Below, piece after piece: positions 1 to 64,000 of a DNA stretch of 64,000 bases (positions are counted from its first letter, which is position 1; each line of letters begins with the position of its first letter). A model generated the notes under the pieces. The model searched no databases and was not told the origin of the DNA. It saw nothing but the letters and a program-made list of their open reading frames with translations. The DNA comes from Patescibacteria group bacterium (GTDB lineage: Bacteria; Patescibacteriota; Kazan-3B-28). Where the stretch lies: assembly GCA_041389145.1 (NCBI GenBank), contig JAWKSK010000001.1, forward strand, positions 27,668 to 91,667. Reading direction: 5' to 3'. A program made the position numbers and the translations under genes.

Positions 1-3000
1 GACTTTGTTGAGTATAGAGCTCGATTCTTGAAATGGCGAAAAAAATCCAATCGGCCCAAGTAATTTATTTGCGTCTCTAATGGTTATAGCAACTCCTCCG
101 GGTATGCTAATGTTTGGGAATATTTTGCTTGAATCTTGCTCAAACAATATTATTCCTAGGTGTTCATCATTCAGCATTTTTTTGTTCCAATCTTTAGGGG
201 TTTGACCAGCATCAAATAAAAATCTAGCAGGAGTAATAAGACAAACCACATCCGAGATTTTAAACGATTCTTCCATGAAATAAGGATAAATAGGGTTGTC
301 TCTGCCATTGCCCGTTTTCTCCTGGTATGAGGGTTCCAACAATTGCTGTGAATCTCATGGTTTTATCCTTATTGAATTTACACTTAAATCTTTCTGGATG
401 TCATATTCTTTGTGTTTTCCCTTGTGTTGAAGTTTAGTGGTTAGATCCTCGATATAAATTATATTTGTCTTTGCATTCTGATTGTAACCCGCAAGGGTAC
501 GTTTAGTGATACTCTGTGCCATGGGGCTTTTGCAAAGCACATATACATTCTCTTCCAATACCTCATTCCATAGTTTTTTGTGAATCTTGAATTCAGACTC
601 TTTACGATTTCGTTTTAACTTCCGTGAGTATATATTATAAGCCACCAAGAGAGGGTAAAGTCCTGATTTAGCATTAATTTCTAATATCTTCGTGTCTTCT
701 TTCTCCCATATACTTGTATCTAAGTCTTTACTTATCCATACAGGTTTGCCGGATTTACCGTCTACTTCTCCACTGCTAAAGTTATGGCCTCCAAATGCTT
801 TAGTTAAATGCAAGTTAACTACATTCCACGGAGTAAGAACCGTTTCTTTATCTGGGTTTTTAAAGGTGTTGAATATTTCTGCGATTGCATTTATTCTTTC
901 CGTCGGCAACAAGTTATCACAATCAAATGCTTTTGCGCGAATACTGTGTGCAACTCCTTTAAAGACGTCCTCGTCATAGTATTTAATAAAATCTCTAAAT
1001 TTATCTTTGGTGAGGCCTTTCGGCATAAACTCATTCCAAGACTCGTTATCAATAAGTTTGATAAACTTTTGCAGTGTAATATCTTCACGAATCGATACAT
1101 TTGCGCCATAAACGAGCATTGGCATACGAATGCTTACTGCTCGCAAGATACTAATAGCATCTTGTTTCTGCTTGCGAGCTTCCTTAAGCTTTTTTATTGC
1201 TTCTACCTCCTCGGTCGACAGATCCTTGTTCTGTTTTAATTTTTTCTCTGCTGCTTCGGCGACTTTTTCAAGAGGGCTGTCTAGGCCTATTTCGTTTACT
1301 TTAATTTCATTTATTCGCTCAGAAGTTGCAGAACCTATGACAGACTTGAGGTCATTGAACTTAATAATGTCAACTTCTTCAAGTTTTAATAGTTCGTCGT
1401 TGTATAGTTTCGGATCATCAAACCCATTACGACTAACCCGTTCGATAATTGCTTTCTTGAGTTGCCCAAGCATGCTTTCAACGTCATATTGCTTCATCCT
1501 TCCCTTTCTGCTGCAAGAATTGGACAGAAATTAGAAACTGTTCCATTGCATCTTTTTGAGCTGGAGAATTTGTTTTGCCTGATTTGTGGTTGAGTTCAAC
1601 CGCTTCTGCTATGAGCCGGAGGGTGCGATCCGGTGCAAAATCAAATACATAACCTTGCTTTTAGTTTACCGCTTATTCTAGCTGGTGTTTGGCAGCGAAA
1701 TGCGGTCTGGAGATACGTTGTTGCTGATGCTGTGTCCGACATCATAAATACAGCTGTCCACTGTGGAATAGAGGCAATCCAGTGGTAAGACGCTGACCCG
1801 TTAAGGTGATAGTATAGTCGTGATCACTGATAGCTCTTAAAACGCGGCTTTTTGCATCCGTATCTTGTTCATCGTCGTGATTGTTTCCAGAAATATTGAC
1901 TACCCCGAATTTACCAAAACGGCGTGGTCTTTAAGCAACTTCTCCATAGCTTCTATTACCATAACCCTATTTGGTAGCAGCCAAAGTGAATGTTTATTGT
2001 AATCCCGGTACTTTTCTATGGAGTAAGAGAATTTAGTTTTCGAGAGCTGTTTGCGAGAAGATCCAAAAACTTTTTTACCATTGGTTCGTGAACAAATTCT
2101 GAAACATCATTCCCTTCATTATCCTTACGAACTCGGAAGAACTCGTGGAATTTAAACGCTCCATCTAACGAATCATGAAAACTATCTCCTAGGCTGCCAA
2201 TATGATTAGAAAAAGTGTCGATGTCATATGTAAGAATACTTAGAGAGGGAAGATCCGCGTATGGATTTGGGGTGCCAGGATTTAGCTTATCCCAGTTTAC
2301 TTTTGCCTCCTGTTCCATTACATAGTCCCAAGTGTAGATGTCCTCCTCCTCGTGTTTATGGAGAATATTGAAAGGTGTCCCAGAAAGCTGGAGAGTAAAT
2401 TTGGTGTGTATTTTTGACAGGGTAGTGTCACCCAATTGGCTTTGAGTGCCTTCGTGAGCTTCGTCAACAATTAGCATATCCCAAGTTGTATCAAATACTT
2501 CTTCATTCTTATCAAACCCCTTTGCATCAGTTCCTGACATCTTATCCACGACTATTAGTTTAGAAAGTCGCAGGTCTTGTAGTGAGGCAAAATAAACAAA
2601 TGGTTTATTTATTTTGGTAAGTCTACTTATTTTTTCACCTTGCTCCTTAGAAGAATACTCGTAATTTTCGCCGGCCAGTACCTTGTTAAAATCATCAAAC
2701 CAGTCTGATCGTACGCTTGGGCGATGAGTTACGATTAAGACTTTTTTCATGTTATTGTCTTTTGCAACCTGCATTGCTGCGGAAGTTTTACGCAAAACGC
2801 ATTTTTGCATTCCAGAGGAAGTGCTTGCGATTCTTCCTAATCGCCTTGGTAGTCTGTTGGATCGCATCTAACTGGTTTGGGCGGAAAACAAAGGGTCTTT
2901 CAGCTGATATTTTTCTCTCTTGTGTAGTTAGAGCTGCTCTACCTTCTTTAACAGCTTGAATGGCGTGTTTGACAATTTCCAAATCTATCTCAAACCATTC

Positions 3001-3332
3001 TGAACGAGCATTATTAGTTTCAGATTTTCGCTCGAAACCTGAACGAATCAACACATTGTGGACGTCTGTATCTGAAAAATAGTCGTTATTGTTTGTTACT
3101 GCTAGTTCAGCGTGTTCCAAGACAAATAGAACGTCCGCTGTCTTGGTCTGTTGATTAATTCTGGTACGAGCGGCTAGATTAATGTCATCTGTGCTTGGAT
3201 TATCAGACTCTAATGTGGCACTACCGATTTTTAACCTTCCTTTTAGGAATCTCCGGGGATTGAATATACGTAAACCACACCGTAAGAGAAGGTGTTTGTT
3301 ATCGATCTACTAGACTCAGGTCGTGTATTCAT
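1..3332 (-). pseudogene. Decayed multidomain defence-type enzyme: GIY-YIG/T5orf172-like N-domain, SF2 DEAH helicase, helicase-C and an N6-MTase-like C-region. At least 5 frameshifts or stops. Runs off the left edge.
   Basis: Own minus-strand translation. ATG at 3332 gives MNTRPESS..YGVVYVYSIPGDS*, then a frame change to LKGRLKIGSAT..SEWFEIDLE. RPNQLDAI is followed by FLWNAKMRFA*, and the Walker-A remnant (..RKTSAAMQ) is readable only in the next frame (1-nt insertion near 2795). MLIVDEAHEG and LSGTPF are present. Region 1500-2015 has no ORF but reads TAVFMMSDTASATTYLQTAFRCQTP across stops. An in-frame TGA at 355-357 is followed by LLEPSYQEK..ITPARFLFDAGQTPKDWNKKML. Confidence 0.8.
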
Positions 3333-3392
3333 AGTCAGCTGGGTAGTCCATTATGGATTCAAGTATTCCCATTATACCCCAGCACTAGACTG

Positions 3393-3791
3393 TTATTTGT
3401 TTATCCTTTTCTCCACTGCAATCTTCTCGTTCTTGAGAAATTTGTATTGGAGGGATTCTGGGTCAAAGTTCTTAGAGGAGAGTTCTTTTTCTATGTATTC
3501 TAGATAGGTTTGAAGGTTTAGGGTGGTTAGTTCTTTGGTTTCATCTACGGATAAGGCCATGATATCTAAGCTATTAGTAGCATTATCCATTTGGATAACT
3601 GCATTTCTAATAGTATAGGTATCGGTATGGGTACCGGCCATGATTCTCATTTCTCCAAACTGAGCAGAAGTTACCATGGTGGCATGGTGATTAAGGATGG
3701 AGATTGGTCCCGCATCTGTTTGAACCCAAACACCATCGATTTCCTTATTATCGAAAAGTTTTACGTCTGGAGTGGTGAGTGTGAGTTTCAT
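3393..3791 (-). CDS. atpC: F1 ATP synthase subunit epsilon
   Basis: 132 aa, last gene of the atp operon directly after atpD; typical epsilon length and beta-sandwich/helical layout. Confidence 0.85.
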   Translation of the reverse strand: MKLTLTTPDVKLFDNKEIDGVWVQTDAGPISILNHHATMVTSAQFGEMRIMAGTHTDTYTIRNAVIQMDNATNSLDIMALSVDETKELTTLNLQTYLEYIEKELSSKNFDPESLQYKFLKNEKIAVEKRINK

Positions 3792-3799
3792 GGTATTTT

Positions 3800-3823
3800 A
3801 ACGGCTCATTTTAGTGAGCCGTT
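3800..3823. repeat. REP-like hairpin AACGGCTCA-N6-TGAGCCGTT, copy 1, in the atpD-atpC intergenic gap
   Basis: 9-bp perfect stem. The same 24-25 nt recur at 14391-14414 and 45549-45572. No U-tract on the minus strand here. Confidence 0.8.
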
Positions 3824-3827
3824 GATT

Positions 3828-6109
<2,282 letters not shown>

Positions 6110-6110
6110 G

Positions 6111-6701
6111 TTAAAGCGTTCTAAATGATGACCAAAAGTCTTTAAATGTGGTGTCTACGTCCAGACCTGCCTCTGCATTGCTGGACCCAGTAATAACGTA
6201 GGTAGTTTTCCCAACCGGAATAAATACTTCAACCCATTTAACTGATTCCCCTACAATTTCGGTGTTTTGAACTTGTGCGTTCATGCCGTTTACAGTGATT
6301 GGGAAATTGGTCTGCATTTTTTGATTGTCATCAAATTGATTAAACGAATTTCTCATTAGGCTGACTTGGCTTTGGTTTTCATAGACATCTACGGTCCAGC
6401 CAGTTACTGCGTTAGGATTTGCAGTGGATGGATATGAAAAGTTGAATGAATAGTGTAGAGGATCACCTATTTGAGCACCAGTTGACTCTACGGTCCAAGG
6501 CGCATTGGTCGGTGGAAGGGATTTAGGGTATTTGATTTCAAATCCGAGATCAGTGTTTGTGTATGTCTGCCAAGTACTGGGTGCAGAATCAACAACTTTC
6601 ACGACACCGTCTGGACCTGAAGAAAAGCCATTCTGGTTAAATGCAATATAGAGGGCCCCAATAATCACCACTAATCCAATAAATAGATATTTTTTCTTCA
6701 T
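6111..6701 (-). CDS. Membrane-anchored or secreted hypothetical protein inserted between atpA and atpG
   Basis: 196 aa; N-terminal MKKKYLFIGLVVIIGALYIAF anchor. 1-nt gaps to the atpA stop (6703) and the atpG start (6109). Backbone-like composition. Confidence 0.75.
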   Translation of the reverse strand: MKKKYLFIGLVVIIGALYIAFNQNGFSSGPDGVVKVVDSAPSTWQTYTNTDLGFEIKYPKSLPPTNAPWTVESTGAQIGDPLHYSFNFSYPSTANPNAVTGWTVDVYENQSQVSLMRNSFNQFDDNQKMQTNFPITVNGMNAQVQNTEIVGESVKWVEVFIPVGKTTYVITGSSNAEAGLDVDTTFKDFWSSFRTL

Positions 6702-6702
6702 C

Positions 6703-8214
6703 TTATTTTGTTAGCACGGCTTCAATATGAGTTTTAAGCATGTCTTCTGCTTTGTCGGTAAGTTCCTTTTCGAGTTCAATAATTTGAATTAAGTCCTTAC
6801 CTTTCTGGGCAACATGACGGAAGAGTTCTTCAATTTTGGTAGGAATCTCTTTGGAGTCCACGGGATCGAGATAGCCACGGGAGGCGGCGTAGAGCACGAC
6901 TACTTCCTGCCAGAGGTTATAGGGTTCTCCAGCATCCTGGTTGAAGGCAGTAACGATACTTTTACCACGGTTTAAGGTAGCTTTGGTGGATTCATCTAAA
7001 TCAGAGGCAAACTGAGAGAAGGATTCCAGCTCGTAGTACTGAGCAAGGTCCAACTTCACGGTACCGGCCACCTTTTTCATGATTTTGGTCTGAGCTGCAC
7101 CTCCTACACGAGATACTGAGATTCCCACGTCGATAGCTGGACGAATACCCTTGTTGAACAAGGTACCGTTTAAGAAGATTTGACCATCGGTAATGGAGAT
7201 AACGTTGGTAGGAATGTAGGCAGAAACGTCTCCGGCTTGAGTTTCAATAATAGGCAGAGCGGTAATAGAACCACCACCGTAATCTTTGTTTAACTTTACG
7301 GCACGTTCCAACAAGCGGGAGTGAAGGTAGAAGACATCTCCAGGGTAAGCTTCACGTCCTGGAGGACGCTTCAAAAGCAAGGAAATTTCACGATAGGAAA
7401 CAGCATGCTTGGAAAGATCATCGTAAATTACCAATACGTCTAAGCCTTTATCAGCAAAGAATTCGGCAACAGCAGCACCAGCGTATGGAGCTAAGAACTG
7501 CATCGCTGCAGATGAGCTGGCAGGAGCAGAAACGATAATGGTGTAATCCATAGCTTCGGCATCTGCTAACTGCTGGTAGACCTGAGCAAGTTTGGATTCA
7601 CGTTGACCAATAGCAACATAGACACAGACAACCTTGCTACTCTTCTGGTTAATGATGGTATCAATAGCTAAGGTAGTTTTACCAGTCTGACGGTCACCAA
7701 TGATGAGCTCACGCTGACCTCTTCCAATTGGAACCAAGGCATCGATAGAGGTGTAGCCGGTTTGGAGTGGCTGGTTAACGGATTCACGAGCCATTACACC
7801 TGGGGCAATCTTTTCAATTGGATAGTTGTCGGTAGTCTTGATAGTTCCTCTACCATCTAGTGGGTTACCCAAAGGATCGATAACACGAGAAACTAATCCT
7901 TCTCCAACTGGAATGTTTAACAAATTACCAGATGAGGTAACAAAAGCACCTTCGGCAACTACGCTGGCATCTCCTAAAATAAGAGCTTTAGCAACACCTT
8001 GCTCTAGGTTCATGACCAGAGCTTTTACATCGGTATCTTTTATGGAAATAATCTCACTCATCAACAGCTGGGGCATGCCTTCAATGGTGATAACACCATC
8101 GGCTACGGAAGTAACGATACCGTGATGTTGTTTACCAGAAGTTGTAGCCTTGTCTTTGACGAGCACGGCTTCGACTTGGCGTAAAAATTCAGTTAGTTGT
8201 TTGTCTTGAGCCAT
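6703..8214 (-). CDS. atpA: F1 ATP synthase subunit alpha
   Basis: 503 aa; Walker A GDRQTGKT; strong alpha-subunit motifs throughout. Confidence 0.97.
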   Translation of the reverse strand: MAQDKQLTEFLRQVEAVLVKDKATTSGKQHHGIVTSVADGVITIEGMPQLLMSEIISIKDTDVKALVMNLEQGVAKALILGDASVVAEGAFVTSSGNLLNIPVGEGLVSRVIDPLGNPLDGRGTIKTTDNYPIEKIAPGVMARESVNQPLQTGYTSIDALVPIGRGQRELIIGDRQTGKTTLAIDTIINQKSSKVVCVYVAIGQRESKLAQVYQQLADAEAMDYTIIVSAPASSSAAMQFLAPYAGAAVAEFFADKGLDVLVIYDDLSKHAVSYREISLLLKRPPGREAYPGDVFYLHSRLLERAVKLNKDYGGGSITALPIIETQAGDVSAYIPTNVISITDGQIFLNGTLFNKGIRPAIDVGISVSRVGGAAQTKIMKKVAGTVKLDLAQYYELESFSQFASDLDESTKATLNRGKSIVTAFNQDAGEPYNLWQEVVVLYAASRGYLDPVDSKEIPTKIEELFRHVAQKGKDLIQIIELEKELTDKAEDMLKTHIEAVLTK

Positions 8215-8219
8215 AGTAG

Positions 8220-8768
8220 TTATTTAGTTAGAGATGCAATTGCTTTTATCTTACCAAGCCAGGATTTATCAATAAGCTGACCATTCTTGTACACCAGGAT
8301 GCCACCTAGTAAGGAGGTGTCTGTGATGAAGACGGCAAAATCCTGTTTAAAGTGTTTACGTACCTGAACTTTTAGTTCAGGGGTTAAATCAGTTGGAGTT
8401 TTAACCACCACACTACCTAGCTGAGGAGCTAGTTTTTTTACCAATGCAGAAAGGGCAGATTGAACCTGGTGAGTAGTGCTAGTTTCCAAGAGATGAGCAA
8501 GCCACTTGGTAGCTGGGCTTTGCTTTCTTAAAACGTCCAGCACTTGATCTTTGTCTTTGGTAGACATCAGATTAAGTTCAGCTGGAAGGTTATCAAAAGC
8601 TGGTAAGACTTCGGTATTCAAAAAAGTAACGAAGTTTTTGGCTAGCGATTTTGCAGGGGTAGATAAATGATATGTAGAACCAGAAGTAACTCCACCAATA
8701 AGTTCAGCAACTGCTTGGGTGGAAGCTCCTGTATCTGCAGCGTAAGCAACTAAGAGTCCGGCAATCAT
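8220..8768 (-). CDS. atpH: ATP synthase subunit delta (OSCP)
   Basis: 182 aa; position between atpF and atpA; C-terminal LLGGILVYKNGQLIDKS motif. Confidence 0.8.
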   Translation of the reverse strand: MIAGLLVAYAADTGASTQAVAELIGGVTSGSTYHLSTPAKSLAKNFVTFLNTEVLPAFDNLPAELNLMSTKDKDQVLDVLRKQSPATKWLAHLLETSTTHQVQSALSALVKKLAPQLGSVVVKTPTDLTPELKVQVRKHFKQDFAVFITDTSLLGGILVYKNGQLIDKSWLGKIKAIASLTK

Positions 8769-9274
8769 GATGCGACCTCCTCTCTGGCTTCAGACCAGGC
8801 TTGTTCAACACTGGCTTTGACATCTGCAGGGTCTACTTTATCACTTAGAATTTTCACCAAAACGCGTTGCATCATGGCAATCATTTCCCCTTCAGTATCG
8901 GCAATTAGCCGGTTCTTTTCTTCACGGATTAACTTTCTGGCTTCTTGAATAAGCGCATCTTTGCGTAACTCTGCTTCTTGCAAGAGTTCTGCTTTAGCTT
9001 TCGCCATATCTGCTTCTAGAAGTTCTCGATCTGAATCAAGCTTGGCTTCTAGCTCCACTTTTTCTTGCTGACTACGAGTTAAAACACCTTCCAATTCAGA
9101 TTGGAGTTTTTCTGCAGTTTGAAGGTTGTTTTCAATCTGGGATCTACGTTCATCAATTGCTTTAATTAGCTTAGGAAATACAAAGTAAGCCAATACAGCC
9201 CACAATATTCCAAAGTTAATAATGTAGATAACTAGTCCCCAAAGATCGATTCCTAGCTTAGCAAGACTTTCCAT
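8765..9274 (-). CDS. atpF: Fo ATP synthase subunit b
   Basis: 169 aa; one N-terminal TM helix then a long charged coiled coil; operon position. Confidence 0.85.
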   Translation of the reverse strand: MESLAKLGIDLWGLVIYIINFGILWAVLAYFVFPKLIKAIDERRSQIENNLQTAEKLQSELEGVLTRSQQEKVELEAKLDSDRELLEADMAKAKAELLQEAELRKDALIQEARKLIREEKNRLIADTEGEMIAMMQRVLVKILSDKVDPADVKASVEQAWSEAREEVAS

Positions 9275-9337
9275 ATAGATAATCCGTTAATGATTTGAGG
9301 GAGAACTAAGAAGTGTTCTACCCTCGATGCATGCGCC

Positions 9338-9568
9338 TTAGACAGCGAATAGAATGATAAGAGAAACAACTAAACAGAAAATAGCGATGGATTCGATAAT
9401 AGCCATCGACACAATCATGTTAGTGAAAATCTTATCGGCTGCTTCTGGGTTGCGTCCAATACCTTCAATACCACGAGCTGCAATCATACCTTCGGCAAGA
9501 GCAGGGCTAATGGAACCAACGGCCATACAACCAGCGGCTGCGATCAACTTAATAGCTTCAATTTCCAT
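9338..9568 (-). CDS. atpE: Fo ATP synthase subunit c
   Basis: 76 aa hairpin proteolipid; GIGRNPEA loop and a carboxylate (E) in helix 2. Confidence 0.93.
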   Translation of the reverse strand: MEIEAIKLIAAAGCMAVGSISPALAEGMIAARGIEGIGRNPEAADKIFTNMIVSMAIIESIAIFCLVVSLIILFAV

Positions 9569-9652
9569 AATGTTGATTGATAATATTTTTCTTATATATT
9601 TCGACCAAATGCAGACCCACTAGTCTACTAGCAGATCCAAACTTGATCAAAA

Positions 9653-10435
9653 TTAATGGTGCTTGGCAGCGGCAGCGTTAGCTAGCCTGGATAGATACTG
9701 AATAGATAACAGACTGAAGACTACTGCCTGAATTAATCCCACAAACATCCCCAACGCATAGAGCGGTATGGGGACGATAAAGCTAGTATAGGTAGAAATA
9801 CCAATGACCACAATAGCCATCAGTTCACCGGCAAAGATGTTTCCAAAGAGACGGGCAGAGATGGAAATGAGCTTGGCAATTTCATCGATAATCTCAAGAA
9901 GTCCCAAGAATGCCTGAAGAATGAAATTCATAAAGTCTGGGAAGGATCTAATCTTAAAAAAGTCCTCTACTTTAAAGTAGTGACCTAAGTGGGTTCTGGG
10001 AGAGATAGATAAGGCAATTAAATGGGAAGTGACAAGCACTAAGGCACCTAGGGCAATAGTAAAGGCAAAGTGAGTAGTTGGGACTCTAAAGATAAATTCA
10101 TGATCCAGAACCACGTTTAGAAATGGGAGGGTCATGAACTGGTTCGAGATAAAGATTGCAAAGAATAAGGTAACGATGAGTGGAAGTATCCGTTTTGCCA
10201 TTTGGGGATCGTTGAAACCCAGATCAATTCGCTCCTTGAACCATAAAATTACACTCTCTACTGCAACCTGAGCTCTGGTGGGAACAATCTTTGACTGATT
10301 GGCGATTAATACCCCAGCTACCACCATAAGGATACTGATAAACAAGAATGCCAAATGAGCATTGGTGATATCAACTGGCCCAAGGTGGAATATTACCTCA
10401 GGTTGGAGTCCTAAATGATGACCAGATTCTGCCAT
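9653..10435 (-). CDS. atpB: Fo ATP synthase subunit a
   Basis: 260 aa polytopic protein; SISARLFGNIFAGE contains the conserved Arg motif. Confidence 0.92.
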   Translation of the reverse strand: MAESGHHLGLQPEVIFHLGPVDITNAHLAFLFISILMVVAGVLIANQSKIVPTRAQVAVESVILWFKERIDLGFNDPQMAKRILPLIVTLFFAIFISNQFMTLPFLNVVLDHEFIFRVPTTHFAFTIALGALVLVTSHLIALSISPRTHLGHYFKVEDFFKIRSFPDFMNFILQAFLGLLEIIDEIAKLISISARLFGNIFAGELMAIVVIGISTYTSFIVPIPLYALGMFVGLIQAVVFSLLSIQYLSRLANAAAAKHH

Positions 10436-10438
10436 TGA

Positions 10439-10684
10439 CTAGAGTTTAAAGCGGTTTTTGAGACGTTTATAGATAATAAACTGGCTAACTGGGAATGCAA
10501 TCACTACTCCACCTATAAATAACCAGGGGGTAGTAGAAAATTGATTATCTAAATATTTACCAATAACTGCAAATATAAAAACTACTACTAGAATGGTTAG
10601 GGTTGCTTCAATCCAGCGTTTGGGTGCATCTGCAACGAAGCGGTGTGCTTGATCCTGAATTTCTTGTGGAGTTTTGTTTTGCAT
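10439..10684 (-). CDS. AtpZ/AtpI-like small membrane protein, first gene of the atp operon
   Basis: 81 aa with 2 predicted TM helices, immediately upstream of atpB. Confidence 0.6.
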   Translation of the reverse strand: MQNKTPQEIQDQAHRFVADAPKRWIEATLTILVVVFIFAVIGKYLDNQFSTTPWLFIGGVVIAFPVSQFIIYKRLKNRFKL

Positions 10685-10717
10685 ATGACAGCCTCCAAGT
10701 TAGCACAGTTACTCGAG

Positions 10718-10754
10718 AAATAAAAGAAAAAGAGTGGCCAGGGGACGGCCACTC
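10718..10754 (-). terminator. Intrinsic terminator after the 10808-11320 gene
   Basis: Minus strand GAGTGGCC-gtcccct-GGCCACTC followed by TTTTTCTTTTATTT. Confidence 0.8.
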
Positions 10755-10807
10755 GGAGGGTTGAGATGAAAGGGGATAGCTTATTTACCCCCTCCATGGG
10801 GTGCAAG

Positions 10808-11320
10808 TTACGCAGAAGCGGACTGAGTAGCAGCAGAATCCATTCTGCGGCGTTCAACCACTTCCGTGACGAATCCTGGCTGGTTGGCCTCAATTCGTCG
10901 AGTGATGGTAACGAGGATGGGAAGTTCCTTGATCTGAGGAAAGACTTCTTCGAGCTCGTTAACCATGCGGATGACATCAATTCGATGCTGCTCCAGGTCA
11001 CATGGGTGTCCAGCACACTCTTCGTGGACATCCAGATGAAGGCAACAGGTTGGGTGAGCAGTCATGTAGATGCTCATATCAGCAAGGAAAGATGCCTTGC
11101 GATGTCCTTTGGTGACTCCAAACTGAGGGTCGCCATGAGGAGCTTCGGGGTCAAAATCTGCCTTGAAGTAGGCATCCGGACCAGGTGCGGTAAGAGTATC
11201 GAAGTTGATAACTTCAGGAAACTCTTGTGTACGCAGCTCGTCAGTTGGATCCTGTACGCGACCGTCACCACAGGTGATGGTAAGACCGATTGAACCGTCT
11301 AGTCGTTGATCGTAAGCCAT
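10808..11320 (-). CDS. Hypothetical Cys/His-rich protein (GC-richer unit)
   Basis: 170 aa; TCGDGR plus AHPTCCLHLDVHEECAGHPCD, a possible metal site loosely like the CxDxR/HxxC pair. Followed by its own terminator. Confidence 0.65.
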   Translation of the reverse strand: MAYDQRLDGSIGLTITCGDGRVQDPTDELRTQEFPEVINFDTLTAPGPDAYFKADFDPEAPHGDPQFGVTKGHRKASFLADMSIYMTAHPTCCLHLDVHEECAGHPCDLEQHRIDVIRMVNELEEVFPQIKELPILVTITRRIEANQPGFVTEVVERRRMDSAATQSASA

Positions 11321-11393
11321 ATTTCCCTAACCTGAATTGAATAATATTCGCCTGAGCGACAATATTGAAGTTACTCCTAATTTAAAAAACTGT

Positions 11394-11876
11394 CTAGAGG
11401 ATGGCTGAGAGAATAAAGGCGATGAGGAAGGTAAAGCCTAGAAGTAGGTTAGTAATTACACCTGCTAAACTGCCAATCACTCCCCCAACTCCAGCCCTTA
11501 AAGCAAGATGATCGGGCTTGTAGTCGTTGATTTCTGAAGCTACTACCCCTAAGAACATCCCAATAACCCCTCCAAAGGGTGGGAAGGTAAAGATTCCAAT
11601 CATAAGTCCAACCATTCCCCAACCAATAGATTTAGCTGAGGCACCTCCTAATTTGGCTCCCAGTAATCCAGAGAAGTAGTCGACGAAGAGAGAAAGGATA
11701 AGAATGATGGTAAGGATAGCCAACTCTCCCCTCTCTATTACGTTAAAGCTGGTAGTTAAGGCATAGATAACACCTAGTACCCACATATATGGGATACCTG
11801 GGAACATGGGAAGAATAATTCCAGCTAGACCTGGAAGCATAAGGGCTAAGGTGATAAAGAAAAATAAAATATCCAT
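11394..11876 (-). CDS. DUF456-family membrane protein
   Basis: 160 aa, 4 TM helices; N-terminal LPGLAGIILPMFPGIPYMW pattern. Confidence 0.7.
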   Translation of the reverse strand: MDILFFFITLALMLPGLAGIILPMFPGIPYMWVLGVIYALTTSFNVIERGELAILTIILILSLFVDYFSGLLGAKLGGASAKSIGWGMVGLMIGIFTFPPFGGVIGMFLGVVASEINDYKPDHLALRAGVGGVIGSLAGVITNLLLGFTFLIAFILSAIL

Positions 11877-11879
11877 AGA

Positions 11880-12659
11880 TTAGTAGAGGGCAATTCCCTC
11901 TTGGCGCATTAGTTTACGAGATTCTTTATAATTAGGAATAGTTTCGGCAACTAGTTTCCAGAACTTTGGCGAGTGATTGAATTCCTGAAGATGACAGATT
12001 TCATGAACTACCAAATAGTCGACAAGACTGGGTGGCAGGAAGGCAACCCGATAGTTAAAGGATAACACTTTAGTAGCAGAACAACTCCCCCATTGAGTTT
12101 TGGTGTTGTTAATTCTGATCCTGGCATAACGGAACTGATAGTGATCATTGAAATACTCTACCCGCCGGGTTACCAACCTTAGGGCTGCTTCTTTATATGA
12201 AGCATAACTTTTCTTGTCATCGACATGTTGGGTGGAGGTTCTAGATTTGGCATAGGTTTCTTGCTGTTTTTGGATCCAGTCGGCTTTTTCTGCCACAAAT
12301 TTATCGATATCAGATTTAGCTACTCGTTTTGGAGCAGATACATTTACGGAACCATCTGGTTTAACGGTAATACGAATGTGTTTAGAGTTACGATAGTGGC
12401 GAAGGTTGTATTTGGGTAAATCAATGAGGTCTTGTTTTTGACCCCTCCTCCAGCTTTTAATCTCGGCTTCTCGCTTAAGGGCTTCTGATTTAGTGTCATA
12501 TTGTTCACTAAAAACCAGTTCTACAGGTCTTCTAGAACGAGTGTACTTAGCACCAGCTTTGGTTTGATTGTGTTTGGCTATTCTAGCTTCAAGATTGTTA
12601 GTGCTACCTACATAGTAGGTATCATCTGCACATTTTAAGATGTAGACAAAGTAAGGCAT
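11880..12659 (-). CDS. Fusion protein: N-terminal GIY-YIG nuclease domain plus C-terminal YgjP/DUF45-type zinc metallohydrolase
   Basis: FVYILKCADDTYYVGSTNNLEARIAKHN..EAEIKSW (GIY-YIG), then WGSCS and HEICHLQEFNHSPKFW (HExxH, DUF45-like). Confidence 0.8.
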   Translation of the reverse strand: MPYFVYILKCADDTYYVGSTNNLEARIAKHNQTKAGAKYTRSRRPVELVFSEQYDTKSEALKREAEIKSWRRGQKQDLIDLPKYNLRHYRNSKHIRITVKPDGSVNVSAPKRVAKSDIDKFVAEKADWIQKQQETYAKSRTSTQHVDDKKSYASYKEAALRLVTRRVEYFNDHYQFRYARIRINNTKTQWGSCSATKVLSFNYRVAFLPPSLVDYLVVHEICHLQEFNHSPKFWKLVAETIPNYKESRKLMRQEGIALY

Positions 12660-13606
12660 TACTTAGATTTGGGGACCAAGGCAGACCCCAGTTTTTCTAA
12701 TTGAGAGATGAAAGGCAGGGCAAGTAGAACAGAACCAACGTTTACTAAAATGTGAGCATTAGCAAGCAATCTGGCAGGGTTGGCGGTTTCTGGGGTAATA
12801 GCTAGCATAAAGGAAGTGAATTGCGGTAACGTGCTCATGATAATAAGGCCAACTATGAGACTAAAGACAAATGAGGCTCGAGCAACCACCTTTCCAGGCC
12901 TTTTGGTTAGTAGTGAGGCGATGTTTTCAGTAATAGTGGTTCCAATATCTGCTCCCAAGAAGAATGGGATGAGCGATATTGCAGGAACCACACCTGAAAT
13001 AACAAGTGCAAGGGCAATTCCCGTGGAGGCAGAGCTGGACTGAATGACAGCGGTGATGATAATACCGGCCAAAAAGACTGACCAAGGGTTTTGAATTAGA
13101 TCAACAATCTGGAGTTGGAAGGATAGATCCCAAGCGGAAGAAAAGGCATGTGACATGAGAAAGATTCCTAGAAATATCATCCCAACAGTTATAGTTACCA
13201 AGCTTGCGAATCTTAAGGCGTGTCTTTGTTGGCTAAAAAGAAACAGGATAACACCAATAAAGAGAATGTATGGTCCCCAACCAAGGGCTGGTGAGGCAAT
13301 AAACTGATCTAGGATTGTGGTACCAATATTGGCTCCTAAAAAGATTAAGATACCGGATCTGATGGTGATTAGTTTTGAACCTGTAAGAATTACTGCCAAT
13401 GAGGAAATTAAAGAACTGGATTGGACAATAGCAGTTGTCAGTAAACCAGAGCCAAGCGCCACCAATGGGCGCCCGGTTATGTTTTGAAGTCGCTCACGAA
13501 CATGGTCTTTTGCCAATGCTTCTGCGTGTCTAGATAATAGGTAGACACCTAATAGAAAGATGGCGAGACCACTAATTAATATCGGAAGCGGACTATCGAA
13601 TAACAT
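12659..13606 (-). CDS. Na+/phosphate cotransporter family protein
   Basis: 315 aa polytopic protein; duplicated QSSSA/GANIGTT-type motifs (IVQSSSLISS, GANIGTTILD, IQSSSASTG, GADIGTTITE). Confidence 0.85.
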   Translation of the reverse strand: MLFDSPLPILISGLAIFLLGVYLLSRHAEALAKDHVRERLQNITGRPLVALGSGLLTTAIVQSSSLISSLAVILTGSKLITIRSGILIFLGANIGTTILDQFIASPALGWGPYILFIGVILFLFSQQRHALRFASLVTITVGMIFLGIFLMSHAFSSAWDLSFQLQIVDLIQNPWSVFLAGIIITAVIQSSSASTGIALALVISGVVPAISLIPFFLGADIGTTITENIASLLTKRPGKVVARASFVFSLIVGLIIMSTLPQFTSFMLAITPETANPARLLANAHILVNVGSVLLALPFISQLEKLGSALVPKSK

Positions 13607-13640
13607 AGGATGGTTTTTTGGTTATGGCTTTATTATACAT

Positions 13641-13671
13641 TGAAATGAAAAGCAGACCCCGAAGGGTCTGC
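13641..13671 (-). terminator. Intrinsic terminator after 13689-14240
   Basis: Minus strand GCAGACCC-ttcg-GGGTCTGC followed by TTTTCATTTC. Confidence 0.8.
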
Positions 13672-13688
13672 CGGTTTAAAAATTCTGC

Positions 13689-14240
13689 TTAACGCAGATA
13701 ATCCTCCCACTTCTCGCGAAAGCGCTTGAAGTTGAAGTGCTTGACGATGATCAGGCTGGCCTGGTTGTCCACCAAGCGGTAGATAACCAGTGGACTTGTG
13801 GTGCACTCATTGTTGTCGAGGAACCATTCCCCAACGTTGAGGTCTGGGAATTCTCCACCCATAGCTTCGGATGAATAATCCCGGGCTACAATACCGTTTG
13901 CCAGTTTAATCGTGCCTCGATGATCAAGCTCAATGCGCTCATACAGGGGTACGGATGTCCAGAAACTATCGGCGAAATTGACGAACATCCCATCGGCGTG
14001 GTCGCCGGGTTCGTTTTCCACAACACCAACCAAGTTCTCGATTGGCTCATGGAAAGCAACGATGAAGTCTTCTAGCCTCACTATCTCGGAAGGCAGAACC
14101 GTGTCATCTCGATAGATGGTGCGTTCAACGCCTCCACCAATAAGTCTTGAGAAGTATTCCGGCATCGGAATAATCCTCATTGCAGGAAAATCTCTCACAA
14201 GCTTTTCCCACTGCTTTTTTGAAGTAATATGAACCATCAT
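13689..14240 (-). CDS. Hypothetical protein (GC-richer unit); weak SUKH/SMI1-like pattern
   Basis: 183 aa; strong SD GGAGGGGGAG; own promoter and terminator. WEKLVRDFPAMRIIPMPEYFSRLIGGG loosely resembles the SMI1/KNR4 N-terminus. Confidence 0.7.
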   Translation of the reverse strand: MMVHITSKKQWEKLVRDFPAMRIIPMPEYFSRLIGGGVERTIYRDDTVLPSEIVRLEDFIVAFHEPIENLVGVVENEPGDHADGMFVNFADSFWTSVPLYERIELDHRGTIKLANGIVARDYSSEAMGGEFPDLNVGEWFLDNNECTTSPLVIYRLVDNQASLIIVKHFNFKRFREKWEDYLR

Positions 14241-14336
14241 ATTCTCCCCCTCCTGATTTGTACGACGCCTCAGGAAGCCAACGATATACCTCGTAGGAAG
14301 GTGTAATTAAAAGTACGCCCTTACGGGACTGGTAAC

Positions 14337-14365
14337 AATTTACCAATAAATGATGATATGGTCAA
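14337..14365 (-). promoter_or_regulatory. Sigma70-type promoter for 13689-14240
   Basis: Minus strand TTGACC-N17-TAAATT, leaving a roughly 100-nt 5' UTR. Confidence 0.55.
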
Positions 14366-14390
14366 TATTATCCGCTCTGGATGTACATTT

Positions 14391-14414
14391 TTAACGGCTC
14401 ATTATTTTGAGCCG
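14391..14414. repeat. REP-like hairpin, copy 2 (AACGGCTCA-ttattt-TGAGCCGTT), overlapping the dus stop codon
   Basis: Same arms as the copies at 3800 and 45549. Encodes the last codons ..SNGSK* of the dus remnant. Confidence 0.75.
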
Positions 14415-15391
14415 TTGGAGTAAAGGAAGTTTTCTACGATCTGAGAAAGTTGCTCATAATCTGTTGCTTCCATAAGTTCTGCTCTGACCTTAGCGGCACC
14501 ATCAAAGCCGTTAACGTAGGCTTTGTAGTGCTTTTTCATAATATCTAAAGGTTTAATCTCCCCTAATAGATCTATGTAGAGTTTGGTGTGTTCTAACATT
14601 ACACGCAGTTTTTCAGCTACTGGGAGGTTTTCAACATCTACCTCTTCGTTATACAGCCAAGGATTACCAAAAATACCACGGCCAATCATAACTCCATCAC
14701 ATCCAGTCTCCTCTACTCTGGCCTTAGCTTCTTCTAAGTTTTGGACATCCCCATTGCCAAAGATAAGGGGTCGGTCTTTGGGGTCTGGGAAGAGTTCATG
14801 AGCGATTTCTACAGCTCGTTTAATGGTGCCCCATCTTGCAGGAACCTTAGACATTTCATTACGAGTACGGGCATGAATAGTTAATACGGCAGGTTGGGCT
14901 TCAATTAGCATTCTAATCCAGGTTTCGGTTTCGTCTTCACGGTATCCAGATTCAACATAATGTAACGGATACTGTAGATCACCAGCACCTGCCTTAGTAG
15001 CTACAACAACTTTTACTAGTTGTGTAAGTGCTTAATCAATCCAGCTCCAGCTAATGACTTTTCAATATCTTTAGAAGGACATCCTATATTGATATCAATT
15101 CCATCAAAACCAAGCTCTGCTATTGAGAGTTCTGCGGCTTTAGTAAAGTTTGGTTTACCACCAAAGATTTGAGCTACGATAGGTCGCTCTGATTCATCAA
15201 CCAAAGATCCGGTAACAGATTCTTTCCACCCCTCGGCCATCATAACAGACAAATTCGTCCATAAAACAGCGGTTTGCTAGTATTTGGCAATTAATTATCA
15301 ATGCGGCGTCGGTGACATCTGCTATAGGCGCTTGCACCATAATTGGTGTTGGCAAAATTGGCCCAAAATCCTTTGTGGATGCTATTTTCAT
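14402..15391 (-). pseudogene. dus: tRNA-dihydrouridine synthase, disrupted by at least 2 frameshifts
   Basis: Three fragments in different frames: MKIASTKDFGPILPTPIMVQAPIADVTDAA.. (15391 downward), ..ERPIVAQIFGGKP..IDINIGCP.. (15252-15016, ending in TAG TAA), and VKVVVATKAG..LTIHARTR..MIGRGIFGNPW (from about 15010 to 14402). Confidence 0.8.
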
Positions 15392-15412
15392 CCCAAATAA
15401 CCAATATATACT

Positions 15413-15454
15413 ACGGAAAGAAAAGAGGGTCGCTGCGGTGAGCAGCAACCCTCT
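15413..15454 (-). terminator. Strong intrinsic terminator closing the candidate RNA
   Basis: Minus strand AGAGGGTtGCTGC-tcacc-GCAGCgACCCTCT followed by TTTCTTTCC. Confidence 0.8.
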
Positions 15455-15881
15455 GACTTAAACCTTTAACAGGTGTAGCTTGTGGAAACACCTGCATAGG
15501 TAGATCCCCTGGGTATCCCTTAAGTCTATGGAGGAAGCAAGGTATGATACGGTATCTGCTAGAGAAGCTACCGACCGGCAAGCCCGCAGCTTTGCCTTGG
15601 GAGGCGAAGGGGGTTATGGGAAAACGGGAAATTGGAGTAGTTGGTAGCCAAAGCTTGAGTAAAGCCCGGGAGTTGATGACGGGATCACGTTGAATTTGTT
15701 CACCAACTCCCTAGACCTAAGCTTTTGAGGTAGCTTGCGCCCACCAGATACGGGATGGATGACCCGGTGGGGTATTTGTTGATAACTCACTTCAGGTTAC
15801 ATTTGGGGAATGAGTAAAGGGCAGGCTCCAGGTCATGCCTGGTTTATCTTTTTCCTATTTTCCAATCAAGGTTCGTGTGTT
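15455..15881 (-). ncRNA. Candidate structured RNA of unknown class (about 430 nt)
   Basis: No ORF on either strand. Many local helices, e.g. CCAGG/CCUGG, CCCACC..GGUGGG, GGGAGUUG..CAACUCCC, GGCAA..UUGCC, CAGGUG..CACCUG. Extended -10 (TGGTATATT, plus-strand 15888-15896) upstream and a terminator downstream. G-U pairs favour the minus strand. Confidence 0.5.
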
Positions 15882-16540
15882 ACCGGCAATATACCACAAA
15901 ATTATGAGAAAATAAAGACATGAATAAAAATCAATATTGGAATAGGGATTGGCGCATATTGGGAATTATAGTTTGTGGGGTAAAATAAAGAGTAATTCAC
16001 CAGTTGCAGAAATGTTAAAGAAAAGCTTGCCGCAAGTAGTGAGTGGTGAGCAGAAAATATACACTGCACAATTTCCAGGAATAGATAATCATTATAATTT
16101 TGATCTGTAATACCTTCTAGTTGGAAAGCAGAAGCAGTACCTGCGATAGATGCAATTAATTTCTACGATCCAAGAACAGAAGGAAGTAACTTAGAGCAAT
16201 CTCTGAATATTTGTATGTATTTTACAGCAAGTAGATTCCTAACTCACCACCGTGGATATTTTGGAACCAAAGAGAACTTGAGGTAGGAAGACCAGCGGTG
16301 GAATATGAGATTAAAAGCAGCTGGGATTGCTAACTTTGCAAGCTAGCCTAGCTGAGAAGGAACAACATATAGTTATAGATGTTCTAAAGTAACAGCAGCA
16401 ATAGCACATTCTATGTAATTGCAAAAACCCACAGTTAAGTGATGTTGTGTATCAAAGTTTTTAGACAACTTAGATTTAGATCCAAGTGAATGAAATTAGT
16501 TGGGCAGATCCAATTGCAGATTGGAAAAGGAGTGACCAAG

Positions 16541-16975
16541 AAACCGTTTGGAATTTACATCACACCTGCTACGTCCCCAGTTCAACCGAAAGTTTTGAAG
16601 GATATCACACGGCTATCGAGCAGAGTATGAAGATGGTGATGACCTGTCCCATATGTAATTGCTAATGGGAAACAGTTATTGCAAAAGCTGCTCAGGGATA
16701 TGGTAGTGATTGTGATAGACTACAGACCTTGGGCTGAAGTATATTCCTATATGCATATACAACAATCGATGTACTACTGACCAAGGGCAGGAACTATAGT
16801 TGGAGCAGGTGAAGAGATAGGAACATTAGCAGAGGGCTTTACACGCGCTTCTGGTGGTGAGAGAAAGCATCTGCATTTTGGAATGATAACAAATACCCAA
16901 CCACTATTGGCTGGGTATGTTGCAAATGAGTCAGAACTTACAAGCTGGTTAGATCCAGCAACAATTTTAGACTAG
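16541..16975 (+). pseudogene. M23 (LytM) family metallopeptidase remnant
   Basis: Own translation gives ESFEGYHTAIE (HxxxD-like), ..VIVIDYRPWAEVYSYMH.., an in-frame TGA at 16778, then AGTIVGAGEEIGTLAEGF..GGERKHLHFGMI. Several stops and frame changes. Region 15900-16540 is also ORF-free and probably the decayed N-terminus. Confidence 0.7.
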
Positions 16976-17215
16976 GTTAAGTTCAACGAGTCGATAAATT
17001 GTAATTGCTCCCCAGGCAAATTGCATAGCCAACACTCCGTAGGCTTTTTTGCGATAGACAGAAGCCCCAATTAAGACTGGAGGAAATAGATTCATAATCC
17101 AGTAGCCTTGATCCTGAGTGGTAAAGAAACTAGAGGCGAGTAAGAAATATGCGGAGAGGGCAATAATGGCCCCAATCCAATCAAGATGAGGCACTAGTTT
17201 GTTAATGGTTTTCAT
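16967..17215 (-). CDS. Small 3-TM membrane protein
   Basis: 82 aa hydrophobic protein, immediately downstream of the ABC transporter gene. Confidence 0.6.
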   Translation of the reverse strand: MKTINKLVPHLDWIGAIIALSAYFLLASSFFTTQDQGYWIMNLFPPVLIGASVYRKKAYGVLAMQFAWGAITIYRLVELNLV

Positions 17216-17229
17216 GAGCTAATTATACC

Positions 17230-19011
17230 CTAACTTTCAGCAGATTGCTGACGCCAGAGAGCTTGGTATAGCCCTTGTTTATCAATGAGTTGTTGATGGC
17301 TTCCGGATTCAACCACTCTTCCCTTCTCCATAACGTAGATTGTGTTGGCATGAGAAATAGTAGAAAGGCGGTGAGCAACCATGATGGTGATGAGGTCTGG
17401 ATGTTGGGTGGTTACATGTTTAATGGTTTCAGTAATTTCTGATTCGGTAATGGAATCAAGGGCTGAGGTTGCCTCATCAAAGATTAAAACTTCTGGGTTG
17501 CGGAGTAGAGCTCGAGCGATGGCTAAGCGCTGTTTTTCACCACCAGATAGTTTAACTCCCCCTTCACCAATCTTTGTATCAAGACCATTGGCACCTTCTT
17601 TAGAAATAATTGGCATAGCTTGGGCAGATGCCAACACTTCTAAACACTGTTGGTCGGTAGCGGCAGGGTTTACGAATTTAAGGTTTTCTCTAATGGTTCC
17701 GACAAATAGCTGTGTTTCCTGGGAGACAAATCCAACTTTACGACGGAAAATATCTAAATCAATTTGAGAGGTTGGAATGTTGTTAATCAGAATTTGACCG
17801 GTGGTTGGCTGATAGAGACCAACTAGGAGTTTTACTAAGGTTGATTTACCAGAACCTGAAGGACCAACTAGAGCAATTGTCTGACCGGCATTAATATCAA
17901 TAGAGATATCTTTAAGAGAAGCTCCAAGTTCTGGAGAGTAGGTAAAGTTGAGGTCTTTAATTTGGATATGATTTACAACACCAGTTTCTTTGGTATCGGT
18001 AGGCTTTGGTTCTGGCTCTTTGTTAAGAATAGTCTCCAACTGCTCAAGACTAGCTTTAGCTTCCTGGTACTGGGAGGAAACATTTCCAAGTTCAGCTAAT
18101 GGACCAAAGATGAAGAAGGAGTAGAAGAGCAAGCTAAAGAGCTGTCCGAGAGATAGATCTCCAGTTGAGATAAGCCAAAGCATGAGGAATAAAATAGAAC
18201 CACGGGAGGCGTTGATAATAGTTCCCTGTAGGAAGCTTAGAGTTCTAATAACTCTAATCTTGTATAGTTCTAGGTCTAAGATTTTGGAGTTAACCGTGTT
18301 TAGTCTGGTTACCTCTTGGTTTTCTAAACCAAGACTTTTTACCAGTTCTACGTTTCTTAAGGTTTCGGTAGTGGATCCAGAAAGTTCTGCGGTTTGAGCA
18401 ACGATAGTTTTTTGAAGTGTTCTAATCCTCCTAGTAAGCAAGAAGGTGGAAACTCCAAGAACCGGAATAAGCAAGGTGTATGCAGCCCCTACCCGCCAAT
18501 CTACATAAAAGGCATACCCCAGAACAAAAACGATACCAACTAATGAGAGGAACATGACGTTGACGAAGTTGGTGATCATGATCTGTACATCATTTCTGGC
18601 CTTTTGGAGCTTTAATAAAAGTTCACCAGAGCTATGATCTTCAAATTCACTGTAGGCTAAGGAGAAGGCATGGGCTACCGAATACTCATAGAGCTGTGTG
18701 GATACCTTCTGAGTAATAAAGTTGACGTAGTAGTCTTGGAAGTTCTTGGCGAGTCTTGAAACAAATGCCACACCAACAGATGCAAGCATCAACCAAAGCA
18801 CACCTCGAAGAAAGACCTCAGGTGTTAGTTCGTTAGCCTTAGTGGCATAGTTGTCGACCAACAGTCTAAAGATCTGTGGGTCAAGCAAAGAAAATACTTG
18901 GTTGATGGTGGCTAAAACTAGGGCCAGCACCATGTACCACTTATATGGCCTTAAAAATGAGAAGATTAATTTCACAAAAGGATTATATGGTTTGAGATAA
19001 GGGTTTGGCAA
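17230..19011 (-). CDS. ABC transporter, fused permease/ATP-binding (MsbA-like exporter)
   Basis: 593 aa; Walker A GPSGSGKST, signature LSGGEKQR, Walker B LIFDEATSALD; 6 N-terminal TM helices. Confidence 0.93.
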   Translation of the reverse strand: MPNPYLKPYNPFVKLIFSFLRPYKWYMVLALVLATINQVFSLLDPQIFRLLVDNYATKANELTPEVFLRGVLWLMLASVGVAFVSRLAKNFQDYYVNFITQKVSTQLYEYSVAHAFSLAYSEFEDHSSGELLLKLQKARNDVQIMITNFVNVMFLSLVGIVFVLGYAFYVDWRVGAAYTLLIPVLGVSTFLLTRRIRTLQKTIVAQTAELSGSTTETLRNVELVKSLGLENQEVTRLNTVNSKILDLELYKIRVIRTLSFLQGTIINASRGSILFLMLWLISTGDLSLGQLFSLLFYSFFIFGPLAELGNVSSQYQEAKASLEQLETILNKEPEPKPTDTKETGVVNHIQIKDLNFTYSPELGASLKDISIDINAGQTIALVGPSGSGKSTLVKLLVGLYQPTTGQILINNIPTSQIDLDIFRRKVGFVSQETQLFVGTIRENLKFVNPAATDQQCLEVLASAQAMPIISKEGANGLDTKIGEGGVKLSGGEKQRLAIARALLRNPEVLIFDEATSALDSITESEITETIKHVTTQHPDLITIMVAHRLSTISHANTIYVMEKGRVVESGSHQQLIDKQGLYQALWRQQSAES

Positions 19012-19088
19012 ATTTTGTTTAGTTTTGATAATCTGATAATTATCCGCCTAGTGGCAAATATTTACGGTTTTTAATATTAATCAAAGAA

Positions 19089-20486
19089 ATGAAACAATTT
19101 ATGTTAAAGGCATCCCTCTGGATGGGTTTAGGGTTAGCCTTGTTCCCAAATGTCAGTTTTGCAGCAGAAGAAGCAGTGAATAGCCATGGTGGCGATTTCC
19201 CACTGCTATTTTTATTTTTGATTATCATGCTGTTGTTTGCTCGAATTGGAGCACTTGCTGAAAGAATGCATCAACCAGCGGTATTAGGTGAATTGGTGAT
19301 GGGAATTGTGTTAGGTGCGTTAGCATTTATCCCTTGGTTTCATCAGATAGAGTTGTTTAAAACCAATGAGTTTATTAAGGATATTGCTGAAATTGGAGTA
19401 ATTTTACTGCTATTTAGAGCCGGCTTGGAATCAAATATTGGAGAGATGAAGAAAGTAGGACTAAGGGCTACAAGTGTAGCATTATTGGGAGTAGTAGCAC
19501 CATTTTTGGGAGGTTGGTGGATTAGCAAACTATTGTTACCCGAATTAGACAACACCACTCACCTATTTATTGGAGCTACGTTAACTGCTACTTCAGTAGG
19601 GATTACTGCTCGTGTATTTAAGGACCTAAACTTCATGAAAGCCTTGGAATCAAAGATCGTATTAGGAGCTGCCGTAATTGATGATGTGTTAGGTCTTTTA
19701 ATCTTGGCAGTGGTAAGTGGAATTGTGTCAGGAGGTGGCTTAGGAATTGAAGCAATTGGCATCTTATCCTTAAAGGCGCTTGGGTTCTTAGTGGGTGCAA
19801 TTATCTTGGGTCAGTTATTAACACCGGTAATTGGAAAACTTTTATCATCCATTCACACAGGGGTGGGAATGAAGATTGCCATGGCACTCCTCTTCTGTGC
19901 GGTATTTGCATATGGTGCCTCTGCTCTGGCCGGTCTAGCCCCAATTATTGGTGCATTTGCAGCAGGTTTGGTGCTAGACCCAGTTCACTTTAGAGCATTC
20001 TCGGCACCACATATCGTGCATAAGGTACGTCAATGGGCAGATGCGAATGCAGATGTGACTGTAAGAGAAGAGATGCATCTACTAGCTACCCATGAAGAAC
20101 ATGCTCATGTTGAAAACTTAATAGATGGTATTTCACATTTCTTCGTTCCAATCTTCTTTGTCTACACAGGAATGCAGGTGAACTTAGCTGCATTTGCTGA
20201 TGCCAAAACATTAATGTTAGCAATGGCTATTACTGTAGTAGCCGTGGTTGGAAAGATGATTGCTGGTTGGGTAGCTGGAAAAGGAGTTGATGCTAAGATT
20301 ATTGGAATTGGAATGGTACCCCGCGGTGAAGTGGGATTAATCTTTGCCAATATTGGACGCGAACTGGGAGTGGTTAACGATCAAGTATTTGCCATGATGT
20401 TAATTGTGGTTGTTCTGACGACGTTAGTGACTCCACCACTTCTTTCAGTAATGATAGGAAAGAAACATAAACTCGCAACAGCTTAA
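19089..20486 (+). CDS. Cation:proton antiporter (CPA family)
   Basis: 465 aa polytopic protein with a Na+/H+ exchanger-like helix pattern. Confidence 0.8.
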   Translation: MKQFMLKASLWMGLGLALFPNVSFAAEEAVNSHGGDFPLLFLFLIIMLLFARIGALAERMHQPAVLGELVMGIVLGALAFIPWFHQIELFKTNEFIKDIAEIGVILLLFRAGLESNIGEMKKVGLRATSVALLGVVAPFLGGWWISKLLLPELDNTTHLFIGATLTATSVGITARVFKDLNFMKALESKIVLGAAVIDDVLGLLILAVVSGIVSGGGLGIEAIGILSLKALGFLVGAIILGQLLTPVIGKLLSSIHTGVGMKIAMALLFCAVFAYGASALAGLAPIIGAFAAGLVLDPVHFRAFSAPHIVHKVRQWADANADVTVREEMHLLATHEEHAHVENLIDGISHFFVPIFFVYTGMQVNLAAFADAKTLMLAMAITVVAVVGKMIAGWVAGKGVDAKIIGIGMVPRGEVGLIFANIGRELGVVNDQVFAMMLIVVVLTTLVTPPLLSVMIGKKHKLATA

Positions 20487-20530
20487 TTGACTTAACAGGT
20501 GAATTCTCATAAGATTCACCTTGTTATTAA

Positions 20531-20605
20531 TGGGGCGTAGCCAAGTGGTAAGGCAATCGGTTCTGGTCCGATGATGCGTAGGTTCGAATCCTTCCGCCCC
20601 AGCCA
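20531..20605 (+). tRNA. tRNA-Gln (anticodon CTG), CCA encoded
   Basis: Hand-folded cloverleaf: acceptor TGGGGCG/CGCCCCA, anticodon stem ATCGG/CCGAT, loop TTCTGGT, T-loop TTCGAAT, 3' GCCA. Confidence 0.9.
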
Positions 20606-20613
20606 AAAGCAAG

Positions 20614-20640
20614 AAATCCGCTATAGTAGCGGATTTTCTC
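20614..20640 (+). terminator. Terminator after tRNA-Gln
   Basis: AATCCGC-tatagta-GCGGATT followed by TTCTC. Confidence 0.6.
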
Positions 20641-20657
20641 GATGTTATAATGTAATC

Positions 20658-21104
20658 ATGAAGAATTTGTTTAAATTTATTTTTGTTGCAACCCCACTTG
20701 TTCTATTACATATACTTATCCCTTTCTATGTTACAGATTCAAGCGGGAGTCTCTTTGGTTTATCTATGCCTGGTTCTATATCTACAGTATTAACATTTAT
20801 TGTTTACCTCTTGTTGGCATTTCTCGTTTCTTTTTACCTTTTTAAATGGTTAAAACACAAGACCAATATCAGCAAGACTTACCCTAAAGCATGGTGGTTG
20901 CTCATGACTGGTTCTTTGATTATCGGGTTCTTATTAACGGCAATGACTAGCGGAGCTGCTCTTGCCTTGCTATTCTTTGGTGCAAGCGGAGCATCCACAT
21001 CAGCGTTATACTACTTTCTTATAATTATTGAGAGTTTATTGTTCCCAATTCAATTAGGAATTATTGGTGGTGCTTTCATTGCTTATAGGTCGAAGTCGAA
21101 TTGA
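20658..21104 (+). CDS. Hypothetical membrane protein
   Basis: 148 aa from the ATG at 20658 (MKNLFKFIFVATPL..). The longer ORF start at 20571 overlaps the tRNA. 4 TM helices. Confidence 0.65.
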   Translation: MKNLFKFIFVATPLVLLHILIPFYVTDSSGSLFGLSMPGSISTVLTFIVYLLLAFLVSFYLFKWLKHKTNISKTYPKAWWLLMTGSLIIGFLLTAMTSGAALALLFFGASGASTSALYYFLIIIESLLFPIQLGIIGGAFIAYRSKSN

Positions 21105-21129
21105 TGATTGATAAATAAATTCTTTCCTG

Positions 21130-21152
21130 ACTTCCTCAACCAGCCCCAGCCA
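21130..21152. repeat. 23-nt direct repeat ACTTCCTCAACCAGCCCCAGCCA, copy 1
   Basis: Identical to 21471-21493. Shares GCCCCAGCCAA and CTTCC with the 3' end of tRNA-Gln. Confidence 0.85.
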
Positions 21153-21159
21153 ATAAAAG

Positions 21160-21186
21160 TATCTGCTCTGAGAGCAGGTATTTTTA
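21160..21186 (+). terminator. Terminator after 20658-21104
   Basis: CTGCTC-tga-GAGCAG followed by GTATTTTT. Confidence 0.65.
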
Positions 21187-21230
21187 GTATAGGGGTGGAA
21201 GGATTAGAACTAGGAAAGTACACTTAAATC

Positions 21231-21452
21231 ATGAATGATGCGATTTTATTAGATTTGTTTTACAGCAATCCAGTTTTTATTATCGTTAGTGTCCTTGGCC
21301 TACCAATTTTAGGAGCTTACTTACTTTGGTATGGGAAGCGTAAGAAAATAGAAGTAGCTCAAGGATGGGGTAAGTTATTACTACTACTAGGCGGATTGGT
21401 AATCCTAATACATGTATTTACAAGACTTGCTTGGTTAACTGTATTTAGATAG
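21231..21452 (+). CDS. Small 2-TM membrane protein
   Basis: 73 aa, two hydrophobic helices. Confidence 0.55.
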   Translation: MNDAILLDLFYSNPVFIIVSVLGLPILGAYLLWYGKRKKIEVAQGWGKLLLLLGGLVILIHVFTRLAWLTVFR

Positions 21453-21470
21453 AGTTTCTAACTTCCTCAA

Positions 21471-21493
21471 CCAGCCCCAGCCAGTAATTGAAA
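21471..21493. repeat. 23-nt direct repeat, copy 2
   Basis: Identical to 21130-21152. Confidence 0.85.
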
Positions 21494-21499
21494 AGCCCC

Positions 21500-21533
21500 A
21501 CCATATAGGTAGGGCTTGTTGAGCTATGAAACG
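21500..21533 (-). terminator. Terminator after 21539-22456 (family shared with 24017-24050)
   Basis: Minus strand AAGCCCTACC-tatat-GGTGGGGCTT followed by TTC. The single non-WC pair is G-U on the minus strand but C-A on the plus strand. Confidence 0.7.
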
Positions 21534-21538
21534 TACAG

Positions 21539-22456
21539 TTACTTCTGATTCAAGTGGTCAGAAGCAATTCCGATGATAAGGGCCAGATCATCAAGTGTGT
21601 TCGCTGTGCTTGTTTCTCCAGCAGCCCTTTCTCGAACAGCTGCCTCATTGATCTGACTCAAAATACCCCAGTTTGGATCTCTTGCCTTTTTCAGAACAAC
21701 TCTGGATGGGTTATTCTCCATGAGATGGTCCATGAGATCATTCCTAAGATCTCGCATTGAGAATAAACCCGCCTTGAGTTTGAGCACTTCCATCCAACCT
21801 ACGATAATTGGACGATCGATCCTCCATCCCGGAAGGGATTGAGTTAAACTTGATTCGAGTTCCAAGTATCTATCAATTGACTCTATCTGACTGTAAAATT
21901 TATATCCAATCACCCAGTCACTGCATTGACGCATGAGCACCGATGAACCGGCATGCCGATGACGTCTGATAAGTTCCATGATTGCAGATGCCTTATGGCA
22001 CATCATGGACGAAAACGTTCTGTTGCCCCAATATGTGTTGTGGACGTAAGAACCAAATCTCCAGTAGATTTCATTCCCCATACAATTAGGACACATCAGA
22101 TCGTGTTTGATGACTAATGCCATCTCGAACTCATCCGGACTTCCCTTGAACCCACAGGTTTTACACTTGGGATTGCAATGTGCAGGAGAAAGGTAGAATA
22201 TTTCCGGGCGATACGACTCCCCTGCGAAAAGCCCTTGTGCTTCTGTTCGTCGAGGAACTGGTTTGTACTTGACCAAACCTATCGCCTTGAGAAAATCTTC
22301 CTCGTATACATCCTTCATTCTACCCATATCGGCGCGAATAAGGATTAGGGGGTACTGAACATCTTGGCCTCGAAAGTAGTAGTCTTCTGAGAAATCCGGG
22401 CCAAAACACCAGTCTACGCCAAATTTGGGGCGTTCGTGTAAAGGTTCATGGTCCAC
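21539..22456 (-). CDS. Hypothetical zinc-ribbon protein (GC-richer unit)
   Basis: 305 aa; GTG start 6 nt after AAGGAGGTGA; CNPKCKTCGF..CPNCMG cysteine pairs. Confidence 0.75.
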   Translation of the reverse strand: MDHEPLHERPKFGVDWCFGPDFSEDYYFRGQDVQYPLILIRADMGRMKDVYEEDFLKAIGLVKYKPVPRRTEAQGLFAGESYRPEIFYLSPAHCNPKCKTCGFKGSPDEFEMALVIKHDLMCPNCMGNEIYWRFGSYVHNTYWGNRTFSSMMCHKASAIMELIRRHRHAGSSVLMRQCSDWVIGYKFYSQIESIDRYLELESSLTQSLPGWRIDRPIIVGWMEVLKLKAGLFSMRDLRNDLMDHLMENNPSRVVLKKARDPNWGILSQINEAAVRERAAGETSTANTLDDLALIIGIASDHLNQK

Positions 22457-22564
22457 AGTTCACCTCCTTAGGATGAGCTATCAGAATAAAAAACCAGATA
22501 ATCTCTTTTAGCATAGATATTTTTCTCTGTCTATAGGTAAGATATGATTTTTTCTAGTCTAGGA

Positions 22565-22593
22565 TTGACAAATCCTAACTTTTAACCTATAGT
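22565..22593 (+). promoter_or_regulatory. Promoter for the DEAD-box helicase
   Basis: TTGACA-N17-TATAGT. Confidence 0.6.
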
Positions 22594-22724
22594 ATTACCA
22601 CTTGCCTACTAGTTAGGTAACGGATGAATGCCGAGTTCATAGGAATTGCATAGTGCAATTTGTAACCAACATAATCTCGCTATTCATATGTCGAGGTTAT
22701 ATTCCTATAGAACGTAAGGTATTT

Positions 22725-23996
22725 ATGCGTAGATCATTTTCTAGTAGAAGAACAAATAGCAGTGGGGGTTATCGTGGTAGATCTAATTCAGGTCGGCCAG
22801 CTTTTAGAGGTAGTGCAACACCTAGAAGAGGTGGTGGAAGAAGTAGAAAACCAGCCCATAGAGGTGCATACATCAATCCGGCTAAGTACGTAAACAAGAT
22901 AGACAGCGCTAGAGTTGAAGATGTGTTTACTCCAAAACATAGATTTGAAGAGTTTGGGTTTAGCGACAAGTTGGTTAGAAACCTACTGGATAAAGGATAT
23001 GCAAATCCAACTCCGATTCAGGACGAAGCCATTCTACCTATTAAGGAAGGTAGAGATTTAATTGGGTTAGCAAATACTGGTACTGGTAAAACAGCTGCTT
23101 TCTTGTTACCAATTATTCATCAATTACAAACCAAACCTGCCAGAGAAGCAGTGTTAATTATTGCTCCCACTAGAGAGTTAGCAGGTCAGATTATTGATGA
23201 GTTTAGAATGTTTACCAAAGGACTCAACTTATCTGCAACCCTAATTGTTGGTGGCTCTCCTATGAAAAGACAGGTCCTGGCGTTGAAGAAACAACCAAAT
23301 GTCATCATTGGGACACCTGGAAGATTAAAAGATCTGGCTAACCAAAAGAAGATGTATCTGGGAAACATCAGAACATTTGTACTTGATGAAGCAGATCACA
23401 TGATGGATATGGGATTCTTGCCTGATGTTAGATTTATCATGGATCAGATTCCAACCAGACGTCAGTCACTTTGCTTTACCGCCACCTTGCCTAATGAAGT
23501 AGAGAAACTGATGAGAGATCTGTTATCTGACCCAGTTACCGTGTCAGTAAAAACTGGTAACACTAGCGACAACGTGGATCAAGATGTATTGTATGCCAAT
23601 AATGCAACAGAAAAAATTGACCAGTTAATTGAACTATTCGCTAAAGAAGATTTCTCTAAAATCTTAATCTTTGGAAAGACTAAACATGGTGTTCAAAGAC
23701 TGTCTGATGATTTGAGAAAAGCTGGCCTTAGGTCTGAAGCTATTCATGGAAATAAATCTCAAGCCCAGCGACAGAGAGCTTTAGACAACTTTAAGAAAGA
23801 TAGATCTAATATCTTAGTAGCTACTGATGTGGCAGCGAGAGGAATAGATGTGCCAAGCGTTAGTCATGTAATTAACTTTGACCAACCTAGTTCATATGAA
23901 GACTACATTCATAGAATTGGAAGAACTGGACGTGCAGGAAAATTGGGCAAGGCCTTAACCTTTGTTCCTATTGGAACTAAGATTGAACCTAATTAA
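22725..23996 (+). CDS. DEAD-box ATP-dependent RNA helicase with an R/G-rich N-terminal tail
   Basis: Q-motif PTPIQ, Walker A ANTGTGKT, VLDEADHM (DEAD), TAT (SAT position), HRIGRTGRAG. The ATG at 22725 is preferred over the GTG at 22653. Confidence 0.93.
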   Translation: MRRSFSSRRTNSSGGYRGRSNSGRPAFRGSATPRRGGGRSRKPAHRGAYINPAKYVNKIDSARVEDVFTPKHRFEEFGFSDKLVRNLLDKGYANPTPIQDEAILPIKEGRDLIGLANTGTGKTAAFLLPIIHQLQTKPAREAVLIIAPTRELAGQIIDEFRMFTKGLNLSATLIVGGSPMKRQVLALKKQPNVIIGTPGRLKDLANQKKMYLGNIRTFVLDEADHMMDMGFLPDVRFIMDQIPTRRQSLCFTATLPNEVEKLMRDLLSDPVTVSVKTGNTSDNVDQDVLYANNATEKIDQLIELFAKEDFSKILIFGKTKHGVQRLSDDLRKAGLRSEAIHGNKSQAQRQRALDNFKKDRSNILVATDVAARGIDVPSVSHVINFDQPSSYEDYIHRIGRTGRAGKLGKALTFVPIGTKIEPN

Positions 23997-24016
23997 TATT
24001 TAGAAAAATTAGGTTG

Positions 24017-24050
24017 AGAAAAGCCCCCGCATATAGCGAGGGCTTGTTGA
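24017..24050 (-). terminator. Terminator after 24068-25189, homologous to 21500-21533
   Basis: Minus strand AAGCCCTCGC-tatat-GCGGGGGCTT followed by TTTC. Two compensatory base-pair changes relative to the other copy. Confidence 0.7.
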
Positions 24051-24067
24051 GTTGTGAGTTGTTGAGA

Positions 24068-25189
24068 TTAGGTTCTAGGACCTCCATTCATGCACTGCTT
24101 CAGAGCATCCAGGATGCCGTCTTCAACTACTCCGGTCTCCTCCAGGTTGACCAGAGGGGTAAGCTCGGGGTCCTTCTCGGCGAGGAATTCGAGGAGACGA
24201 ACCTTGATATCTTTGAGCTGGTCAGAGATTTCATCCAACTTCTCATGCTCGAAGCGTGAGAGTTCCTGGCGAGTGTAGTCGATCCTCCTGAACTCTTCGC
24301 AGAGCTTGTAGGGCTCACCGCGAGTGTCAGTGAACATTTCCGCGAGTCGCCGGACCTTCTGGAATACCTCATTCGCAGCAAGGTACAGCTTGCGGAAGGC
24401 ATCAAGCTCCGAATGATCTTTTACCACGACCTTGAAGTGTCGTGTGGATTTGTAATCGACCTGAACCACCCGCTGCTCCACCACTTCCCTCAGCTCTGGA
24501 TCGTAGCAGAGGTAGGGGTCCCTACCTGATACCTGAACCCGGTCACTGAGAGTGGAGAGGGTTTCTCCTGAAATGCGAGTAGCGAACTTGATGAACGCAT
24601 ACTCGCGGTTGTTAACCTCGAAGTTGGTCGCTTCACCGATGACCATGTCACTCCCTGCCATCGGTGCATCGAACCCTAGACCAATTTCGTCCAGGTAGTA
24701 ATAGCCTCCGTAGCTGGGCTTCACAACCCCCGGAGTGCATATACAGAACGACGACTTGATCTGTTCGTCGAGGTAGAAAATGTCCTTCAGACCCCCGACG
24801 AGAACAGGTAACAGGTCTGCCGTGGTAGCCACGGAATCGTTGCCCACCTTGTAGTACCCCATCAGGGGAACCACCAGACCGTCAATCCATCTCAAGGTGC
24901 TGAGGTCAACCTCAACGCTCTCGAACCTGAATTCACTGCTCTGCCCAATCCAGAAACGATAGATCTCCATAAAGAAGATCAGTTCTGAGAAGTGGGTGTT
25001 GACGTCGTAGCCGATCTCTACCGCTATTCTGCGGAATCTAGCGCCCTTACGGACGATAGTCTTGGTGGAACGCATGATGACAGCCATGACAATGGCCTCA
25101 AATCCAGCGTTGTGCTTGATTCCAACCTCAATCATCCTGATGAGTCTAGGAGTCAGTACATCCTTAGGATTAAAGGATCTTGAAGACAT
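24068..25189 (-). CDS. Hypothetical protein (GC-richer unit)
   Basis: 373 aa; SD GGAGGTGG; own promoter and terminator; no recognisable motif. Confidence 0.75.
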   Translation of the reverse strand: MSSRSFNPKDVLTPRLIRMIEVGIKHNAGFEAIVMAVIMRSTKTIVRKGARFRRIAVEIGYDVNTHFSELIFFMEIYRFWIGQSSEFRFESVEVDLSTLRWIDGLVVPLMGYYKVGNDSVATTADLLPVLVGGLKDIFYLDEQIKSSFCICTPGVVKPSYGGYYYLDEIGLGFDAPMAGSDMVIGEATNFEVNNREYAFIKFATRISGETLSTLSDRVQVSGRDPYLCYDPELREVVEQRVVQVDYKSTRHFKVVVKDHSELDAFRKLYLAANEVFQKVRRLAEMFTDTRGEPYKLCEEFRRIDYTRQELSRFEHEKLDEISDQLKDIKVRLLEFLAEKDPELTPLVNLEETGVVEDGILDALKQCMNGGPRT

Positions 25190-25295
25190 AATCCACCTCC
25201 GAAATCTGGACCAGATAGGCCCAGGTGAGATTACTGATACTCACAACAAATTATATGGGTGCATCCTCGATGTTTTGGATTTGAGGATTCAAATA

Positions 25296-25324
25296 AGTGT
25301 ATAACAGTTTTACATTTTTGTCAA
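25296..25324 (-). promoter_or_regulatory. Promoter for 24068-25189
   Basis: Minus strand TTGACA-N17-TACACT, preceded by the mini-hairpin GCTC-tca-GAGC and a T-rich tract. Confidence 0.6.
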
Positions 25325-25371
25325 TAAAATACGCTCTGAGAGCCTATTTTATATGATATACAATTCTGTTA

Positions 25372-26508
25372 CTAACTCCTTCCGAGCGAATGGCGGTATA
25401 TTTCTTCTACCTCCTTAGCCATATTCTTGGCCGAAAACTTTCGAAGAGTTTCTGCGTAATGACTAACAATCTTCTTCTGAAGCTTCTTATCATTTAGGAG
25501 CTTTAGCATGGTAGCGCTAAGGTTTTTAACGTTCCCTGATTCAAATAGTAGTCCATTGTAGTTATCGGTGATTATTTCTGGGATACCCCCTACCCGACTA
25601 GCAATAATTGGGACTTGTGCCCGCATGGCTTCAAGGATAGATATTCCAAAGGCTTCAGAACGGGATGGAAGGATAAATAGATCCATACTAAATAGAGCTG
25701 TGTTTACATCTGCCAATGCACCTGCAAATCTCACTGAATCTTTTATATCAAGTTTTTTAACAAGGTTTTGAAGTTCTCTCAGTCGCTCCCCTTTTCCAAT
25801 AATCAGTAGTTTAGTGTTGGGCCATTTGGTGTGCATGTTGGCAAAAGCTTTTATAAGTACATCGGTATCCTTTTGTTTGTTTAAAGACCCAATGGTACCA
25901 ACTAGTAGATCCCTTGGTGATACATCCAAACTGGCACGATACTTTTTGATTGCTACTTCACTTGGCTTGGACTTGAGTGAATCAATTCCATTGTGAATAA
26001 TTGAAACTTTATCTGGTTTAGTGATACCTGAGCTGACCAAGAAAGTTCTTACAGAATCACTAACTGCAATAGTGTGATTGGTGAGACGATCCAACACTTT
26101 CATTGCCCGTAGATGAGTCCAGTGGAGAACGGGATTATTGAGTTTAAAGTTATCAGTATAGGTGTGTTCGGTATGGATATTGATTAAAGACAATCCACGG
26201 CTTGCTACTCTCCCCAATAAACCTGCTCTTTGACCATGAGTGTGGACAATATCTGGTTCATACTTTTGTAATAGTTTATGAATCGCTGAAGAAGCAGAGA
26301 GATCCGTCATCCCTTGCATGGGAACGGTGAATACTGGCACTTTCAGCTTCTTTAGCTCATCAACTAAATCGCCTTCGGGAAGGATAACAGAAACAACAAA
26401 CTGAGAACGGTCGATATGCGATAACAGAGCCAATAAATGTCTTGGGGCGCCGGTTAAAGAGCTGTCGGCGATGATTTCAAATACACTGATTTTAGATGTT
26501 CTTGGCAT
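25372..26508 (-). CDS. GT4-family glycosyltransferase
   Basis: 379 aa from the ATG at 26508 (MPRTSKISVFEII..). C-terminal E..FGISILEAMRAQVPIIASRVGGIPEII motif. The upstream 107 codons of the ORF overlap the neighbouring gene. Confidence 0.88.
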   Translation of the reverse strand: MPRTSKISVFEIIADSSLTGAPRHLLALLSHIDRSQFVVSVILPEGDLVDELKKLKVPVFTVPMQGMTDLSASSAIHKLLQKYEPDIVHTHGQRAGLLGRVASRGLSLINIHTEHTYTDNFKLNNPVLHWTHLRAMKVLDRLTNHTIAVSDSVRTFLVSSGITKPDKVSIIHNGIDSLKSKPSEVAIKKYRASLDVSPRDLLVGTIGSLNKQKDTDVLIKAFANMHTKWPNTKLLIIGKGERLRELQNLVKKLDIKDSVRFAGALADVNTALFSMDLFILPSRSEAFGISILEAMRAQVPIIASRVGGIPEIITDNYNGLLFESGNVKNLSATMLKLLNDKKLQKKIVSHYAETLRKFSAKNMAKEVEEIYRHSLGRS

Positions 26509-26527
26509 GACTTCATTATAACATTTT

Positions 26528-26557
26528 GAAAATAAAAAACGGCCCAGAAACTGAGCC
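26528..26557 (-). terminator. Terminator after 26582-26893
   Basis: Minus strand GGCTCAG-ttt-CTGGGCC followed by GTTTTTTATTTT. The wobble pair is valid only on the minus strand. Confidence 0.75.
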
Positions 26558-26581
26558 ATTTGGAATGGATTAGACCGGTGC

Positions 26582-26893
26582 CTAACCAGGGCAGATTCGT
26601 GGGAGAAACCGACTGAAGCGGCCAGGTTCTTTGCTGCTATCAGCATCCCTCTCCTTCTGGTATTTATCACGGGGTTTACCGCTCCCAAAAATGCGAGAAT
26701 CCTCATGGATTCTTGTGATACAGTCTGGAATTGGATTGAGCCCATCAAAGGGAACGAATTCGATGATAACACAACCAGTCTCGTTGCAGTAACCACACGG
26801 AAATCCAAAATGATCAGGGAATGATCCATCTTGTGTTATTCCTGTACCGTTGCATTTGAAACACACAGCACTGACAGTGCGGGTTCGATACAT
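26582..26893 (-). CDS. Small DnaJ-type zinc-finger-like protein (array module 5)
   Basis: 103 aa; CFKCNGTG (CxxCxGxG) and CGYCNETG; SD GGAGGG. Confidence 0.7.
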   Translation of the reverse strand: MYRTRTVSAVCFKCNGTGITQDGSFPDHFGFPCGYCNETGCVIIEFVPFDGLNPIPDCITRIHEDSRIFGSGKPRDKYQKERDADSSKEPGRFSRFLPRICPG

Positions 26894-26963
26894 ATTGCCC
26901 TCCAGGGTTCATTGATATCTGAATGTCAGACCACCTGGGTATATCCTCAGGAATTCAGGGGAA

Positions 26964-26992
26964 GTATATGGCTTGATGTGGCAAAATGTCAA
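26964..26992 (-). promoter_or_regulatory. Promoter for 26582-26893
   Basis: Minus strand TTGACA-N17-ATATAC. Confidence 0.55.
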
Positions 26993-27071
26993 ATCTAGTA
27001 TAGAAAAAACGCCCATTCCTTGATGCAATCGCAGTTTGGGCATTAGTGTTTCTGACAGGAAGTCTGGGATG

Positions 27072-27419
27072 TTAGTCGCAAGGCGGACAGCAAGGAAGTG
27101 TGACGGGTTCGTAGAAAGAATCACCATCATATTTTCCTTTATCACGACCCTCCCAATCCAAATTTTCTTTCATTCTCCGATTTATGTCCCCACAAAGCAG
27201 GCGGACATTGTTGGCACCGTACTTGTCCGAGAGTTCCTCAAGAGTGCAACCCATCAGTTGATCCATCTGCATGCGATCGACCATATTGATGTCAGGTATA
27301 TTGTCGACCATTTCTCGGTTAATGATACCTGATTTCATCAACGACTCGATAATACCGTTAGGGATAAATTCCACCTTTTCATCTTTGTTTAAACGAAGTT
27401 GCCTATCATAATCGATCAC
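27072..27419 (-). CDS. Small protein with a sigma70-region-4-like HTH pattern (array module 4)
   Basis: 115 aa; GTG start 7 nt after TAGGAGG. CTLEELSDKYGANNVRLLCGDINRRMKE parallels TLEEIG..FGVTRERIRQIE.KA. Cys-rich C-terminus LPCCPPCD. Confidence 0.65.
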   Translation of the reverse strand: MIDYDRQLRLNKDEKVEFIPNGIIESLMKSGIINREMVDNIPDINMVDRMQMDQLMGCTLEELSDKYGANNVRLLCGDINRRMKENLDWEGRDKGKYDGDSFYEPVTLPCCPPCD

Positions 27420-27507
27420 GTGATCACCTCCTAATGTACATTCTCAGATTGCTGAGTATCCTACTTCTTACGAAGTGACCTGCCGAGGTCGGTCAGGAAT
27501 TAGGCCT

Positions 27508-27537
27508 ATACTACCTTCAAAATACCGTGGGTGTCAA
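27508..27537 (-). promoter_or_regulatory. Promoter for 27072-27419
   Basis: Minus strand TTGACA-N18-TAGTAT, with the mini-hairpin CTCCT-ttac-AGGAG plus an AT tract just upstream. Confidence 0.6.
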
Positions 27538-27570
27538 ATTAAAATTAGCTCCTGTAAAGGAGATTTAGCT

Positions 27571-27608
27571 GGTGGCATCTTAGATGAGGTTGGAACTTAT
27601 CTAAGAGA
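27571..27608. repeat. Array spacer repeat, copy A (variant)
   Basis: GGTGG--CATCTTAGATGAGGTTGGAACTTATCTAAGAG; the palindrome core is 27579-27605. Confidence 0.9.
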
Positions 27609-27615
27609 GTTTGGG

Positions 27616-27669
27616 TATAAAAATAACCTCCTGGCATCTACCCGTATTTCAGGGTGACACCGGGAGGTT
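27616..27669 (-). terminator. Terminator after 27694-28089
   Basis: Minus strand AACCTCCCGG..(25-nt loop)..CCAGGAGGTT followed by ATTTTTATA. Confidence 0.65.
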
Positions 27670-27693
27670 TCTTCTGAATGCGATCCCTTCGGT

Positions 27694-28089
27694 TTAGACG
27701 AGCTCACACATCGCTTGGAAGAGGATCTGTTTGATCTGCTTACCCTTAGCACCAGAGTAAGCCTTTCCCAGTTCCTTGAGAGAAGGGGGCGGACTCAGTT
27801 TGGTAAGGCGGGCAGACAGAGCTGTTACCTCTCTGTCGGCTTCTTCGTATGCCTCAAACGCATAGATGAGGTCTTCTAGGTTGGTTGCTGAATTAGCAAG
27901 TTCACCTATTACCAAGATGAAGTCTTCATCCTTCTTGTCCCACTCCAAGTACAGATCCTTCCAGCTGGAAAAACCGTTTATACCGGGAAAATCCTTAGGC
28001 AAGTACTCGTGTGTGGCGAAGTAGAGCTTGACCGCAGTTGCTACTCCGACTGCTGCCACAGTAACTTCTGGATTATTACGTTCTGACAT
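27694..28089 (-). CDS. Hypothetical protein (array module 3)
   Basis: 131 aa; SD AAGGAG 5 nt before the ATG; own promoter and terminator. Confidence 0.7.
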   Translation of the reverse strand: MSERNNPEVTVAAVGVATAVKLYFATHEYLPKDFPGINGFSSWKDLYLEWDKKDEDFILVIGELANSATNLEDLIYAFEAYEEADREVTALSARLTKLSPPPSLKELGKAYSGAKGKQIKQILFQAMCELV

Positions 28090-28145
28090 CCATACTCCTT
28101 TATAAAGAACTCCACAGAGCCCCTTGTGGTAAATTGACTAGGTAT

Positions 28146-28175
28146 ATAGTAGTTCCAAATATCCGCAAGTGTCAA
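28146..28175 (-). promoter_or_regulatory. Promoter for 27694-28089
   Basis: Minus strand TTGACA-N18-TACTAT. Confidence 0.6.
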
Positions 28176-28208
28176 ATAAAAATATAGTCTCACAAAGGTG
28201 ATTTAGCT

Positions 28209-28250
28209 GGTGGAGCATCTTAGATGAAGTTGGAACTTATCTAAGAGTGA
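28209..28250. repeat. Array spacer repeat, copy B
   Basis: GGTGGAGCATCTTAGATGAAGTTGGAACTTATCTAAGAGTGA; palindrome core 28219-28245; identical to copy C. Confidence 0.95.
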
Positions 28251-28262
28251 ATAGGTTAGATT

Positions 28263-28297
28263 TTAAAATAAAAAAGGTCGGAATTTCACCGACCTTT
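28263..28297 (-). terminator. Terminator after 28336-29058
   Basis: Minus strand AAAGGTCGG-tgaaatt-CCGACCTTT followed by TTTATTTTAAAA. Confidence 0.85.
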
Positions 28298-28335
28298 GCC
28301 CTATGATCCGGGCGGAATTGTTATCAGGGGAAACT

Positions 28336-29058
28336 TCAGTTAACCTCAAGACGAACCAAAAAGGGGTCCTCCTGGAAGGGGAAACCTTGATTGTATGCGA
28401 TTACGTAGTTACCAGGCGTAACCCACAGAGTAGATGTGCCGAGATACCCTTTATCGTGATGCTCTCTCTCGTAATCAGGAACGGCGTGGAACTTAGCGTA
28501 GACCCCACTTGGTCGTCCTGACTCATCCTCTCGAAAGATGATGGCACAGGAGTTGTTGCTGTAGGCCAAGTTATCCACTGTCGAGAAGCCATTGAAGTAG
28601 AAGGTCAACAGACAGCCTCTGACCTCTACTGTGGGGACCTTCTCAATATCATAGCTGAAGTCCCACATTGAGATCCAGCTTGCCATCTGATCTGCTCTCT
28701 CCAGGTCTTCGTTAAGGCTGGGGAGCCTTGTGATTGTGGTCTGGGGATAAGAAGAGCAGATGTAAACGTCCGGGAACAAGTCCGAAATGAGACCTAGACC
28801 TGACAGCACCTCCACAACCATTGGGTCCTGTTGTTCGATTGTCTGATCGACGTAAAGCCAGGGTGGGGTTGGTGGGTATCTGTAGAGATCCCAGAACTTC
28901 TCGTAGTCCAACTGATCACTCTTGTTTGTGATAGTAAGACTGAAATTCAGGAGATCGCCCCCGTCTCCCTCTTCTTCGGCTGAAGCCACGGAGGTGCAGA
29001 GGGGAATGCTGAGCATAGCAAGCAGCAACCACAGTGCCACTCTAACGATGTGTTTCAT
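28336..29058 (-). CDS. Secreted hypothetical protein (array module 2)
   Basis: 240 aa from the ATG at 29058 (SD GGGAG). Signal peptide MKHIVRVALWLLLAMLSIPLCTSVASA. The ORF-track start at 29082 lacks an SD. Confidence 0.75.
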   Translation of the reverse strand: MKHIVRVALWLLLAMLSIPLCTSVASAEEEGDGGDLLNFSLTITNKSDQLDYEKFWDLYRYPPTPPWLYVDQTIEQQDPMVVEVLSGLGLISDLFPDVYICSSYPQTTITRLPSLNEDLERADQMASWISMWDFSYDIEKVPTVEVRGCLLTFYFNGFSTVDNLAYSNNSCAIIFREDESGRPSGVYAKFHAVPDYEREHHDKGYLGTSTLWVTPGNYVIAYNQGFPFQEDPFLVRLEVN

Positions 29059-29135
29059 AGTTTTCTCCCTGTAGAAGAGCATTGTTGCTTAGAAAGGACT
29101 AAGCCACCCGTATTTTGGATTTCGGGAATTAATTA

Positions 29136-29164
29136 TATATTACTTTTATTTACTAAAAAGTCAA
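29136..29164 (-). promoter_or_regulatory. Promoter for 28336-29058
   Basis: Minus strand TTGACT-N17-AATATA. Confidence 0.5.
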
Positions 29165-29183
29165 TCCAGGACTGTATTTATAT

Positions 29184-29225
29184 GGTGGAGCATCTTAGAT
29201 GAAGTTGGAACTTATCTAAGAGTGA
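29184..29225. repeat. Array spacer repeat, copy C
   Basis: Identical 42 nt to copy B; palindrome core 29194-29220. Flanking AGTGAAyAGGTTwGATTTTA is also shared with B. Confidence 0.95.
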
Positions 29226-29242
29226 ACAGGTTTGATTTTAGT

Positions 29243-29274
29243 ATGAAAATGCCACCTGGAGAGTGCGTGGTGGC
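29243..29274 (-). terminator. Terminator after 29334-29828
   Basis: Minus strand GCCACC-acgcactctcca-GGTGGC followed by ATTTTCAT. Confidence 0.65.
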
Positions 29275-29333
29275 TACGCATAACATTGCTGTCTTGGTCA
29301 GGATGACCAACTCTTGATGAACACGCTGGGTGG

Positions 29334-29828
29334 TTAGTCGAAGTTCTCTGTTTCAGATTCAGCTTTCGCTTTCATCGACTCGTACTTGAGCCTGGACCTC
29401 TGCCTCATCTTGGCAACCCAAGAGCTGATTGTGAAACTCTTGGGCGGACCGAAGAGCCTTACTTCAGCAACCTCGGTTGTCCTGTGACCCTGCGTTGCCT
29501 CTATGACCAATACGTAATGGACGACGTCATCCGCAAGGTTTCGCAGACTCTCTCCGACGGTCATACCTTTGAGATCCGTGTAGCCGTCTGTGATCTCATC
29601 CTGGCTGACGGTCTCAATCCATTCACCTTTTTTGTTGAACAGGTAAATGGATCGGGAAAATGAGAAACATCCTACCTCTTCAATCTGGGGGATCATCTCC
29701 AGAAGCTGCTCGTCTATTCTCTGGTAGAGAAACTTGATCTGATAGCCCTGTAGTCCTTTCAAGAACGGCTCTATGAAAGGATGCCTGACGAGAAACTCGT
29801 CATTGTCGAAGTGATTTGTGCGACACAT
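29334..29828 (-). CDS. Hypothetical protein (array module 1)
   Basis: 164 aa from the ATG at 29828 (MCRTNHFDNDEF..), 7 nt after AAGGAG. The ORF-track start at 29966 lies upstream of the predicted -10 (29957-29962) and is therefore unlikely. Confidence 0.65.
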   Translation of the reverse strand: MCRTNHFDNDEFLVRHPFIEPFLKGLQGYQIKFLYQRIDEQLLEMIPQIEEVGCFSFSRSIYLFNKKGEWIETVSQDEITDGYTDLKGMTVGESLRNLADDVVHYVLVIEATQGHRTTEVAEVRLFGPPKSFTISSWVAKMRQRSRLKYESMKAKAESETENFD

Positions 29829-29956
29829 TTGATTCTCCTTTTCGCATTCCACGAAAACCGAGGCCAGCATTCCACTGTAGGCCTCAGAGAACAATCCAGA
29901 CGATTTGTTGAGATTTATCATCTGGAGAATAATAGAAAGAACAATTTTATGTGTGT

Positions 29957-29985
29957 ATTCTATCAAAACATACTATACTTGTCAA
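29957..29985 (-). promoter_or_regulatory. Promoter for 29334-29828
   Basis: Minus strand TTGACA-N17-TAGAAT, with the mini-hairpin CTCTG-tcc-CAGAG plus a T tract just upstream. Confidence 0.6.
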
Positions 29986-30016
29986 TCAAAAATTAGCTCT
30001 GGGACAGAGTTTTTAT

Positions 30017-30027
30017 GGTGGAGCATC
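30017..30027. repeat. Truncated copy D of the array repeat at the gltX boundary
   Basis: GGTGGAGCATC matches the left flank of copies B and C. The sequence diverges exactly where the palindrome would begin and continues into the gltX terminator hairpin TTGCAC..GTGCAA. Confidence 0.7.
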
Positions 30028-30054
30028 GGGGAATTGCACCAGATGTGCAAAAAC

Positions 30055-31359
30055 TTAATTTCCTATTTTAGCGAGTGCTAATTCTAACCGCGATAAGGAT
30101 TCTTCCTTACCCAATGCCTCTAATATCTCAACAGGACTTGGACTACCCATAAGACCAGAGAGTGCGACTCTAATTGGCCAGAATAAATCCCCTGGGTTTA
30201 AGGCTTCTGCATCAAGAGTGTGGTCTAAAATCTGTTGTAGTTTATCTTGATTCCAGTCTTGATGGTTTATTTCCTTTAGGACTGAATATCCTGCCTGGAG
30301 TCCTTTTTGGGTTTGGTCTGGACTGGATTTTTTAAAGACTAACATACTTGCTTCATAGTCTGGGAGGTCAAAGAAGAAGGAGATGAGCTCTGGAAGTTGA
30401 TCGAAATACTGTGCACGATCTTGAGTTAACTTAAGAGCAGATTCGAGTAACGTTTTATTTCCTTCAAATTGTTTAACAAATGGGTGGGCTAATTCCTGGT
30501 ACTCTGTAAATGGGAGCCTGGATAAGTAGTGATGATTGAGGTAATTGAGATGTTTTAGGTTAAATACTGCACCCCCTTTTTGGACACGTTCTAAAGCAAA
30601 CTTATCCACGAGTTCGTCTAGATTAAATATTTCTTGACCATCTTTATCGCTCCAACCAAGTTGGACTAGAAAGTTAATGAGAGCGGGTTGAATATAACCC
30701 TTATTGATGTATTCAGTTAAAGAGGTGTCACCGCTTCGCTTGCTCATCTTGGAACGATCTTCATTAAGGATTAGCGGCATATGAGCAAAGGTGGGAACTT
30801 CGGCACCCAATGCTTGGTATATCATGATGTGCTTTGGAGTGTTGCTTAAGTGATCTTCTCCTCTAATTACATGAGTAATACCCATAGTGATATCATCGAC
30901 AACATTGGCAAAGTGGAAGGTAGCGTTGCCATCTTTTTTCAAGAGCACAATATCGTCAAAGTCTTTGGAGTTGAATTCAACATCTCCACGGATTAGATCG
31001 TGAACTACAATTTTCTGATCATCGGTTGGGATACGTAAGTAGAGCCCCCCGTCTTGTTCGTAGGTAAGTCCAGCTGTTGTGAGTTGATCAGCGTGAGCCT
31101 TATAAATATCGGCTCGTTCGGATTGACGATAGGTTTCATCTGGATTTAAACCAAGCCAGTTGAGACCTTTAATAATATCTTCGTAATAGACCTCTTCACT
31201 ACGTTTGGTATCGGTGTCTTCTACACGCAGTACAAAAACACCATTTTGCTTGCGAGCAAAAAGATAGTTAAACAAAGCAGACCTAGCTCCTCCAATATGG
31301 AGGGGGCCGGTAGGACTTGGGGCAAATCTAACTTTAATTGCTTGTTTCATAGTTACCAC
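30055..31359 (-). CDS. gltX: Glutamate--tRNA ligase
   Basis: 434 aa; RFAPSPTGPLHIGGAR (HIGH) and KMSKRS (KMSKS). Confidence 0.95.
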   Translation of the reverse strand: MVTMKQAIKVRFAPSPTGPLHIGGARSALFNYLFARKQNGVFVLRVEDTDTKRSEEVYYEDIIKGLNWLGLNPDETYRQSERADIYKAHADQLTTAGLTYEQDGGLYLRIPTDDQKIVVHDLIRGDVEFNSKDFDDIVLLKKDGNATFHFANVVDDITMGITHVIRGEDHLSNTPKHIMIYQALGAEVPTFAHMPLILNEDRSKMSKRSGDTSLTEYINKGYIQPALINFLVQLGWSDKDGQEIFNLDELVDKFALERVQKGGAVFNLKHLNYLNHHYLSRLPFTEYQELAHPFVKQFEGNKTLLESALKLTQDRAQYFDQLPELISFFFDLPDYEASMLVFKKSSPDQTQKGLQAGYSVLKEINHQDWNQDKLQQILDHTLDAEALNPGDLFWPIRVALSGLMGSPSPVEILEALGKEESLSRLELALAKIGN

Positions 31360-32242
31360 TTAGTTTAGCACGACGAACAACTGTCATGAATTTAATAAGT
31401 GCAGTTTTAACCCGTTCCTTACGCCATGGCTGGGTGATTAGACGCCACAGCCATTCTAGACTATGTTTCTGCATCCAAACAGGGGCACGCTTTGCAGGAT
31501 TTTCTGAGGTGGCTTCAGAATTAATAGCAGCAGTACCTGCAATGAAATCGAGCGCACCTCCAATACCCATCACGACTGTGTTATCTAGCTTTGGTAACTG
31601 GTCGCGTATCCATTTCATTTGTCCGGCTGCTGGGAATGCTAAGAAGATGATTTGAGGCTTAGTTTGTTTGATTACTCTAATTACTTCGTCTTCTGTTTCA
31701 TAGGGTGGACCCACCATGACTTCAACAACATTAAGTTTTGGATACATCTCTTGCATAATCTGGGCAGCTTTTAAAGCAACCCCTGGACCTGCACCAAGCA
31801 AGAAAACTTTCCATTCTCTTTTTGCTGCAAGCTTACTAATTTCCCAGACCATATCTGCACCGGTAATTCTTTCTGGTACGACGTTTAGGTATTTTGGAAA
31901 AAAGAGACTGGCCGCACCAGTGAATAGATACTGGAATAGTTCTTGGAGCTGTTTAATACCAGGAATGTTGATAAGTCTAAGGGATAAGTATTTAGCTGCC
32001 CAGACAATACCTGCACCATCTGCAAGAGAAAGGCTGGATTCATTTAAGACATCTCTAAACCATTGGTGGTCTCTGGCATACATTAACATCTCTGGATTTG
32101 GGGTAACGATGTAATGATTTCTGCGACTGCGAATTAACCCTTCTACAACAGAGAGGGCTTGGGGCATGGTAAGACGATTTACTTTGGTACCAAGGATAGA
32201 AACTGAGGGAAGGTTATCGATGTCCATGTGGAATTGCATCAT
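31334..32242 (-). CDS. WecB/TagA/CpsF-family glycosyltransferase
   Basis: 302 aa; GADMVWEI.., FLLGAGPGV, GIGGALDFIAG, EWLWRL motifs. Confidence 0.85.
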   Translation of the reverse strand: MMQFHMDIDNLPSVSILGTKVNRLTMPQALSVVEGLIRSRRNHYIVTPNPEMLMYARDHQWFRDVLNESSLSLADGAGIVWAAKYLSLRLINIPGIKQLQELFQYLFTGAASLFFPKYLNVVPERITGADMVWEISKLAAKREWKVFLLGAGPGVALKAAQIMQEMYPKLNVVEVMVGPPYETEDEVIRVIKQTKPQIIFLAFPAAGQMKWIRDQLPKLDNTVVMGIGGALDFIAGTAAINSEATSENPAKRAPVWMQKHSLEWLWRLITQPWRKERVKTALIKFMTVVRRAKLSGNYETSN

Positions 32243-33308
32243 TAACTAACTGTTTTATTTTAGAGACAAAGTTGGTAGCAGAAAATGTTTGGGCGTGATT
32301 TGAAATTGCCTGATAGTTGAAGTGGTCTGGATTCTGAAGATAATGGTGCAGAGCTGAGACAAGGGATTGAGTAGCTTGGTGTGGAAAAAAGATTCCAGTT
32401 TTACCATCTACTACAGTTTCCAGTAATCCACCTTTTCCAAATGCAATTACAGGCTTGCCTGCTGCCATTGCTTCAATTGGGACAATACCAAGGTCTTCTT
32501 CACCTGGAAAGATTAAGGCTTGGCAGTTTTCTAGATATTGGAATTTACCGATATCATCCTGCCATCCTAGAAACTCCACAGTGGGTCCGGCTAAACGTTT
32601 GAGGTTGTCTAGTTCTTCTCCAACCCCAATTACTTTTAAGGGAAGTTTTAATTCATTACAGGCTGTTACTGCTAGATCGATGCGCTTGTAGCGACTCAAC
32701 CTAGAAACTACCAGGAAATATCCCTGATGGTTGGGGGTTGGGGTAATGTGTTCTACATCAACTGGAGGGTAGATAACAGTAGCATCTCGACGATAGTATT
32801 TTTGGATTCGATTTGCCACGTTTTGCGAGTTAGCAATAAAGGTATCTACTCGGTTTGCCCCAAGAAAATCCCAAATCCGCATCCGATGAAGAATGCCACG
32901 TACCACCCACTGGACAAGCGGGTTTTTTGTACGATCTTGGAGGTAGGTATGCCAGGTATCCCAAAGTGGTCTCATGGGTGAATGAACATATGAGAGGTGA
33001 TGGGTAGTTGGTTTAGTGATGATGTTTTTAGCGTATGAGTTGGAGCTCGAGATAACGATGTCGAAATCATCGAAGTCGAAGGATTCAATAGCTTTGGGGT
33101 AAAGCGGAAACAACCAATGGGATGGAAGCCAGCTTAGCTTTTGCAGGTATGAGGTCTTGATTCTTTCCGGTGGAAAGAAGTTGGCTAACTTTGGATTAAA
33201 GGTGAGTGTGTAGATAGGAGCCTGGGGATATATTTTTGAAAGCTCGAGAGTTACCCGCTCGGCACCTCCCATGGTTTGAATAAAGTCGTGTACGATGGCT
33301 ACTTTCAT
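32214..33308 (-). CDS. GT4-family glycosyltransferase
   Basis: 364 aa; PGEEDLGIVPIEAMAAGKPVIAFGKGGLLETV motif. Confidence 0.88.
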   Translation of the reverse strand: MKVAIVHDFIQTMGGAERVTLELSKIYPQAPIYTLTFNPKLANFFPPERIKTSYLQKLSWLPSHWLFPLYPKAIESFDFDDFDIVISSSNSYAKNIITKPTTHHLSYVHSPMRPLWDTWHTYLQDRTKNPLVQWVVRGILHRMRIWDFLGANRVDTFIANSQNVANRIQKYYRRDATVIYPPVDVEHITPTPNHQGYFLVVSRLSRYKRIDLAVTACNELKLPLKVIGVGEELDNLKRLAGPTVEFLGWQDDIGKFQYLENCQALIFPGEEDLGIVPIEAMAAGKPVIAFGKGGLLETVVDGKTGIFFPHQATQSLVSALHHYLQNPDHFNYQAISNHAQTFSATNFVSKIKQLVNDAIPHGHR

Positions 33309-34390
33309 ACCCGATGAAATACTTCTAGTAGCTGTTTTGCGGATTTATCCCAACTAAATTGAGCTAACCGATACTGACCTTGAGTAACATAATTACGAGC
33401 AAGGTGGGGATCAGATAACACCTTATCTAGGCCGGTTGCGATACTAGTAATAGATTTTGGATCCACTAGTTCAGCTGCTCCATCAGCAACTTCTTCAGTG
33501 GCTGATCCTTCAGATGTAACAACTGGAATTTCAGCAGCGAAACCTTCAAGAACCGGAATACCAAAACCCTCATCTAACGAAACCAATGTCAAAGCAGTTG
33601 CGTTTTTATATACAACTCCAAGTTGCTGATGGTCTAGATGGCCCAGGAAAACTACTTTGTGATGAAGACCAAGCTGTTTGATCAAATCCTCTACTCGTTT
33701 TTGATAGTCTTGAGTACTAAAGAATCCGGCAAGATGAAGGGTGAGGTCTGGATGCTTTTCTGAAATTTTAGCAAATGCTTTGATAAGTCTGATTGTGTTC
33801 TTGCGGGGCTCAATTCTACCAACGGCTAAGATATATGGGGGTTGGCCTGAACTTCGCTTAGCTAACTTAATGCGTTGGAGTAAAACTGGTGAGAGAGCAT
33901 TGTAGACAACAGAGATCCGATTTGCGGGAATCTGGGCCATGGTCTGGAGGTCTCTTTTGATATTGTTGCTAACTGCCACAATATGGCTAGCTTTGTATTT
34001 AGCAAGAATTACGGTGAGAGTAGAGAGGATCCAGTTTTTTACTGTGTAGCTATATGGGTGTTTGAAAAATTCTAATCCATGGATGGTAACAACACTAGGG
34101 ACTTTGAGGTTAAATGGTGGCAAGTAGCTTGGTGAGAAGAAGATATCTAGCTCGTCTTGGTTGGCAGTTGGACCTAGGATGGTTTGGGTCCAGCGTTGCT
34201 TGGCAGGTAATACCTTAATGGTAACCTGTTTTGATTTGGCCCAGTCTGGTCCTAATGGAGATGGGGTGTAGAGAATAAAGTGGTCTTCGGTTGGAAGATG
34301 AACCAGGGATAGTAAAAGATCCCGGGTAGCAATTTCTACTCCGGTGGGCTTGGTTTTGGTAATGGCTGAAGCATCTATACCAATGCGCAT
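33305..34390 (-). CDS. GT4-family glycosyltransferase
   Basis: 361 aa; SLDEGFGIPVLEGFAAEIPVVTSEGSATEEV motif. Confidence 0.88.
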   Translation of the reverse strand: MRIGIDASAITKTKPTGVEIATRDLLLSLVHLPTEDHFILYTPSPLGPDWAKSKQVTIKVLPAKQRWTQTILGPTANQDELDIFFSPSYLPPFNLKVPSVVTIHGLEFFKHPYSYTVKNWILSTLTVILAKYKASHIVAVSNNIKRDLQTMAQIPANRISVVYNALSPVLLQRIKLAKRSSGQPPYILAVGRIEPRKNTIRLIKAFAKISEKHPDLTLHLAGFFSTQDYQKRVEDLIKQLGLHHKVVFLGHLDHQQLGVVYKNATALTLVSLDEGFGIPVLEGFAAEIPVVTSEGSATEEVADGAAELVDPKSITSIATGLDKVLSDPHLARNYVTQGQYRLAQFSWDKSAKQLLEVFHRV

Positions 34391-34474
34391 CTGTTTTACT
34401 TAATCCCCCGCTTTATCTATGATTGTTGATAGCTATGCTTAATATCATTAAGTAGTGCATAGTCATCTAGGATA

Positions 34475-35887
34475 TTGTATCGCGTAATGGGACGCAATCG
34501 AAACTGGCCTACAATCTTGGGTTACTCTATTGCCTTCACTGTATTTGTGGTGGTGGCAATTATTGTGCTTTCCTATGCTACCGGTTACCGACTTAATTTC
34601 AAGACTGGGCAGATAGAAAAGACTGGAGTACTGGCAATCACCACCAAACCTAGTGGGGCTAGTGTTTTAGTATCAGGTAAAAAGTACACTAGAAAAACTC
34701 CATTGGTAATCCGTAATATTCTCCCTGGAGACTATGTGGTGGAAGTAAATTATGAGGGATATCAGAAGTATTTAGATACTGCCACGATAAAGCCTGGGTT
34801 TGCTACTGAACTACAGGCATTAGATTTAGTATTAGAACAACCCAAAGAAACCAAGCTAGCAGAAGATGTGGCTAATGCATGGCAAGCTAATAATGAAGTG
34901 TTCTACAGGAACAGTGAGAAGCTTTGGTACAGAGTAGCCTCGGGAGCTCCGATTGAACTAACTTTTGAAAGAATCCCTGCCCATCTTCGAGATGCGCTAC
35001 TACGTGCTACAAATGTGAACTGGATGATGAAGCATGAAAACTCCAGCAACTGGGCAATTAATATAACAGTAGATGGAAAGAAATGGCTGGCGGTAGTAGA
35101 TCCGAATGGATATAGAGGGGCATTATTCTCCGCTCCATTAAATCAAGCAGATGAAGCAGATATTACATTTGTAGATAGTGATAGGTTGGTAGGGCTGGTA
35201 AATGGAACGCTGTACACCCTAGATTTAAATTCTAATAAATTAGTTACCTACCAGAAGGATGTAACTGGCTTTAGCTGGTATGACAACAAGGGATATTTCA
35301 CCAGCAAGTCCGCCAATGGTAAGCCGGCAGTAACAGTGGATAACAATCTATTTGATGGATCATTAGGTGAAGCGTTGGTATGGAATATGCCAACTGGGCA
35401 GAATTTGAGAGTGATTGCCAATACCAATGATTGGTGGCTGCTTGCAACCAGTACTGGAAACAGCCAGGTGTTATGGCTACTCACTAAAGATGAAGAAGGG
35501 ATATTTTCCAAACAAACTAGAATCGCTGGTGATTTGGATGGCTATGCATATGACAAGACCAAAGAAAGAATTCATTTTATTACCGGAAATAAGTTGGTCG
35601 AATACGATTTCAAAGAAATGGTAGAAAAGGATTTGAGAGACTTTGGGAATACCAATCCTCAACTTCTAGCCAGAAGAGATAACACCCTGTTTATCAAAAC
35701 AGTTGGTGATATTGCAGCGGTGAGTTTATCTGGTAGTAATGTATACAACTTTGCAAGTAGCAAAGATGTGGTTTTATTTGATGATAGCTCTAGAAGGGTC
35801 TGGGTCTTAAGAGATAATGTAATTACTAGCCTAGAGCTTAGAGCTGCTACTAGCATCTTTGGTGGACTGGTTAGAATCGGTGGATAA
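34475..35887 (+). CDS. PEGA-domain membrane-anchored protein
   Basis: 470 aa; N-terminal TM helix; PEGA-like TKPSGASVLVSGKKYTRKTPLVIRNILPGDYVVEVNYEGY. The start may instead be the ATG at 34487. Confidence 0.75.
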   Translation: MYRVMGRNRNWPTILGYSIAFTVFVVVAIIVLSYATGYRLNFKTGQIEKTGVLAITTKPSGASVLVSGKKYTRKTPLVIRNILPGDYVVEVNYEGYQKYLDTATIKPGFATELQALDLVLEQPKETKLAEDVANAWQANNEVFYRNSEKLWYRVASGAPIELTFERIPAHLRDALLRATNVNWMMKHENSSNWAINITVDGKKWLAVVDPNGYRGALFSAPLNQADEADITFVDSDRLVGLVNGTLYTLDLNSNKLVTYQKDVTGFSWYDNKGYFTSKSANGKPAVTVDNNLFDGSLGEALVWNMPTGQNLRVIANTNDWWLLATSTGNSQVLWLLTKDEEGIFSKQTRIAGDLDGYAYDKTKERIHFITGNKLVEYDFKEMVEKDLRDFGNTNPQLLARRDNTLFIKTVGDIAAVSLSGSNVYNFASSKDVVLFDDSSRRVWVLRDNVITSLELRAATSIFGGLVRIGG

Positions 35888-36120
35888 AACAAAAACTCGT
35901 GGGCAATCACTTGGGTAAGGTGGAAAACCAAAAAACCATCCTACCCAAATGACCAACCACGAGTTATGGCGACAAGATACGGGATTTAACGATACCTGTC
36001 AATACTTTTTAGGTATAGGAGCTAGTTTTTTAAATAACAACCAATCAATCCAGTATTCCTATAGGTTTCATTCAAATTTATCATTTATTTGTATTTTTGG
36101 CTCTGGGAGCGTATTTCTTC

Positions 36121-36149
36121 TTTACAGATCAGATAAAATAAGGTATTAT
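36121..36149 (+). promoter_or_regulatory. Promoter for 36195-37133
   Basis: TTTACA-N17-TATTAT, preceded by the mini-hairpin GCTC-tgg-GAGC and a T tract. Confidence 0.55.
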
Positions 36150-36194
36150 TATCAGGTCTGAAAGGCAATTTAAAAACAAGGTGAGGAGTTGGAA

Positions 36195-37133
36195 ATGAGG
36201 ATTTATGGAATCTTGCTGAGTATCGTCTCTGCCATCTTTCTGATGGCATGTAGCACCAGTGTCCAGATGGATACTGTTCGGAATAGCCCCGAGGTAACCA
36301 ACCCGGAGCTGATCAGCTACCTGACTGAGGAGTTGGGGAAGGAGATTGCCAACCTGGACACCTCCTTCGCTTCCCGTCCTCCGTCTGATCCCGTGATGCT
36401 GACAAGCATCAGCAACCACGTCAACGGCTGGTTGTATGTTTACTGGCAACACAAGATTACCGGCGACTACAACAACGACGGTGTGGTTGACCAGGCTGAT
36501 ATCACCCCGATTGCCAGCAACTGGCAACGAGTAGAGGGTGGCGCCAACTGGATGTTTGCAGAAAGCGCTGATGGTGACGGCAACGGCATCATCAACGCTG
36601 CTGACCTGGTGCCCATCGCTCGCCACTATGGCGAGAGTGTGGACCACTACCTGACCCAGTATCAGGATGCTGACGGCAATTGGTTAACGAATGGCCTGAC
36701 GTACTACTGGGACAGCGATGTTGTTCGTAACAACGGTGAGGTACTCAGTCACTGCACATCCCAGGTCAACTACGAAGGAATGGAAGCATTTCGAGTCGTA
36801 GCAGTGGATGACGAGGGAATCATTGGACCTGCAAGCAATGTTGTCACTCGTGAAAGCATTCGCCCAAAGCTACTTACGATTACCCCAGATCCAACAACTA
36901 TCTTCAAGGTTGGTGATGTGGTGGAGTTTACAGCCCAGTTCGAAGGCGTGGATCTGATTGAGGTTCGATGGGATCTGGTGATGGACAGTTTACACAACTA
37001 CAGCTATGGATTTGGGGAGAGTTCGACTCTACCGTCCACCATGTTCAGCCCTGGGACTTACCGGCTGACTCTGTCCTATGGCAATGACCTGGGACGAGAG
37101 TTCCTGGAATACGACGTTGTTGTCGAGGAATGA
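36195..37133 (+). CDS. Lipoprotein with two dockerin-type Ca-binding repeats (GC-richer unit)
   Basis: MRIYGILLSIVSAIFLMAC lipobox. GDYNNDGVVDQADITPIASNW and DGDGNGIINAADLVPIARHYG. ATG at 36195, 6 nt after GGTGAGGAG. Confidence 0.8.
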   Translation: MRIYGILLSIVSAIFLMACSTSVQMDTVRNSPEVTNPELISYLTEELGKEIANLDTSFASRPPSDPVMLTSISNHVNGWLYVYWQHKITGDYNNDGVVDQADITPIASNWQRVEGGANWMFAESADGDGNGIINAADLVPIARHYGESVDHYLTQYQDADGNWLTNGLTYYWDSDVVRNNGEVLSHCTSQVNYEGMEAFRVVAVDDEGIIGPASNVVTRESIRPKLLTITPDPTTIFKVGDVVEFTAQFEGVDLIEVRWDLVMDSLHNYSYGFGESSTLPSTMFSPGTYRLTLSYGNDLGREFLEYDVVVEE

Positions 37134-37166
37134 ACCTTGGCAGTCATGCCATAAAATGACAACACT

Positions 37167-37196
37167 ACAGGCTTTCTGCGGAGAGCCTGTTTTTAA
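37167..37196 (+). terminator. Terminator after 36195-37133
   Basis: ACAGGCT-ttctgcggag-AGCCTGT followed by TTTTTAATT. Confidence 0.8.
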
Positions 37197-37197
37197 T

Positions 37198-37220
37198 TGA
37201 GAAAAGCCCCCGAAGGGGCT
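37198..37220 (-). terminator. Terminator after 37252-37563
   Basis: Minus strand AGCCCC-ttcg-GGGGCT followed by TTTCTCAATT. Confidence 0.7.
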
Positions 37221-37251
37221 GAGTAAGCGAGTTTGGTTGTCACTTGTCGAT

Positions 37252-37563
37252 TCAGTACTTATCAATGTCTAGCACCAACAGCTTATCAAAAAGCTCGACG
37301 ATGCTATCTTTGTCTTCACCGCTAACCGGCGTTGAGACGTTAGCGAGAGTTGAAAACCCAGTAAGGGCCACAAGCACAGGGTCTGGCATACTTTCCTTGC
37401 CTAAAGGAGACATTGGCATGTTCACAAGACGCTCCTTCTGAATAGCCTTGCATAGCATCTCAAATGCCTTAAGGTCATCCGAACTGCCCCATTCGTCATT
37501 CAGGATTATGCCCGTCCGCATGTTAAGTGCCTGTGTGTGCAAATCAATTCCACCGTAAGTCAT
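37252..37563 (-). CDS. Hypothetical small protein (GC-richer unit)
   Basis: 103 aa from the ATG at 37563 (MTYGGIDLH..), after GGAGGT. The longer ORF overlaps the sortase gene. Confidence 0.6.
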   Translation of the reverse strand: MTYGGIDLHTQALNMRTGIILNDEWGSSDDLKAFEMLCKAIQKERLVNMPMSPLGKESMPDPVLVALTGFSTLANVSTPVSGEDKDSIVELFDKLLVLDIDKY

Positions 37564-37651
37564 TGAGCTACCTCCAGTTGATGTAAAGAACAAAGAAATC
37601 ACGGTTTGATAATAACAGAAAAGACTAAGAGGTCTAGCCCTCCAGTATTTT

Positions 37652-38452
37652 CTAGTAAAGAGGAAGAATGGAAGGCAAATCAGGCAGTTCAATGAAGCCT
37701 TTGAAGTCATCTCCGGAGACTGGAGGACTACCAATAAGGTCTGCTTTAACAATCAGACGTCTGAGATTGGTACCTATTGGAGTACAGGTCATGAGGGAAA
37801 GGGTTGGAGTGGCGGTTTGATCTAAGACATGGACATCAGTTGGGCTAACTACTTCGCTATTACTCATCTTGTAAATAAACTTATCGCCCTGGTAGTAGAC
37901 GTAAATTAGATCACCGGGCTCAAGATTATGTAGCAAAGCAAAGATCTGATTATATTCTCCCCCGCTCCACCAGTAGTAGGAACTATGACCAGTAAGGAAT
38001 GAATTTCCAATTCTACCTGGCAAAGCAGTTCCAGGGTAATGACCAACACCATTTTTAATAGCTTCTAAAATAGCATTGTTACTGTAGTCCTGGATGAAAA
38101 CCAAGGGAGCATCGACGTTTATTTTTGGAATAACAATACTATCCCTTCTTGGGGCGTCGGTGTTATCTACAAATGAAACTAAGTCATCAACATTAGCAAA
38201 ACTATCCCCGGATGATGGGAGGTTGTATTGATTGGAATAATCCTGACCTCCATTACTAAACCAGTATGAAATTGTGGTGTAGATGGTGGGACCCATTACA
38301 ATGATGGCTAAAAGAACAAAAAAGAATGCAAAAAGCCCAAGAAACTTCAGCACTTCCTTCCACCAAACAGACTTGGGGGCTGGTGGATGAGGCAGTGGGT
38401 GATAGATATGGGCGTGTTGCATATTAGCTAGTTGGGGCGGTTGGTCCAGCAC
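37652..38452 (-). CDS. Sortase-family transpeptidase
   Basis: 266 aa; N-terminal TM helix; FLTGHSS (His), LSLMTCTP (Cys), NLRRLIV (Arg). Confidence 0.88.
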   Translation of the reverse strand: MLDQPPQLANMQHAHIYHPLPHPPAPKSVWWKEVLKFLGLFAFFFVLLAIIVMGPTIYTTISYWFSNGGQDYSNQYNLPSSGDSFANVDDLVSFVDNTDAPRRDSIVIPKINVDAPLVFIQDYSNNAILEAIKNGVGHYPGTALPGRIGNSFLTGHSSYYWWSGGEYNQIFALLHNLEPGDLIYVYYQGDKFIYKMSNSEVVSPTDVHVLDQTATPTLSLMTCTPIGTNLRRLIVKADLIGSPPVSGDDFKGFIELPDLPSILPLY

Positions 38453-38852
38453 TATCCCCTGGTTCTGGGTAGCTTGAACGTTCTTTTAGCTCTCTTAGGG
38501 TTAATACGTCCTCCACCCGTTCACCGTCACCAAACTCCCAGGTTGGATACGCTGAAATACCGGCATCTTTACAGACCTGGGTTTGTTTACGATCTGGAGT
38601 AGAACATTCAATGTAATTTACTTTATTAAATGCATTACCAAATATCTTTTTCTGATCAGAACAGTGTGGGCACCACCAGGCACCGTACATAGTGACGTTA
38701 CTTTGAGTGAGCCATTCAGCTACAGCGGTAGCTTCGGCTTGGGCCTCTGAATTGTTATTGCTACAAGCAGTTAAGGCAAAGCTGGTGAGCAAAACTAAAC
38801 CAAGGACAGAAAGTTTTTTAAACATAAGAATGAAAGTTAATAACAGGGGCAT
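38424..38852 (-). CDS. Thioredoxin-fold lipoprotein (VKOR-associated type)
   Basis: 142 aa; LTACSNN lipobox; WWCPHCSDQK CxxC motif; YPTWEF. Confidence 0.75.
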   Translation of the reverse strand: MPLLLTFILMFKKLSVLGLVLLTSFALTACSNNNSEAQAEATAVAEWLTQSNVTMYGAWWCPHCSDQKKIFGNAFNKVNYIECSTPDRKQTQVCKDAGISAYPTWEFGDGERVEDVLTLRELKERSSYPEPGDSAGPTAPTS

Positions 38853-38905
38853 TATCTCATAAATTCAAGATGTAATTAAAAATACCCACACAGGGATATT
38901 TTAAT

Positions 38906-38990
38906 TGGTGGCTGAGGAGGGACTCGAACCCTCAAGTCTTGCGACACACGATTTTGAGTCGTGCGTGTATACCAATTCCACCACTCAGCC
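38906..38990 (-). tRNA. tRNA-Leu (anticodon CAA), long variable arm, CCA encoded
   Basis: Hand-folded: acceptor GGCTGAG/CTCAGCC, anticodon stem CACGA/TCGTG, loop CTCAAAA, T-arm AGGGTTCGAGTCCCT. Confidence 0.88.
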
Positions 38991-38995
38991 TAATA

Positions 38996-40213
38996 CTATT
39001 TGTAAATTGGGAACTTGGCACAGAGAGTTGTTACCTCCTGGGCTACAGATGATATTACGCTAGAATCAGGGTTTTTGACAACTACTTGGTTAATCAAGTC
39101 TGCAATTTGTTGCATCTCCCCTTCTTTCATTCCACGAGTGGTAAGAAGAGCTACTCCTAATCTAATTCCAGATGGATCCATTGGAGAGCGAAGGTCTCCA
39201 GGAACCATGTTTTTGTTGATGATGATTCCAACCTGGGTCAAAGCATCTTCTGCCTCCTGACCAGTTACACCTTTATTGGTGAGGTCGATAAGCATGAGGT
39301 GGGTGTCGGTACCATCGGTTACTAGTTTAAACCCATGCTCCATCAAGCGATGGGCTAAGGCTTGGGCGTTTAAGATAATCTGCTTACCGTATTCTTTAAA
39401 CTCTGGTGTAAGGGCTTCTTCGAAGCAGATGGCTTTAGCAGCAGTGATATGGTTGTGAGGACCGCCTTGGAGGCCTGGAAAGACAGCCTTATCTATTCTC
39501 TTGGCCAATTCCTCCTTACACATAATAATGGCGCTTCTAGGACCTCTGAGGGTCTTATGGGTAGTGGTCATCACTACATCGGCATGTGGGAAGGGGCTTG
39601 GATGAACACCAGCAGCTACAAGGCCTGCAATATGGGAGATATCTGCAAAAAGATAGGCGCCAACTTCTTTGGCGATTTCTCCAAACTTGGCAAAGTCGAT
39701 CTCACGAGGATAAGCAGAAGCACCACAGACAATCATCTTTGGCTTCATGATGCGGGCCATGGTGGCAATTTCTTCGTAGTTGAGTAAGCCCGCCTCTGGA
39801 TCTACGCCATATTGGGAGAAGTTGTAGGCGGCTCCAGAAAAACTAACCTTATGGCCATGGGTAAGATGTCCACCATGAGGAAGAGACATACCCATGACTT
39901 GATCACCAAATTCTAGTAGAGCAAAGTAGATAGCCATGTTAGCTGGGCTACCAGAATAAGGTTGGACATTGACGTGGTCTGCGCCAAATAGCTGTTTAGC
40001 TAGGTTTTGAGCCCGTTCTTCAATCTGGTCGACAATTTCATTACCTCCGTAGTAGCGCTTGTATGGGTAACCTTCAGAGTATTTATTAGTCAGCACCGAG
40101 CCAGCTGCATCTAGAACAGCTTGGGAGGTAGCGTTCTCTGAAGCAATCAAGCTTAAAGTGCTTTCCTGGCGCTGTTTTTCTGCTTTGATGAGGTCTTGGA
40201 TTGAAGTAGTCAT
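38996..40213 (-). CDS. glyA: Serine hydroxymethyltransferase
   Basis: 405 aa; TTTHKTLRGPR PLP-lysine motif and full-length SHMT pattern. Confidence 0.96.
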   Translation of the reverse strand: MTTSIQDLIKAEKQRQESTLSLIASENATSQAVLDAAGSVLTNKYSEGYPYKRYYGGNEIVDQIEERAQNLAKQLFGADHVNVQPYSGSPANMAIYFALLEFGDQVMGMSLPHGGHLTHGHKVSFSGAAYNFSQYGVDPEAGLLNYEEIATMARIMKPKMIVCGASAYPREIDFAKFGEIAKEVGAYLFADISHIAGLVAAGVHPSPFPHADVVMTTTHKTLRGPRSAIIMCKEELAKRIDKAVFPGLQGGPHNHITAAKAICFEEALTPEFKEYGKQIILNAQALAHRLMEHGFKLVTDGTDTHLMLIDLTNKGVTGQEAEDALTQVGIIINKNMVPGDLRSPMDPSGIRLGVALLTTRGMKEGEMQQIADLINQVVVKNPDSSVISSVAQEVTTLCAKFPIYK

Positions 40214-40385
40214 ACAGTCATTGTACCTACAGTTTGAAAAAGATTGAAAAAGTTTTTAACAAATACAGAAAAAGTTTGCCACTGGATAGGAAAAATTATA
40301 TACTGTGCGCAGAATTTGGGGGTATGTAATAAACCCCTCACGATTTAGTGACTATATTCGGGAGCCTTGGGGTAAGGCGAGTAAA

Positions 40386-41678
40386 ATGTCATCGATGAAG
40401 AAATACGCATTTTTACTGGGATCTCATAGCTTACTTAGCTATCTTGAGATTCTCAACATGGCGAAGGTGGAAAAGATTACCACCGGCGAACACTATCGCA
40501 TGGGCGATGACATTTTAGTTATCGAAATGAAGGCGGATAAGGATAGGTTGCAAAAACTCCAGGATCTACTCGGGGGCACGATTAAGATTATTGAAATTGT
40601 AGATGAGTATCACGGGACTATCTTCCAGTTAAATCGGATCCTTACTCCAGAAAAGTTAATAGAAGATTACTTTGCCCAGACCAAGTCAAAGGTGAACTTT
40701 GGATTTTCTGTGTACTCCACCAGTCACTTGGTGTATGCCGAGATTAATTGGTTAAGAAACTTTGCTTACCAGCTGAAGCGAAAGTTTAAGCCTGACTTTA
40801 GTATTAGATACGTAGATGAAAAGAACTTTGAATTAAGTTCAGTGATGGTAACCAATAACAGGTTGGTGGAAACGGGAGCTGAGATTGTGCTGATCAAACA
40901 AGAAATGAACTTCATGATTGGCAAAACCATCACAGTTCAAGACTTTAGAGCATATGTAAAAAGAGACATGGAAAAGCCAAGTCCAAATGCTAAGTCTGGA
41001 ATGTTACCTCCAAAGCTGGCCCAGATGATTGTAAACCTAACTAGGGATACAGATCACAAGCAAGTATATGATCCCTTCTGTGGTAGTGGAGTACTCCTAC
41101 AGGAAGCAATGTTGGTAGGGTTATCGGTAGTGGGTAGTGATATTGCAGATCATGCAGTGATTTCTACAAGAGAAAACCTAGAATGGTTGGTAAAGACATA
41201 TAACGTGGCTGCTCAGAAAGAAGGAAAAACAAAGATTAAGGAAATTAAGGCAGAGGAACAGATTAAACAACTAGATGCCACCAAGTCCAAATGGGCTAAG
41301 GTTAATACCGAAACTACCTTTGTAGCAGCAGAGCCATACTTGGGACCACCTCAAAGAAGCACTCTTTTAATCCACAATGCCAAGACAATAGCTACCGAAC
41401 TGGAAGAGCTCTATGTTGGGTTCTTTGAAAACATGGCAAAAAACTACAACAAGATTAATCGAATCGGCTTTGTATTGCCGGTACTAAAGACCAATGAAGG
41501 TCTGTTGTATATGAATGTTATCGAGAAGATTGAAAAGCTAGGCTATGCCCGGAAGGAGTTTCTTCCCGCAGAAGAATCCAAGAAAGAAGCATTAGCAACT
41601 CACAGAGGTTCTCTACTCTACTCTCGTCCTGACCAACATGTATTGCGTGAAATCTTTGTGTTTGACCGGGTAAAATAG
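40386..41678 (+). CDS. SAM-dependent methyltransferase (UPF0020/Trm11-like)
   Basis: VYDPFCGSGVLLQEAMLVGLSVVGSDI (motif I) and AEPYLGPP (motif IV variant). The ATG at 40386 is preferred over the GTG at 40305. Confidence 0.7.
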   Translation: MSSMKKYAFLLGSHSLLSYLEILNMAKVEKITTGEHYRMGDDILVIEMKADKDRLQKLQDLLGGTIKIIEIVDEYHGTIFQLNRILTPEKLIEDYFAQTKSKVNFGFSVYSTSHLVYAEINWLRNFAYQLKRKFKPDFSIRYVDEKNFELSSVMVTNNRLVETGAEIVLIKQEMNFMIGKTITVQDFRAYVKRDMEKPSPNAKSGMLPPKLAQMIVNLTRDTDHKQVYDPFCGSGVLLQEAMLVGLSVVGSDIADHAVISTRENLEWLVKTYNVAAQKEGKTKIKEIKAEEQIKQLDATKSKWAKVNTETTFVAAEPYLGPPQRSTLLIHNAKTIATELEELYVGFFENMAKNYNKINRIGFVLPVLKTNEGLLYMNVIEKIEKLGYARKEFLPAEESKKEALATHRGSLLYSRPDQHVLREIFVFDRVK

Positions 41679-41679
41679 C

Positions 41680-41708
41680 TTGTCAGGTTTGCGTTTAAAG
41701 GTTAAATT
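41680..41708 (+). promoter_or_regulatory. Promoter of the two-mini-ORF unit
   Basis: TTGTCA-N17-TAAATT. Confidence 0.5.
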
Positions 41709-41747
41709 ACAGGCAGTTTAAGTCTGTTCTTTTTAGGAGGTGGAGGA

Positions 41748-41846
41748 ATGAAAGGATTTGATTTCTTCATAGGAATGGCGGCTGTCTTAATGATAGGAGC
41801 CATCGGATGGATAATCAGTGAACTTATTCGTGCCCTGATGGTCTAA
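41748..41846 (+). CDS. Mini-ORF A, 32-aa hydrophobic peptide
   Basis: MKGFDFFIGMAAVLMIGAIGWIISELIRALMV; SD GGAGGTGGAGGA directly upstream. Not in the ORF track because it is under 60 aa. Confidence 0.5.
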   Translation: MKGFDFFIGMAAVLMIGAIGWIISELIRALMV

Positions 41847-41857
41847 AGGAGTGAATC

Positions 41858-41992
41858 ATGGAAATACTGGAATTCATGGAGATGTTACGGGTTTTATTCT
41901 TCTGTATTATCTCTATTTTCGTACTATGTGCCGCGTTATGCCTGTACCTGGTACTGCACTTTACCCTGCTGTGCTCCGGCACCAATACCTAA
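41858..41992 (+). CDS. Mini-ORF B, 44-aa Cys-rich hydrophobic peptide
   Basis: MEILEFMEMLRVLFFCIISIFVLCAALCLYLVLHFTLLCSGTNT; SD AAGGAG 6 nt upstream. Competes with the GTG-started 70-aa ORF 41851-42063. Confidence 0.45.
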   Translation: MEILEFMEMLRVLFFCIISIFVLCAALCLYLVLHFTLLCSGTNT

Positions 41993-42012
41993 ACGGGCAG
42001 TTTCACGACAGA

Positions 42013-42063
42013 ATCCCCTGGTTGTACCCGGCCATTTGGCTGGGCATAATCAGGGGATTTTAA
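42013..42063 (+). terminator. Terminator of the mini-ORF unit
   Basis: ATCCCCTG..(30 nt)..CAGGGGAT followed by TTTTAAC. Confidence 0.55.
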
Positions 42064-42066
42064 CTA

Positions 42067-42095
42067 TTGACCTCTGGGAGCAGGTTTGTTAGACT
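42067..42095 (+). promoter_or_regulatory. Promoter for rpmA
   Basis: TTGACC-N17-TAGACT. Confidence 0.55.
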
Positions 42096-42125
42096 GGCTC
42101 TTGTAACTAATAAAGATTTTTAGAT

Positions 42126-42386
42126 ATGGCACACGTCAAAGCTGCGGGTACAGCGAAAAACCTTCGTGATTCCCAATCGCAGCGCCTAGGAGTAAAGATA
42201 TTTGGAGACCAGTTTGCAAAAACTGGCGAGATTATCGTACGCCAACGTGGCCAGAAATACCGTGCTGGAGTTAATGCCGATATGGGCAAAGATCACACCA
42301 TCTTTGCTAAAGTAACTGGAAAGGTAAAGTTTGAAGTCAGAAGGGTGAAGAAGAATGAACCGGCTTTACCACTGCTAAGTTCGTGA
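42126..42386 (+). CDS. rpmA: 50S ribosomal protein L27
   Basis: [52 protein letters not shown] pattern. Confidence 0.9.
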
Positions 42387-42427
42387 GTGTGATTCCGGTT
42401 GAGGCAAAATAGAGAATAAAACAAAGG

Positions 42428-42452
42428 AACCAAGCGTAAGCTTGGTTTTTTT
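42428..42452 (+). terminator. Terminator after rpmA
   Basis: AACCAAGC-gtaa-GCTTGGTT followed by TTTTTTG. Confidence 0.85.
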
Positions 42453-42492
42453 GAATCTGTTCTTTATTCCAATCTGGGAGTGGTTGAAGTTA

Positions 42493-42642
42493 ATGCAACC
42501 AGACGAAAACATAATTAAGAGAATGGAAGCCGGGGAAGATTTCTCTGATGAGGAATTGTTTCCTGATCTGTATTCAGCTCCAACGTTCAATACTACTCCT
42601 CCCTGGGAGAGAGCTGCTAGTGCAATGAATGCAATAATGTAG
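42493..42642 (+). CDS. Possible small acidic protein (49 aa)
   Basis: ATG-started MQPDENIIKRMEAGEDFSDEELF..; weak SD; followed by the hairpin GCCCCTC-gtaa-GAGGGGC and TTTC. Confidence 0.35.
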   Translation: MQPDENIIKRMEAGEDFSDEELFPDLYSAPTFNTTPPWERAASAMNAIM

Positions 42643-42687
42643 TTTTCTCCGGGTTCAACCGAGGCCCCTCGTAAGAGGGGCTTTCAT

Positions 42688-44331
<1,644 letters not shown>

Positions 44332-45480
44332 TTATTTATAGGTGCGTTCAATATGTTCAGGAAGTCGGGTAACAATTTCATAGTTAATGGTTTCCGCCCA
44401 TTCACCCAGATCAGTTGCGGAGATTGATTTTGATTTCACCTTTCCAATTAAGGTAATTTCATCACCTACCTTTACACGGGCACTTTTACTAACATCAAGG
44501 ATAATCATATTCATACAAACCCTTCCAATAATTGGAAAAACTTTTCCAGATTTGTGGAGCGCAAACCCCATATTGGAAAGTGATCTTGGCATACCTTCAT
44601 AGTAACCGACAGGGATAACTCCAATTTTCATGGCGTTACGTGCTTGATATTCTGCGCCGTAACCAACATGACTACCGGCACTTATACGCCTAACATGCAC
44701 TAGTTTGGTTTTGTATGATAGGGCTGGTTTGAGTTTTAGAAATTTAGTAGTCTTATTGCGTTTAGCCCATGTTTCTAATCCCCTAGATGGCCAAAGTCCG
44801 TACATTCCGATACCAATACGGACACAGTTAAAATGACTTTCTAGATGCATGATAGTGGCACCGGTGGCCGCAATGGATACGATTGGGATTTCAATTCCGA
44901 GATCCTTAATTTTTTTAAGTGTACGTTCGAAGGTACGAATCTGGGTTTTAGTGAAACTCTGATTGAGTTCTTCAACGGATGCTAGATGAGAATAGATACC
45001 TTGCAGTTCAAAATTAAGTGGCTTTTTGACAACCTTTTGAACTGCTTTGATAGCATCACCATTTGCAAATCCTAAGCGAGATAGACCAGTATCTACCTTT
45101 ATGTGGACGATTGCCTTTTTCTTTAACATAGTAGACATTCTCTGAACCATACGAAGACTCTCTTCGTTGTAGATAGAAATACCTACTTTGTGTTTGATTA
45201 GTTCTTTAACTTCTTCCTTATCGACTGCTCCGAGCATCATGATGGGTTGTAGAATACCCCACTTGCGAAGCTGAATGGCCTCATGAGCACTAACCACCCC
45301 TAAATAGCTAGCACCAGATGCAAGAGCTTGTTTGGATACTTCAAAAAGGCCATGCCCGTAGGCATTACCTTTAACTACAGCCATGATTTTAGTGGTGGGA
45401 GCAACCAGACGGGTAAACTGTCTGAGGTTGTGATCTATTGCTTTGAGATCGATTACAACTTTACTAAGCGTATCTCCCAT
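44332..45480 (-). CDS. alr: Alanine racemase
   Basis: 382 aa; AVVKGNAYGHG PLP-lysine motif. Confidence 0.92.
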   Translation of the reverse strand: MGDTLSKVVIDLKAIDHNLRQFTRLVAPTTKIMAVVKGNAYGHGLFEVSKQALASGASYLGVVSAHEAIQLRKWGILQPIMMLGAVDKEEVKELIKHKVGISIYNEESLRMVQRMSTMLKKKAIVHIKVDTGLSRLGFANGDAIKAVQKVVKKPLNFELQGIYSHLASVEELNQSFTKTQIRTFERTLKKIKDLGIEIPIVSIAATGATIMHLESHFNCVRIGIGMYGLWPSRGLETWAKRNKTTKFLKLKPALSYKTKLVHVRRISAGSHVGYGAEYQARNAMKIGVIPVGYYEGMPRSLSNMGFALHKSGKVFPIIGRVCMNMIILDVSKSARVKVGDEITLIGKVKSKSISATDLGEWAETINYEIVTRLPEHIERTYK

Positions 45481-45548
45481 AAAATATAAAAAAATGAATT
45501 ACCGTTTGGGCCCATATCCCCAAAGCCTTACTTATCTTACCAAAAATT

Positions 45549-45572
45549 AACGGCTCATTTTAGTGAGCCGTT
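45549..45572. repeat. REP-like hairpin, copy 3; here a functional-looking terminator
   Basis: The stem extends to AATTAACGGCTCA/TGAGCCGTTAATT, followed on the minus strand by TTTTGG. Confidence 0.8.
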
Positions 45573-45575
45573 AAT

Positions 45576-46013
45576 TTAGATTAACTTCTGAGCCTCTAAT
45601 ACCTTCCTAACGTGTAGATTCATAAAAATAAACCGTCCGGCCATAACTCCGGCAACCGTTGCAAAGGTAAAGGCAAGTAGGGCTGGTCCGTGAATCCAGA
45701 TACCAGCTATATATTTACGAGAAACTGAGAAGGCAATGTAGACTGCTAGTATCCAAAGCCCAGTTTTGTCCAAGCGGGATACTACTTTGGCATCATCTTC
45801 ATGCCAGAAGATGGTAAGCATTCGTCCGGCAAGGATACCACCCCCAAAGCCAATCAGAAGCCCCAGAAGAGCCAACCAGGGTGAGAGGATACCAACTATC
45901 ATGTCATATCCAACAACGCCTAATAAAACGATGCTAATAATCATAAATAGGCGAAGCTGGATGAGCAGTCGCCTATCGATATGTTTGTGGTTTTTAAGAT
46001 GTGAGAGATTCAT
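45576..46013 (-). CDS. Hypothetical 4-TM membrane protein
   Basis: 145 aa, hydrophobic. Confidence 0.65.
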   Translation of the reverse strand: MNLSHLKNHKHIDRRLLIQLRLFMIISIVLLGVVGYDMIVGILSPWLALLGLLIGFGGGILAGRMLTIFWHEDDAKVVSRLDKTGLWILAVYIAFSVSRKYIAGIWIHGPALLAFTFATVAGVMAGRFIFMNLHVRKVLEAQKLI

Positions 46014-46032
46014 TAGAATTTAATTATACATT

Positions 46033-46061
46033 ATAAAAAAACAGCCGGCTGGGAAGCCGGC
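46033..46061 (-). terminator. Terminator after 46084-46854
   Basis: Minus strand GCCGGCT-tccc-AGCCGGC followed by TGTTTTTTTAT. Confidence 0.85.
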
Positions 46062-46083
46062 CGCGTTGAATAGGGTGCTTGAT

Positions 46084-46854
46084 CTAGTGTGCAGATGCAT
46101 GGCAATTCAAATTCCGAATCACCAGCTGCGAAGGAGTCTTACCCTCCAGGTCGATGATCTTCGATGCCATTGAGACCAAGTTCTTTCCGATCAAGAGATT
46201 AAACATAGCATGGAGGTTAGCGGTAGGATCCGCATGCTCTATCCAGAGTGGATAGGGAGAGATGTTGAATGAAGGCAGAGGATCATCCTCCTCACTGTTA
46301 CCGAGATAGGTGTGGAAGCAATATCCAGTACCAGGTTCGGTAAGAATGGTTTCGAAGAAGTCTCTTGCTTCCTCGCCATCGTTACCTCTGCGCTGGGTCA
46401 GAAAGTAGGCCGTGCGTGACCCAGCCACGATAGCACCCGTAATTCTGGGGGTGTGGTTAGGTGCATCTGGCTCATAGGTAATCCCCCTCTGGTGGAGTTC
46501 GCCCTCAATGTCGTAGTTAGCCCGAATAGCCTCTAGTACCACCGGGGTTTGAATGCCATTACTTACGACATAAATACCATCAGACTCCGCCATTGCCTGG
46601 TAGATTATCAGGCTAGGATCTTTGACCTTGCTGGGGTCGAAGGCGTCGGTGTGCAGGTCACCATGAGCTTCTTTGTCAGCGACAAAGATGCGGTTGCGGC
46701 TGTTATCGCTCCTACCCATGATGGCGTAGAACTGAAATGCGTACCTTGGATCTGGACACAGCCCCTGAACGATAAGACGTCCAGGGTAAGGATTGGCTCT
46801 CAAGCATTTTGTGTTGCCTTTAAGCATGTCCTGCATAAACTGGGGTGCTGACAT
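46084..46854 (-). CDS. purO: IMP cyclohydrolase-like protein, archaeal PurO family (GC-richer unit)
   Basis: NPYPGRLIVQG..YAIMGRSDNSRNR..DPSLIIYQA..YVVSNGIQT..YEPDAPNHTPRI matches the PurO-family pattern recalled from memory. Confidence 0.65.
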   Translation of the reverse strand: MSAPQFMQDMLKGNTKCLRANPYPGRLIVQGLCPDPRYAFQFYAIMGRSDNSRNRIFVADKEAHGDLHTDAFDPSKVKDPSLIIYQAMAESDGIYVVSNGIQTPVVLEAIRANYDIEGELHQRGITYEPDAPNHTPRITGAIVAGSRTAYFLTQRRGNDGEEARDFFETILTEPGTGYCFHTYLGNSEEDDPLPSFNISPYPLWIEHADPTANLHAMFNLLIGKNLVSMASKIIDLEGKTPSQLVIRNLNCHASAH

Positions 46855-46953
46855 CCTTCTCTCCTTCTCTAGATTTAAAATAACAGCCCATGACTAGGTC
46901 ATGGGACTGATGGTATTAAATCAAATTGTAGATATTTTGTCTATCTGGAAGCC

Positions 46954-49044
<2,091 letters not shown>

Positions 49045-49112
49045 TCAGAAGAACTAAAATACGTTCCTACTAGCTATATTATAGGAGAATTTGGGGTTTT
49101 GAACAAGCTGAT

Positions 49113-51383
49113 TTAACCCCGATATTTAGCCTGGAATTTGGAAGCAACTAGATCGATTATTGCTTTCTGGACAGTATCTCTATCTTCCTTAGTAAGGGTA
49201 CGTTCTGGAGAACGCAGGGAGATATGGAAAGCAGTACTTCTACGTAAGTCTGCCATTTCATAGATGTCGAAGAGCTCTACGTCTACAACTAAGTCTGAAA
49301 CTTCAGTAATGGCGTCTTGCATCTTACCGATTCTAATACCAGAGTTTATTTCAAAAGCGAGGTCGAATTTAACAACTGGGTATTTGGCAAGTTCGGTAAC
49401 AGGCTTGGACCAGTTGATAAGAGGAACTAGTTGATCGAGATTAATTTCAAAACCGGCAGTAGTTGGAGTGTGGTAGATGATCTCCCCTACGGTTTCGCCA
49501 TTGACTACTACTTCAAGACCAAGGCCAGATGGTAGTTCACGGTAGTCGTCATTAATTCCTAGCTCACTAAATAATTTGGTTAGAGCACCTCGGGCTGCAG
49601 AGTATGCGTTAGGGGCTTCAAAACGGGCTGCAACCTGAGTAAGCTCCATTGGTTGGCCTTTACCTTGCTTAGCAAACACTTTATTGATTTCAAAGACACC
49701 GAGCTTTGCGTCTTGGTATTCAAAATTGATGAGAGTTGGAAGAAGTCTGGTTTTTAAGTGACTCCAGTTTTCATTTAATGGATTTTCTAACGCAATGGCA
49801 TTAGCATCTGCATCTTTGGCAATGAAAGGATGAGTTTTTACTTCCACTAACCGCATCCGGGACATAATGTTGGCAACCTTGTTAGCAAGGTCGAATAAAG
49901 CAGGAACGGTAGTTGGCGCCATGGTCATCATTGGGAATCTGGCTTCAATTTTATCGAGTCCATGGATACGGATAATCTCTTCGGCAATGTCTGCCGCTTC
50001 TTGAATATCTGAACGGTAGTTTGGAACACTGACCTTAATTTTATCCTTGGTAATTTTAGAAGGAAGATCTATGAGTTCTAGAAGTTTGGTAATTTCTGTA
50101 TTTGAAAGAGAGAGGTCAATTAGTCTCTGGATTCTAGTTAAATCAAAGGTAATTTCTTTGCGTTTAGGAGGAAGAGTTTTGTGCAAATCATATTCCCCTT
50201 TAGCAATGACAGCTTTAGGAGAAAGGTCCTCGATTAAGTTAAGGAGGCGTTCTAAAGCTAAATCAATAGCGTAGACATCAACTCCACGTTCAAAACGGCT
50301 ACTAGCATCGGTACGCACACCAAGGCGCCGGCTACTTAAGCGAATTGTTTTGCGGTCAAAATTAGCTAACTCAATTGCAATATCGGTGGTGGCGGAGGTA
50401 ACTGCAGATTCTTCACCACCAATAATTCCAGCAATAGCTAAAGCTCCCTTGCTATCGGCAATGACAATATCATCTCCGGATAGCTTGCGAGTTTCTTCAT
50501 CTAAGCATTTAATGGACTCCCCGCCTTTACCCATACGAACGGTAACGGAATGGCGGTTGATTTTGTTGAGATCAAAAATGTGGATTGGCTGCCCAGTTTC
50601 TAACATTACTAAGTTGGCAGCATCTACTAGGTTATTGATTGGTCTGATACCAGCTGCCTGAAGAGTATCTTGAAGCCATTGAGGGGAAGGTACCACGGTT
50701 ACGTTGGTGACAACTTTTGCTAAATATCTAGCACACAAATCGGGCTTAACGGTCTGCTTTACCTTTAACAGTTTGGTGGTATCAGTGGTTCTGGATTTTT
50801 TGTAGGTAGTAGGTAGTTGGTAGCTAAACTTCTCTCCCATGCTGGCTGATACTTCTCTGGCAATGGAGAGGAATGACATATAGTCTGGACGGTTTGCTAA
50901 TACCTTTAGGTCATATGCTAATCCAGAGTTGGAATCAAAGACCTGGGAGAGTGGAGTACCTGGAGTAAGGTCTGAGTCTAAAATCATGACTCCGTCTACT
51001 TTCTGAGGGAATCCCAGTTCGGCATCACTACAAAGCATACCTAGAGAATCTTCACCTCTAATAGTTGAGGCTTGGATTTCGATACCATTTGCTGTGGTAC
51101 TACCAGGAAGTGCGACTGGTACTTTTTGTCCTACCTTAATATTCTTGCCACCACATACAATTTGGAAAACTTCTTCTCCTACTTTGGTTTTGGTGATTTG
51201 GAGGCGATCGGCATTAGGATGCGGAAGAATCTCTAAAATATCCCCTACCACCATGTTTGCATAGGTGCCGGATTCCACTACCTCCTCTACCTCGGTGATG
51301 TGAAGATCAATTAAAGACTTAAGCTCTTCTGGTGAGCCTTTGAATTTAGTCCAGCTTCTGATAATACCGTAAGGAATTTTCAT
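49113..51383 (-). CDS. pheT: Phenylalanine--tRNA ligase beta subunit
   Basis: 756 aa; follows pheS; tRNA-binding, B3/4, B5 and FDX-ACB-like layout. Confidence 0.9.
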   Translation of the reverse strand: MKIPYGIIRSWTKFKGSPEELKSLIDLHITEVEEVVESGTYANMVVGDILEILPHPNADRLQITKTKVGEEVFQIVCGGKNIKVGQKVPVALPGSTTANGIEIQASTIRGEDSLGMLCSDAELGFPQKVDGVMILDSDLTPGTPLSQVFDSNSGLAYDLKVLANRPDYMSFLSIAREVSASMGEKFSYQLPTTYKKSRTTDTTKLLKVKQTVKPDLCARYLAKVVTNVTVVPSPQWLQDTLQAAGIRPINNLVDAANLVMLETGQPIHIFDLNKINRHSVTVRMGKGGESIKCLDEETRKLSGDDIVIADSKGALAIAGIIGGEESAVTSATTDIAIELANFDRKTIRLSSRRLGVRTDASSRFERGVDVYAIDLALERLLNLIEDLSPKAVIAKGEYDLHKTLPPKRKEITFDLTRIQRLIDLSLSNTEITKLLELIDLPSKITKDKIKVSVPNYRSDIQEAADIAEEIIRIHGLDKIEARFPMMTMAPTTVPALFDLANKVANIMSRMRLVEVKTHPFIAKDADANAIALENPLNENWSHLKTRLLPTLINFEYQDAKLGVFEINKVFAKQGKGQPMELTQVAARFEAPNAYSAARGALTKLFSELGINDDYRELPSGLGLEVVVNGETVGEIIYHTPTTAGFEINLDQLVPLINWSKPVTELAKYPVVKFDLAFEINSGIRIGKMQDAITEVSDLVVDVELFDIYEMADLRRSTAFHISLRSPERTLTKEDRDTVQKAIIDLVASKFQAKYRG

Positions 51384-52373
51384 CTAGATTTGATTTAAGA
51401 ATTCAAGATTTCCGGAAAGTAACAAGCGGATATCCTTAATGTTGTGTTTGAGCATTACTAAGCGATCGATACCAAGTCCAAAAGCAAGTCCAGAATATTC
51501 ATCTGGGTTAATGTTGGCGTTACGTAAGACCTGGGGGTGAACAATTCCAGCACCACCCATTTCTAACCATTGCCCTCTAAACCAAACATCTACTTCAAAA
51601 CTTGGTTCAGTGAACGGGAAGAAACTTGGACGCAGGCGCAGCTTAATATCGTTGCCTAGGATTTGTTGATAGACAGTGGTGAGGAGGGCTTTTAGATGGC
51701 CAACGGTAATATCTTTATCTACAACAAGCCCCTCTAGCTGATTAAACACCGAACTATGAGTTGCATCCTCTGCTTCAAATCTGAAGGTTCTACCAGGAAC
51801 TACAACTCTAATTGGTAGTTCATGATTCTGCATGTAACGAAGTTGAACCGGTGAGGTGTGAGTACGCAAGAGAATACTTTGGTTAGGATCTGACTTGCGA
51901 TTGACCCAGAAGGTGTCCCATTCGTCTCGAGCTGGATGGTCGGCTGGAATATTTAAGAGATTAAAGTTAAACTCTTCAGTTTCAGCTTCAGGACCTTCGG
52001 CAACAGAAAAACCTAAACCTCTAAAGAGGGTAACTAGTTGATTGGTCATCTGAGTCACTGGATGGGTGCGACCAATCTGGAATCTAACACCTGGTACGGT
52101 TGGGTCGAAGAAGGTTGGGCCGGCACTGGCTAGGAGTTTCTCCTTAGCCTCATCTAACAGTTTAGTAATAACAGTTTTAACTTCATTTCCCTTTTTCCCA
52201 ACGTCGGCACGAGTGGATTCGGGTAGATCCTTAATTCGAGAGAGTAGTTCGTTGAGTTCCGATTTGCGGCCTAGGTATTTGATTCTGACATCATCAAGAG
52301 TATCGGCAGTGACTTTGCCGATATCTTGCTTGGCGCTAGCTAGAATCTGATTTAATTCTTCAGTTAATACCAT
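51384..52373 (-). CDS. pheS: Phenylalanine--tRNA ligase alpha subunit
   Basis: 329 aa; HPARDEWDTFW, class II motif 2 FRFEAEDATHS and motif 3 GLAFGLGIDR. Confidence 0.95.
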   Translation of the reverse strand: MVLTEELNQILASAKQDIGKVTADTLDDVRIKYLGRKSELNELLSRIKDLPESTRADVGKKGNEVKTVITKLLDEAKEKLLASAGPTFFDPTVPGVRFQIGRTHPVTQMTNQLVTLFRGLGFSVAEGPEAETEEFNFNLLNIPADHPARDEWDTFWVNRKSDPNQSILLRTHTSPVQLRYMQNHELPIRVVVPGRTFRFEAEDATHSSVFNQLEGLVVDKDITVGHLKALLTTVYQQILGNDIKLRLRPSFFPFTEPSFEVDVWFRGQWLEMGGAGIVHPQVLRNANINPDEYSGLAFGLGIDRLVMLKHNIKDIRLLLSGNLEFLNQI

Positions 52374-52384
52374 GATTAATATCT

Positions 52385-52750
52385 CTATTCTACCCTAAGT
52401 CTAAGGTAGATTTCCAGGAGCAGGACTGCAATTAATCCGGCTGGGAAATACCACCAGTATAGGATATTGAAATAACCGAGAATAAAACTACCAATAACAA
52501 TCAGCGATACAAGAGCGCCTTGGCGAATAGAAAGTAACAACCAAGACATTTCTACCACCCGCTTTCTAGTGTGAAGCCAAAGAAATCCTAGAGACAGCAA
52601 CCCTGTAAGAGAAAAAGTAAGTGTGGCTAAAACTAAAGACAGTCCCAACCCACCTGAGGTAGCTGGATCGAAGTACCAGAGAACAAGAGCCAAGGCAGCC
52701 AGACTACAGAGAGTAGCAATGGTAATGCCAATAACGATTGGTTTTATCAT
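52385..52750 (-). CDS. Hypothetical 4-TM membrane protein
   Basis: 121 aa, hydrophobic; 4-nt overlap with the upstream gene. Confidence 0.6.
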   Translation of the reverse strand: MIKPIVIGITIATLCSLAALALVLWYFDPATSGGLGLSLVLATLTFSLTGLLSLGFLWLHTRKRVVEMSWLLLSIRQGALVSLIVIGSFILGYFNILYWWYFPAGLIAVLLLEIYLRLRVE

Positions 52751-55137
52751 AGTTTATTGAGGGTGTCGCTAAAGTTGGTTGGAGCAAGTTCCCAACCTGC
52801 AAGTGAAGATGTAATATCTCGACCGTAATCTTTTTGAATTAGACGAGGGTCTAGAAAAACGATTGGAGCATGAGTGTGGGCAAGGTAATCAAGGTTTTCT
52901 TTGAGTCGGAGAGTGGTTTTAGGCAAAGTGTATGCCCCAAAGCTAGTACTATCACCACGGTATAGTTTTGCGATTGGTTTATTGCTGGATTCAAATGCAA
53001 GCTTTGATAATACTACTGTATCAAATGTGGACAGAGATGCAGCAGCACGCTCCAACCAAAACATAGGAACAACTAAAACGTGTGCTGTATTTACAGGTAA
53101 GATGTCTGGTAATTTGTCTGCGTGACCGATAGTATCCAGACTACTAATCTGGGATGCAAGTTGTGGCAGTCGTTGATGCAGATCGTCAAATAACATTCGT
53201 GAATCGAAGGCAGAACCATGAACTATGAGAAGTCTTCTATTTTGCTCTAAGCTAGTCTCTACAATTCGAACCAAGTCTTCTAGATTATCGGCTGGGTTGA
53301 TGTCATTTGGCATCATAATTGTCTTGGTTTTGGTAGGGTCGATGATTAGCTTAGCAGATGCGTCAGTAAATAGATTTTTCCAATATTCAAAGGTTTTCTT
53401 GTATGCCAATCCAGCAGAAACTACAATTACTGACTTTGCGGCGGTAAATATTTCGTGAATCTGAGTAAAGGTGGTGAAGTCGGGAATAATTTGAAGATAG
53501 AACTTAGTTGATTCGGCAAATAAGAAGTATTTAAAGCTAGGCTCAAACTGGCGAAGAGCTTTGAGGTGATCTATTAACTTTTGAGTACGCTCTATCTGAT
53601 GATGATCATCTGAAATACCAAATTCGGTAAGCCTAGTGAGATATTGGGTAAATAGGTCAGCAATTGCCCCAAGCACTTCTTCAAGCTCGGATGGAACTAT
53701 GGCTCTAGTAAGTTCAATATCTTTTTCGTAAACATTTGTAGGTGGATTGTCGAAGTAAACCTGGCTCATAATTTCTGCCACCCGGTTAAATTTAGGACCA
53801 ATTTGGCTTAGAATTTTGAACAGATCATCCCCAGCCTTACTGTCTTTAGGAGCGACTTCACGATGAACGAAATCACGTCGAGCACTAATAGAGGCGTTAA
53901 AGTATGGAATGGAAAAGGTTCTTATCTGGGTATTAAAGAATGCCTCCTCTAAGTTATGAGGGTGTGAGGTAATAATGGAGAAGTCTTGGAGGTTGGTGAT
54001 GGTAGTAAGGGTTTCTGCCGGAACCACCCAAACTCCTTCCGGCTTTAGGGCAAAGTTGATGGTCGCTTGTGAAGTGATGAAGTTTTGTTCCCATTCATAA
54101 CGTTCATCTGAGGTAAAGAATAGTGCCTGGGGCTGTGAATTGTATTCTTGCTTCCAGATGGTTAGCTTGATTGCTGTTTTAAGGGTAGAAACTGTAATAT
54201 CAGCAGCTGAACGAACAATGTTTAGAGGAGTATCGTCTAAGGTAAGATGAGAGACTTCACTAACAACCTGAAGTACACCAGTGCTTAACTGGTCCCATTT
54301 AACCTGGCGGATTAACCCGTTAGGAACTACTAATAGTGCAGGTGAGCGATGCTGGGCAAGACTAATAGCTTGTGCCACTGTATCTACTCCTAGATGGGTT
54401 TCGATCAGATTGATATGGCCTGTAATAGCTGTATCAAGTTGTGGGAGATAGTCTGCTTCCGCCTTAAGCTGATGGTTTAGGTAGTCGGTGTATTCAGATG
54501 GAGTTTCGTGATTGGTGGCAACAGAGTTAAAGTTGAGTTCGGTTTTCCAGAGCCATCCCCACTCCCATTCCTGACCATCTAGGATTTGTGAAATTTGTTG
54601 ATTGGTATCACCCTTAAAATCCGTGACCATACCTATTAGCGCTAAGAATAGATCAGCGGTTGCGAGCACATCATTCATAGCACGGTGTGACGGCTGATTA
54701 GCAAAACCTAAACGGTGTGATAACTGTTCTAAACTATATCCTGGTTGGGCTGGGAGAATGGTTTGGGAAAGGGTGAGAGTATCTAAACAGTCACCAGGTA
54801 GGTTCACACCTTTGGCGGTTAAGAAGTCCACATCGAAACTGATGTTGTGACCAACAATAGGAAGATTACCCACAAAGTCTTCGATTTGAGATTTTACCTC
54901 GTCTAAGTGAGGAGATGAAGCAATCATTTGTGGACTAATCCCGGTTAAGGATTGAACCAGTGGAGAAATGGATTGCTTTGTAGAAAGCAGAATATCTAAT
55001 TCTCCAATCTTAGTACCGGATGCATCCAATTTGATTGCTGCAAATTCAATAGCATCGTCGACATTAGGATCGAAACCAGTAGTTTCGATGTCGAGAACAA
55101 TATATCCAGAATATGGTGAATTAGGGGATGTGTTCAT
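52747..55137 (-). CDS. DnaQ-type 3'-5' exonuclease fused to a DinG-like helicase scaffold with a degenerate Walker A
   Basis: DEDDh motifs VLDIETTG, GHNISFDVDF, HRAMNDV. At the DinG Walker-A position the sequence reads LIETHLGVDTVAQAISLA, with no GxGKT/S. C-terminal DinG-like VVLSKLAFE..FLDPR. Confidence 0.7.
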   Translation of the reverse strand: MNTSPNSPYSGYIVLDIETTGFDPNVDDAIEFAAIKLDASGTKIGELDILLSTKQSISPLVQSLTGISPQMIASSPHLDEVKSQIEDFVGNLPIVGHNISFDVDFLTAKGVNLPGDCLDTLTLSQTILPAQPGYSLEQLSHRLGFANQPSHRAMNDVLATADLFLALIGMVTDFKGDTNQQISQILDGQEWEWGWLWKTELNFNSVATNHETPSEYTDYLNHQLKAEADYLPQLDTAITGHINLIETHLGVDTVAQAISLAQHRSPALLVVPNGLIRQVKWDQLSTGVLQVVSEVSHLTLDDTPLNIVRSAADITVSTLKTAIKLTIWKQEYNSQPQALFFTSDERYEWEQNFITSQATINFALKPEGVWVVPAETLTTITNLQDFSIITSHPHNLEEAFFNTQIRTFSIPYFNASISARRDFVHREVAPKDSKAGDDLFKILSQIGPKFNRVAEIMSQVYFDNPPTNVYEKDIELTRAIVPSELEEVLGAIADLFTQYLTRLTEFGISDDHHQIERTQKLIDHLKALRQFEPSFKYFLFAESTKFYLQIIPDFTTFTQIHEIFTAAKSVIVVSAGLAYKKTFEYWKNLFTDASAKLIIDPTKTKTIMMPNDINPADNLEDLVRIVETSLEQNRRLLIVHGSAFDSRMLFDDLHQRLPQLASQISSLDTIGHADKLPDILPVNTAHVLVVPMFWLERAAASLSTFDTVVLSKLAFESSNKPIAKLYRGDSTSFGAYTLPKTTLRLKENLDYLAHTHAPIVFLDPRLIQKDYGRDITSSLAGWELAPTNFSDTLNKL

Positions 55138-55163
55138 AGTTTCTGGGTCCCCAGCACGATTGC

Positions 55164-56354
55164 TTATAACCTGCTTAGAATAACCTCTAAACTGGCTGGG
55201 GTAAAGCTTCCGACGGTTACCCCAGGCGGAAGTTTAAACATACCAGCATTGATGGAAACCGTATTACTACCAGTTAGGAGACCCTGTAGGTCTACGTTCA
55301 TTTCAATATCTGTACGTTTTAATTGATCCAATACAGTGCTTTCCCCTACTACCACTAGATTAATGGTACGTGGGGTCGAGGCAGTGACACTTAACCCATC
55401 GGTTGGATTGACAAACTGTGGAGTAATTACAAATTCACGGGAAGATTGAGCCAATTGAATATCTACTGTGACTGAAAGGAGATTGGTAGTTGCAGTAGCG
55501 ATACTGGTTGGGAGTTCAATGGCAGTATCGACGGTGAAGGGACCTCTTTTATTATTGAGATTAATGGGGGTGGATTGGAGAATATCTAGTTGATTAAGGT
55601 CGGAAAGACTTCCGGTTACTGACATGACTGGTGGATTAAATTTTACTTCCTTTATGAAATACCCGGCTGGTAGGTCTCCTGTAAAATTAGGTTGGATACC
55701 AAGAGTTCTTGAATTGCTACCAGCCTCTACTACTACCTCTCCACTAATAGTGGTGGGGTCGAGGGTGACAGGAAGATATGAATTGGGGTCAGTCCAGGGT
55801 AGATATGACGTAGATTGAAAGTTAAAAGATTGTGTTTGGTTATTGAGTTTGATGTCGATGTAAGCAGAATCTATTAAAGCCAGGAGCGATGCAGAACCGC
55901 TAACCTCCAATTGATTAGGAGATAGATTGATAGTTGCAACCCTATAACCATCCGTTAGACTGCCAGTGTATTGTGGTTTAATCTGAACTAACTTTGAGGT
56001 AATTGGGGATGTGGTAATCGAAAGTTGCTGTGGTTGAAAATCAATAACAGTAATTCCAACAGGTGAAGATAGAAGAGAAATAGGAAGATTGGCAGTTTGA
56101 TTAGAACGAACATCATTCCAATTAACACCAAATACTAAATTAGATGAGTTCAGTTTAGCAATCTGATTACGTCGTCCAGAGACTTGGATTTGCAGATTAG
56201 GTAGTGCTTGGTCTAGGGCATAGCTTAAATTATCTGGTGGGATAATAGGAAGCTGGATAGTGGTGGTCTGAACAGCAAAGGCCTGGACGTTGGCCCAGAT
56301 TAAAATGGCTGCAAGCAGGACTAGCCCCCTCATGATGGGCTGAGTTACCCGCAT
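55164..56354 (-). CDS. YbbR-domain protein (CdaR-like)
   Basis: 396 aa; N-terminal anchor and repeated YbbR-like beta modules; directly downstream of cdaA. Confidence 0.75.
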   Translation of the reverse strand: MRVTQPIMRGLVLLAAILIWANVQAFAVQTTTIQLPIIPPDNLSYALDQALPNLQIQVSGRRNQIAKLNSSNLVFGVNWNDVRSNQTANLPISLLSSPVGITVIDFQPQQLSITTSPITSKLVQIKPQYTGSLTDGYRVATINLSPNQLEVSGSASLLALIDSAYIDIKLNNQTQSFNFQSTSYLPWTDPNSYLPVTLDPTTISGEVVVEAGSNSRTLGIQPNFTGDLPAGYFIKEVKFNPPVMSVTGSLSDLNQLDILQSTPINLNNKRGPFTVDTAIELPTSIATATTNLLSVTVDIQLAQSSREFVITPQFVNPTDGLSVTASTPRTINLVVVGESTVLDQLKRTDIEMNVDLQGLLTGSNTVSINAGMFKLPPGVTVGSFTPASLEVILSRL

Positions 56355-56356
56355 AC

Positions 56357-57202
56357 CTAAACCTCTTTGTTATAGATGAATATATTTTGTAATAGCTTTC
56401 GTAGATCTTGTGGAGAAAGATTCTTATAGGTATTTTCTCCATCTAGGAGATTGATGTCTCCAATGGTTTTATTGGATACAATAACAACTGCTTTGAGGTC
56501 TTTTGCTGCCCGCATAACGGAGGGGTTAGTGGTACTAAATAATACCTTAGCGTTTGGTTTAAACAGAGTTGATCCAGAAGCAACGATTTGGTTACCATCA
56601 ATGACTACAGCTCCCTTGCTTAAGGCTGAACCTGAATCGAAGAGATCGATAAGTAGGTCAGGGGTGAGTTGAGTGTTCATCTTATTACCGTTATCGATAA
56701 GACGGTTAACGTTTTTCCCCTTCTTGATAATGATTAACACGGGTTTTTGGGAACGAAGCAGAACTGCCATGGCTTCAGAGACAGATTTGATCATAGATTG
56801 AACATCGGCAGTGGACACGGGTTGAGCTTTATGGGTATGGGCCCGGCGTTTGAATTGAACTTCTAATAAGCTCTTAACCTCAGGGGCATAGAGGGTGGCA
56901 AGAGAAAGTAAACTAATCACCATTAGGACACCACCGAAGTAGAATAAACCCCAAAGACCCAAGAGGCGGGCAATGAGAATAGCGATAAGTAAAAAGATAA
57001 GGCGAGGGAGTACTTTGATAAGGTCAGACCTTCTAAGTTTTCTTACCAGCCAACCCAAGAGTAGAGCAATGGCAATAATGTCGATTATGCCAATTAGACT
57101 TAATTGGGTCGTGATAGAGTTCAAAAAAAGCTGCGCGGTGGTAGCAGCTTGATCGTATCCTGCCTTAAAAAAATCGACCAATGAAGTGTAATCGTTCATC
57201 AA
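56357..57202 (-). CDS. cdaA: Diadenylate cyclase
   Basis: 281 aa; 3 N-terminal TM helices plus a DAC domain (..SALSKGAVVIDGNQIVASGSTLF..). Confidence 0.85.
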   Translation of the reverse strand: MMNDYTSLVDFFKAGYDQAATTAQLFLNSITTQLSLIGIIDIIAIALLLGWLVRKLRRSDLIKVLPRLIFLLIAILIARLLGLWGLFYFGGVLMVISLLSLATLYAPEVKSLLEVQFKRRAHTHKAQPVSTADVQSMIKSVSEAMAVLLRSQKPVLIIIKKGKNVNRLIDNGNKMNTQLTPDLLIDLFDSGSALSKGAVVIDGNQIVASGSTLFKPNAKVLFSTTNPSVMRAAKDLKAVVIVSNKTIGDINLLDGENTYKNLSPQDLRKLLQNIFIYNKEV

Positions 57203-57209
57203 CTATTAA

Positions 57210-57602
57210 TTACCGATTAGTACTCTGATATTGCATGATAGCGGAGAGAATCTTTGAATCATCCTGTAAGGTCTGCATGAAGAGGACTTGGGGACGAGAT
57301 ATCTCTATTTGGTTTGTTGGGCCGTGGACTTCCCTACCAGCTCTAATGAGAGAAACATCACCTGTGGTATCGGCATTCTCAAGGTCTTGTTTGTCCTGAA
57401 TATAAAAGACGTTTTCAAGGGTTATGTAGTTTTGATTCTGGCCTACCATCTTTCCGAAAAAGACTTGGTTGTTGGTGAGAAACACTGCTCTGTATGAGTT
57501 ATTAGATGCTTGCCAAGAGTAGAAAAGAACACCCAAAGCCACCACAAGCAGAGCTCCTGCTAGATAGAGATAGAGTTGGTTTTTGGCTTCTGGTTTAGGC
57601 AT
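57210..57602 (-). CDS. Membrane-anchored hypothetical protein
   Basis: 130 aa, single N-terminal TM helix. Confidence 0.6.
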   Translation of the reverse strand: MPKPEAKNQLYLYLAGALLVVALGVLFYSWQASNNSYRAVFLTNNQVFFGKMVGQNQNYITLENVFYIQDKQDLENADTTGDVSLIRAGREVHGPTNQIEISRPQVLFMQTLQDDSKILSAIMQYQSTNR

Positions 57603-57605
57603 AGG

Positions 57606-58409
57606 TTAGTTATTGGTAGAACCAACGATAACAACCACTTCAGTACTGGCGGAGGTTTCTCCTTCAGGTAAGGACTGAACGACCGTCGCACTAAGAGCTT
57701 TTTGGAGTTGTTCTACGTAGCTTGCTTTGCCTTCGGAAAGGTCAACAATAGTAATGCCAGAGTAGTTAGAGTTAGCAGCTTTGCTTAAACGAGTAACGTT
57801 AAAGGCATAGTTAGTGCTCAGGTTGTCACGGACTGGAACAGTTGCGTTTGGCTGAGATGAGCCATTACGAAGATCAATAGTAATCCTATCGGTTTGAGTG
57901 GTTGGAGGCTGAGATGTACCGTCTGCATTGTTATAGAAAACAGGACCAACGTTTACAACTCTATTGTTGTCTTCATCAAAGATGATGGCCTTACGTGAGT
58001 TTTGGTAAATGATGAGCTTGTCGCCATCATGAGCATCCTTGTAGAAATCTTGGTTGGATGCCAGTAGCTCAACGTCGTTGATAATAGCTACAACAGGATT
58101 CTTTTCTTGTGGAAGTACTAAAATCTTACCCACCTTTTTAAGTAGTTCTTGGGTTTGCTCTTCATTTAATCTCTGAGCAAGACTAGGATCTTTGAGTACT
58201 TCTACCTCCTTCTTTACTGACTGATAGTTAAAGAAAGACCAAGCAAAAGCTCCGAGTGCTAGGACTAATAAAGAAATAAGCAGAATATTGCTGCCATTCA
58301 TGGTTTTTCCCCCGGTTCTAGAGTTGGTTCTTGCGGCCATAGTATTAAAATTAGTCGTTAGTTGATACAAGGTGATGATAGCAGAAAAAAAGACAAGGAA
58401 AAAGGGCAC
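57606..58409 (-). CDS. LytR_C-domain membrane-anchored protein
   Basis: C-terminal ITIDLRNGSSQPN..ITIVDLSEG..VVVIVGS pattern. The true start is probably the ATG at 58340 or 58301. Confidence 0.65.
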   Translation of the reverse strand: MPFFLVFFSAIITLYQLTTNFNTMAARTNSRTGGKTMNGSNILLISLLVLALGAFAWSFFNYQSVKKEVEVLKDPSLAQRLNEEQTQELLKKVGKILVLPQEKNPVVAIINDVELLASNQDFYKDAHDGDKLIIYQNSRKAIIFDEDNNRVVNVGPVFYNNADGTSQPPTTQTDRITIDLRNGSSQPNATVPVRDNLSTNYAFNVTRLSKAANSNYSGITIVDLSEGKASYVEQLQKALSATVVQSLPEGETSASTEVVVIVGSTNN

Positions 58410-58465
58410 CCCGCAGGGTGCCCTTGTGTCTCATTAGAGACTTTGGTTTCTTTCACATGGAAGTA

Positions 58466-61132
58466 TTAGAGACTGCCACAGAACAGCTTTGCATCGTAGG
58501 TTGCTGACGCCCCGTCCCAGTCCAGGACCGTGTCCATGTAGGAAAGCTTACCGCCGGCACTGCTAAGGACTGACCTGTAACCAAGAGCAGTTACAGGAAT
58601 TGACCTGCTAAGGTCGGTTAGCTTCCATACACCTTCACTCGTCGTAGCATCAATGAAGTTCTGCTCAGCATTCTCTGTGTCGACTCCAGTCACGTGACCG
58701 GTGCTAAGACAGTAGACATACCAAGGAGCAGAGCCTGATGCGCGAACAGCGTAGGTGAGGATGGGAATATCGGAGCCTCCGACTGATGCCACTTCCATCC
58801 CAGGATACCCGTACTGTGGGCCACTGGTAGCAGTAAGGTTGATGGTTGTCCATTCGCCTACTGTTGGATTGGAGTTGGCTGAGTAGGAGAACTGAAGCCG
58901 TTGATTCTGTGCTGAGAAAAGCCACAGTAGATCATTACCCACAGCAAGCCTCGTAGAACCACTTATGCCCGTTGGGACAGTAATGGTCCAGTTGCCACTT
59001 CCCGAAGGGTTAGCGGTGTTGGCGCAGGCCACCGAGAGCTCCCCGCCTACCATGTAGGAAAGACGGGGTTCGTAGGTGCTCAGGGCATTGAGACACAGAA
59101 GACCCACCGAGCCAGATGCAGTGATAACCGTATGGCTTCCACCACCTACCTCATAGTATTTCAGGTCCGCATTGCCTGTTCCAGAGCTGTAGATGATGGT
59201 AACGGTTCCGTTGATGACCTTGATATCAGTTGCATTGCCGGGCTGGTATACCAGGTTCTCACCTGAGTAGCTGCAACCTTCAATCAGAGTTTCTGAAATC
59301 GATCCATCACTGGTGTCGTAGGCGTACAGTCTCAGACCCTCGCTAGCACTACCTGTATTGGTTGACAGGAAGTACAGGGTGCCACTATCAAATGTAGCGG
59401 CAACGAGAGTACCAGTATCAAGCGTTACATTGTCATCAGCAGTACTTGAACCGTTCGTCCAGGCATAGACGTCATAGTTGGTCTCATCGCTAACGACCAT
59501 ATAGACGTTGTTACTGGAATCATTGGCTTGAATACTGTTGATGTGACCCGTAACCGATCCTGCATCCGCAAGCGGAGCAATGAACAGGTTACAGTACGCC
59601 CACTGGCTTTCTGAACTAAACACCTCAGAGTCGTTCGGGTTGGTATAGTTCGCAACCAGCTTGTAGACCAGGTGTGGATCAGTAACCGCAGACACATCAT
59701 GAGTGTATGTGGCAACGTCGCCAACGTTAACGTCAACCCATGTTGCACCGCCATCATCTGAGATCTTCAGGGTATAGGCGTCAACAGGCTGTAGACTCTT
59801 GACCCAGGCCACTACGACTTGCTGGTTTGCATCGTCATAGACCGCGGTAATGCTAGTAGCAGGCAGTAGACTGTCCTGGTGTGCAGGCTGATCCGTCTCT
59901 ACCCACACGCTAAGCCCATCATTGTTCAGGCCTTGTACGTAGTAGTGAGTAGTACCGGCCTTAGGTGGCACAGACTGGAGAGCAACGTTGTCGATGCTAT
60001 CCATGTACTGTTCCACTTCAGCTGCCTTACCTCCAATGAAAGTGCTATCCCCCTTGACATAGGTCTTGGTGTTCGGATTAGCATCCAGATCGAAGTCCCA
60101 TTCCACAAGGGTCGATGGACCCTCATAGACCTCAGCGCTGGCAGATGCTGACTTAACAGCAGTTGATCGAACATTGAACATATATCCGCCGGTTCCGCCG
60201 AAGTAGGGTAGGTCCTGATACCTAGGAACGACTGTGAAGCGAAGCGCTTGGTCAATGCTTTCACCATCAACTATCTGGTCCTTGATAATCGCAGTGTCAT
60301 TGGTTACTAGCCAGTAGCGACCAACCGCACCGAACATCATAGGCGAAAACCGTCGCTGGTTCCCCACCCAACCTTCCAGTTCTTCAAGAGTAGCAGGAGG
60401 TTGGATGAAGGGATCATTGAGTTTCACGGTATACTCAGATCCCGCAGTAAATACCTCGCTGATTCTCTTAGGAGGCACAAAATCGTTGACCGATTTTGTG
60501 CTTCCAAGATATACCCACTCGGTGATACCGGAGGCTGACTTGCCGGAAGACCCGAACCAGTCAACGCGTAGGGTCTGGAAGTTGGAAACTCCAAGATAAG
60601 CAACACCTACTCCGCCGACCTCGAAACTCACATCAATGGCGCCGTTGGCACCCCAGGGCGAGTTATATGCTCGCATGATATAAGTCGGATCGGAGGAAAG
60701 TGGTCCTGACTCCATAGGACTTGCCCATACGCTATTGATGAAGCTGGATGTGCCCTTGCTGACTAGCCTGGCGACTTCCTCTGCTTCATAGATCTCGTAG
60801 GCATCCTGGTCGCTCATAGAGCTCACGGTACGGTAGTCGTCCGGGTTGAAACTCGGTCGACCTTGATCGTTGAGGCCGTTGTTGGCCATCAGATTACCAG
60901 GGTCGTAAAGATGGTTCTTCATCTCCCTGTAACTCAGATTTGCGAGCCCTTCGTAAAGACCATCGTCAATCTGAGGCGAAGTTGACTGCTGGCCTTCGCT
61001 GCCAGTCATCTGAGGTGTGAGTTCCGTGCTGATGCCAGTGGGAGAACCACCGCCACCGCAGGAAGCCAGTCCCAGGATCACGAACAGAACCAGAGTCTTG
61101 AGACTCCAATTCTGAATCCAATTGCGTGTCAT
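58466..61132 (-). CDS. Large surface lipoprotein, hypothetical (GC-richest unit)
   Basis: 888 aa from the ATG at 61132, 8 nt after GGAGG. Lipobox LGLASCGGGG. Beta-rich repetitive sequence. Confidence 0.8.
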   Translation of the reverse strand: MTRNWIQNWSLKTLVLFVILGLASCGGGGSPTGISTELTPQMTGSEGQQSTSPQIDDGLYEGLANLSYREMKNHLYDPGNLMANNGLNDQGRPSFNPDDYRTVSSMSDQDAYEIYEAEEVARLVSKGTSSFINSVWASPMESGPLSSDPTYIMRAYNSPWGANGAIDVSFEVGGVGVAYLGVSNFQTLRVDWFGSSGKSASGITEWVYLGSTKSVNDFVPPKRISEVFTAGSEYTVKLNDPFIQPPATLEELEGWVGNQRRFSPMMFGAVGRYWLVTNDTAIIKDQIVDGESIDQALRFTVVPRYQDLPYFGGTGGYMFNVRSTAVKSASASAEVYEGPSTLVEWDFDLDANPNTKTYVKGDSTFIGGKAAEVEQYMDSIDNVALQSVPPKAGTTHYYVQGLNNDGLSVWVETDQPAHQDSLLPATSITAVYDDANQQVVVAWVKSLQPVDAYTLKISDDGGATWVDVNVGDVATYTHDVSAVTDPHLVYKLVANYTNPNDSEVFSSESQWAYCNLFIAPLADAGSVTGHINSIQANDSSNNVYMVVSDETNYDVYAWTNGSSTADDNVTLDTGTLVAATFDSGTLYFLSTNTGSASEGLRLYAYDTSDGSISETLIEGCSYSGENLVYQPGNATDIKVINGTVTIIYSSGTGNADLKYYEVGGGSHTVITASGSVGLLCLNALSTYEPRLSYMVGGELSVACANTANPSGSGNWTITVPTGISGSTRLAVGNDLLWLFSAQNQRLQFSYSANSNPTVGEWTTINLTATSGPQYGYPGMEVASVGGSDIPILTYAVRASGSAPWYVYCLSTGHVTGVDTENAEQNFIDATTSEGVWKLTDLSRSIPVTALGYRSVLSSAGGKLSYMDTVLDWDGASATYDAKLFCGSL

Positions 61133-61236
61133 AGACACACCTCCTGTACAGGTATTGATTGTAAGTACTTACATCCTCGAAAACTTCCATGTTCTCAAGG
61201 TTCGCATCTGCTTTTAAGGCAGACTTATACACTACT

Positions 61237-61278
61237 TTTATATCACAAAAGAGCAAATTTGTCAAGTAATTTGCTCTC
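61237..61278 (-). promoter_or_regulatory. Combined terminator and promoter: the terminator of 61295+ carries the -35 of the next gene in its loop
   Basis: Minus strand AGAGCAAATT-acTTGACA-AATTTGCTCT followed by TTTGTG. TTGACA-N17-TATAAA reads into 58466-61132. Confidence 0.6.
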
Positions 61279-61294
61279 AGATTGATAAATTAAA

Positions 61295-64000
61295 TTATTC
61301 TTCCACATGAGGTTCTTCGGCAGGAGGTGCTTCTTCCTCTCCTTCATCTGGCCCACCTTCAACTATGGTTTCCTCTTCGGCTGGTAGTTCTTCAGTTATT
61401 TCTTCCTCTACTGGGGGTTCTTCAGTAATTTCCTCTTCTGTTGGTGGAGTTTCTTCCTCGGGTATTTCTTCTATGCTTTCTTCTTCTGTAGGAGTTTCCT
61501 CAACTACGGGCTCATCCTCGATAATAATTTCTGGTTCTTCATCGACTGGTTCGTCTTCTATCACGATTTCTGGTTGCTTTTGAATTACAGGGTCTTTGAC
61601 TTTAACGTTTACCTCTAGAGTAGTTCCATCTGAGATGAAAACCTTAGCACCCTTAGCAGAGAAAGCATGCCAGTTGAATTGCATTGGTACATTTTGGGCT
61701 ACATCTAATCTGATTTCAAAGCCTTTTGTGGATTCGTTAAAGACAGCGTATGGAACTTGATGACTAAGTGCGGTGATACCGCGTGGGGTTACTGTCACGA
61801 TTGGTTGGTATTTGTATTCTTGATCGAAGGTAACTTCAACAGTGTCGTCTCCTGGCAAGATACTTACTTGTCCAACGTTGTCGGAAGTAAACTCACCAGT
61901 GCCAATTACATTTACGTTGCCGGTGCTAGGTGCACTAATAATAGACACATTATTATTGCCTTGTACTGGGGCTGGAACATTAAGGCTCGTCATAATGTTG
62001 TCTATCAGAACCTGCTGTTCTTGAATAGCCTTGGTAAGTAGAACTGAAAGTAGCTTGTAGCGAACACCTTCAACCTGACCATCCTTAAAGAAGGCAAGTT
62101 CAGGTGCAACTTCTGCTACTTCTTCTGCAATGAAACCGAAGTCCTGTTCACCAGTGTTCTTCCAGGTGAAGGTATGTGGTTGGAGTTTATTAAGATCAGC
62201 TAGTGAGAAGGTAAGTCCACCAACGTCTGTCTTGTATCTAATGCTTGAATTGTTGGCATCGGCATAGGATGTTCCAACAAATATCATGATTTCATCTGAT
62301 GGGTTATCTGGATCCCATTCTTGCAACGCTCTACCAATAGTTTGGCCTGGTTGGGTTGCTTTCATGGCACGTCCAGGTTGAGTTGAGGTGGTGAGCAAGT
62401 CTCCTGGTTCGATTGGGAAGGAATTGGTTGCGATTTTTACCAATACACGACCAACAAGTGCAACCGGCATTGGATTGTCTTCTTCTTCAATATTTAAACC
62501 GATAACAGAACCATCGTCTGTGTTGCGTGATACTACACCAATCACCTTACCATCATAAGCAATTTCTGACCGGACAAGCTGCTTGATAACATCGCCATCC
62601 TTGGTGGTTACATTCTGAGTTCCAATGGATACTAATTCACCGGCTTCAATACCTTCTGCTAGTGGATACATTTCGGCGTAGTCAGCTCCACCTGATGAAC
62701 AGTCACCAATTGCAACGTCGGTCTGGGTTGCGCCATCCGATCCATTGAAACATAGTCTTTGACCATACTGAGTGGTTGATGAAATAAATATTTGACCAGG
62801 AGTTCCATCTCCTCCACCACCAGAACCACCTGCACCTGGCTGTAGGTATATGTTTCCACCATTTCCTCCTGAACCACCACTAGAAGCACCACCATCTCCA
62901 CCTACGATGGAGAGTGTACCTCCAACACCTCCTCGGTCTGCACCTGAACCACCAGTTCCACTTGTAACGGTAAATGCCCCACCTGTACCTCCCCAGTTCT
63001 GACTTGTTGCAACAGATGTTGAATCACCCCCTGAACCACTGGTAACGGTTACAGCACCACCTGCACCACCTGCAAAGACGCTTGTTGCGCCTCCGCTTGA
63101 ACTTGTGTTATCTCCTCCGGCACCTGTTGTGATCGTGAGCAAAGCGCCAGCCGAACAAGCTGCGCTATCACTTCCAATCGCAGATGCAGTACAGGATAAT
63201 CCTTTTTGACCGGTTGCATCAATAACAGGAGTACCTACACCTGAAGTTGATGCTGATAAGTTTACAATCATTAGATTTGCAGTTGGAGCTGCAGTACCAA
63301 TACCGACAAGTCCGTTAGGCACTACTAATCCATAGTTATTAGTAGCTCCACTTGCGCTAAAGTAACCAGCAATGTTTGTTGAAGTGGTCCCGGTATTGGT
63401 AACGGTTACGTAAGTACCATATGCAGTATGTGATGCATTTGAGTTGGTACCAGATCTGGTAATTTGTTGAAGGATTGAACTCGAGGACGTACTACCTGCT
63501 GTTGATGTGCTGGTGATATTTACAAGCCCATTGGTGGTACCATTACCGGTCCAGGTGTTTCCTGAAGTTGCGATATCTGCTAGGCGACCTGTGGTGACGG
63601 AGTCTGAAATCAGGTAGAGGCCAGTACCGGTAGTGATATCCCCCGCATCTACAACAAAGGCAGAGGTGGTAGTGGTACCTGTTGCTACGGTAGAGGTCAG
63701 GGTAATACCACCAGTGCCTCCATTGATTGCAGTAGATGAGGATGAAGTAGCAGCACCGATTCGTAATGTTTTGACCGCGGAACCGTTGGTGGTATATCCC
63801 AAATCGATACTCTGAGATGAGCTACTACCAACGGTAATGGTTGCAGTACCGGCATGAAGGGTAATTGCCTGGTTAATTGAGTTGTTAACCGACAAGGCAC
63901 CTCTAACATTCAGGGTGTCAGCTCCGTTGGTGTCACCAATATTGATTGTATCTCCGTCGGTTGCAGTTCCAATGTTGATTGTGTCACAGCTAGCAGATGC
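61295..64000 (-). CDS. Tail-fibre-like surface protein with Gly-rich repeats, a Peptidase_S74 (intramolecular chaperone) domain and an acidic E/P-rich tail; 5' end is outside the window
   Basis: The ORF is open to 64000 (..DTINIGDTNGADTLNVRGALSVNN..). SSIRYKTDVGGL..FGFIAEEVAEVAPELA..VRYKLLSVLLTKAIQE (S74 pattern). C-terminal EEPEIIIEDEPVVEE.. repeats. Confidence 0.8.
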   Translation of the reverse strand, partial: ASASCDTINIGTATDGDTINIGDTNGADTLNVRGALSVNNSINQAITLHAGTATITVGSSSSQSIDLGYTTNGSAVKTLRIGAATSSSSTAINGGTGGITLTSTVATGTTTTSAFVVDAGDITTGTGLYLISDSVTTGRLADIATSGNTWTGNGTTNGLVNITSTSTAGSTSSSSILQQITRSGTNSNASHTAYGTYVTVTNTGTTSTNIAGYFSASGATNNYGLVVPNGLVGIGTAAPTANLMIVNLSASTSGVGTPVIDATGQKGLSCTASAIGSDSAACSAGALLTITTGAGGDNTSSSGGATSVFAGGAGGAVTVTSGSGGDSTSVATSQNWGGTGGAFTVTSGTGGSGADRGGVGGTLSIVGGDGGASSGGSGGNGGNIYLQPGAGGSGGGGDGTPGQIFISSTTQYGQRLCFNGSDGATQTDVAIGDCSSGGADYAEMYPLAEGIEAGELVSIGTQNVTTKDGDVIKQLVRSEIAYDGKVIGVVSRNTDDGSVIGLNIEEEDNPMPVALVGRVLVKIATNSFPIEPGDLLTTSTQPGRAMKATQPGQTIGRALQEWDPDNPSDEIMIFVGTSYADANNSSIRYKTDVGGLTFSLADLNKLQPHTFTWKNTGEQDFGFIAEEVAEVAPELAFFKDGQVEGVRYKLLSVLLTKAIQEQQVLIDNIMTSLNVPAPVQGNNNVSIISAPSTGNVNVIGTGEFTSDNVGQVSILPGDDTVEVTFDQEYKYQPIVTVTPRGITALSHQVPYAVFNESTKGFEIRLDVAQNVPMQFNWHAFSAKGAKVFISDGTTLEVNVKVKDPVIQKQPEIVIEDEPVDEEPEIIIEDEPVVEETPTEEESIEEIPEEETPPTEEEITEEPPVEEEITEELPAEEETIVEGGPDEGEEEAPPAEEPHVEE

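Follow-up and report, generated by a model that had tools for sequence, protein, structure and literature searches.

The DNA analysed here (the window) is a 64,000-nucleotide stretch from the MAG of a Patescibacteria member with ties to candidate division Kazan and a host GC content of 43%; the closest species-representative genome is that of a Kazan bacterium, whose GltX is 64% identical. Along its backbone lie GC-richer genes that appear, from comparison with related loci, to occupy fixed slots, singly or in small groups, where one conserved transcription unit gives way to the next, usually with a promoter-like site and a terminator of their own (Table 1).

Table 1. Rich-class genes, neighbouring genes and signals of the window ("above gap": GC3 above the empty interval described in the text)
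Feature	Position (strand)	GC3	Remarks
Terminator of the 10808 gene	10754-10732
10808 gene	10808-11320 (-)	0.468	GC 0.513; weak Pro_CA_2 (putative carbonic anhydrase) domain
Terminator of the 13689 gene	13672-13651
13689 gene	13689-14240 (-)	0.565	GC-rich, above gap; 183 aa
21539 gene	21539-22456 (-)	0.464	Intermediate, lineage-specific; backbone-like codons
DEAD-box helicase gene	22653-23996
24068 gene	24068-25189 (-)	0.652	Highest GC3 of the window, above gap; likely start 25135
GT4 glycosyltransferase gene	25372-26505
Small ORF	26582-26893 (-)	0.413	Two CxxCxGxG motifs; backbone-like GC3, not rich class
Cassette 4	27072-27419 (-)	0.474	Nearest GT4 gene; backbone-like codons
Module 3	27566-27609 (-)		Inter-cassette; hairpin TCTTAGATAAGTTCCAACCTCATCTAAGA then TGCCACCA
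Cassette 3	27694-28089 (-)	0.523	Lowest of the nine above gap
Module 2	28204-28251 (-)		Inter-cassette; hairpin then GATGCTCCACCA
Terminator of cassette 2	28297-28273
Cassette 2	28336-29082 (-)	0.610	Above gap; predicted secreted protein
Module 1	29183-29222 (-)		Inter-cassette; hairpin then GATGCTCCACCA
Cassette 1	29334-29966 (-)	0.588	Above gap; nearest GltX
Promoter-like site of cassette 1	29985-29957		TTGACA-17-TAGAAT
tmRNA 3' end-like fragment	30016-30040 (-)		GGTGCAATTCCCC GATGCTCCACCA; 15 nt past GltX stop, marks array start
PEGA-domain gene	34475-35887
Inserted unit	36030-37191 (+)		Own promoter-like site and terminator
36189 gene (lipoprotein)	36195-37133 (+)	0.616	Above gap; 36189 start also used; dockerin and PKD domains
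37252 gene	37252-37563 (-)	0.529	GC-rich, above gap; 103 aa, beside sortase gene
Sortase gene	37652-38452
rpmA (ribosomal protein L27)	42126-42386 (+)	0.414	Total GC 0.464, GC1 0.575
Inserted unit	46018-46953 (-)		936 bp; upstream terminator and ribosome-binding site, gene, strong terminator
IMP cyclohydrolase-like gene	46084-46854 (-)	0.560	Above gap; Pfam PF07826, E = 5e-32
Terminator of the 58466 gene	58425-58402
58466 gene	58466-61138 (-)	0.543	Above gap; 890 aa predicted lipoprotein

A first-pass annotation had described GC-richer stand-alone genes interleaved with an AT-leaning backbone, and a GC3 and codon analysis of the kind that it proposed revealed two classes. GC3 is heterogeneous across the genes of the window (chi-square 514, 54 df, per-gene analysis) and bimodally distributed, with the backbone near 0.39 and nine genes at 0.52-0.65, above an empty interval from 0.475 to 0.523; a two-component mixture with means of 0.386 and 0.574 was preferred over one component (BIC -116.9 vs -108.7). 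The ten hand-counted 60-nt GC values on which the description was built were all right within 1.3 points, but taken alone they carry little weight: the GC of 60-nt tiles over the whole window has a standard deviation of 0.067, compared to the binomial 0.064. The codon bias named at that time (CTG/CTC, GAC, ATC) turned out to be stronger than first stated. CTG provides 0.36 of leucine codons in the rich class and 0.08 in the backbone, whereas TTA falls from 0.23 in the backbone to 0.02; the fractions of AAG (0.73 vs 0.38), GAG (0.58 vs 0.22), CAG (0.82 vs 0.42) and TTC (0.73 vs 0.38) are shifted likewise, and G occupies 0.207 of four-fold sites, compared to 0.087. The rich class strongly prefers NNG to NNA, favours C-ending codons in NNY boxes and uses NCG codons 3-4 fold more; CTG, TTA, NNG and NCG usage stands several-fold apart from that of the host backbone.

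The gene at 10808-11320 was placed in this class as a tenth member because its codon signature matches (TTA 0, CTG 0.27), despite its lower GC3. Four other units that had been listed as GC-richer are not members: rpmA, which has backbone-like codons and whose total GC reflects its GC1; the intermediate 21539 gene; cassette 4; and the small ORF at 26582-26893, probably the fifth array gene of that list. The corresponding region of L005 or L017, two of the relatives introduced below, holds other genes and no homologue of 21539-22456. Within the window GC shifts abruptly at gene boundaries, and intergenic GC is 0.40 beside rich genes and 0.36 elsewhere, the enrichment being concentrated in coding DNA.

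Two readings of the mosaic had been offered, namely many independent acquisitions at the same kind of landing site, or an expression class with its own codon bias. In the latter, the GC-rich genes would be highly or specially expressed and their codons translationally selected. Many of them are indeed flanked by promoter sites close to the consensus, by strong ribosome-binding sites and by terminators, and the preference for C-ending codons in NNY boxes would fit. Strong terminator-like hairpins were found 3' of 10808, 13689, 28336, 36189, 46084, 58466 and rpmA, and 5' of the array genes, 24068, 36189 and rpmA lie promoter-like sites with scores of 9-11 out of 12; the total count of promoter-like sites in these regions showed no excess over the shuffled expectation. 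Against this reading, the preference for NNG over NNA and the rise of NCG look compositional, and the rich class is made up mostly of hypothetical proteins that vary and have at most a few homologues. In addition, the genes for ribosomal protein, ATP synthase subunits and tRNA synthetases (rpmA, GltX and PheS/T among them), as well as GyrB and CTP synthase, use backbone codons, with GC3 of 0.32-0.48 and backbone codon ratios for the first three groups. We consider an expression class very improbable; the GC-rich set is probably flexible genome.

To place these genes in their lineage we used ~19 related loci (referred to by handles such as L013), in which backbone proteins are 41-99% identical and their order is conserved. 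Across L001-L005 and L013-L019 the backbone gene order is kept and the slot contents differ. Relatives whose flanking genes are 85-99% identical either lack the IMP cyclohydrolase unit, the 36189 unit, the 37252 region and the array genes or carry other genes in their place, and by this comparison the rich genes appear to turn over far faster than the backbone. In the sister contigs, GC3 is 0.394 for core ORFs (n=34), 0.643 for divergent homologues (n=5) and 0.505 for ORFs without a homologue in the window (n=16); core ORFs differ from both flexible groups pooled (Mann-Whitney p = 2e-6). More distant relatives follow the same pattern, their flexible genes being GC-rich too. AT-rich flexible genes also exist, as in an insertion at tRNA-Gln (GC3 0.37) and a 323-aa gene in L013 (GC3 0.30).

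Some of the rich genes are plain insertions, lacking in a near-identical sister genome. The IMP cyclohydrolase unit is missing in L013 and L014, where GyrB (98-99.7% identical) directly adjoins a 145-aa gene, and also in L002-L004; the best non-self matches of its protein reach 44-48% identity and derive from mixed phyla. Similarly, the 36189 unit is missing in L013 between the sortase and PEGA-domain genes (91-95% identical), and homologues only 34-35% identical occur in another slot, beside GT4, in L005 and L008. Boundaries are exact for both units. At the 37252 site, L013 carries two unrelated small GC-rich lipoprotein ORFs instead. The 13689 protein found itself as sole match among 5.8 billion proteins and had no domain or family match in Pfam, PHROGs, PADLOC or NCBIfam. 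None of the GC-rich genes could be traced to a donor, and most of them have only a handful of homologues or none.

An assembly or binning artefact, in which foreign pieces were spliced into the contig, might be suspected of a MAG, particularly as several GC-rich proteins are found on this contig only. However, in independent assemblies of other samples (L005, L015-L017) these slots, with unchanged flanks, are likewise filled by GC-rich genes, the 10808 gene recurs in its context on five further contigs, and the ends of the inserts fall precisely between genes, leaving an intact backbone to either side. We regard such an artefact as the least probable of the explanations, with hardly any chance of being correct.

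Comparison with relatives shows the slot between GltX and the GT4 glycosyltransferase to be an additive array of single-gene cassettes (27072-30054). Each cassette holds one ORF, all point the same way, and between them stands a conserved module whose end is GCTCCACCA, the tmRNA 3' end. The module consists of a 29-nt bulged hairpin followed by GATGCTCCACCA, and GCTCCACCA with its downstream sequence is common to the tmRNA end and every module; units are thereby bounded by direct repeats of a site identical to the end of the target gene (tmRNA). As single-stranded DNA, the hairpin of module 2 has a folding energy of -7.1 kcal/mol (z = -3.9). The fragment behind GltX can be aligned to the 3' terminus of the genuine tmRNA gene of L007 (Rfam RF00023, 147 bits); it also lies 3' of GltX in L005 and L017 and is absent from the more distant L001. 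In L007 an array with one cassette in common begins directly 3' of the verified tmRNA gene. The shared unit (cassette 3, 28251-27566) has 84.6% identity across 688 nt with L007 6097-5410, between the tmRNA gene and smpB, and the similarity ends at the two modules. Its gene (27694) has a dS of 0.42, compared to 1.9-2.6 for the backbone, between the window and contigs of apparently the same population, L007 being assigned to the population of L005 and L008 on the assumption that their common metagenome implies it.

Modules are kept within and between genomes, while the cargo is wholly different. For cassette 2 no homologue turned up in the arrays of relatives; cassette 4 has one, 77% identical, at the same array position in L017 (dS 0.40, dN/dS 0.34). 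TTGACA-17/18-TAnnAT-type sites precede each cassette, which are therefore not promoterless, and cassette 1 probably starts further inside, past an AAGGAG ribosome-binding site. The region of the small ORF at 26582-26893 aligns with L017 within one continuous match. Counted from the GltX end and including this ORF, GC3 declines along the array: 0.588, 0.610, 0.523, 0.474, 0.413. In our proposal, cassettes would be joined by recombination at the copy of the tmRNA 3' end (hairpin and GCTCCACCA), with a recombinase encoded elsewhere; new ones would enter at the end with the tmRNA-like fragment, and older ones would drift toward host composition.

Integrons, including attC arrays without an integrase, also hold single-ORF cassettes in one orientation split by hairpin repeats. 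The GltX array resembles them in this layout, in the bulged base of its conserved hairpin repeat, in cargo that differs wholly between close relatives and in the apparent clustering of the newest cassettes near one end. Unlike an integron, where an IntI recombinase with attI and a Pc promoter adjoins the array, it has no IntI-type integrase nearby, GltX being on one side and a glycosyltransferase on the other; its modules show no R''/L''/L'/R' layout and no GTTRRRY or RYYYAAC boxes at their ends, its core is the tmRNA acceptor end GCTCCACCA, and each cassette has its own promoter-like site and terminator. In Streptococcus, cis-mobilisable elements derived from decayed integrative conjugative elements are att-flanked, lack an integrase, span several kb and accumulate in tandem (the accretion model). 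Direct-repeat-bounded units without a recombinase of their own, stacked at one site, are common to both systems, but here each unit comprises a single small gene and a junction module that is uniform at 90-100 nt.

No integrase, transposase or other recombinase domain was found in ~50 proteins scanned in the window (every slot and its neighbours), among nine ORFs of L007 or beside any array. The notion of a common landing site holds loosely: junctions lie between transcription units, often at terminators, and a recognisable repeated site is confined to the array and to the AT-rich insertion at tRNA-Gln (a direct repeat of the gene's 3' end). At seven singleton units the longest flanking direct repeats were no longer than expected by chance.

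In two other slots, relatives carry very divergent homologues in place. The 24068 gene, between the GT4 glycosyltransferase and DEAD-box helicase genes, encodes a fast-evolving cytoplasmic protein of unknown function with matches in two clusters only among 1.84 billion representatives. Its same-slot homologues are 59% identical in L017 and 38% in L005 (GC3 0.66-0.69), with the slot neighbours there 85-94% identical; its dN is 0.262, compared to 0.036-0.088 for neighbours. The 58466 gene is GC-rich end to end (GC3 0.49-0.60 in each 100-codon block) and its centre (59576-60984) gave no nucleotide-level alignment. It has same-position homologues 42.6% identical in L015/L016, where neighbours reach 83-91%, and 23% identical in L003/L004, all with GC3 of 0.55-0.61. 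Taken together, homologues in these two slots are 38-59% and 23-43% identical, while slot neighbours are 83-97% identical. With homologues in place that are GC-rich in all lineages, neither gene fits a simple recent acquisition.

We also observed a tension at 24068, whose dS equals that of its neighbours (1.26 vs 1.19-1.43) although its GC3 is 0.65-0.69 in three lineages. Under vertical inheritance it should have drifted toward host composition; as it has not, either each lineage had its allele exchanged on its own or some influence keeps the GC up. The 58466 gene poses the same problem.

The 10808 gene lies in the same context in sister contigs L009-L012 with 93.5% amino acid identity, and in all five contigs besides this one carry it in this setting; being present in a sister population at such identity, it does not fit a simple recent acquisition either. 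Like cassette 27694, it has a discordant dS (0.14 vs 0.84-1.17 for its neighbours), and it falls inside a ~1.2 kb tract of raised nucleotide identity (roughly 10450-11600), a pattern indicating a recent exchange of this tract between lineages. The expectation of many independent acquisitions is supported for most of the class, whose members are absent or replaced in relatives or, like 13689, without a homologue, but not for 24068, 58466 or 10808. As to vertical conservation with the same neighbours, the array, IMP cyclohydrolase, 36189 and 37252 vary, 24068 and 58466 have homologues in place and 10808 is retained in the sister.

These last genes bear on a further explanation, in which a gene-specific force, perhaps GC-biased gene conversion in slots prone to recombination or synonymous-site selection (for instance for G/C-ending codons or mRNA properties), keeps the composition GC-rich in place. 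If this were true, composition would say nothing on foreign origin. It would account for 24068 and 58466 homologues that are in place and stay GC-rich throughout the lineages examined despite saturation at synonymous sites (pS 0.61-0.76); recombination demonstrably occurs in the slots, the enrichment lies in coding rather than flanking non-coding DNA, and the flexible genes of all relatives share the bias. On the other hand, GC jumps abruptly at gene boundaries, a number of flexible genes are AT-rich, composition along the array grades toward that of the host, and very recent insertions such as the IMP cyclohydrolase unit, absent from the sister with near-identical GyrB, already have the full bias. 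Moreover, in the exchanged tract the gene beside 10808, at 10439-10684, has the lowest GC3 of the window (0.293). We judge maintenance in place unlikely, if better placed than the other two alternatives.

Flexible genomic islands, both additive and replacement types, have been described in Alteromonas and other free-living bacteria, and at their tRNA/tmRNA cassette hotspots the 3' end of the gene is left behind as a repeat (PMC4898812). As in the window, such islands have set places in genomes that are collinear elsewhere; additive hotspots gather varied cassettes at tRNA/tmRNA genes and leave the 3'-end repeat, replacement islands place unrelated or very divergent versions, often of surface structures, in the same position, and cassettes can be more alike between lineages than core genes. 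Here, by contrast, units are single genes of 0.5-2.7 kb and not multi-gene clusters, they lie in a tiny genome whose flexible genes exceed the host in GC, an integrase was not seen, and the array stands at a pseudo-site with only a 25-nt copy of the tmRNA end. Gene transfer is abundant in Patescibacteria, mostly between Patescibacteria, and hundreds of islands and individually transferred genes, comparable to those described here, were reported from aquifer members (PMC12455944). That work is a survey of composition and phylogeny without single-gene slot turnover or tmRNA-end cassette arrays, and its text makes no mention of integrase or tRNA.

Our preferred reading is that the GC-rich genes probably form the flexible (accessory) part of a small, collinear Kazan-like Patescibacteria genome and occupy its variable slots. 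Their codons would reflect origin in, or ongoing exchange with, a pool of genes richer in GC than the host. The likeliest pool would be those members of the clade that have a higher GC and show this composition throughout the backbone; one relative with the same gene order, L019, has an overall GC of 52.6% and a backbone GC3 of 0.55-0.65.

Window-wide GC was 43.3%, and all ten of the 60-nt GC values counted by hand in the first-pass annotation were reproduced on recount. Because the spread across 60-nt tiles was close to that expected by chance alone (s.d. 0.067 versus a binomial 0.064), such samples cannot bear the claim of a GC mosaic. GC3 was strongly over-dispersed across the 55 ORFs (chi-square 514, 54 degrees of freedom), a mixture of two components, with means of 0.386 and 0.574, was favoured over a single component, and nine genes lay above an empty interval at 0.475-0.523. 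Codon usage separated this rich class from the backbone more sharply than GC3 did: TTA made up 0.02 of leucine codons in the rich class versus 0.23 in the backbone, CTG was four times commoner, G at four-fold sites was 2.4 times higher, and AAG, GAG and CAG were favoured. The codon signature also placed gene 10808 (genes are named by their lowest window coordinate) in the rich class, whose members have a total GC of 0.49-0.52. Regional GC drift was rejected, as the non-coding flanks were barely GC-richer, mostly owing to terminator stems. The annotation had named 14 GC-richer stand-alone units, most of them with a recognisable promoter and/or a strong Shine-Dalgarno sequence and a GC-stem terminator. 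GC3, codon usage and flanking sites confirmed ten of these units, and the codon signature excluded rpmA (whose GC stems from first codon positions), 21539-22456, 27072-27419 and 26582-26893. Strong terminator-like hairpins followed seven named units, and promoter-like sites were located upstream of 24068, 36189, rpmA and the genes of a cassette array between GltX and the glycosyltransferase GT4.

Searches of Pfam, PHROGs, PADLOC and NCBIfam left the GC-rich proteins mostly uncharacterised (the table lists the domains and signals detected), with no match in PHROGs, PADLOC or NCBIfam for ten of them. The predicted structure of the 24068 protein, obtained from a two-sequence alignment, had a mean pLDDT of 37.

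Coordinates and content of features in the window and in related loci (L002, L013, L016, L018)
Feature	Sequence	Coordinates	Content
Gene 10808	window	10808-11320	putative carbonic anhydrase domain, weak
Gene 28336	window	28336-29082	N-terminal signal peptide
Gene 36189	window	36189-37133	dockerin and PKD domains; lipoprotein-type signal sequence at N-terminus
Gene 46084	window	46084-46854	IMP cyclohydrolase-like domain
Gene 58466	window	58466-61138	lipoprotein-type signal sequence at N-terminus
Cassette array	window	27072-30054	single-gene cassettes divided by modules
Region of dS shift	window	22549-34498	
GT4 ORF	window	25372-26829	485 aa, with a spurious N-terminal extension of ~108 aa
tRNA-Gln insertion	window	20606-21142 (within 20596-21153)	537 bp
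Insertion cargo	window	20658-21104	AT-rich gene, 148-aa membrane protein, GC3 about 0.37
36189 unit	window	36030-37191	
IMP cyclohydrolase unit	window	46018-46953	terminator, ribosome-binding site, IMP cyclohydrolase-like gene, second terminator
GyrB-Alr interval	window	45481-46953	
GyrB-Alr interval	L002	17870-18535	
GyrB-Alr interval	L018	14646-15925	
DAC-domain gene	window	56357-57202	diadenylate cyclase domain
CTP synthase ORF	L013	4466-5446	apparently truncated: 326 aa, 197 aligned
SHMT/thioredoxin-like interval	L013	9282-10253	AT-rich gene, 323 aa, GC3 0.30
Tandem paralogues	L002	1817-3852	three paralogues of window gene 57606-58409, one annotated LytR_C
Dihydrouridine synthase region	window	14402-16966	gene apparently in three frames: 14402-14911, 15016-15252, 15197-15448
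Following DNA	window	15449-16966	~1.5 kb, no long ORF, no Rfam match
Peptidase_S74-domain protein	window	61295-63895	large; GC2 0.50, GC3 0.31
Peptidase_S74 homologue	L016	666-6146	1826 aa
ATP synthase operon ORF	window	6111-6701	196-aa predicted membrane/secreted protein, no clear family

We compared the window with about nineteen related loci whose backbone proteins ranged from 41% to 99% identity; the closest and only related species-representative genome was that of a candidate division Kazan bacterium (L001; GltX 64% identical). Backbone gene order was kept across all loci, and each contained the run of DAC-domain gene, YbbR, exonuclease, PheS, PheT, GyrB, Alr, CTP synthase, rpmA, methyltransferase and SHMT. 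The genomes differed exactly where the GC-rich genes sit. In the sister contigs L013 and L014, whose GyrB is 98-99.7% identical to that of the window, the GyrB stop overlaps the start of a 145-aa gene, and the IMP cyclohydrolase unit represents 936 extra bases in the window. The best non-self homologue of this cyclohydrolase was 44-48% identical, and named matches came from Clostridia, Paenibacillus and other Patescibacteria. The 36189 unit is absent from L013 between the sortase and PEGA-domain genes; L005 and L008 have homologues of 36189, at 34-35% identity, in another slot. In place of the 37252 region, L013 carries a pair of small GC-rich lipoprotein ORFs. The GltX-GT4 slot is empty in the Kazan genome (234 bp); L005 has four unrelated genes there, and L017 another four. 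No homologue of 13689 was detected, and the sister population has a copy of 10808 that is 93.5% identical. Within the sister contigs, GC3 was 0.394 for core ORFs, 0.643 for divergent homologues and 0.505 for ORFs without a window counterpart (core versus both flexible groups pooled, Mann-Whitney p = 2e-6), and more distant relatives displayed the same contrast between core and flexible genes. The mosaic is therefore a trait of the flexible genes of the clade and not an oddity of this contig.

Further irregularities were recorded in the window and its relatives. The GyrB-Alr interval is a variable slot clade-wide, filled by genes that differ per genome and are mostly GC-richer. L013 departs from the window at its CTP synthase ORF, of which the L014 copy is intact as far as the contig reaches. 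It also differs in the interval flanked by SHMT and the thioredoxin-like gene, which in the window contains tRNA-Leu alone. The tandem paralogues of L002 stand where the window and other relatives carry the large GC-rich lipoprotein. Possible explanations for the dihydrouridine synthase region of the window are a pseudogene and decayed DNA, sequencing errors, or an undescribed element. Peptidase_S74 is the chaperone domain of endosialidase-type fibres, and, judging by the length of the L016 homologue, the window copy, of unusual composition, may be incomplete or split. The ATP synthase operon ORF lies between ORFs taken from sequence as the gamma and alpha subunit genes.

The first-pass annotation had offered, as one reading, that the GC-richer genes form an expression class with its own codon bias. 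This reading fails because every recognisable housekeeping gene uses backbone codons. An assembly artefact was likewise rejected, since GC-rich genes occupy the same slots in independent assemblies and junctions are clean. In kind, the GC-rich genes are flexible genome, that is, additive and replacement islands that, in a minimal genome, have shrunk to one gene each, and the compositional mosaic itself is explained. They share with flexible genomic islands an atypical composition and a content that varies at fixed positions; in contrast to such islands, they showed no mobility genes within the available DNA, and the array alone among the GC-rich units was associated with a tRNA or tmRNA gene end.

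The array is laid out as gene, terminator and a module of ~95 nt, repeated for each gene. The module comprises a hairpin with one bulged base, TCTTAGATAAGTTCCAACTTCATCTAAGA (-7.1 kcal/mol as DNA), the sequence TGCTCCACCA, and a short hairpin with a T-run, after which comes the promoter-like site of the next gene. No copy was found in the window outside the array, the other GC-rich genes not being flanked by any, and direct repeats around singleton GC-rich genes did not exceed chance. The module recurs between wholly different genes in L005, L006, L008 and L017; in L005 and L008 the final one before GT4 retains the hairpin and differs after GATGC. In L007, a similar array starts right after a full-length tmRNA gene (overlooked by ARAGORN, detected by Rfam at 147 bits) with final bases GGGGGTGCAATTCCCCCCAGCTCCACCA, and ends beside smpB. 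In the window, L005 and L017 the array opens, just past the GltX stop, with 25 nt copied from the tmRNA end. Rfam detected no partial tmRNA and no other RNA family in the array of the window. The second cassette of L007 is the 27694 cassette of the window. The two are 84.6% identical over 688 nt, from module to module and no further, with a dS of 0.42, compared to 1.9-2.6 for the backbone against L008 and L005, which apparently belong to the same population as L007 (the GT4 of L005 is 98% identical to that of L008).

Repeated site-specific insertion, with an attachment site matching the tmRNA 3′ end, would be expected to produce this layout, which is known for islands at tRNA and tmRNA genes (PMC4898812). 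Since no recombinase was visible in any locus examined (window and array neighbourhoods), we only infer the enzyme and the recombination event at the array. From the tmRNA-like end outward, GC3 was 0.588, 0.610, 0.523, 0.474 and 0.413. Because GC3 falls away from that end and the far-end cassette is the one in common with L017, the gradient, in this small sample, fits entry at the tmRNA-like end and subsequent drift towards host composition. Searches that reach only fairly close relatives lent no support to a phage or plasmid origin: in IMG/VR, neither close relatives of the four proteins searched nor a module copy were present, and the array had no blastn match in phage and plasmid collections.

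Backbone dS against L017 shifts across the array, from 0.25-0.62 on the GltX side to 1.2-1.4 on the GT4/DEAD side, and the array therefore coincides with a homologous recombination breakpoint in the backbone. The orthologous GT4 proteins of L005, L008 and L017 have 378 aa and a start (MPRTSK) that corresponds to window position 26505.

A second, independent example of single-gene insertion at an RNA-gene end is the insertion directly 3′ of tRNA-Gln(CTG). It carries one gene, lies between 11-nt direct repeats of the tRNA 3′ terminus, GCCCCAGCCAA, and is absent from L005, where the tRNA abuts the post-insertion sequence of the window.

The dS and dN values were Nei-Gojobori estimates. The low dS of 10808 (0.14 versus 0.84-1.17 for flanking genes), together with its position inside a ~1.2-kb tract of elevated identity, indicates recent exchange between lineages. 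For 24068, 1.84 billion representatives contained one homologous cluster besides its own; homologues in the same slot were 38% (that cluster) and 59% (L017) identical, compared to 85-94% for the neighbours, and GC3 of all of them was 0.65-0.69. Its dS (1.26) was similar to that of its neighbours (1.19-1.43), and its dN was three to seven times theirs. Homologues of 58466, an 890-aa predicted lipoprotein, lie at the same position in L015 and L016 (42.6% identity) and in L003 and L004 (23%); all are GC-rich, with neighbours 83-91% identical. Diversity-generating retroelements were rejected, as Pfam scans revealed no reverse transcriptase and divergence was spread over whole proteins. If 24068 has occupied its slot ever since the lineages diverged, its synonymous positions have undergone turnover, and host mutation pressure should have lowered GC3 towards 0.39; GC3 was not lowered in any of the three lineages. 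Either alleles were imported separately into each lineage, which could go unseen because dS saturation would hide it, or GC is kept up locally. The data fit either reading, of which local maintenance by some force is the main rival explanation. Hyper-divergent genes that are GC-rich in every lineage allow a clear-cut test of repeated import against local maintenance of composition.

Regarding the source of imported genes, L019 shares the gene order of the window (PheT 45% identical) and is 52.6% GC. Its whole backbone, with GC3 of 0.55-0.65, CTG/Leu of 0.3-0.4 and Lys, Glu and Gln codons that often end in G, has the composition of the rich class of the window. Kazan genome names in the taxonomy contain values from 44 to 52, which, from the naming scheme, we take to be GC percentages. 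In a survey of aquifer Patescibacteria, most detected gene transfers were from Patescibacteria to Patescibacteria (PMC12455944). Given the composition of L019 and the transfers in that survey, GC-richer clade members are a plausible donor pool; no donor was identified for the GC-rich genes themselves.

We tentatively propose, as a possibility that we hold to be somewhat more doubtful than probable, that Kazan-like Patescibacteria possess a previously undescribed, integron-like gene capture. Cassettes of one gene each, with their own promoter and terminator, would stack serially at the 3′ end of the tmRNA gene; the decoy copy of the tmRNA end by gltX and, similarly, tRNA-Gln would act as further insertion sites; a recombinase encoded elsewhere would recognise the bulged hairpin and the acceptor-end sequence GCTCCACCA; and the cassettes would derive from a GC-richer pool common to the clade. 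The array layout works like an integron; however, identity with integrons was rejected, as there was no IntI, no attC boxes were present and the cassettes bear their own promoter-like sites.

Patescibacteria, with tiny, highly collinear genomes and a reliance on other cells, raise the question of how new functions are acquired. In the present case the variable part can be traced one gene at a time, as a few fixed slots with fast-changing genes, several of them predicted to be secreted or lipid-anchored, and codon usage alone singles out variable genes, providing a cheap flag for the flexible genome in MAGs of the clade. Both the integrase-less cassette arrays at tmRNA ends and the hyper-divergent genes that are GC-rich in every lineage are worth pursuing. 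The tmRNA-end array suggests a concrete, testable capture mechanism, which, if true, would be the chief way in which these minimal symbionts replace their secreted and surface proteins.

What the first reader, a model, noticed from the sequence alone, without database searches (positions are those of the whole stretch)
15413..15896. Unclassified roughly 430-nt structured RNA candidate with its own promoter and terminator
The region has no ORF on either strand but is dense in helices. Minus-strand examples are CCAGG/CCUGG, CCCACC(GGG)..(CCC)..GGUGGG, GGGAGUUG..CAACUCCC, GGCUACC..GGUAGC, GGCAA..UUGCC, CAUAG..CUAUG and CAGGUG..CACCUG. It also has a striking C/U-rich single-stranded stretch (CUACUCCAAUUUCCCGUUUUCCCAUAACCCCCUUCGCCUCCC) containing several anti-SD-like CCUCC/CCCC runs. 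An extended -10 (TGGTATATT) lies upstream, and a 12-bp-stem terminator with a U-run closes it. Several G-U pairs work only on the minus strand. It sits directly upstream of the decayed dus gene. I could not match it to RNase P, tmRNA, SRP, 6S, T-box or common riboswitch signatures by eye.
Basis: partly seen in the sequence, partly recalled or inferred. Interest (0 to 1): 0.6.

Follow-up and report, generated by a model that had tools for sequence, protein, structure and literature searches.

The report
Unclassified structured RNA gene beside dus
A roughly 465-base non-coding RNA gene in an uncultured Patescibacteria genome keeps its folded shape in a sister species through matched base changes and fits no catalogued RNA family, so it looks like a real, new, lineage-restricted RNA whose job is still unknown.

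Summary
Window 15415-15880 (minus strand) is an ORF-free, GC-rich island in the 525-nt gap between two decayed genes: an M23 peptidase on the plus strand and dus on the minus strand.

- **Boundaries:** it has an extended -10 (TGGTATATT) and a 13-bp intrinsic terminator.
- **Known families:** no Rfam 15 family matches at any useful score. ARAGORN and phage, plasmid and viral searches also find nothing.
- **Conservation:** a sister species (L088/L093) has both flanking genes intact and carries the same element in the same place and strand. Blocks of 100% identity alternate with rewritten hairpins. All 100 consensus pairs are kept, and 16 carry compensatory double changes (1-2 in slid controls).
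- **Strand:** the dus-sense strand is favoured.
- **Wider family:** more distant relatives (L082, L085+L090, L091) also have strongly structured RNAs (z -6 to -8) directly upstream of dus. Similarity to the window RNA is limited to architecture and short motifs.
three of its seven helices are not conserved, and its single-stranded anti-SD idea is unsupported.
- **Function:** I favour a stand-alone structured RNA sharing a transcription unit with dus over a dus attenuator. This is inference only.
- **Caveat:** the window copy folds much more weakly than its sister (z -3.5 vs -12.7).

The parts
15888..15896 (-). Extended -10 promoter element TGGTATATT (TGn + TATATT). The predicted transcription start is about 15880.
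   Evidence: Read from the sequence. It is unique in the window and identical in the sister species L088 within a fully conserved block. The genome uses sigma-70-like promoters: a tRNA gene has TTGACT-17-TAAGAT upstream. The start site is inferred, not measured.
15415..15880 (-). Predicted transcript of the structured non-coding RNA, about 465 nt.
   Evidence: MFE z -3.48 on this strand. The consensus structure with L088 has 100 pairs, all kept, with 16 compensatory. No Rfam family matches. There is no conserved ORF.
15868..15874 (-). P1 5' strand GAACCUU, the closing helix. It pairs with 15460-15466.
   Evidence: Present in the window MFE. Kept in L088 with one compatible change, U-A to U-G. 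The same GAACCUU / ARGGU pair of segments sits at equivalent places in the distant type B RNAs.
15460..15466 (-). P1 3' strand AAGGUUU.
15851..15863 (-). P2 5' strand GGAAAAUAGGAAA, a long-range helix that closes the 5' domain.
   Evidence: RNAalifold gives 12 pairs, invariant in both species. No covariation is available for this helix.
15619..15631 (-). P2 3' strand UUUCCCGUUUUCC.
   Evidence: The related motif CCCGUUUUUCC occurs in type B RNAs, where UUCCGC pairs with GCGGAA.
15828..15842 (-). P3 hairpin CCAGG-CAUGA-CCUGG.
   Evidence: The stem is invariant and the loop varies. On the plus strand the same hairpin scores as a weak terminator-like site.
15740..15771 (-). P4 hairpin CCCACCGGGU ... 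AUCUGGUGGG.
   Evidence: 10 pairs, with 1 compensatory and 2 one-sided compatible changes. L088 has an 11-nt insertion in the loop.
15664..15716 (-). P5 hairpin, GUCUAGGGAGUUGGUGA ... UCAUCAACUCCCGGGC. Its sequence is rewritten between species but its shape is kept.
   Evidence: 16 pairs, 8 with compensatory double changes and none broken. Loop length differs by 11 nt.
15594..15618 (-). Conserved C-rich block CAUAACCCCCUUCGCCUCCCAAGGC, which includes the small hairpin P6 (GCCU/AGGC).
   Evidence: The core CCCCCUUCGCCUCC is identical in window and L088. P6 is 4 bp here and 6 bp (GCCUCC/GGAGGC) in L088.
15567..15590 (-). P7 hairpin GCUGCGGGCU ... GGUCGGUAGC, followed by UUCUCU.
   Evidence: 11 pairs with 4 compensatory. 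Both strands carry matched length changes relative to L088. The positional counterpart in type B is a terminator-like hairpin followed by UUUCUUUCU.
15505..15566 (-). P8 domain: UUCUCU/AGGGGA enclosing GUAUC/GAUAC.
   Evidence: P8 has 6 pairs with 1 compensatory and 1 one-sided change. The inner helix is 5 pairs and invariant. It is 7 bp in L088, and the window has a C-to-A mismatch there.
15469..15495 (-). P9 hairpin GCAGGUG-UUUCCACAAGCUA-CACCUGU with a conserved loop.
   Evidence: 9 pairs, with 1 compensatory and 2 one-sided changes. The loop sequence is conserved.
15415..15454 (-). Intrinsic terminator: 13-bp stem, 5-nt loop, then UUUUCUUUCC.
   Evidence: Found by the terminator scan. The hairpin alone has -24.4 kcal/mol. 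It is conserved in L088 with one compatible change.
14402..15390 (-). dus pseudogene downstream, broken by at least two frameshifts. It starts 34 nt after the terminator stem.
   Evidence: Pfam Dus hits are split over separate ORFs. tblastn with an intact relative's Dus gives pieces in different frames. The gene is intact in the sister species: P0242, 94.7% identical over the last 169 aa.
15917..16976 (+). Decayed M23 peptidase gene, divergent from the RNA.
   Evidence: tblastn with the relative's protein shows many stops and frame changes. The sister species has an intact 359-aa gene.

Best explanation
**What it is.** Window ~15880 to ~15415 on the minus strand is a genuine non-coding RNA gene of about 465 nt. 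It occurs in a narrow Patescibacteria (CPR) lineage.

**Shown here:**
- It is transcribed from its own extended -10 promoter and ends at a strong intrinsic terminator.
- It folds into a closed multi-helix architecture. An outer helix P1 and a 12-bp long-range helix P2 enclose a 5' domain with hairpins P3-P5. A 3' domain (P6-P9) follows, then the terminator.
- Evolution preserves the helices by compensatory change and preserves several unpaired blocks exactly.
- It belongs to no catalogued RNA family.

**Inferred, not shown:**
- It works as a stand-alone structured RNA, as a protein-binding scaffold or a trans-acting RNA that uses its invariant loops and C-rich blocks.
- It merely shares a transcription unit with the downstream tRNA-dihydrouridine synthase gene through terminator read-through. 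From my own knowledge, 6S RNA sits upstream of ygfA in enterobacteria in a comparable way.
- It is not a dus-specific switch.
For: **Not a known family.**
- No Rfam 15 family reaches threshold, and nothing relevant appears even at E<=10 in the window, the sister species or the distant relatives.
- ARAGORN finds nothing.
- Phage, plasmid and viral-contig searches find nothing.

**Conservation in the sister species.**
- L088 (identical in L093; L089 is partial) has the element between an intact M23 gene and an intact dus, on the same strand.
- Identity is mosaic: promoter, loops and terminator are near 100%, while hairpins are rewritten.
- All 100 consensus pairs are kept. 16 have double compensatory changes, against 1-2 when partners are slid by 1-3 columns.

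**Strand.**
- Sense consensus energy is -137.3 with 16 compensatory pairs. Antisense is -113.1 with 9.
- z-scores in L088 are -12.7 sense and -6.5 antisense.

**Still under selection in this genome.**
- Third codon positions are close to saturation: my estimate is about 45-50% identity, derived from 80-82% nucleotide and ~95% protein identity. The RNA is 70% identical.
- Both flanking pseudogenes drift toward AT: dus 93 vs 59 substitutions, M23 125 vs 100. The RNA does not (53 vs 54), like the intact ABC control (122 vs 115).

**Independent unit.**
- It has its own promoter here.
- Type B relatives have a strong TAGACA-17-TAAAAT / TAGAAT promoter right after the spoU stop codon (sequences).

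**Argues against a dus-only role.**
- The RNA is kept although dus is dead in this genome.
- A forced antiterminator is 15 kcal/mol worse than the terminator fold.
Against: - **Shallow sampling:** only two distinct sequences of this type exist in everything I could reach, so no statistical covariation test (R-scape style) is possible.
- **No expression data:** nothing shows the RNA is transcribed.
- **Weaker copy here:** the window copy is about 47 kcal/mol less stable than the sister copy (z -3.5 vs -12.7). It fails 33 of 155 pairs of the sister's single-sequence fold, plus 16 at gaps. The reverse comparison gives 20 broken and 4 at gaps of 142. The window copy may therefore be partly relaxed.
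- **Constant linkage to dus:** all three divergent RNA types lie immediately upstream of dus on the same strand, with the terminator 33-60 nt from the start codon. In L090 there is little room for a separate dus promoter. This fits a cis-acting leader as well.
- **No partner or target:** the stand-alone mechanism has no direct support, because no partner protein or target was identified.
- **Uncertain wider homology:** homology between the window type and the distant types rests only on position, architecture and short motifs. The covariance model from the window type scores just 3.6 bits at the right place in L082.
Confidence: 0.6

Rival explanations
1. It is a long cis-acting 5' leader (transcription attenuator) of dus. 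The RNA senses some signal, perhaps tRNA or a protein, and the terminator just before the start codon decides whether dus is transcribed.
For: - The RNA is directly upstream of dus on the same strand in all three divergent lineages, although the gene on the other side differs. That gene is a divergent M23 here and a co-oriented spoU in L082/L085.
- The terminator ends 33-60 nt before the dus start codon.
- No convincing separate dus promoter is seen in L090.
- This genome has lost dus, and its copy of the RNA folds much more weakly than the sister copy.
Against: - At 465-590 nt it is far larger than known riboswitch or T-box leaders.
- Its sequence evolves so fast that the lineage types are not alignable. 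Ligand-binding cores are normally highly conserved (my own knowledge).
- No competing antiterminator was found, and the best candidate costs 15 kcal/mol.
- The RNA shows no AT drift while the dus pseudogene does.
- -10-like elements (TATATA here, TATGAT in L088) lie between the terminator and dus.
- Most Patescibacteria dus genes have short upstream gaps with nothing comparable.
Confidence: 0.2
2. The RNA family is real, but the copy in this window is a dying relic. The whole M23-RNA-dus block is decaying in this genome, and the RNA only looks intact because it is short and its helices are robust.
For: - Both flanking genes are pseudogenes.
- The window copy has z -3.5 and MFE -153 kcal/mol. 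The sister copy has z -12.7 and -200 kcal/mol.
- The window breaks 33 of the sister's 155 single-sequence MFE pairs, against 20 of 142 in the reverse test.
- Several helices are shorter or carry mismatches here. Examples are P6 at 4 vs 6 bp, a G-G mismatch in P7, and GUAUCAU vs GUAUCCC in P8.
Against: - The promoter -10 and the terminator are intact.
- Every helix of the two-species consensus still pairs.
- There is no AT-ward substitution bias, unlike both pseudogenes.
- The P7 strands carry matched length changes that keep the helix.
- Single-sequence MFE pairs of the very stable sister copy need not all be functional.
Confidence: 0.13
3. The functional strand is the plus strand: an antisense transcript or a leader of the M23 peptidase gene. 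It would use the plus-strand promoter-like site at 15385-15412 and the terminator-like hairpin at 15828-15842.
For: - The consensus scan finds a plus-strand promoter-like site (TTTTCA-16-TATACT) and a weak terminator-like hairpin just upstream of the M23 start.
- The plus strand also folds fairly well.
Against: - The antisense consensus is weaker: -113.1 vs -137.3 kcal/mol, with 9 vs 16 compensatory pairs.
- z-scores are about half those of the sense strand.
- By my count from the pair table, about 14% of consensus pair cells are G-U. These would be A-C mismatches on the plus strand.
- In type B relatives M23 is not adjacent to the RNA at all.
Confidence: 0.04
4. It is debris of protein-coding genes. 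Candidates are the mscS and spoU genes that sit between M23 and dus in more distant relatives.
For: - The locus is rich in pseudogenes.
- L082 and L085 have mscS and spoU between M23 and the RNA.
Against: - tblastn with the L082 mscS, SpoU and other proteins finds nothing significant in 15300-16100.
- No Pfam hits to its ORFs.
- In L082/L085 the structured RNA lies in addition to, and downstream of, those genes.
- The compensatory pair changes are an RNA signature, not a coding one.
Confidence: 0.03

Closest known systems
Large 'ornate' bacterial non-coding RNAs of unknown or partly known function (OLE, ROOL, GOLLD, raiA; Rfam families)
   Same: - It is several hundred nucleotides long.
- It has a multi-helix closed architecture with long-range helices.
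- Invariant unpaired blocks lie between covarying stems.
- It has its own transcription signals.
- Its distribution is restricted to a lineage.
   Different: - No sequence or structure match to any of them: cmscan finds nothing even at E<=10.
- It is found in Patescibacteria.
- It is much narrower in distribution and evolves much faster. Types from genomes whose Dus proteins are about 68% identical cannot be aligned.
- It is always next to dus.
6S RNA (ssrS) upstream of ygfA in enterobacteria: a stand-alone RNA that shares a transcription unit with the next gene (from my own knowledge)
   Same: - A stable non-coding RNA gene with its own promoter sits directly upstream of, and co-oriented with, a protein gene.
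- The linkage is conserved without the RNA being a sensor for that gene.
   Different: - No 6S-like long bulged hairpin, and no Rfam 6S hit.
- About 2.5 times longer.
- Here a strong intrinsic terminator separates the RNA from the gene.
- Co-transcription is not demonstrated.
Terminator-based 5' leaders (riboswitches, T-box leaders)
   Same: - A structured RNA closed by a P1-like helix.
- It ends in an intrinsic terminator a few tens of nucleotides before a start codon.
- The RNA-gene adjacency is conserved.
   Different: - Two to four times larger.
- No conserved core across lineages.
- No T-box or riboswitch model hit.
- No credible antiterminator.
- It is retained where the downstream gene is dead.
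Bacterial RNase P RNA
   Same: - Similar size (350-450 nt).
- Own promoter and terminator.
- A closing P1 helix with nested long-range helices.
- In type B relatives it sits between two tRNA-modification genes, spoU and dus.
   Different: - No hit to any RNase P model, even a weak one.
- The universal P4 sequences (GAGGAAAGUCC.. and ACAGAA..CGGCUUA) are absent on inspection.
- It is missing upstream of dus in most relatives.

Membership tests
Any Rfam 15 family (4227 covariance models) | Score at or above the family's gathering threshold. | tested here: not met
   - Whole window at gathering thresholds: only two tRNAs, both elsewhere.
- Locus at E<=10: only chance-level matches, the best being H19_3 at 20.7 bits against a threshold of 46.
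- Sister copy: best match is SAM-Chlorobi at 23.9 vs 35, covering just the P5 hairpin.
- Type B and type C: nothing.
Bacterial RNase P RNA | Conserved P4 pseudoknot sequences (CR-I, CR-V) and the P1-P4 / P7-P12 / P15 architecture. | tested here: not met
   No RNase P model hit at E<=10 on either strand. The CR-I and CR-V consensus strings are not present in the sequence read.
tmRNA | tRNA-like domain plus a tag-peptide reading frame. | tested here: not met
   ARAGORN finds no tRNA or tmRNA in 15000-16300. There is no Rfam tmRNA hit.
6S RNA | An approximately 180-nt extended hairpin with a central bubble. | tested here: not met
   No Rfam 6S hit. The predicted architecture is a multi-domain fold of 465 nt.
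T-box / riboswitch attenuator leaders | A conserved sensing core matching a known model. | tested here: not met
   No model hit. The sequence is not conserved across lineage types.
T-box / riboswitch attenuator leaders | Mutually exclusive terminator and antiterminator pairings. | tested here: inconclusive
   The best candidate pairs the 5' AACCUUGAUU with AGUCAGAGGGUU, which overlaps the terminator arm. It costs 15.1 kcal/mol in the window and 9.1 in L088 relative to the terminator fold. Not every alternative pairing was explored.
Large ornate RNAs (OLE, ROOL, GOLLD, raiA, HEARO) | Match to the family covariance model. | tested here: not met
   No hits at E<=10. The resemblance is only in size and general style of architecture.
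Group I / group II intron or other ribozyme remnants | Catalytic core motifs (for example group II domain V) detectable by Rfam models. | tested here: not met
   No intron or ribozyme model hit. No reverse transcriptase or homing endonuclease gene lies nearby.
Transposon- or retron-associated guide RNAs (omega RNA of IscB/TnpB, retron msr/msd) | Adjacent iscB/tnpB or reverse transcriptase gene. | tested here: not met
   The neighbours are an ABC transporter, a small membrane ORF, an M23 pseudogene and a dus pseudogene. The same neighbours appear in relatives. There is no HEARO hit.
Conserved structured non-coding RNA (generic criteria) | Helices maintained by compensatory substitutions in homologues beyond control levels. 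| tested here: met
   - Window type: 16 of 100 pairs have double changes, none are broken, and slid controls give 1-2.
- Type B pair: 11 of 137 pairs.
- Only two distinct sequences exist per type, so this is a count and not a statistical covariation test.
Conserved structured non-coding RNA (generic criteria) | Evidence of transcription with defined ends. | not testable with these tools
   No transcriptome data are available. The promoter and terminator are inferred from sequence and conservation only.

The most novel reading that the evidence does not exclude
This is the founding example of a new class of large (about 465-590 nt), fast-evolving structured RNAs specific to one Patescibacteria lineage. 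It would be genetically coupled to the tRNA-dihydrouridine synthase gene and, in some members, flanked by a SpoU-type RNA methyltransferase gene as well. It might work with the tRNA-modification machinery, for example as a scaffold, decoy or sensor for Dus or tRNA. That would be a kind of RNA not described in any bacterium.
Probability: 0.3. Interest if true: 0.75.

Novelty: new member of a known kind. Interest (0 to 1): 0.6.

Why it matters
- **Rarity.** Bacterial structured RNAs longer than about 400 nt that are not rRNA, RNase P or tmRNA are rare, and each new class has been informative. As far as I could find, none has been described for the Candidate Phyla Radiation. CPR genomes are tiny and tightly packed, so a 0.5-kb non-coding gene is costly.
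- **An unusual evolutionary mode.** Invariant loops are combined with wholesale compensatory rewriting of hairpins between close relatives.
- **A natural experiment.** The RNA has been kept while both protein neighbours decayed.
- **A testable lead.** The constant linkage to dus points to a possible connection with tRNA modification.
- **Limits.** The distribution is narrow, the sampling is shallow and the function is unknown.

Tried and rejected
**Known-family searches: no result.**
- Rfam at gathering and permissive thresholds on the window, the sister copy and two distant types.
- ARAGORN.

**Homologue searches.**
- nhmmer and blastn of the RNA against 80 dus loci from GTDB genomes found nothing. 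Most of those loci have short gaps upstream of dus.
- The first protein search, with the dus fragment, missed the close relatives. A profile of window and L082 Dus found them.
- The metagenome pattern scan returned only the sister species again.
- Two viral-contig scans and the phage and plasmid blastn searches returned nothing.

**Protein-gene debris: rejected.** There is no translated similarity to mscS or spoU and no Pfam hits.

**Multi-copy or repeat element: rejected.**
- Several relatives' contigs break inside the RNA. The break points coincide with long perfect hairpins, so I read them as assembly artefacts.
- There is only one copy in the window.

**Antiterminator (5' end pairing with the terminator arm): rejected.** It is energetically unfavourable.

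**Anti-SD mimic: not supported**. In the sister copy CCUCC is paired within GCCUCC/GGAGGC.

**Hidden small ORF: rejected.** The 28-codon frame starting at AUGCAGGUG is broken by a 1-nt indel in the sister species.

**Homology between the window type and type B: not established.** The covariance model built from the window type finds the right place in L082, but at only 3.6 bits, E about 0.09.

**Literature searches:** four searches found no description of such an RNA.
Full report
**1. What is at the coordinates**

The window comes from a Patescibacteria (CPR) metagenome-assembled genome. The ABC transporter at 17230..19011 is 100% identical to an NCBI protein named 'MAG: Patescibacteria group bacterium'.

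Coding density is high everywhere except 15031-17233. Three things fill that gap.

- **A broken dus gene** on the minus strand, 15390 down to 14402.
  - Pfam Dus hits fall in separate ORFs.
  - tblastn with an intact relative's Dus gives pieces in three frames, so there are at least two frameshifts.
- **A badly decayed M23 peptidase gene** on the plus strand, 15917-16976, with many stops and frame changes.
- **The candidate itself**, in the 525-nt divergent intergenic region between them.

The candidate region has these properties.

- It has only short ORFs without family hits.
- GC is 0.48-0.50 against 0.43 for the window. It is the only long GC-rich gap in the window.
- The minus strand folds better than shuffles (z -3.48). 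The plus strand gives z -1.97.
- A 13-bp terminator hairpin with a U-tract lies at 15454..15424.
- TGGTATATT at 15896-15888 is an extended -10 and is unique in the window.
- A tRNA gene in the same window has TTGACT-17-TAAGAT upstream, so sigma-70-type signals are used here.
- I infer a start near 15880 and an end near 15415, which gives about 465 nt.

**2. Not a known family**

- Rfam 15 finds only two tRNAs elsewhere at gathering thresholds.
- At E<=10 on the locus it finds only chance-level matches.
- The better-preserved sister copy and the distant relatives also give nothing.
- ARAGORN finds no tRNA or tmRNA.
- There is no similarity to phage or plasmid records.
- Conserved motifs have no exact match in viral contigs.
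- Literature searches found no description of a large CPR RNA next to dus.

**3. Relatives**

- *Distant dus loci.* Eighty dus loci from species-representative genomes (at most 64% Dus identity) contain no match to the RNA. Most have short gaps upstream of dus.
- *Sister species.* I reached closer relatives through homologues of the ABC transporter and of Dus.
  - Locus L088 is from ENA. JGI contig L093 has an identical RNA region, and L089 is a partial copy.
  - It has an intact 359-aa M23 gene and an intact dus. Its Dus is 94.7% identical to the window's C-terminal fragment.
  - The RNA lies between those two genes on the dus strand.
- *Type B.* L082, and L085+L090 (two contigs of one genome that overlap by 24 nt), have the order M23, mscS, spoU, a 0.6-kb non-coding stretch, then dus.
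  - That stretch is strongly structured: z -8.4 sense and -4.85 antisense.
  - It has its own promoter, TAGACA-17-TAAAAT or TAGAAT, overlapping the spoU stop codon (sequences).
  - The two copies share 137 consensus pairs, 11 of them compensatory.
- *Type C.* L091 starts inside a similar element, and its upstream-of-dus stretch has z -6.4.
- *Relatives without the RNA.* L092 and L083/L084 have no such RNA upstream of dus.

**4. Conservation of the window type**

Nucleotide identity between window and sister:

| Region | Identity (ungapped) |
|---|---|
| dus | 80% |
| M23 pseudogene | 71% |
| RNA | 70-71% |
| Intact ABC gene (vs L081) | 82% |

- The proteins are about 95% identical. I therefore estimate third codon positions at about 45-50% identity, close to saturation. 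The RNA is well above that neutral level.
- Its identity is mosaic. The promoter, several loops and junctions, and the terminator are nearly invariant. Some hairpins are completely rewritten.
- RNAalifold on the two sequences gives 110 pairs, 16 with changes on both sides that keep the pair, 10 with compatible one-sided changes, and none broken.
- I refined the structure in three ways, giving 100 pairs in 12 helices.
  - I removed two helices that lie in the promoter region.
  - I took the closing helix P1 as GAACCUU/AAGGUUU, as in the window's own minimum-energy fold.
  - I added GUAUC/GAUAC.
- In the refined structure every cell is paired and 16 pairs are compensatory. Sliding the 3' partners by 1-3 columns gives 1-2.
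- Hairpin P5 alone has 8 compensatory pairs, and P7 has 4.
- A stricter test folds each sequence alone and scores the other in that fold. It still finds 13-16 double compensations. It also finds 20 broken pairs (window fold tested in the sister) and 33 broken pairs (sister fold tested in the window).

**5. Strand**

- Sense consensus energy is -137.3 kcal/mol with 16 compensatory pairs. Antisense is -113.1 with 9.
- z-scores are about twice as negative on the dus strand in every lineage.
- By my count from the pair table, about 14% of consensus pair cells are G-U. On the other strand these would be A-C mismatches.

**6. Is the window copy still functional?**

*Against:*
- It is about 47 kcal/mol weaker than the sister copy (z -3.5 vs -12.7).
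- It has a few shortened or mismatched helices.
- Both neighbouring genes are dead.

*For:*
- The promoter and terminator are intact.
- All consensus helices pair.
- Where window and sister differ, the pseudogenes show an AT-ward bias in the window: dus 93 vs 59, M23 125 vs 100. The RNA shows none (53 vs 54), like the intact ABC gene (122 vs 115).

I conclude that the copy is probably still under selection, with some doubt.

**7. Architecture (window coordinates, minus strand)**

| Element | Coordinates | Note |
|---|---|---|
| P1 | 15874-15868 with 15466-15460 | Closing helix |
| P2 | 15863-15851 with 15631-15619 | GGAAAAUAGGAAA / UUUCCCGUUUUCC |
| P3 | 15842-15828 | Hairpin |
| P4 | 15771-15740 | Hairpin |
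| P5 | 15716-15664 | Rewritten hairpin |
| C-rich block with P6 | 15618-15594 | Conserved |
| P7 | 15590-15567 | Followed by UUCUCU |
| P8 | 15566-15505 | Encloses GUAUC/GAUAC |
| P9 | 15495-15469 | Conserved loop |
| Terminator | 15454-15415 | 13-bp stem |

Type B shows the same nesting.

- An outer helix ACCUU/AGGGU lies a few nucleotides before the terminator.
- A long-range two-part helix (AUAGA..GCGGAA with UUCCGC..UCUAU) closes the central domain.
- A hairpin followed by a UC-rich run comes next, then a 3' domain and the terminator.

The two types share these strings at equivalent places:
- GAACCUU.AUU..AAAUAG near the 5' end;
- CCCGUUUU(U)CC at the 3' strand of the long-range helix;
- AGUCAG.GGG before the terminator (present in L082, not in L085+L090).

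However, nhmmer and blastn find no similarity between the types. The covariance model of the window type scores only 3.6 bits at the right place in L082. Common ancestry of the types is therefore likely but not shown.

**8. How it most likely works**

*Shown:*
- It is a conserved, structured, non-coding element with promoter and terminator sequences.
- It is on the dus strand, immediately upstream of dus in three lineages.
- It is retained where dus is dead.

*Inferred:*
- It is a stand-alone RNA. Its invariant unpaired blocks are ACUCAUUCCCCAA, AACAAAUACCCCACC, CCCCCUUCGCCUCC, UACCGUAUC and the P9 loop UUUCCACAAGCUA. These would be contact surfaces for a protein or for another nucleic acid, held in place by the covarying helices.
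- dus is expressed either by read-through of the terminator or from a weak -10-like element between terminator and start codon (TATATA here, TATGAT in the sister).

The main rival is a giant attenuator leader for dus.
- The constant adjacency supports it.
- The size, the lack of a conserved core, the absence of a credible antiterminator and the retention of the RNA next to a dead dus all argue against it.

Neither reading can be decided without transcript data.

**9. Rejected ideas**

- Debris of mscS or spoU.
- A multi-copy element. Contig breaks coincide with perfect hairpins, and there is one copy in the window.
- A hidden small ORF, which is frame-broken in the sister.
- An anti-SD mimic. 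SD use is weak, and CCUCC is paired in the sister copy.
- A plus-strand leader for M23 (section 5).

**10. Verdict**

I file it as a new family within a familiar kind: large structured intergenic bacterial RNAs of unknown function. Its distribution is very narrow and its function is unknown.

Interest is moderate to fairly high for RNA biologists and CPR genomicists. It is limited by shallow sampling (two distinct sequences per type) and the lack of expression data.

Noticed in passing
window 15917-16976 (+): A heavily decayed M23 peptidase gene with many stop codons and frame changes. It is 71% identical in nucleotides to the intact 359-aa gene of the sister species. It is divergent from the RNA, and their promoters must overlap in about 40 nt.
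   Followed up: yes
window 14402-15390 (-): dus is split by at least two frameshifts, yet its last 169 aa are still 94.7% identical to the intact sister protein. The inactivation therefore looks recent. Substitutions are biased toward AT (93 vs 59).
   Followed up: yes
window 13689-14240 (-): A 183-aa ORF with no Pfam hit and locally raised GC (about 0.50-0.51). It is not seen between dus and the GIY-YIG/YgjP gene in L082, L090 or L091, so it may have been acquired.
   Followed up: no
window 10597-11320 (both strands): Three overlapping ORFs of 144-175 aa lie on both strands in one stretch. I did not work out which one, if any, is the real gene.
   Followed up: no
window 16967-17215 (-) and 16893-16918 (-): An 82-aa hydrophobic ORF directly after the ABC transporter, followed by a terminator-like hairpin. 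Relatives have a 78-aa DUF5652 protein at this position, but blastp found no similarity between the two.
   Followed up: partly
L082 9731-9765 and L085 5789-5825: The type B RNA promoter (TAGACA-17-TAAAAT or TAGAAT) uses the TAG stop codon of the upstream spoU gene as part of its -35 element.
   Followed up: partly
L082 10183-10217; L085+L090 composite: Type B RNAs contain an internal terminator-like hairpin (GAGCCGUUCC...GGAACGGCU followed by UUCUUUCU) about 150 nt before the final terminator. This suggests two transcript lengths. The window's P7 hairpin followed by UUCUCU is its positional counterpart.
   Followed up: partly
L085 end / L090 start; L089 start; L091 start: Several short-read contigs of relatives break inside the RNA, exactly at long perfect hairpins. 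Assemblies may therefore often miss or split this element, which could explain why so few copies are retrievable.
   Followed up: partly
L083 5360-14773 and L084 2706-12119: In a relative whose ABC transporter is 70% identical, the gene is followed by a block that looks like a prophage or mobile element. It carries Hcp, S24 peptidase, an N6/N4 methylase, a terminase large subunit and a serine recombinase. In that genome dus lies divergently upstream of the ABC gene and there is no RNA.
   Followed up: no
window 15545-15556 and 15744-15755 (-): A short motif (C)CGUAUC occurs twice in the RNA, in the P4 loop and in the P8 domain. Both copies are conserved in the sister species, and the similar CCCGUUUUCC lies in P2. 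This could be a repeated protein-binding site.
   Followed up: no

Follow-up and report, generated by a model that had tools for sequence, protein, structure and literature searches.

The interval between gltX and the gene for a GT4 glycosyltransferase, in a 64-kb stretch of DNA (hereafter, the window) from a metagenome-assembled genome, is occupied by five co-oriented minus-strand ORFs (G1-G5; Table 1), and it is best explained, with moderate confidence, as an array of single-gene cassettes that were acquired horizontally, are transcribed individually and accumulated by site-specific insertion at an attachment site of the tmRNA-end type. The host is a bacterium with a tiny genome (Patescibacteria, Kazan-like). 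Both boundaries are native genes: gltX has 64% identity to gltX of Kazan bacterium RIFCSPHIGHO2_01_FULL_44_14, and GT4 (Pfam Glycos_transf_1, 2e-41) has 54% identity to the gene directly 3' of gltX in the related locus L001 and 85% identity to its orthologue in L004.

Table 1. Positions of the array, its units and its native boundaries in the 64-kb window
Feature	Position	Strand	Remarks
gltX	30055..31359	-	native, left-hand boundary
tmRNA 3'-end fragment	30016..30040	-	25 nt, GGTGCAATTCCCC-GAT-GCTCCACCA
Cassette G5	29183..30015	-	
G5 small hairpin	29997-30009		
G5 promoter	29957-29985		TTGACA-17-TAGAAT (29985)
G5 ORF	29334-29828	-	164 aa; NCBI start gives 195 aa
G5 hairpin and T-run	~29244-29274		
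G5 palindrome	29193-29221		
G5 tmRNA-end copy	29183-29194		GATGCTCCACCA
Cassette G4	28208..29182	-	
G4 promoter	29137-29164		TTGACT-16-TAATAT (29164)
G4 ORF	28336-29058	-	240 aa; obvious signal peptide
G4 terminator	28273-28297		
G4 palindrome	28218-28246		
G4 tmRNA-end copy	28208-28219		GATGCTCCACCA
Cassette G3	27570..28207	-	
G3 promoter	28146-28175		TTGACA-18-TACTAT (28175)
G3 ORF	27694-28089	-	131 aa
G3 terminator	~27617-27669		
G3 palindrome	27578-27606		
G3 tmRNA-end copy	27570-27579		GATGCCACCA, 2-nt deletion
Unit G2	27004..27569	-	
G2 alpha-type 5' module and promoter	27508-27537		TTGACA-18-TAGTAT (27537)
G2 ORF	27072-27419	-	115 aa; GTG start
G2 hairpin and T-run	~27004-27041		weak
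Unit G1	26537..26992	-	
G1 promoter	26963-26992		TTGACA-18-TATACT (26992)
G1 ORF	26582-26893	-	103 aa
G1 terminator	26537-26561		abutting native GT4 promoter
GT4 glycosyltransferase	25372..26505	-	native, right-hand boundary, outside array
Unit G6	24068..25324	-	related expression unit beyond GT4
G6 delta-type hairpin and promoter	25296-25324		GGCTCTCAGAGCGTATTTTATTGACAAAA; TTGACA at 25324
G6 ORF	24068-25189	-	373 aa; GC3 0.65

A complete cassette consists, in this order, of a small hairpin, a strong sigma-70-type promoter, a leader with a Shine-Dalgarno (SD) sequence, one ORF, an intrinsic terminator, a palindrome and GATGCTCCACCA, and all cassettes share one orientation. The original prediction had proposed the same five ORFs, each with its own promoter, GGAGG-type SD and terminator, and most of this was reproduced. 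A near-consensus TTGACA/TTGACT promoter was found 5' of every ORF from G1 to G5; the pattern TTGAC[AT]-N16-18-TAnnnT matched only nine times on both strands of the window, and since six of these matches precede G1-G5 and G6, the cassette promoters are far from chance. GGAG-type SD sequences were legible 5' of all five starts. As for the terminators, those of G1 and G4 were flagged by the terminator scan, and a hairpin with a T-run was recognized by eye at G2 (a weak one), G3 and G5. The composition is richer in GC than that of the flanking genes, as had been predicted (GC, 43-50%, and GC3, 0.41-0.62, in G1-G5; GC3, 0.29-0.39, in the native gltX, GT4, helicase and wecG); elevated GC3 was seen in all arrays of the window and of the related loci, and by this measure the cassettes are of foreign composition.

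The spacers share a repeat, also noticed previously, in which a 29-nt imperfect palindrome precedes GATGCTCCACCA, 12 nt that copy the 3' strand of the tmRNA acceptor plus ACCA. The repeat is real but less widespread than had been described, with three full copies (27576-27607, 28216-28247 and 29191-29222; none expected by chance), which close only G3, G4 and G5 among the units of the window; it was not found between G2 and G1 or between G1 and GT4. At 30016-30040 there is a partial copy that lacks the palindrome. Every copy in the 64-kb window is inside the array, at odds with a generic genome-wide REP. No significant covariation was detected in the palindrome. The palindrome and the tmRNA-end copy on at least three cassettes point to an integron-like gene-capture site.

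The partial copy starts 15 nt past the gltX stop and is the left terminus of the array. It spans part of the T-stem, the T-loop, the acceptor strand and ACCA, and it aligned with the 3' ends of the Rfam-confirmed tmRNA genes in L003, L007, L016 and L021 (147-157 bits), all of which terminate with ...CCCCCCAGCTCCACCA; GCTCCACCA is common to cassette ends and tmRNA gene ends. The sequence just past gltX aligned with L007 from the tmRNA T-loop onward, together with the following promoter of the first cassette (29979-30040 versus L007 6126-6187; 88.7% identity, 62 nt). The full tmRNA gene is absent from the window. Integration at tRNA or tmRNA genes classically leaves such copies of the gene ends, so that the earlier statement that the array resembles no described system was too strong.

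On related metagenomic contigs, the same elements were found precisely in the interval from the tmRNA 3' end to smpB. Five related loci have small ORFs, oriented like ssrA, that occupy the region from the ssrA 3' end to smpB or its neighbour gene, with the palindrome and/or copies of CTCCACCA at the 3' ends of the small ORFs. The contents turn over between near-identical strains: the flanks of L003 and L007 are 94-99% identical and the cassettes are entirely different, none of those in the interval from the tmRNA 3' end to the smpB stop being common to both. One cassette, G3, was found at two loci, gltX-GT4 in the window and ssrA-smpB in L003; with its preceding repeat (27566-28251) it has 84.6% identity over 688 nt to L003 5410-6097, and the homology ends at the repeats. 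For G3, dS was 0.42 (dN/dS, 0.32), in contrast with 1.93 for the native GT4 of the same two populations, a comparison that assumes that L003 and L004, from one metagenome, represent one population. The nearest GTDB genome lacks the gltX-GT4 interval itself (gap, 176 nt), no cassettes occur between gltX and GT4 in L001, and at the same locus upstream of GT4 a closer relative (L002 and L004) has four different cassettes. The five genes are not common to sister genomes, and the modular cassette array suggested in the original prediction is supported by the absence of the interval, by the different cassettes of the relative and by the repeat-bounded recurrence of G3. The Kazan genome in which gltX is directly beside GT4 is a more distant relative.

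The cargo is nearly all orphan, the approximately 26 cassette ORFs falling into at least 24 unrelated protein families, and no protein of G1-G5 received a housekeeping assignment, in agreement with what had been anticipated. The G5 protein has only four relatives, all weak, in 1.84 billion representative proteins; the G4 protein, with an obvious signal peptide, matched nothing except itself in 5.8 billion proteins; and the sole database homologue of the G3 protein is P0003. A sigma-region-4-like HTH in the G2 protein found no support. For G1, described earlier as a CxxCxGxG zinc-finger protein, two CxxCxxxG motifs are present, of which CFKCNGTG conforms to that pattern and CGYCNETG departs from it; the sole family match, DnaJ_CXXCXGXG, is weak (E=0.03). 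G1 is without the repeat, and the G2 3' end has neither palindrome nor tmRNA-end copy; the two are either older units with decayed ends or a separate acquisition. A sixth similar unit, G6, left out of the original prediction, lacks the palindrome and has a weak homologue of its N-terminal part at the contig end of L004.

In the favoured explanation, the primary site in the clade would be the ssrA 3' end, with the ssrA-smpB interval filled by arrays, and the array after gltX would be a second one, seeded by the 25-nt ssrA 3' fragment. Insertion would be carried out by a recombinase whose gene lies in another part of the genome, most probably a tyrosine integrase of the kind that targets the ssrA 3' end; strand exchange would take place in or beside GCTCCACCA, the palindrome may serve as the recombinase binding site on the cassette, and a circular form is the putative cassette intermediate. 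As had been stated, no integrase or transposase, nor any other recombinase, was found by Pfam scan among the approximately 40 ORFs of the window; none was found within 10 kb of any related array, as far as each contig extends, and neither an excised circle nor an empty site was observed. The left-end fragment has GAT in place of the CCA of real tmRNAs, a difference that is not accounted for by a simple crossover in GCTCCACCA. This counts against site-specific capture, as do the negative results on recombinases, circles and empty sites, the G2|G1 and G1|GT4 junctions without the repeat, and the lack of significant covariation in the palindrome.

We regard it as rather unlikely that the arrays arose instead by PeSL (promoter-early stem-loop)-type shuffling, in which general homologous recombination between conserved junction elements swaps, inserts and deletes ORFan units without a dedicated recombinase, the terminator, spacer, palindrome, small hairpin and -35 being the portable homology and the tmRNA-end copies relics. 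The junctions do have homology of 70-110 nt at 85-100% identity, no recombinase was found, and PeSLs of T4-type phages are built in the same way and form mini-circles (PMC2839356). The alpha, beta, gamma and delta 5' modules occur in unrelated ORFs, up to the -35, with breakpoints just past it, or even up to the first codons: the G5 module is identical to that 3' of the tmRNA gene in L007, the G4 module up to the -35 is common to the unrelated cassette B of L002 (94%, 69 nt), and the stretch of G2 from palindrome to -35 has 92.9% identity to the c2|c3 junction of L007. In the more distant L016, most junctions have the terminator and promoter module alone, without the palindrome. The modules common to unrelated ORFs imply that homologous exchange within junction elements also shapes the arrays, and PeSL-type shuffling may well operate alongside site-specific capture. 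However, it leaves unexplained the first insertion at ssrA, with which cassette ends have only 9-12 nt in common (RecA-type homologous recombination needs longer identity), the exact ending of arrays at CCACCA against non-homologous native DNA, and the strict co-orientation with ssrA.

Decay is less probable still: the units would be attR-proximal remnants of larger integrase-carrying islands or prophages at ssrA, from which the integrases were deleted and the tandem partial tmRNA ends remain. Scattered partial tRNAs and degenerate elements are well documented in additive tRNA/tmRNA islands (tycheposon preprint; Islander, PMC4383910), and L016 contains ORF-less 130-nt units ending in tmRNA fragments. 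Random loss is expected to leave heterogeneous remnants, whereas the format is uniform in five arrays (one ORF of 0.5-1.2 kb, each with a promoter, a terminator and a palindrome of its own), and no integrase fragments were seen.

A native co-regulated accessory regulon, the other reading offered in the original prediction, with the palindrome as an operator or activator site for the five promoters, is very improbable. It would account for the near-identical promoters and for the common inverted repeat upstream of three of them, but the centre of the palindrome lies approximately 56 nt upstream of the -35, no palindrome precedes G5, G1 or G6, and the genes are not conserved in relatives. Moreover, since the palindrome also sits at array ends without a downstream cassette promoter, where it abuts either the stop codon of smpB or the promoter of the native GT4, and does not precede the first cassette, it belongs to the cassette 3' end and not to the downstream promoter. 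Chimeric joining of an ssrA-locus array to gltX during assembly is scarcely credible, even for a MAG and with repeats of 40-100 nt that can mislead short-read assemblers, because the junction of gltX with the fragment has just 13 nt in common with real tmRNA and bears substitutions of its own, the G1|GT4 junction is without the repeat, and a cassette ending in a palindrome also lies immediately upstream of the GT4 orthologue in the independent assembly of L004; the cassette order within the array could be wrong.

The miniature, integrase-less, self-promoted single-gene format of the site-specific capture favoured here was not found described in the literature, and some of its features are shared with several known systems. 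Islands at the ssrA 3' end (Pseudomonas IntY I23/I44/I55, VPI-1 and Islander-type tDNA islands) likewise target the last ~10-14 nt of the tmRNA gene, and the crossover repeat of the Pseudomonas IntY islands, the 14-bp CCCCGGCTCCACCA, is the same tmRNA segment as here (PMC12595487). Each inserted unit of these islands is also flanked by a direct repeat of the segment (the 14-bp one in Pseudomonas, GATGCTCCACCA here; PMC12595487), and the islands accrete in tandem beside the gene with variable cargo (PMC12595487; PMC4383910). However, they are 10-100 kb long with their own tyrosine integrase and often AlpA/Xis, whereas the units described here are 0.5-1.2 kb with one ORF and no integrase nearby, carry a conserved palindrome and their own promoter and terminator, and in the window lie after gltX, away from ssrA, beside only its 25-nt fragment. 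Integron arrays and CALINs (attC clusters without an integrase) share the co-oriented single-ORF cassettes of ~0.5-1 kb, the imperfect palindrome with an unpaired base at the cassette end, and the stacking at one site of mostly unknown-function proteins that differ completely between close relatives. Unlike integrons, no intI is present here, the palindrome measures 29 nt (more in distant relatives, where its centre varies) and is without the R''/R' boxes RYYYAAC...GTTRRRY, the attachment site is a tmRNA end and not attI, and every cassette brings a strong promoter and a terminator of its own where integrons rely on Pc. In the hyperplastic regions of T4-type phages, PeSLs also place a strong sigma-70 promoter and a stem-loop terminator between small ORFans, and the units that these elements delimit are inserted, deleted or replaced from one related genome to the next (PMC2839356); the arrays described here are instead on a bacterial chromosome, are anchored at tDNA, and add a palindrome and a tmRNA-end copy to the junction. 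Finally, tycheposon-type islands of Prochlorococcus are likewise hypervariable islands beside tRNA/tmRNA genes of a streamlined genome, with internal partial tDNA repeats and newer elements pushing older ones inward; tycheposons have tyrosine recombinases and replication modules, none of which was seen here, where the units are single genes.

The five minus-strand ORFs between gltX and the GT4 glycosyltransferase gene (G1-G5), their flanking genes and a similar unit beyond GT4 (G6) are listed in the table.

Positions in the window of the cassette ORFs and of the genes bordering the array
Feature	Position	Strand	Remark
gltX	30055-31359	minus	left boundary of array
G5 ORF	29334-29828	minus	
G4 ORF	28336-29058	minus	
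G3 ORF	27694-28089	minus	
G2 ORF	27072-27419	minus	
G1 ORF	26582-26893	minus	
GT4 glycosyltransferase	25372-26505	minus	right boundary of array
G6 ORF	24068-25189 (unit 24068-25324)	minus	373-aa orphan, GC3 0.65, other side of GT4

As stated in the original prediction, G1-G5 are five co-oriented and self-contained units: a near-consensus sigma-70 promoter is located upstream of each ORF, and a GGAG-type ribosome-binding site and a hairpin with a T-run were readable for 5/5, the terminator of G2 being weak. The pattern TTGAC[AT]-N16-18-TAnnnT has nine matches in the 64-kb window, six of which precede G1-G5 and G6 and two of the remaining three the tRNA-Gln and DEAD-box helicase genes. The proposed difference in composition from the flanks was also confirmed (GC3, 0.41-0.62 in G1-G5 versus 0.29-0.39 in the native neighbours); G1-G5 are compositionally foreign, and cassette GC3 was raised in every array compared, in the window and in the relatives. 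The small hairpins up to the -35 (5' modules) fall into four types, alpha, beta, gamma and delta. G6 carries a delta-type hairpin and TTGACA module, as do G5 and the first post-tmRNA cassettes of the relatives, without the palindrome described below; foreign-looking units (the array and G6) are found on both sides of GT4.

The spacer repeat starts with a 29-nt imperfect palindrome (TCTTAGATAAGTTCCAACTTCATCTAAGA in gene sense; 12-bp stem with one bulged C), which is directly followed by GATGCTCCACCA and then by NNNAAAT, a 4-6-bp hairpin and a T-rich stretch running into the -35. Three full copies were found, after G5, G4 and G3 (0 expected by chance), all in direct orientation, and a partial copy without the palindrome is located 15 nt past the gltX stop; the right arm of the palindrome and the tmRNA end (see below) are the best-conserved parts. 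No repeat was found in the G2/G1 and G1/GT4 spacers, and a profile search gave no further copy in the window. Thus, the conserved repeat of the original prediction holds for three spacers and not for every one, and a generic, genome-wide REP element was ruled out because there were no window copies outside the array. A tRNA-like minihelix or structured RNA was rejected as well (the palindrome lies downstream of the terminators, 12 nt separate the CCA from the stem, and no covariation argues for a folded nucleic acid), an operator role was rejected on the position of the palindrome, and no RNA family was detected in the array with Rfam in permissive mode. The 3' flank of tRNA-Leu (window 38880-38906, minus) reads CCACCA-ATTAAAATATCCCTGTGTGGGTATTT, with the same layout (AAAT, small hairpin, T-rich) as that after CCACCA in every junction; each junction therefore imitates the 3' end of a tDNA along with its terminator.

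The palindrome metagenome scan yielded three contigs, all from metagenome Ga0079224. The tmRNA gene (ssrA; Rfam, 147 bits) of one related locus, L003, ends with ...GGGGGTGCAATTCCCCCCAGCTCCACCA and is followed, in the same orientation, by a SET-domain cassette, a degenerate palindrome with GATGCTCCACCA, a homologue of G3 that shares the promoter and leader of the window G3, a terminator, and a perfect palindrome with a final GATGCTCCACCA, which is 2 nt from the stop codon of the convergent smpB. The cassette tails share GCTCCACCA with this real tmRNA gene; the 12-nt tail of each cassette therefore copies the 3' strand of the tmRNA acceptor together with ACCA. Past the window gltX, the sequence GGTGCAATTCCCC-GAT-GCTCCACCA-TAAAAACTCTGTCCCAGAGC..TTGACAA was aligned base for base to the tmRNA end from the T-stem onward, and also to the first-cassette promoter after the tmRNA of another related locus, L007 (88.7%/62 nt). 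This fragment differs from genuine tmRNA genes at three positions only (GAT versus CCA). Since it aligns to the tmRNA end and the window contains the fragment alone and no tmRNA gene, the array begins with a displaced 25-nt ssrA 3' fragment. The GAT in place of CCA and the route of the fragment to gltX are left unexplained by the model proposed below.

The nearest GTDB genome, Kazan bacterium RIFCSPHIGHO2_01_FULL_44_14 (gltX 64% and GT4 54% identical), has a gltX-GT4 gap of 176 nt and no array. A closer relative (contigs L002 and L004; GT4, 85% protein and 77.5% DNA identity to the window) has four different cassettes upstream of GT4 in a palindrome-ended array, as joined by a 56-nt overlap of the two contigs; the products are two orphans, a weak 2H-phosphoesterase-like protein, and a SemiSWEET-like protein with an orphan, and none is related to G1-G5. 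Sister genomes therefore do not carry the same five genes in fixed order: the array is absent or its cassettes are different. The Kazan reference genome (L001) has, at 13606-19230 after tRNA-Gln, an AAA ATPase, a large serine recombinase, an EcoRI-type methylase and a GmrSD nuclease, which looks like a defence island at tRNA-Gln adjoining the conserved gltX-GT4 pair. Dockerin-domain proteins are encoded at L004 304-1581 and window 36189-37133 (35% mutual identity) with high GC3 (0.66 in L004), the L004 gene being inserted between GT4 and a G6-like gene.

The G3 cassette with its upstream repeat (window 27566-28251) is 84.6% identical to L003 5410-6097, where the G3 copy is at a different locus, and the homology ends at the repeats. 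Because dS is 0.42 for G3, far below the 1.93 of the native GT4 from the same two sources, a recent transfer of G3 would be indicated, provided that L003 and L004 represent one population. Further ssrA loci were fetched via smpB homologues. In L007, four cassettes come after the tmRNA gene (150 bits), and the repeat closes every one of them; L003 and L007 are 94-99% identical in a 761-aa ORF, smpB and tmRNA, and no cassette is common to the two in the interval from the smpB stop to the tmRNA 3' end. Four more distant loci (L011, L013, L016 and L021; smpB 65-74% identical) also have small ORFs beside smpB that run in the direction of ssrA; here the cassette ends carry CTCCACCA or displaced tmRNA fragments and the palindromes have a variable GC-rich central hairpin; tmRNA genes were confirmed in L016 and L021. 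At L013 ~7481-7550, L016 ~7010-7081 and L021 ~13060-13125, this hairpin (25-33 nt) splits conserved outer palindrome halves, resembling the variable centre of integron attC sites. L016 also contains (7660-7930, minus) an inverted copy of the tmRNA 3' end right after the tmRNA terminator, followed by two ORF-less units of ~130 nt, each ending with GGAAATCCCCCCAGCTC, which may be empty or decayed insertion units. A plus-strand family of 302-387 aa without a Pfam domain was seen near smpB (L007 2559-3467, L011 8517-9596, L016 3978-5072, and the 387-aa ORFs of L012 and L013). Wherever an array was seen with it, the gene sits between smpB and the array, directly after smpB in L007, L011 and L016 and at a distance of ~0.6-2 kb downstream of smpB in L012 and L013; the gene is absent from L003, where the array abuts the smpB stop.

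The palindrome belongs to the 3' end of the cassette, as judged from its distribution: it closes arrays also where the adjoining DNA is not a cassette (L003, smpB stop; L004, GT4 promoter; L007, native 302-aa ORF), and it does not occur upstream of the first cassette, either after tmRNA or after gltX. G3 has the same 5' module and the same 3' spacer type in both of its contexts, and the upstream palindrome differs; therefore, the unit begins directly past a CCACCA and runs to the following CCACCA. Since the tmRNA genes remain whole as far as CCACCA and the sequence right after it is already cassette-specific, a crossover within the palindrome centre or the T-loop was rejected. The stretch shared by ssrA and the cassette ends is 9-12 nt only, and the IntY-dependent ssrA islands of Pseudomonas use the same terminal ssrA segment as their crossover repeat (PMC12595487).

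No family could be assigned to the G1-G6 proteins by sequence searches of Pfam, PHROGs, PADLOC and the PDB (sub-threshold matches only). G4 matched only itself among 5.8 billion proteins, G3 had one homologue in the protein search, and G5 had 4 weak relatives among 1.84 billion representative proteins; the AlphaFold models of G4 (pLDDT 35) and G3 (pLDDT 45) were too poor for fold searches. The CxxCxGxG motif assigned to G1 is visible in the translation, as is a signal peptide in G4, in line with the secreted protein that had been predicted; the sigma-region-4-like HTH proposed for G2 was unsupported. G3 is under purifying selection, because dN/dS between the window and L003 copies is 0.32. When about 26 cassette ORFs were compared all-against-all, only three shared families were obtained.

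We lean slightly towards an array built by site-specific insertion of cassettes at a tmRNA-end-type site. Circularised cassettes would be inserted site-specifically and orientation-specifically at a site of the ssrA-3'-end type by an enzyme, most likely a tyrosine integrase, whose gene would lie elsewhere in the genome, and the palindrome would be the putative binding site of this enzyme on the cassette; its geometry (~11-nt arms around ~6 nt) would fit a tyrosine-recombinase core. With its own strong promoter and terminator, each cassette would therefore be expressed independently of its position in the array. As originally predicted, no integrase or transposase was found among the ~40 window ORFs (Pfam), and no recombinase was found within up to 10 kb of any related array, as far as each contig extends. 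G2 and G1 are without a 3' repeat, and most L016 junctions are without the palindrome. More tentatively, as a possibility somewhat short of probable, the arrays may represent a so far undescribed, integron-like gene-capture platform of Patescibacteria. The ssrA 3' end or a displaced copy would be the acceptor, and a recombinase with its gene elsewhere in the genome would insert and exchange circular, self-expressing single-gene cassettes bearing the palindrome and the tmRNA-end mimic.

The main rival is homologous exchange between junction elements, as proposed for the PeSLs of T4-type phages (PMC2839356). In its favour, the junction modules are mosaic: the four 5' module types recur in front of unrelated ORFs, where the homology stops just past the -35, and between G3 and the third L007 cassette it runs on through the leader into the first three codons. 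Because of this mosaicism, such exchange probably also shapes the arrays, alongside site-specific insertion. An assembly chimera at the outer junctions is unlikely, being countered by the tmRNA-end alignment on the gltX side and by the independent L004 assembly; the internal cassette order in the window assembly could be wrong.

Elsewhere in the window, the Dus (dihydrouridine synthase) gene (14402-15448, minus) is split in three overlapping ORFs of 169, 78 and 83 aa and is a frameshifted pseudogene or an assembly error. Within the region ~15450-16960 (~1.5 kb), neither strand has an ORF of >=60 aa, and there were no tandem repeats and no Rfam match of E<0.4. Two very large ORFs are located at 58466-63895 (minus), one of 890 aa in 51% GC DNA without a Pfam match and one of 866 aa containing Peptidase_S74, an endosialidase chaperone domain typical of phage tail fibres.

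Bacteria of the candidate phyla radiation have tiny genomes, and their gene acquisition is poorly understood. The present data suggest a compact, dedicated route in which single genes, pre-packaged with a strong promoter and a terminator, are stacked at a tmRNA-end site; strains with 94-99% identical flanking DNA carry completely different cassette sets. If the platform reading is true, it would be a fast-turnover reservoir of orphan genes for minimal-genome episymbionts. If a recombinase is found, this would amount to a new mechanism of cassette capture in parallel with that of integrons; it would supply organisms that at present lack genetic tools with strong promoters and a compact att site, and offer a defined place for studying the origin and function of orphan genes. 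For annotation, short tmRNA-end copies can mark integrase-less mobile units.

In the way it works, the array resembles integrons and tandem ssrA islands; it belongs to neither group. Integrons have an intI tyrosine recombinase beside the array, promoterless cassettes expressed from a common Pc, and attC sites of 57-141 nt, which are imperfect palindromes with R''-L''/L'-R' boxes (RYYYAAC...GTTRRRY). In contrast, no intI was found among the window ORFs or around the related arrays (no Phage_integrase or other recombinase domain), the array palindrome is 29 nt with one bulged base and no GTTRRRY/RYYYAAC pair was readable in any of the 13 copies, and every cassette is provided with a TTGACA-type promoter and a terminator of its own; the two G3 copies have conserved promoter hexamers and a variable spacer. 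Integron-like features are the co-oriented single-gene cassettes and a content differing between close relatives. Xer/dif (pdif-type) modules have 28-bp XerC-6 bp-XerD sites in alternating orientation; the geometry of our repeat is similar (~11-nt arms, ~6 nt), whereas its copies are all direct, and its sequence does not match the dif consensus. The palindrome was absent from GTDB representative genomes and IMG/VR in our scans, and the IMG/VR scans for TCTAAGATGCTCCACCA and the clade tmRNA end gave two chance matches only. No description of integron-like or cassette systems at tmRNA or in Patescibacteria was found in the full-text literature. [quoted passage not shown] Its flanks are housekeeping genes (gltX, glycosyltransferases, ATP synthase, gyrB, pheST), and the array had no PHROG matches and, by BLAST of the whole array, no similarity to annotated phage or plasmid records. 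Islander-type tDNA islands differ in the island-encoded integrase, which was not found in the window or in the related arrays, and are similar in layout: such islands integrate in a tRNA or tmRNA gene and have a displaced 3' fragment of it as a direct repeat at their ends, and at the related loci the tmRNA genes are followed by cassettes ending with GATGCTCCACCA or CTCCACCA. The known kind behind the array is that of additive, tDNA-anchored islands.
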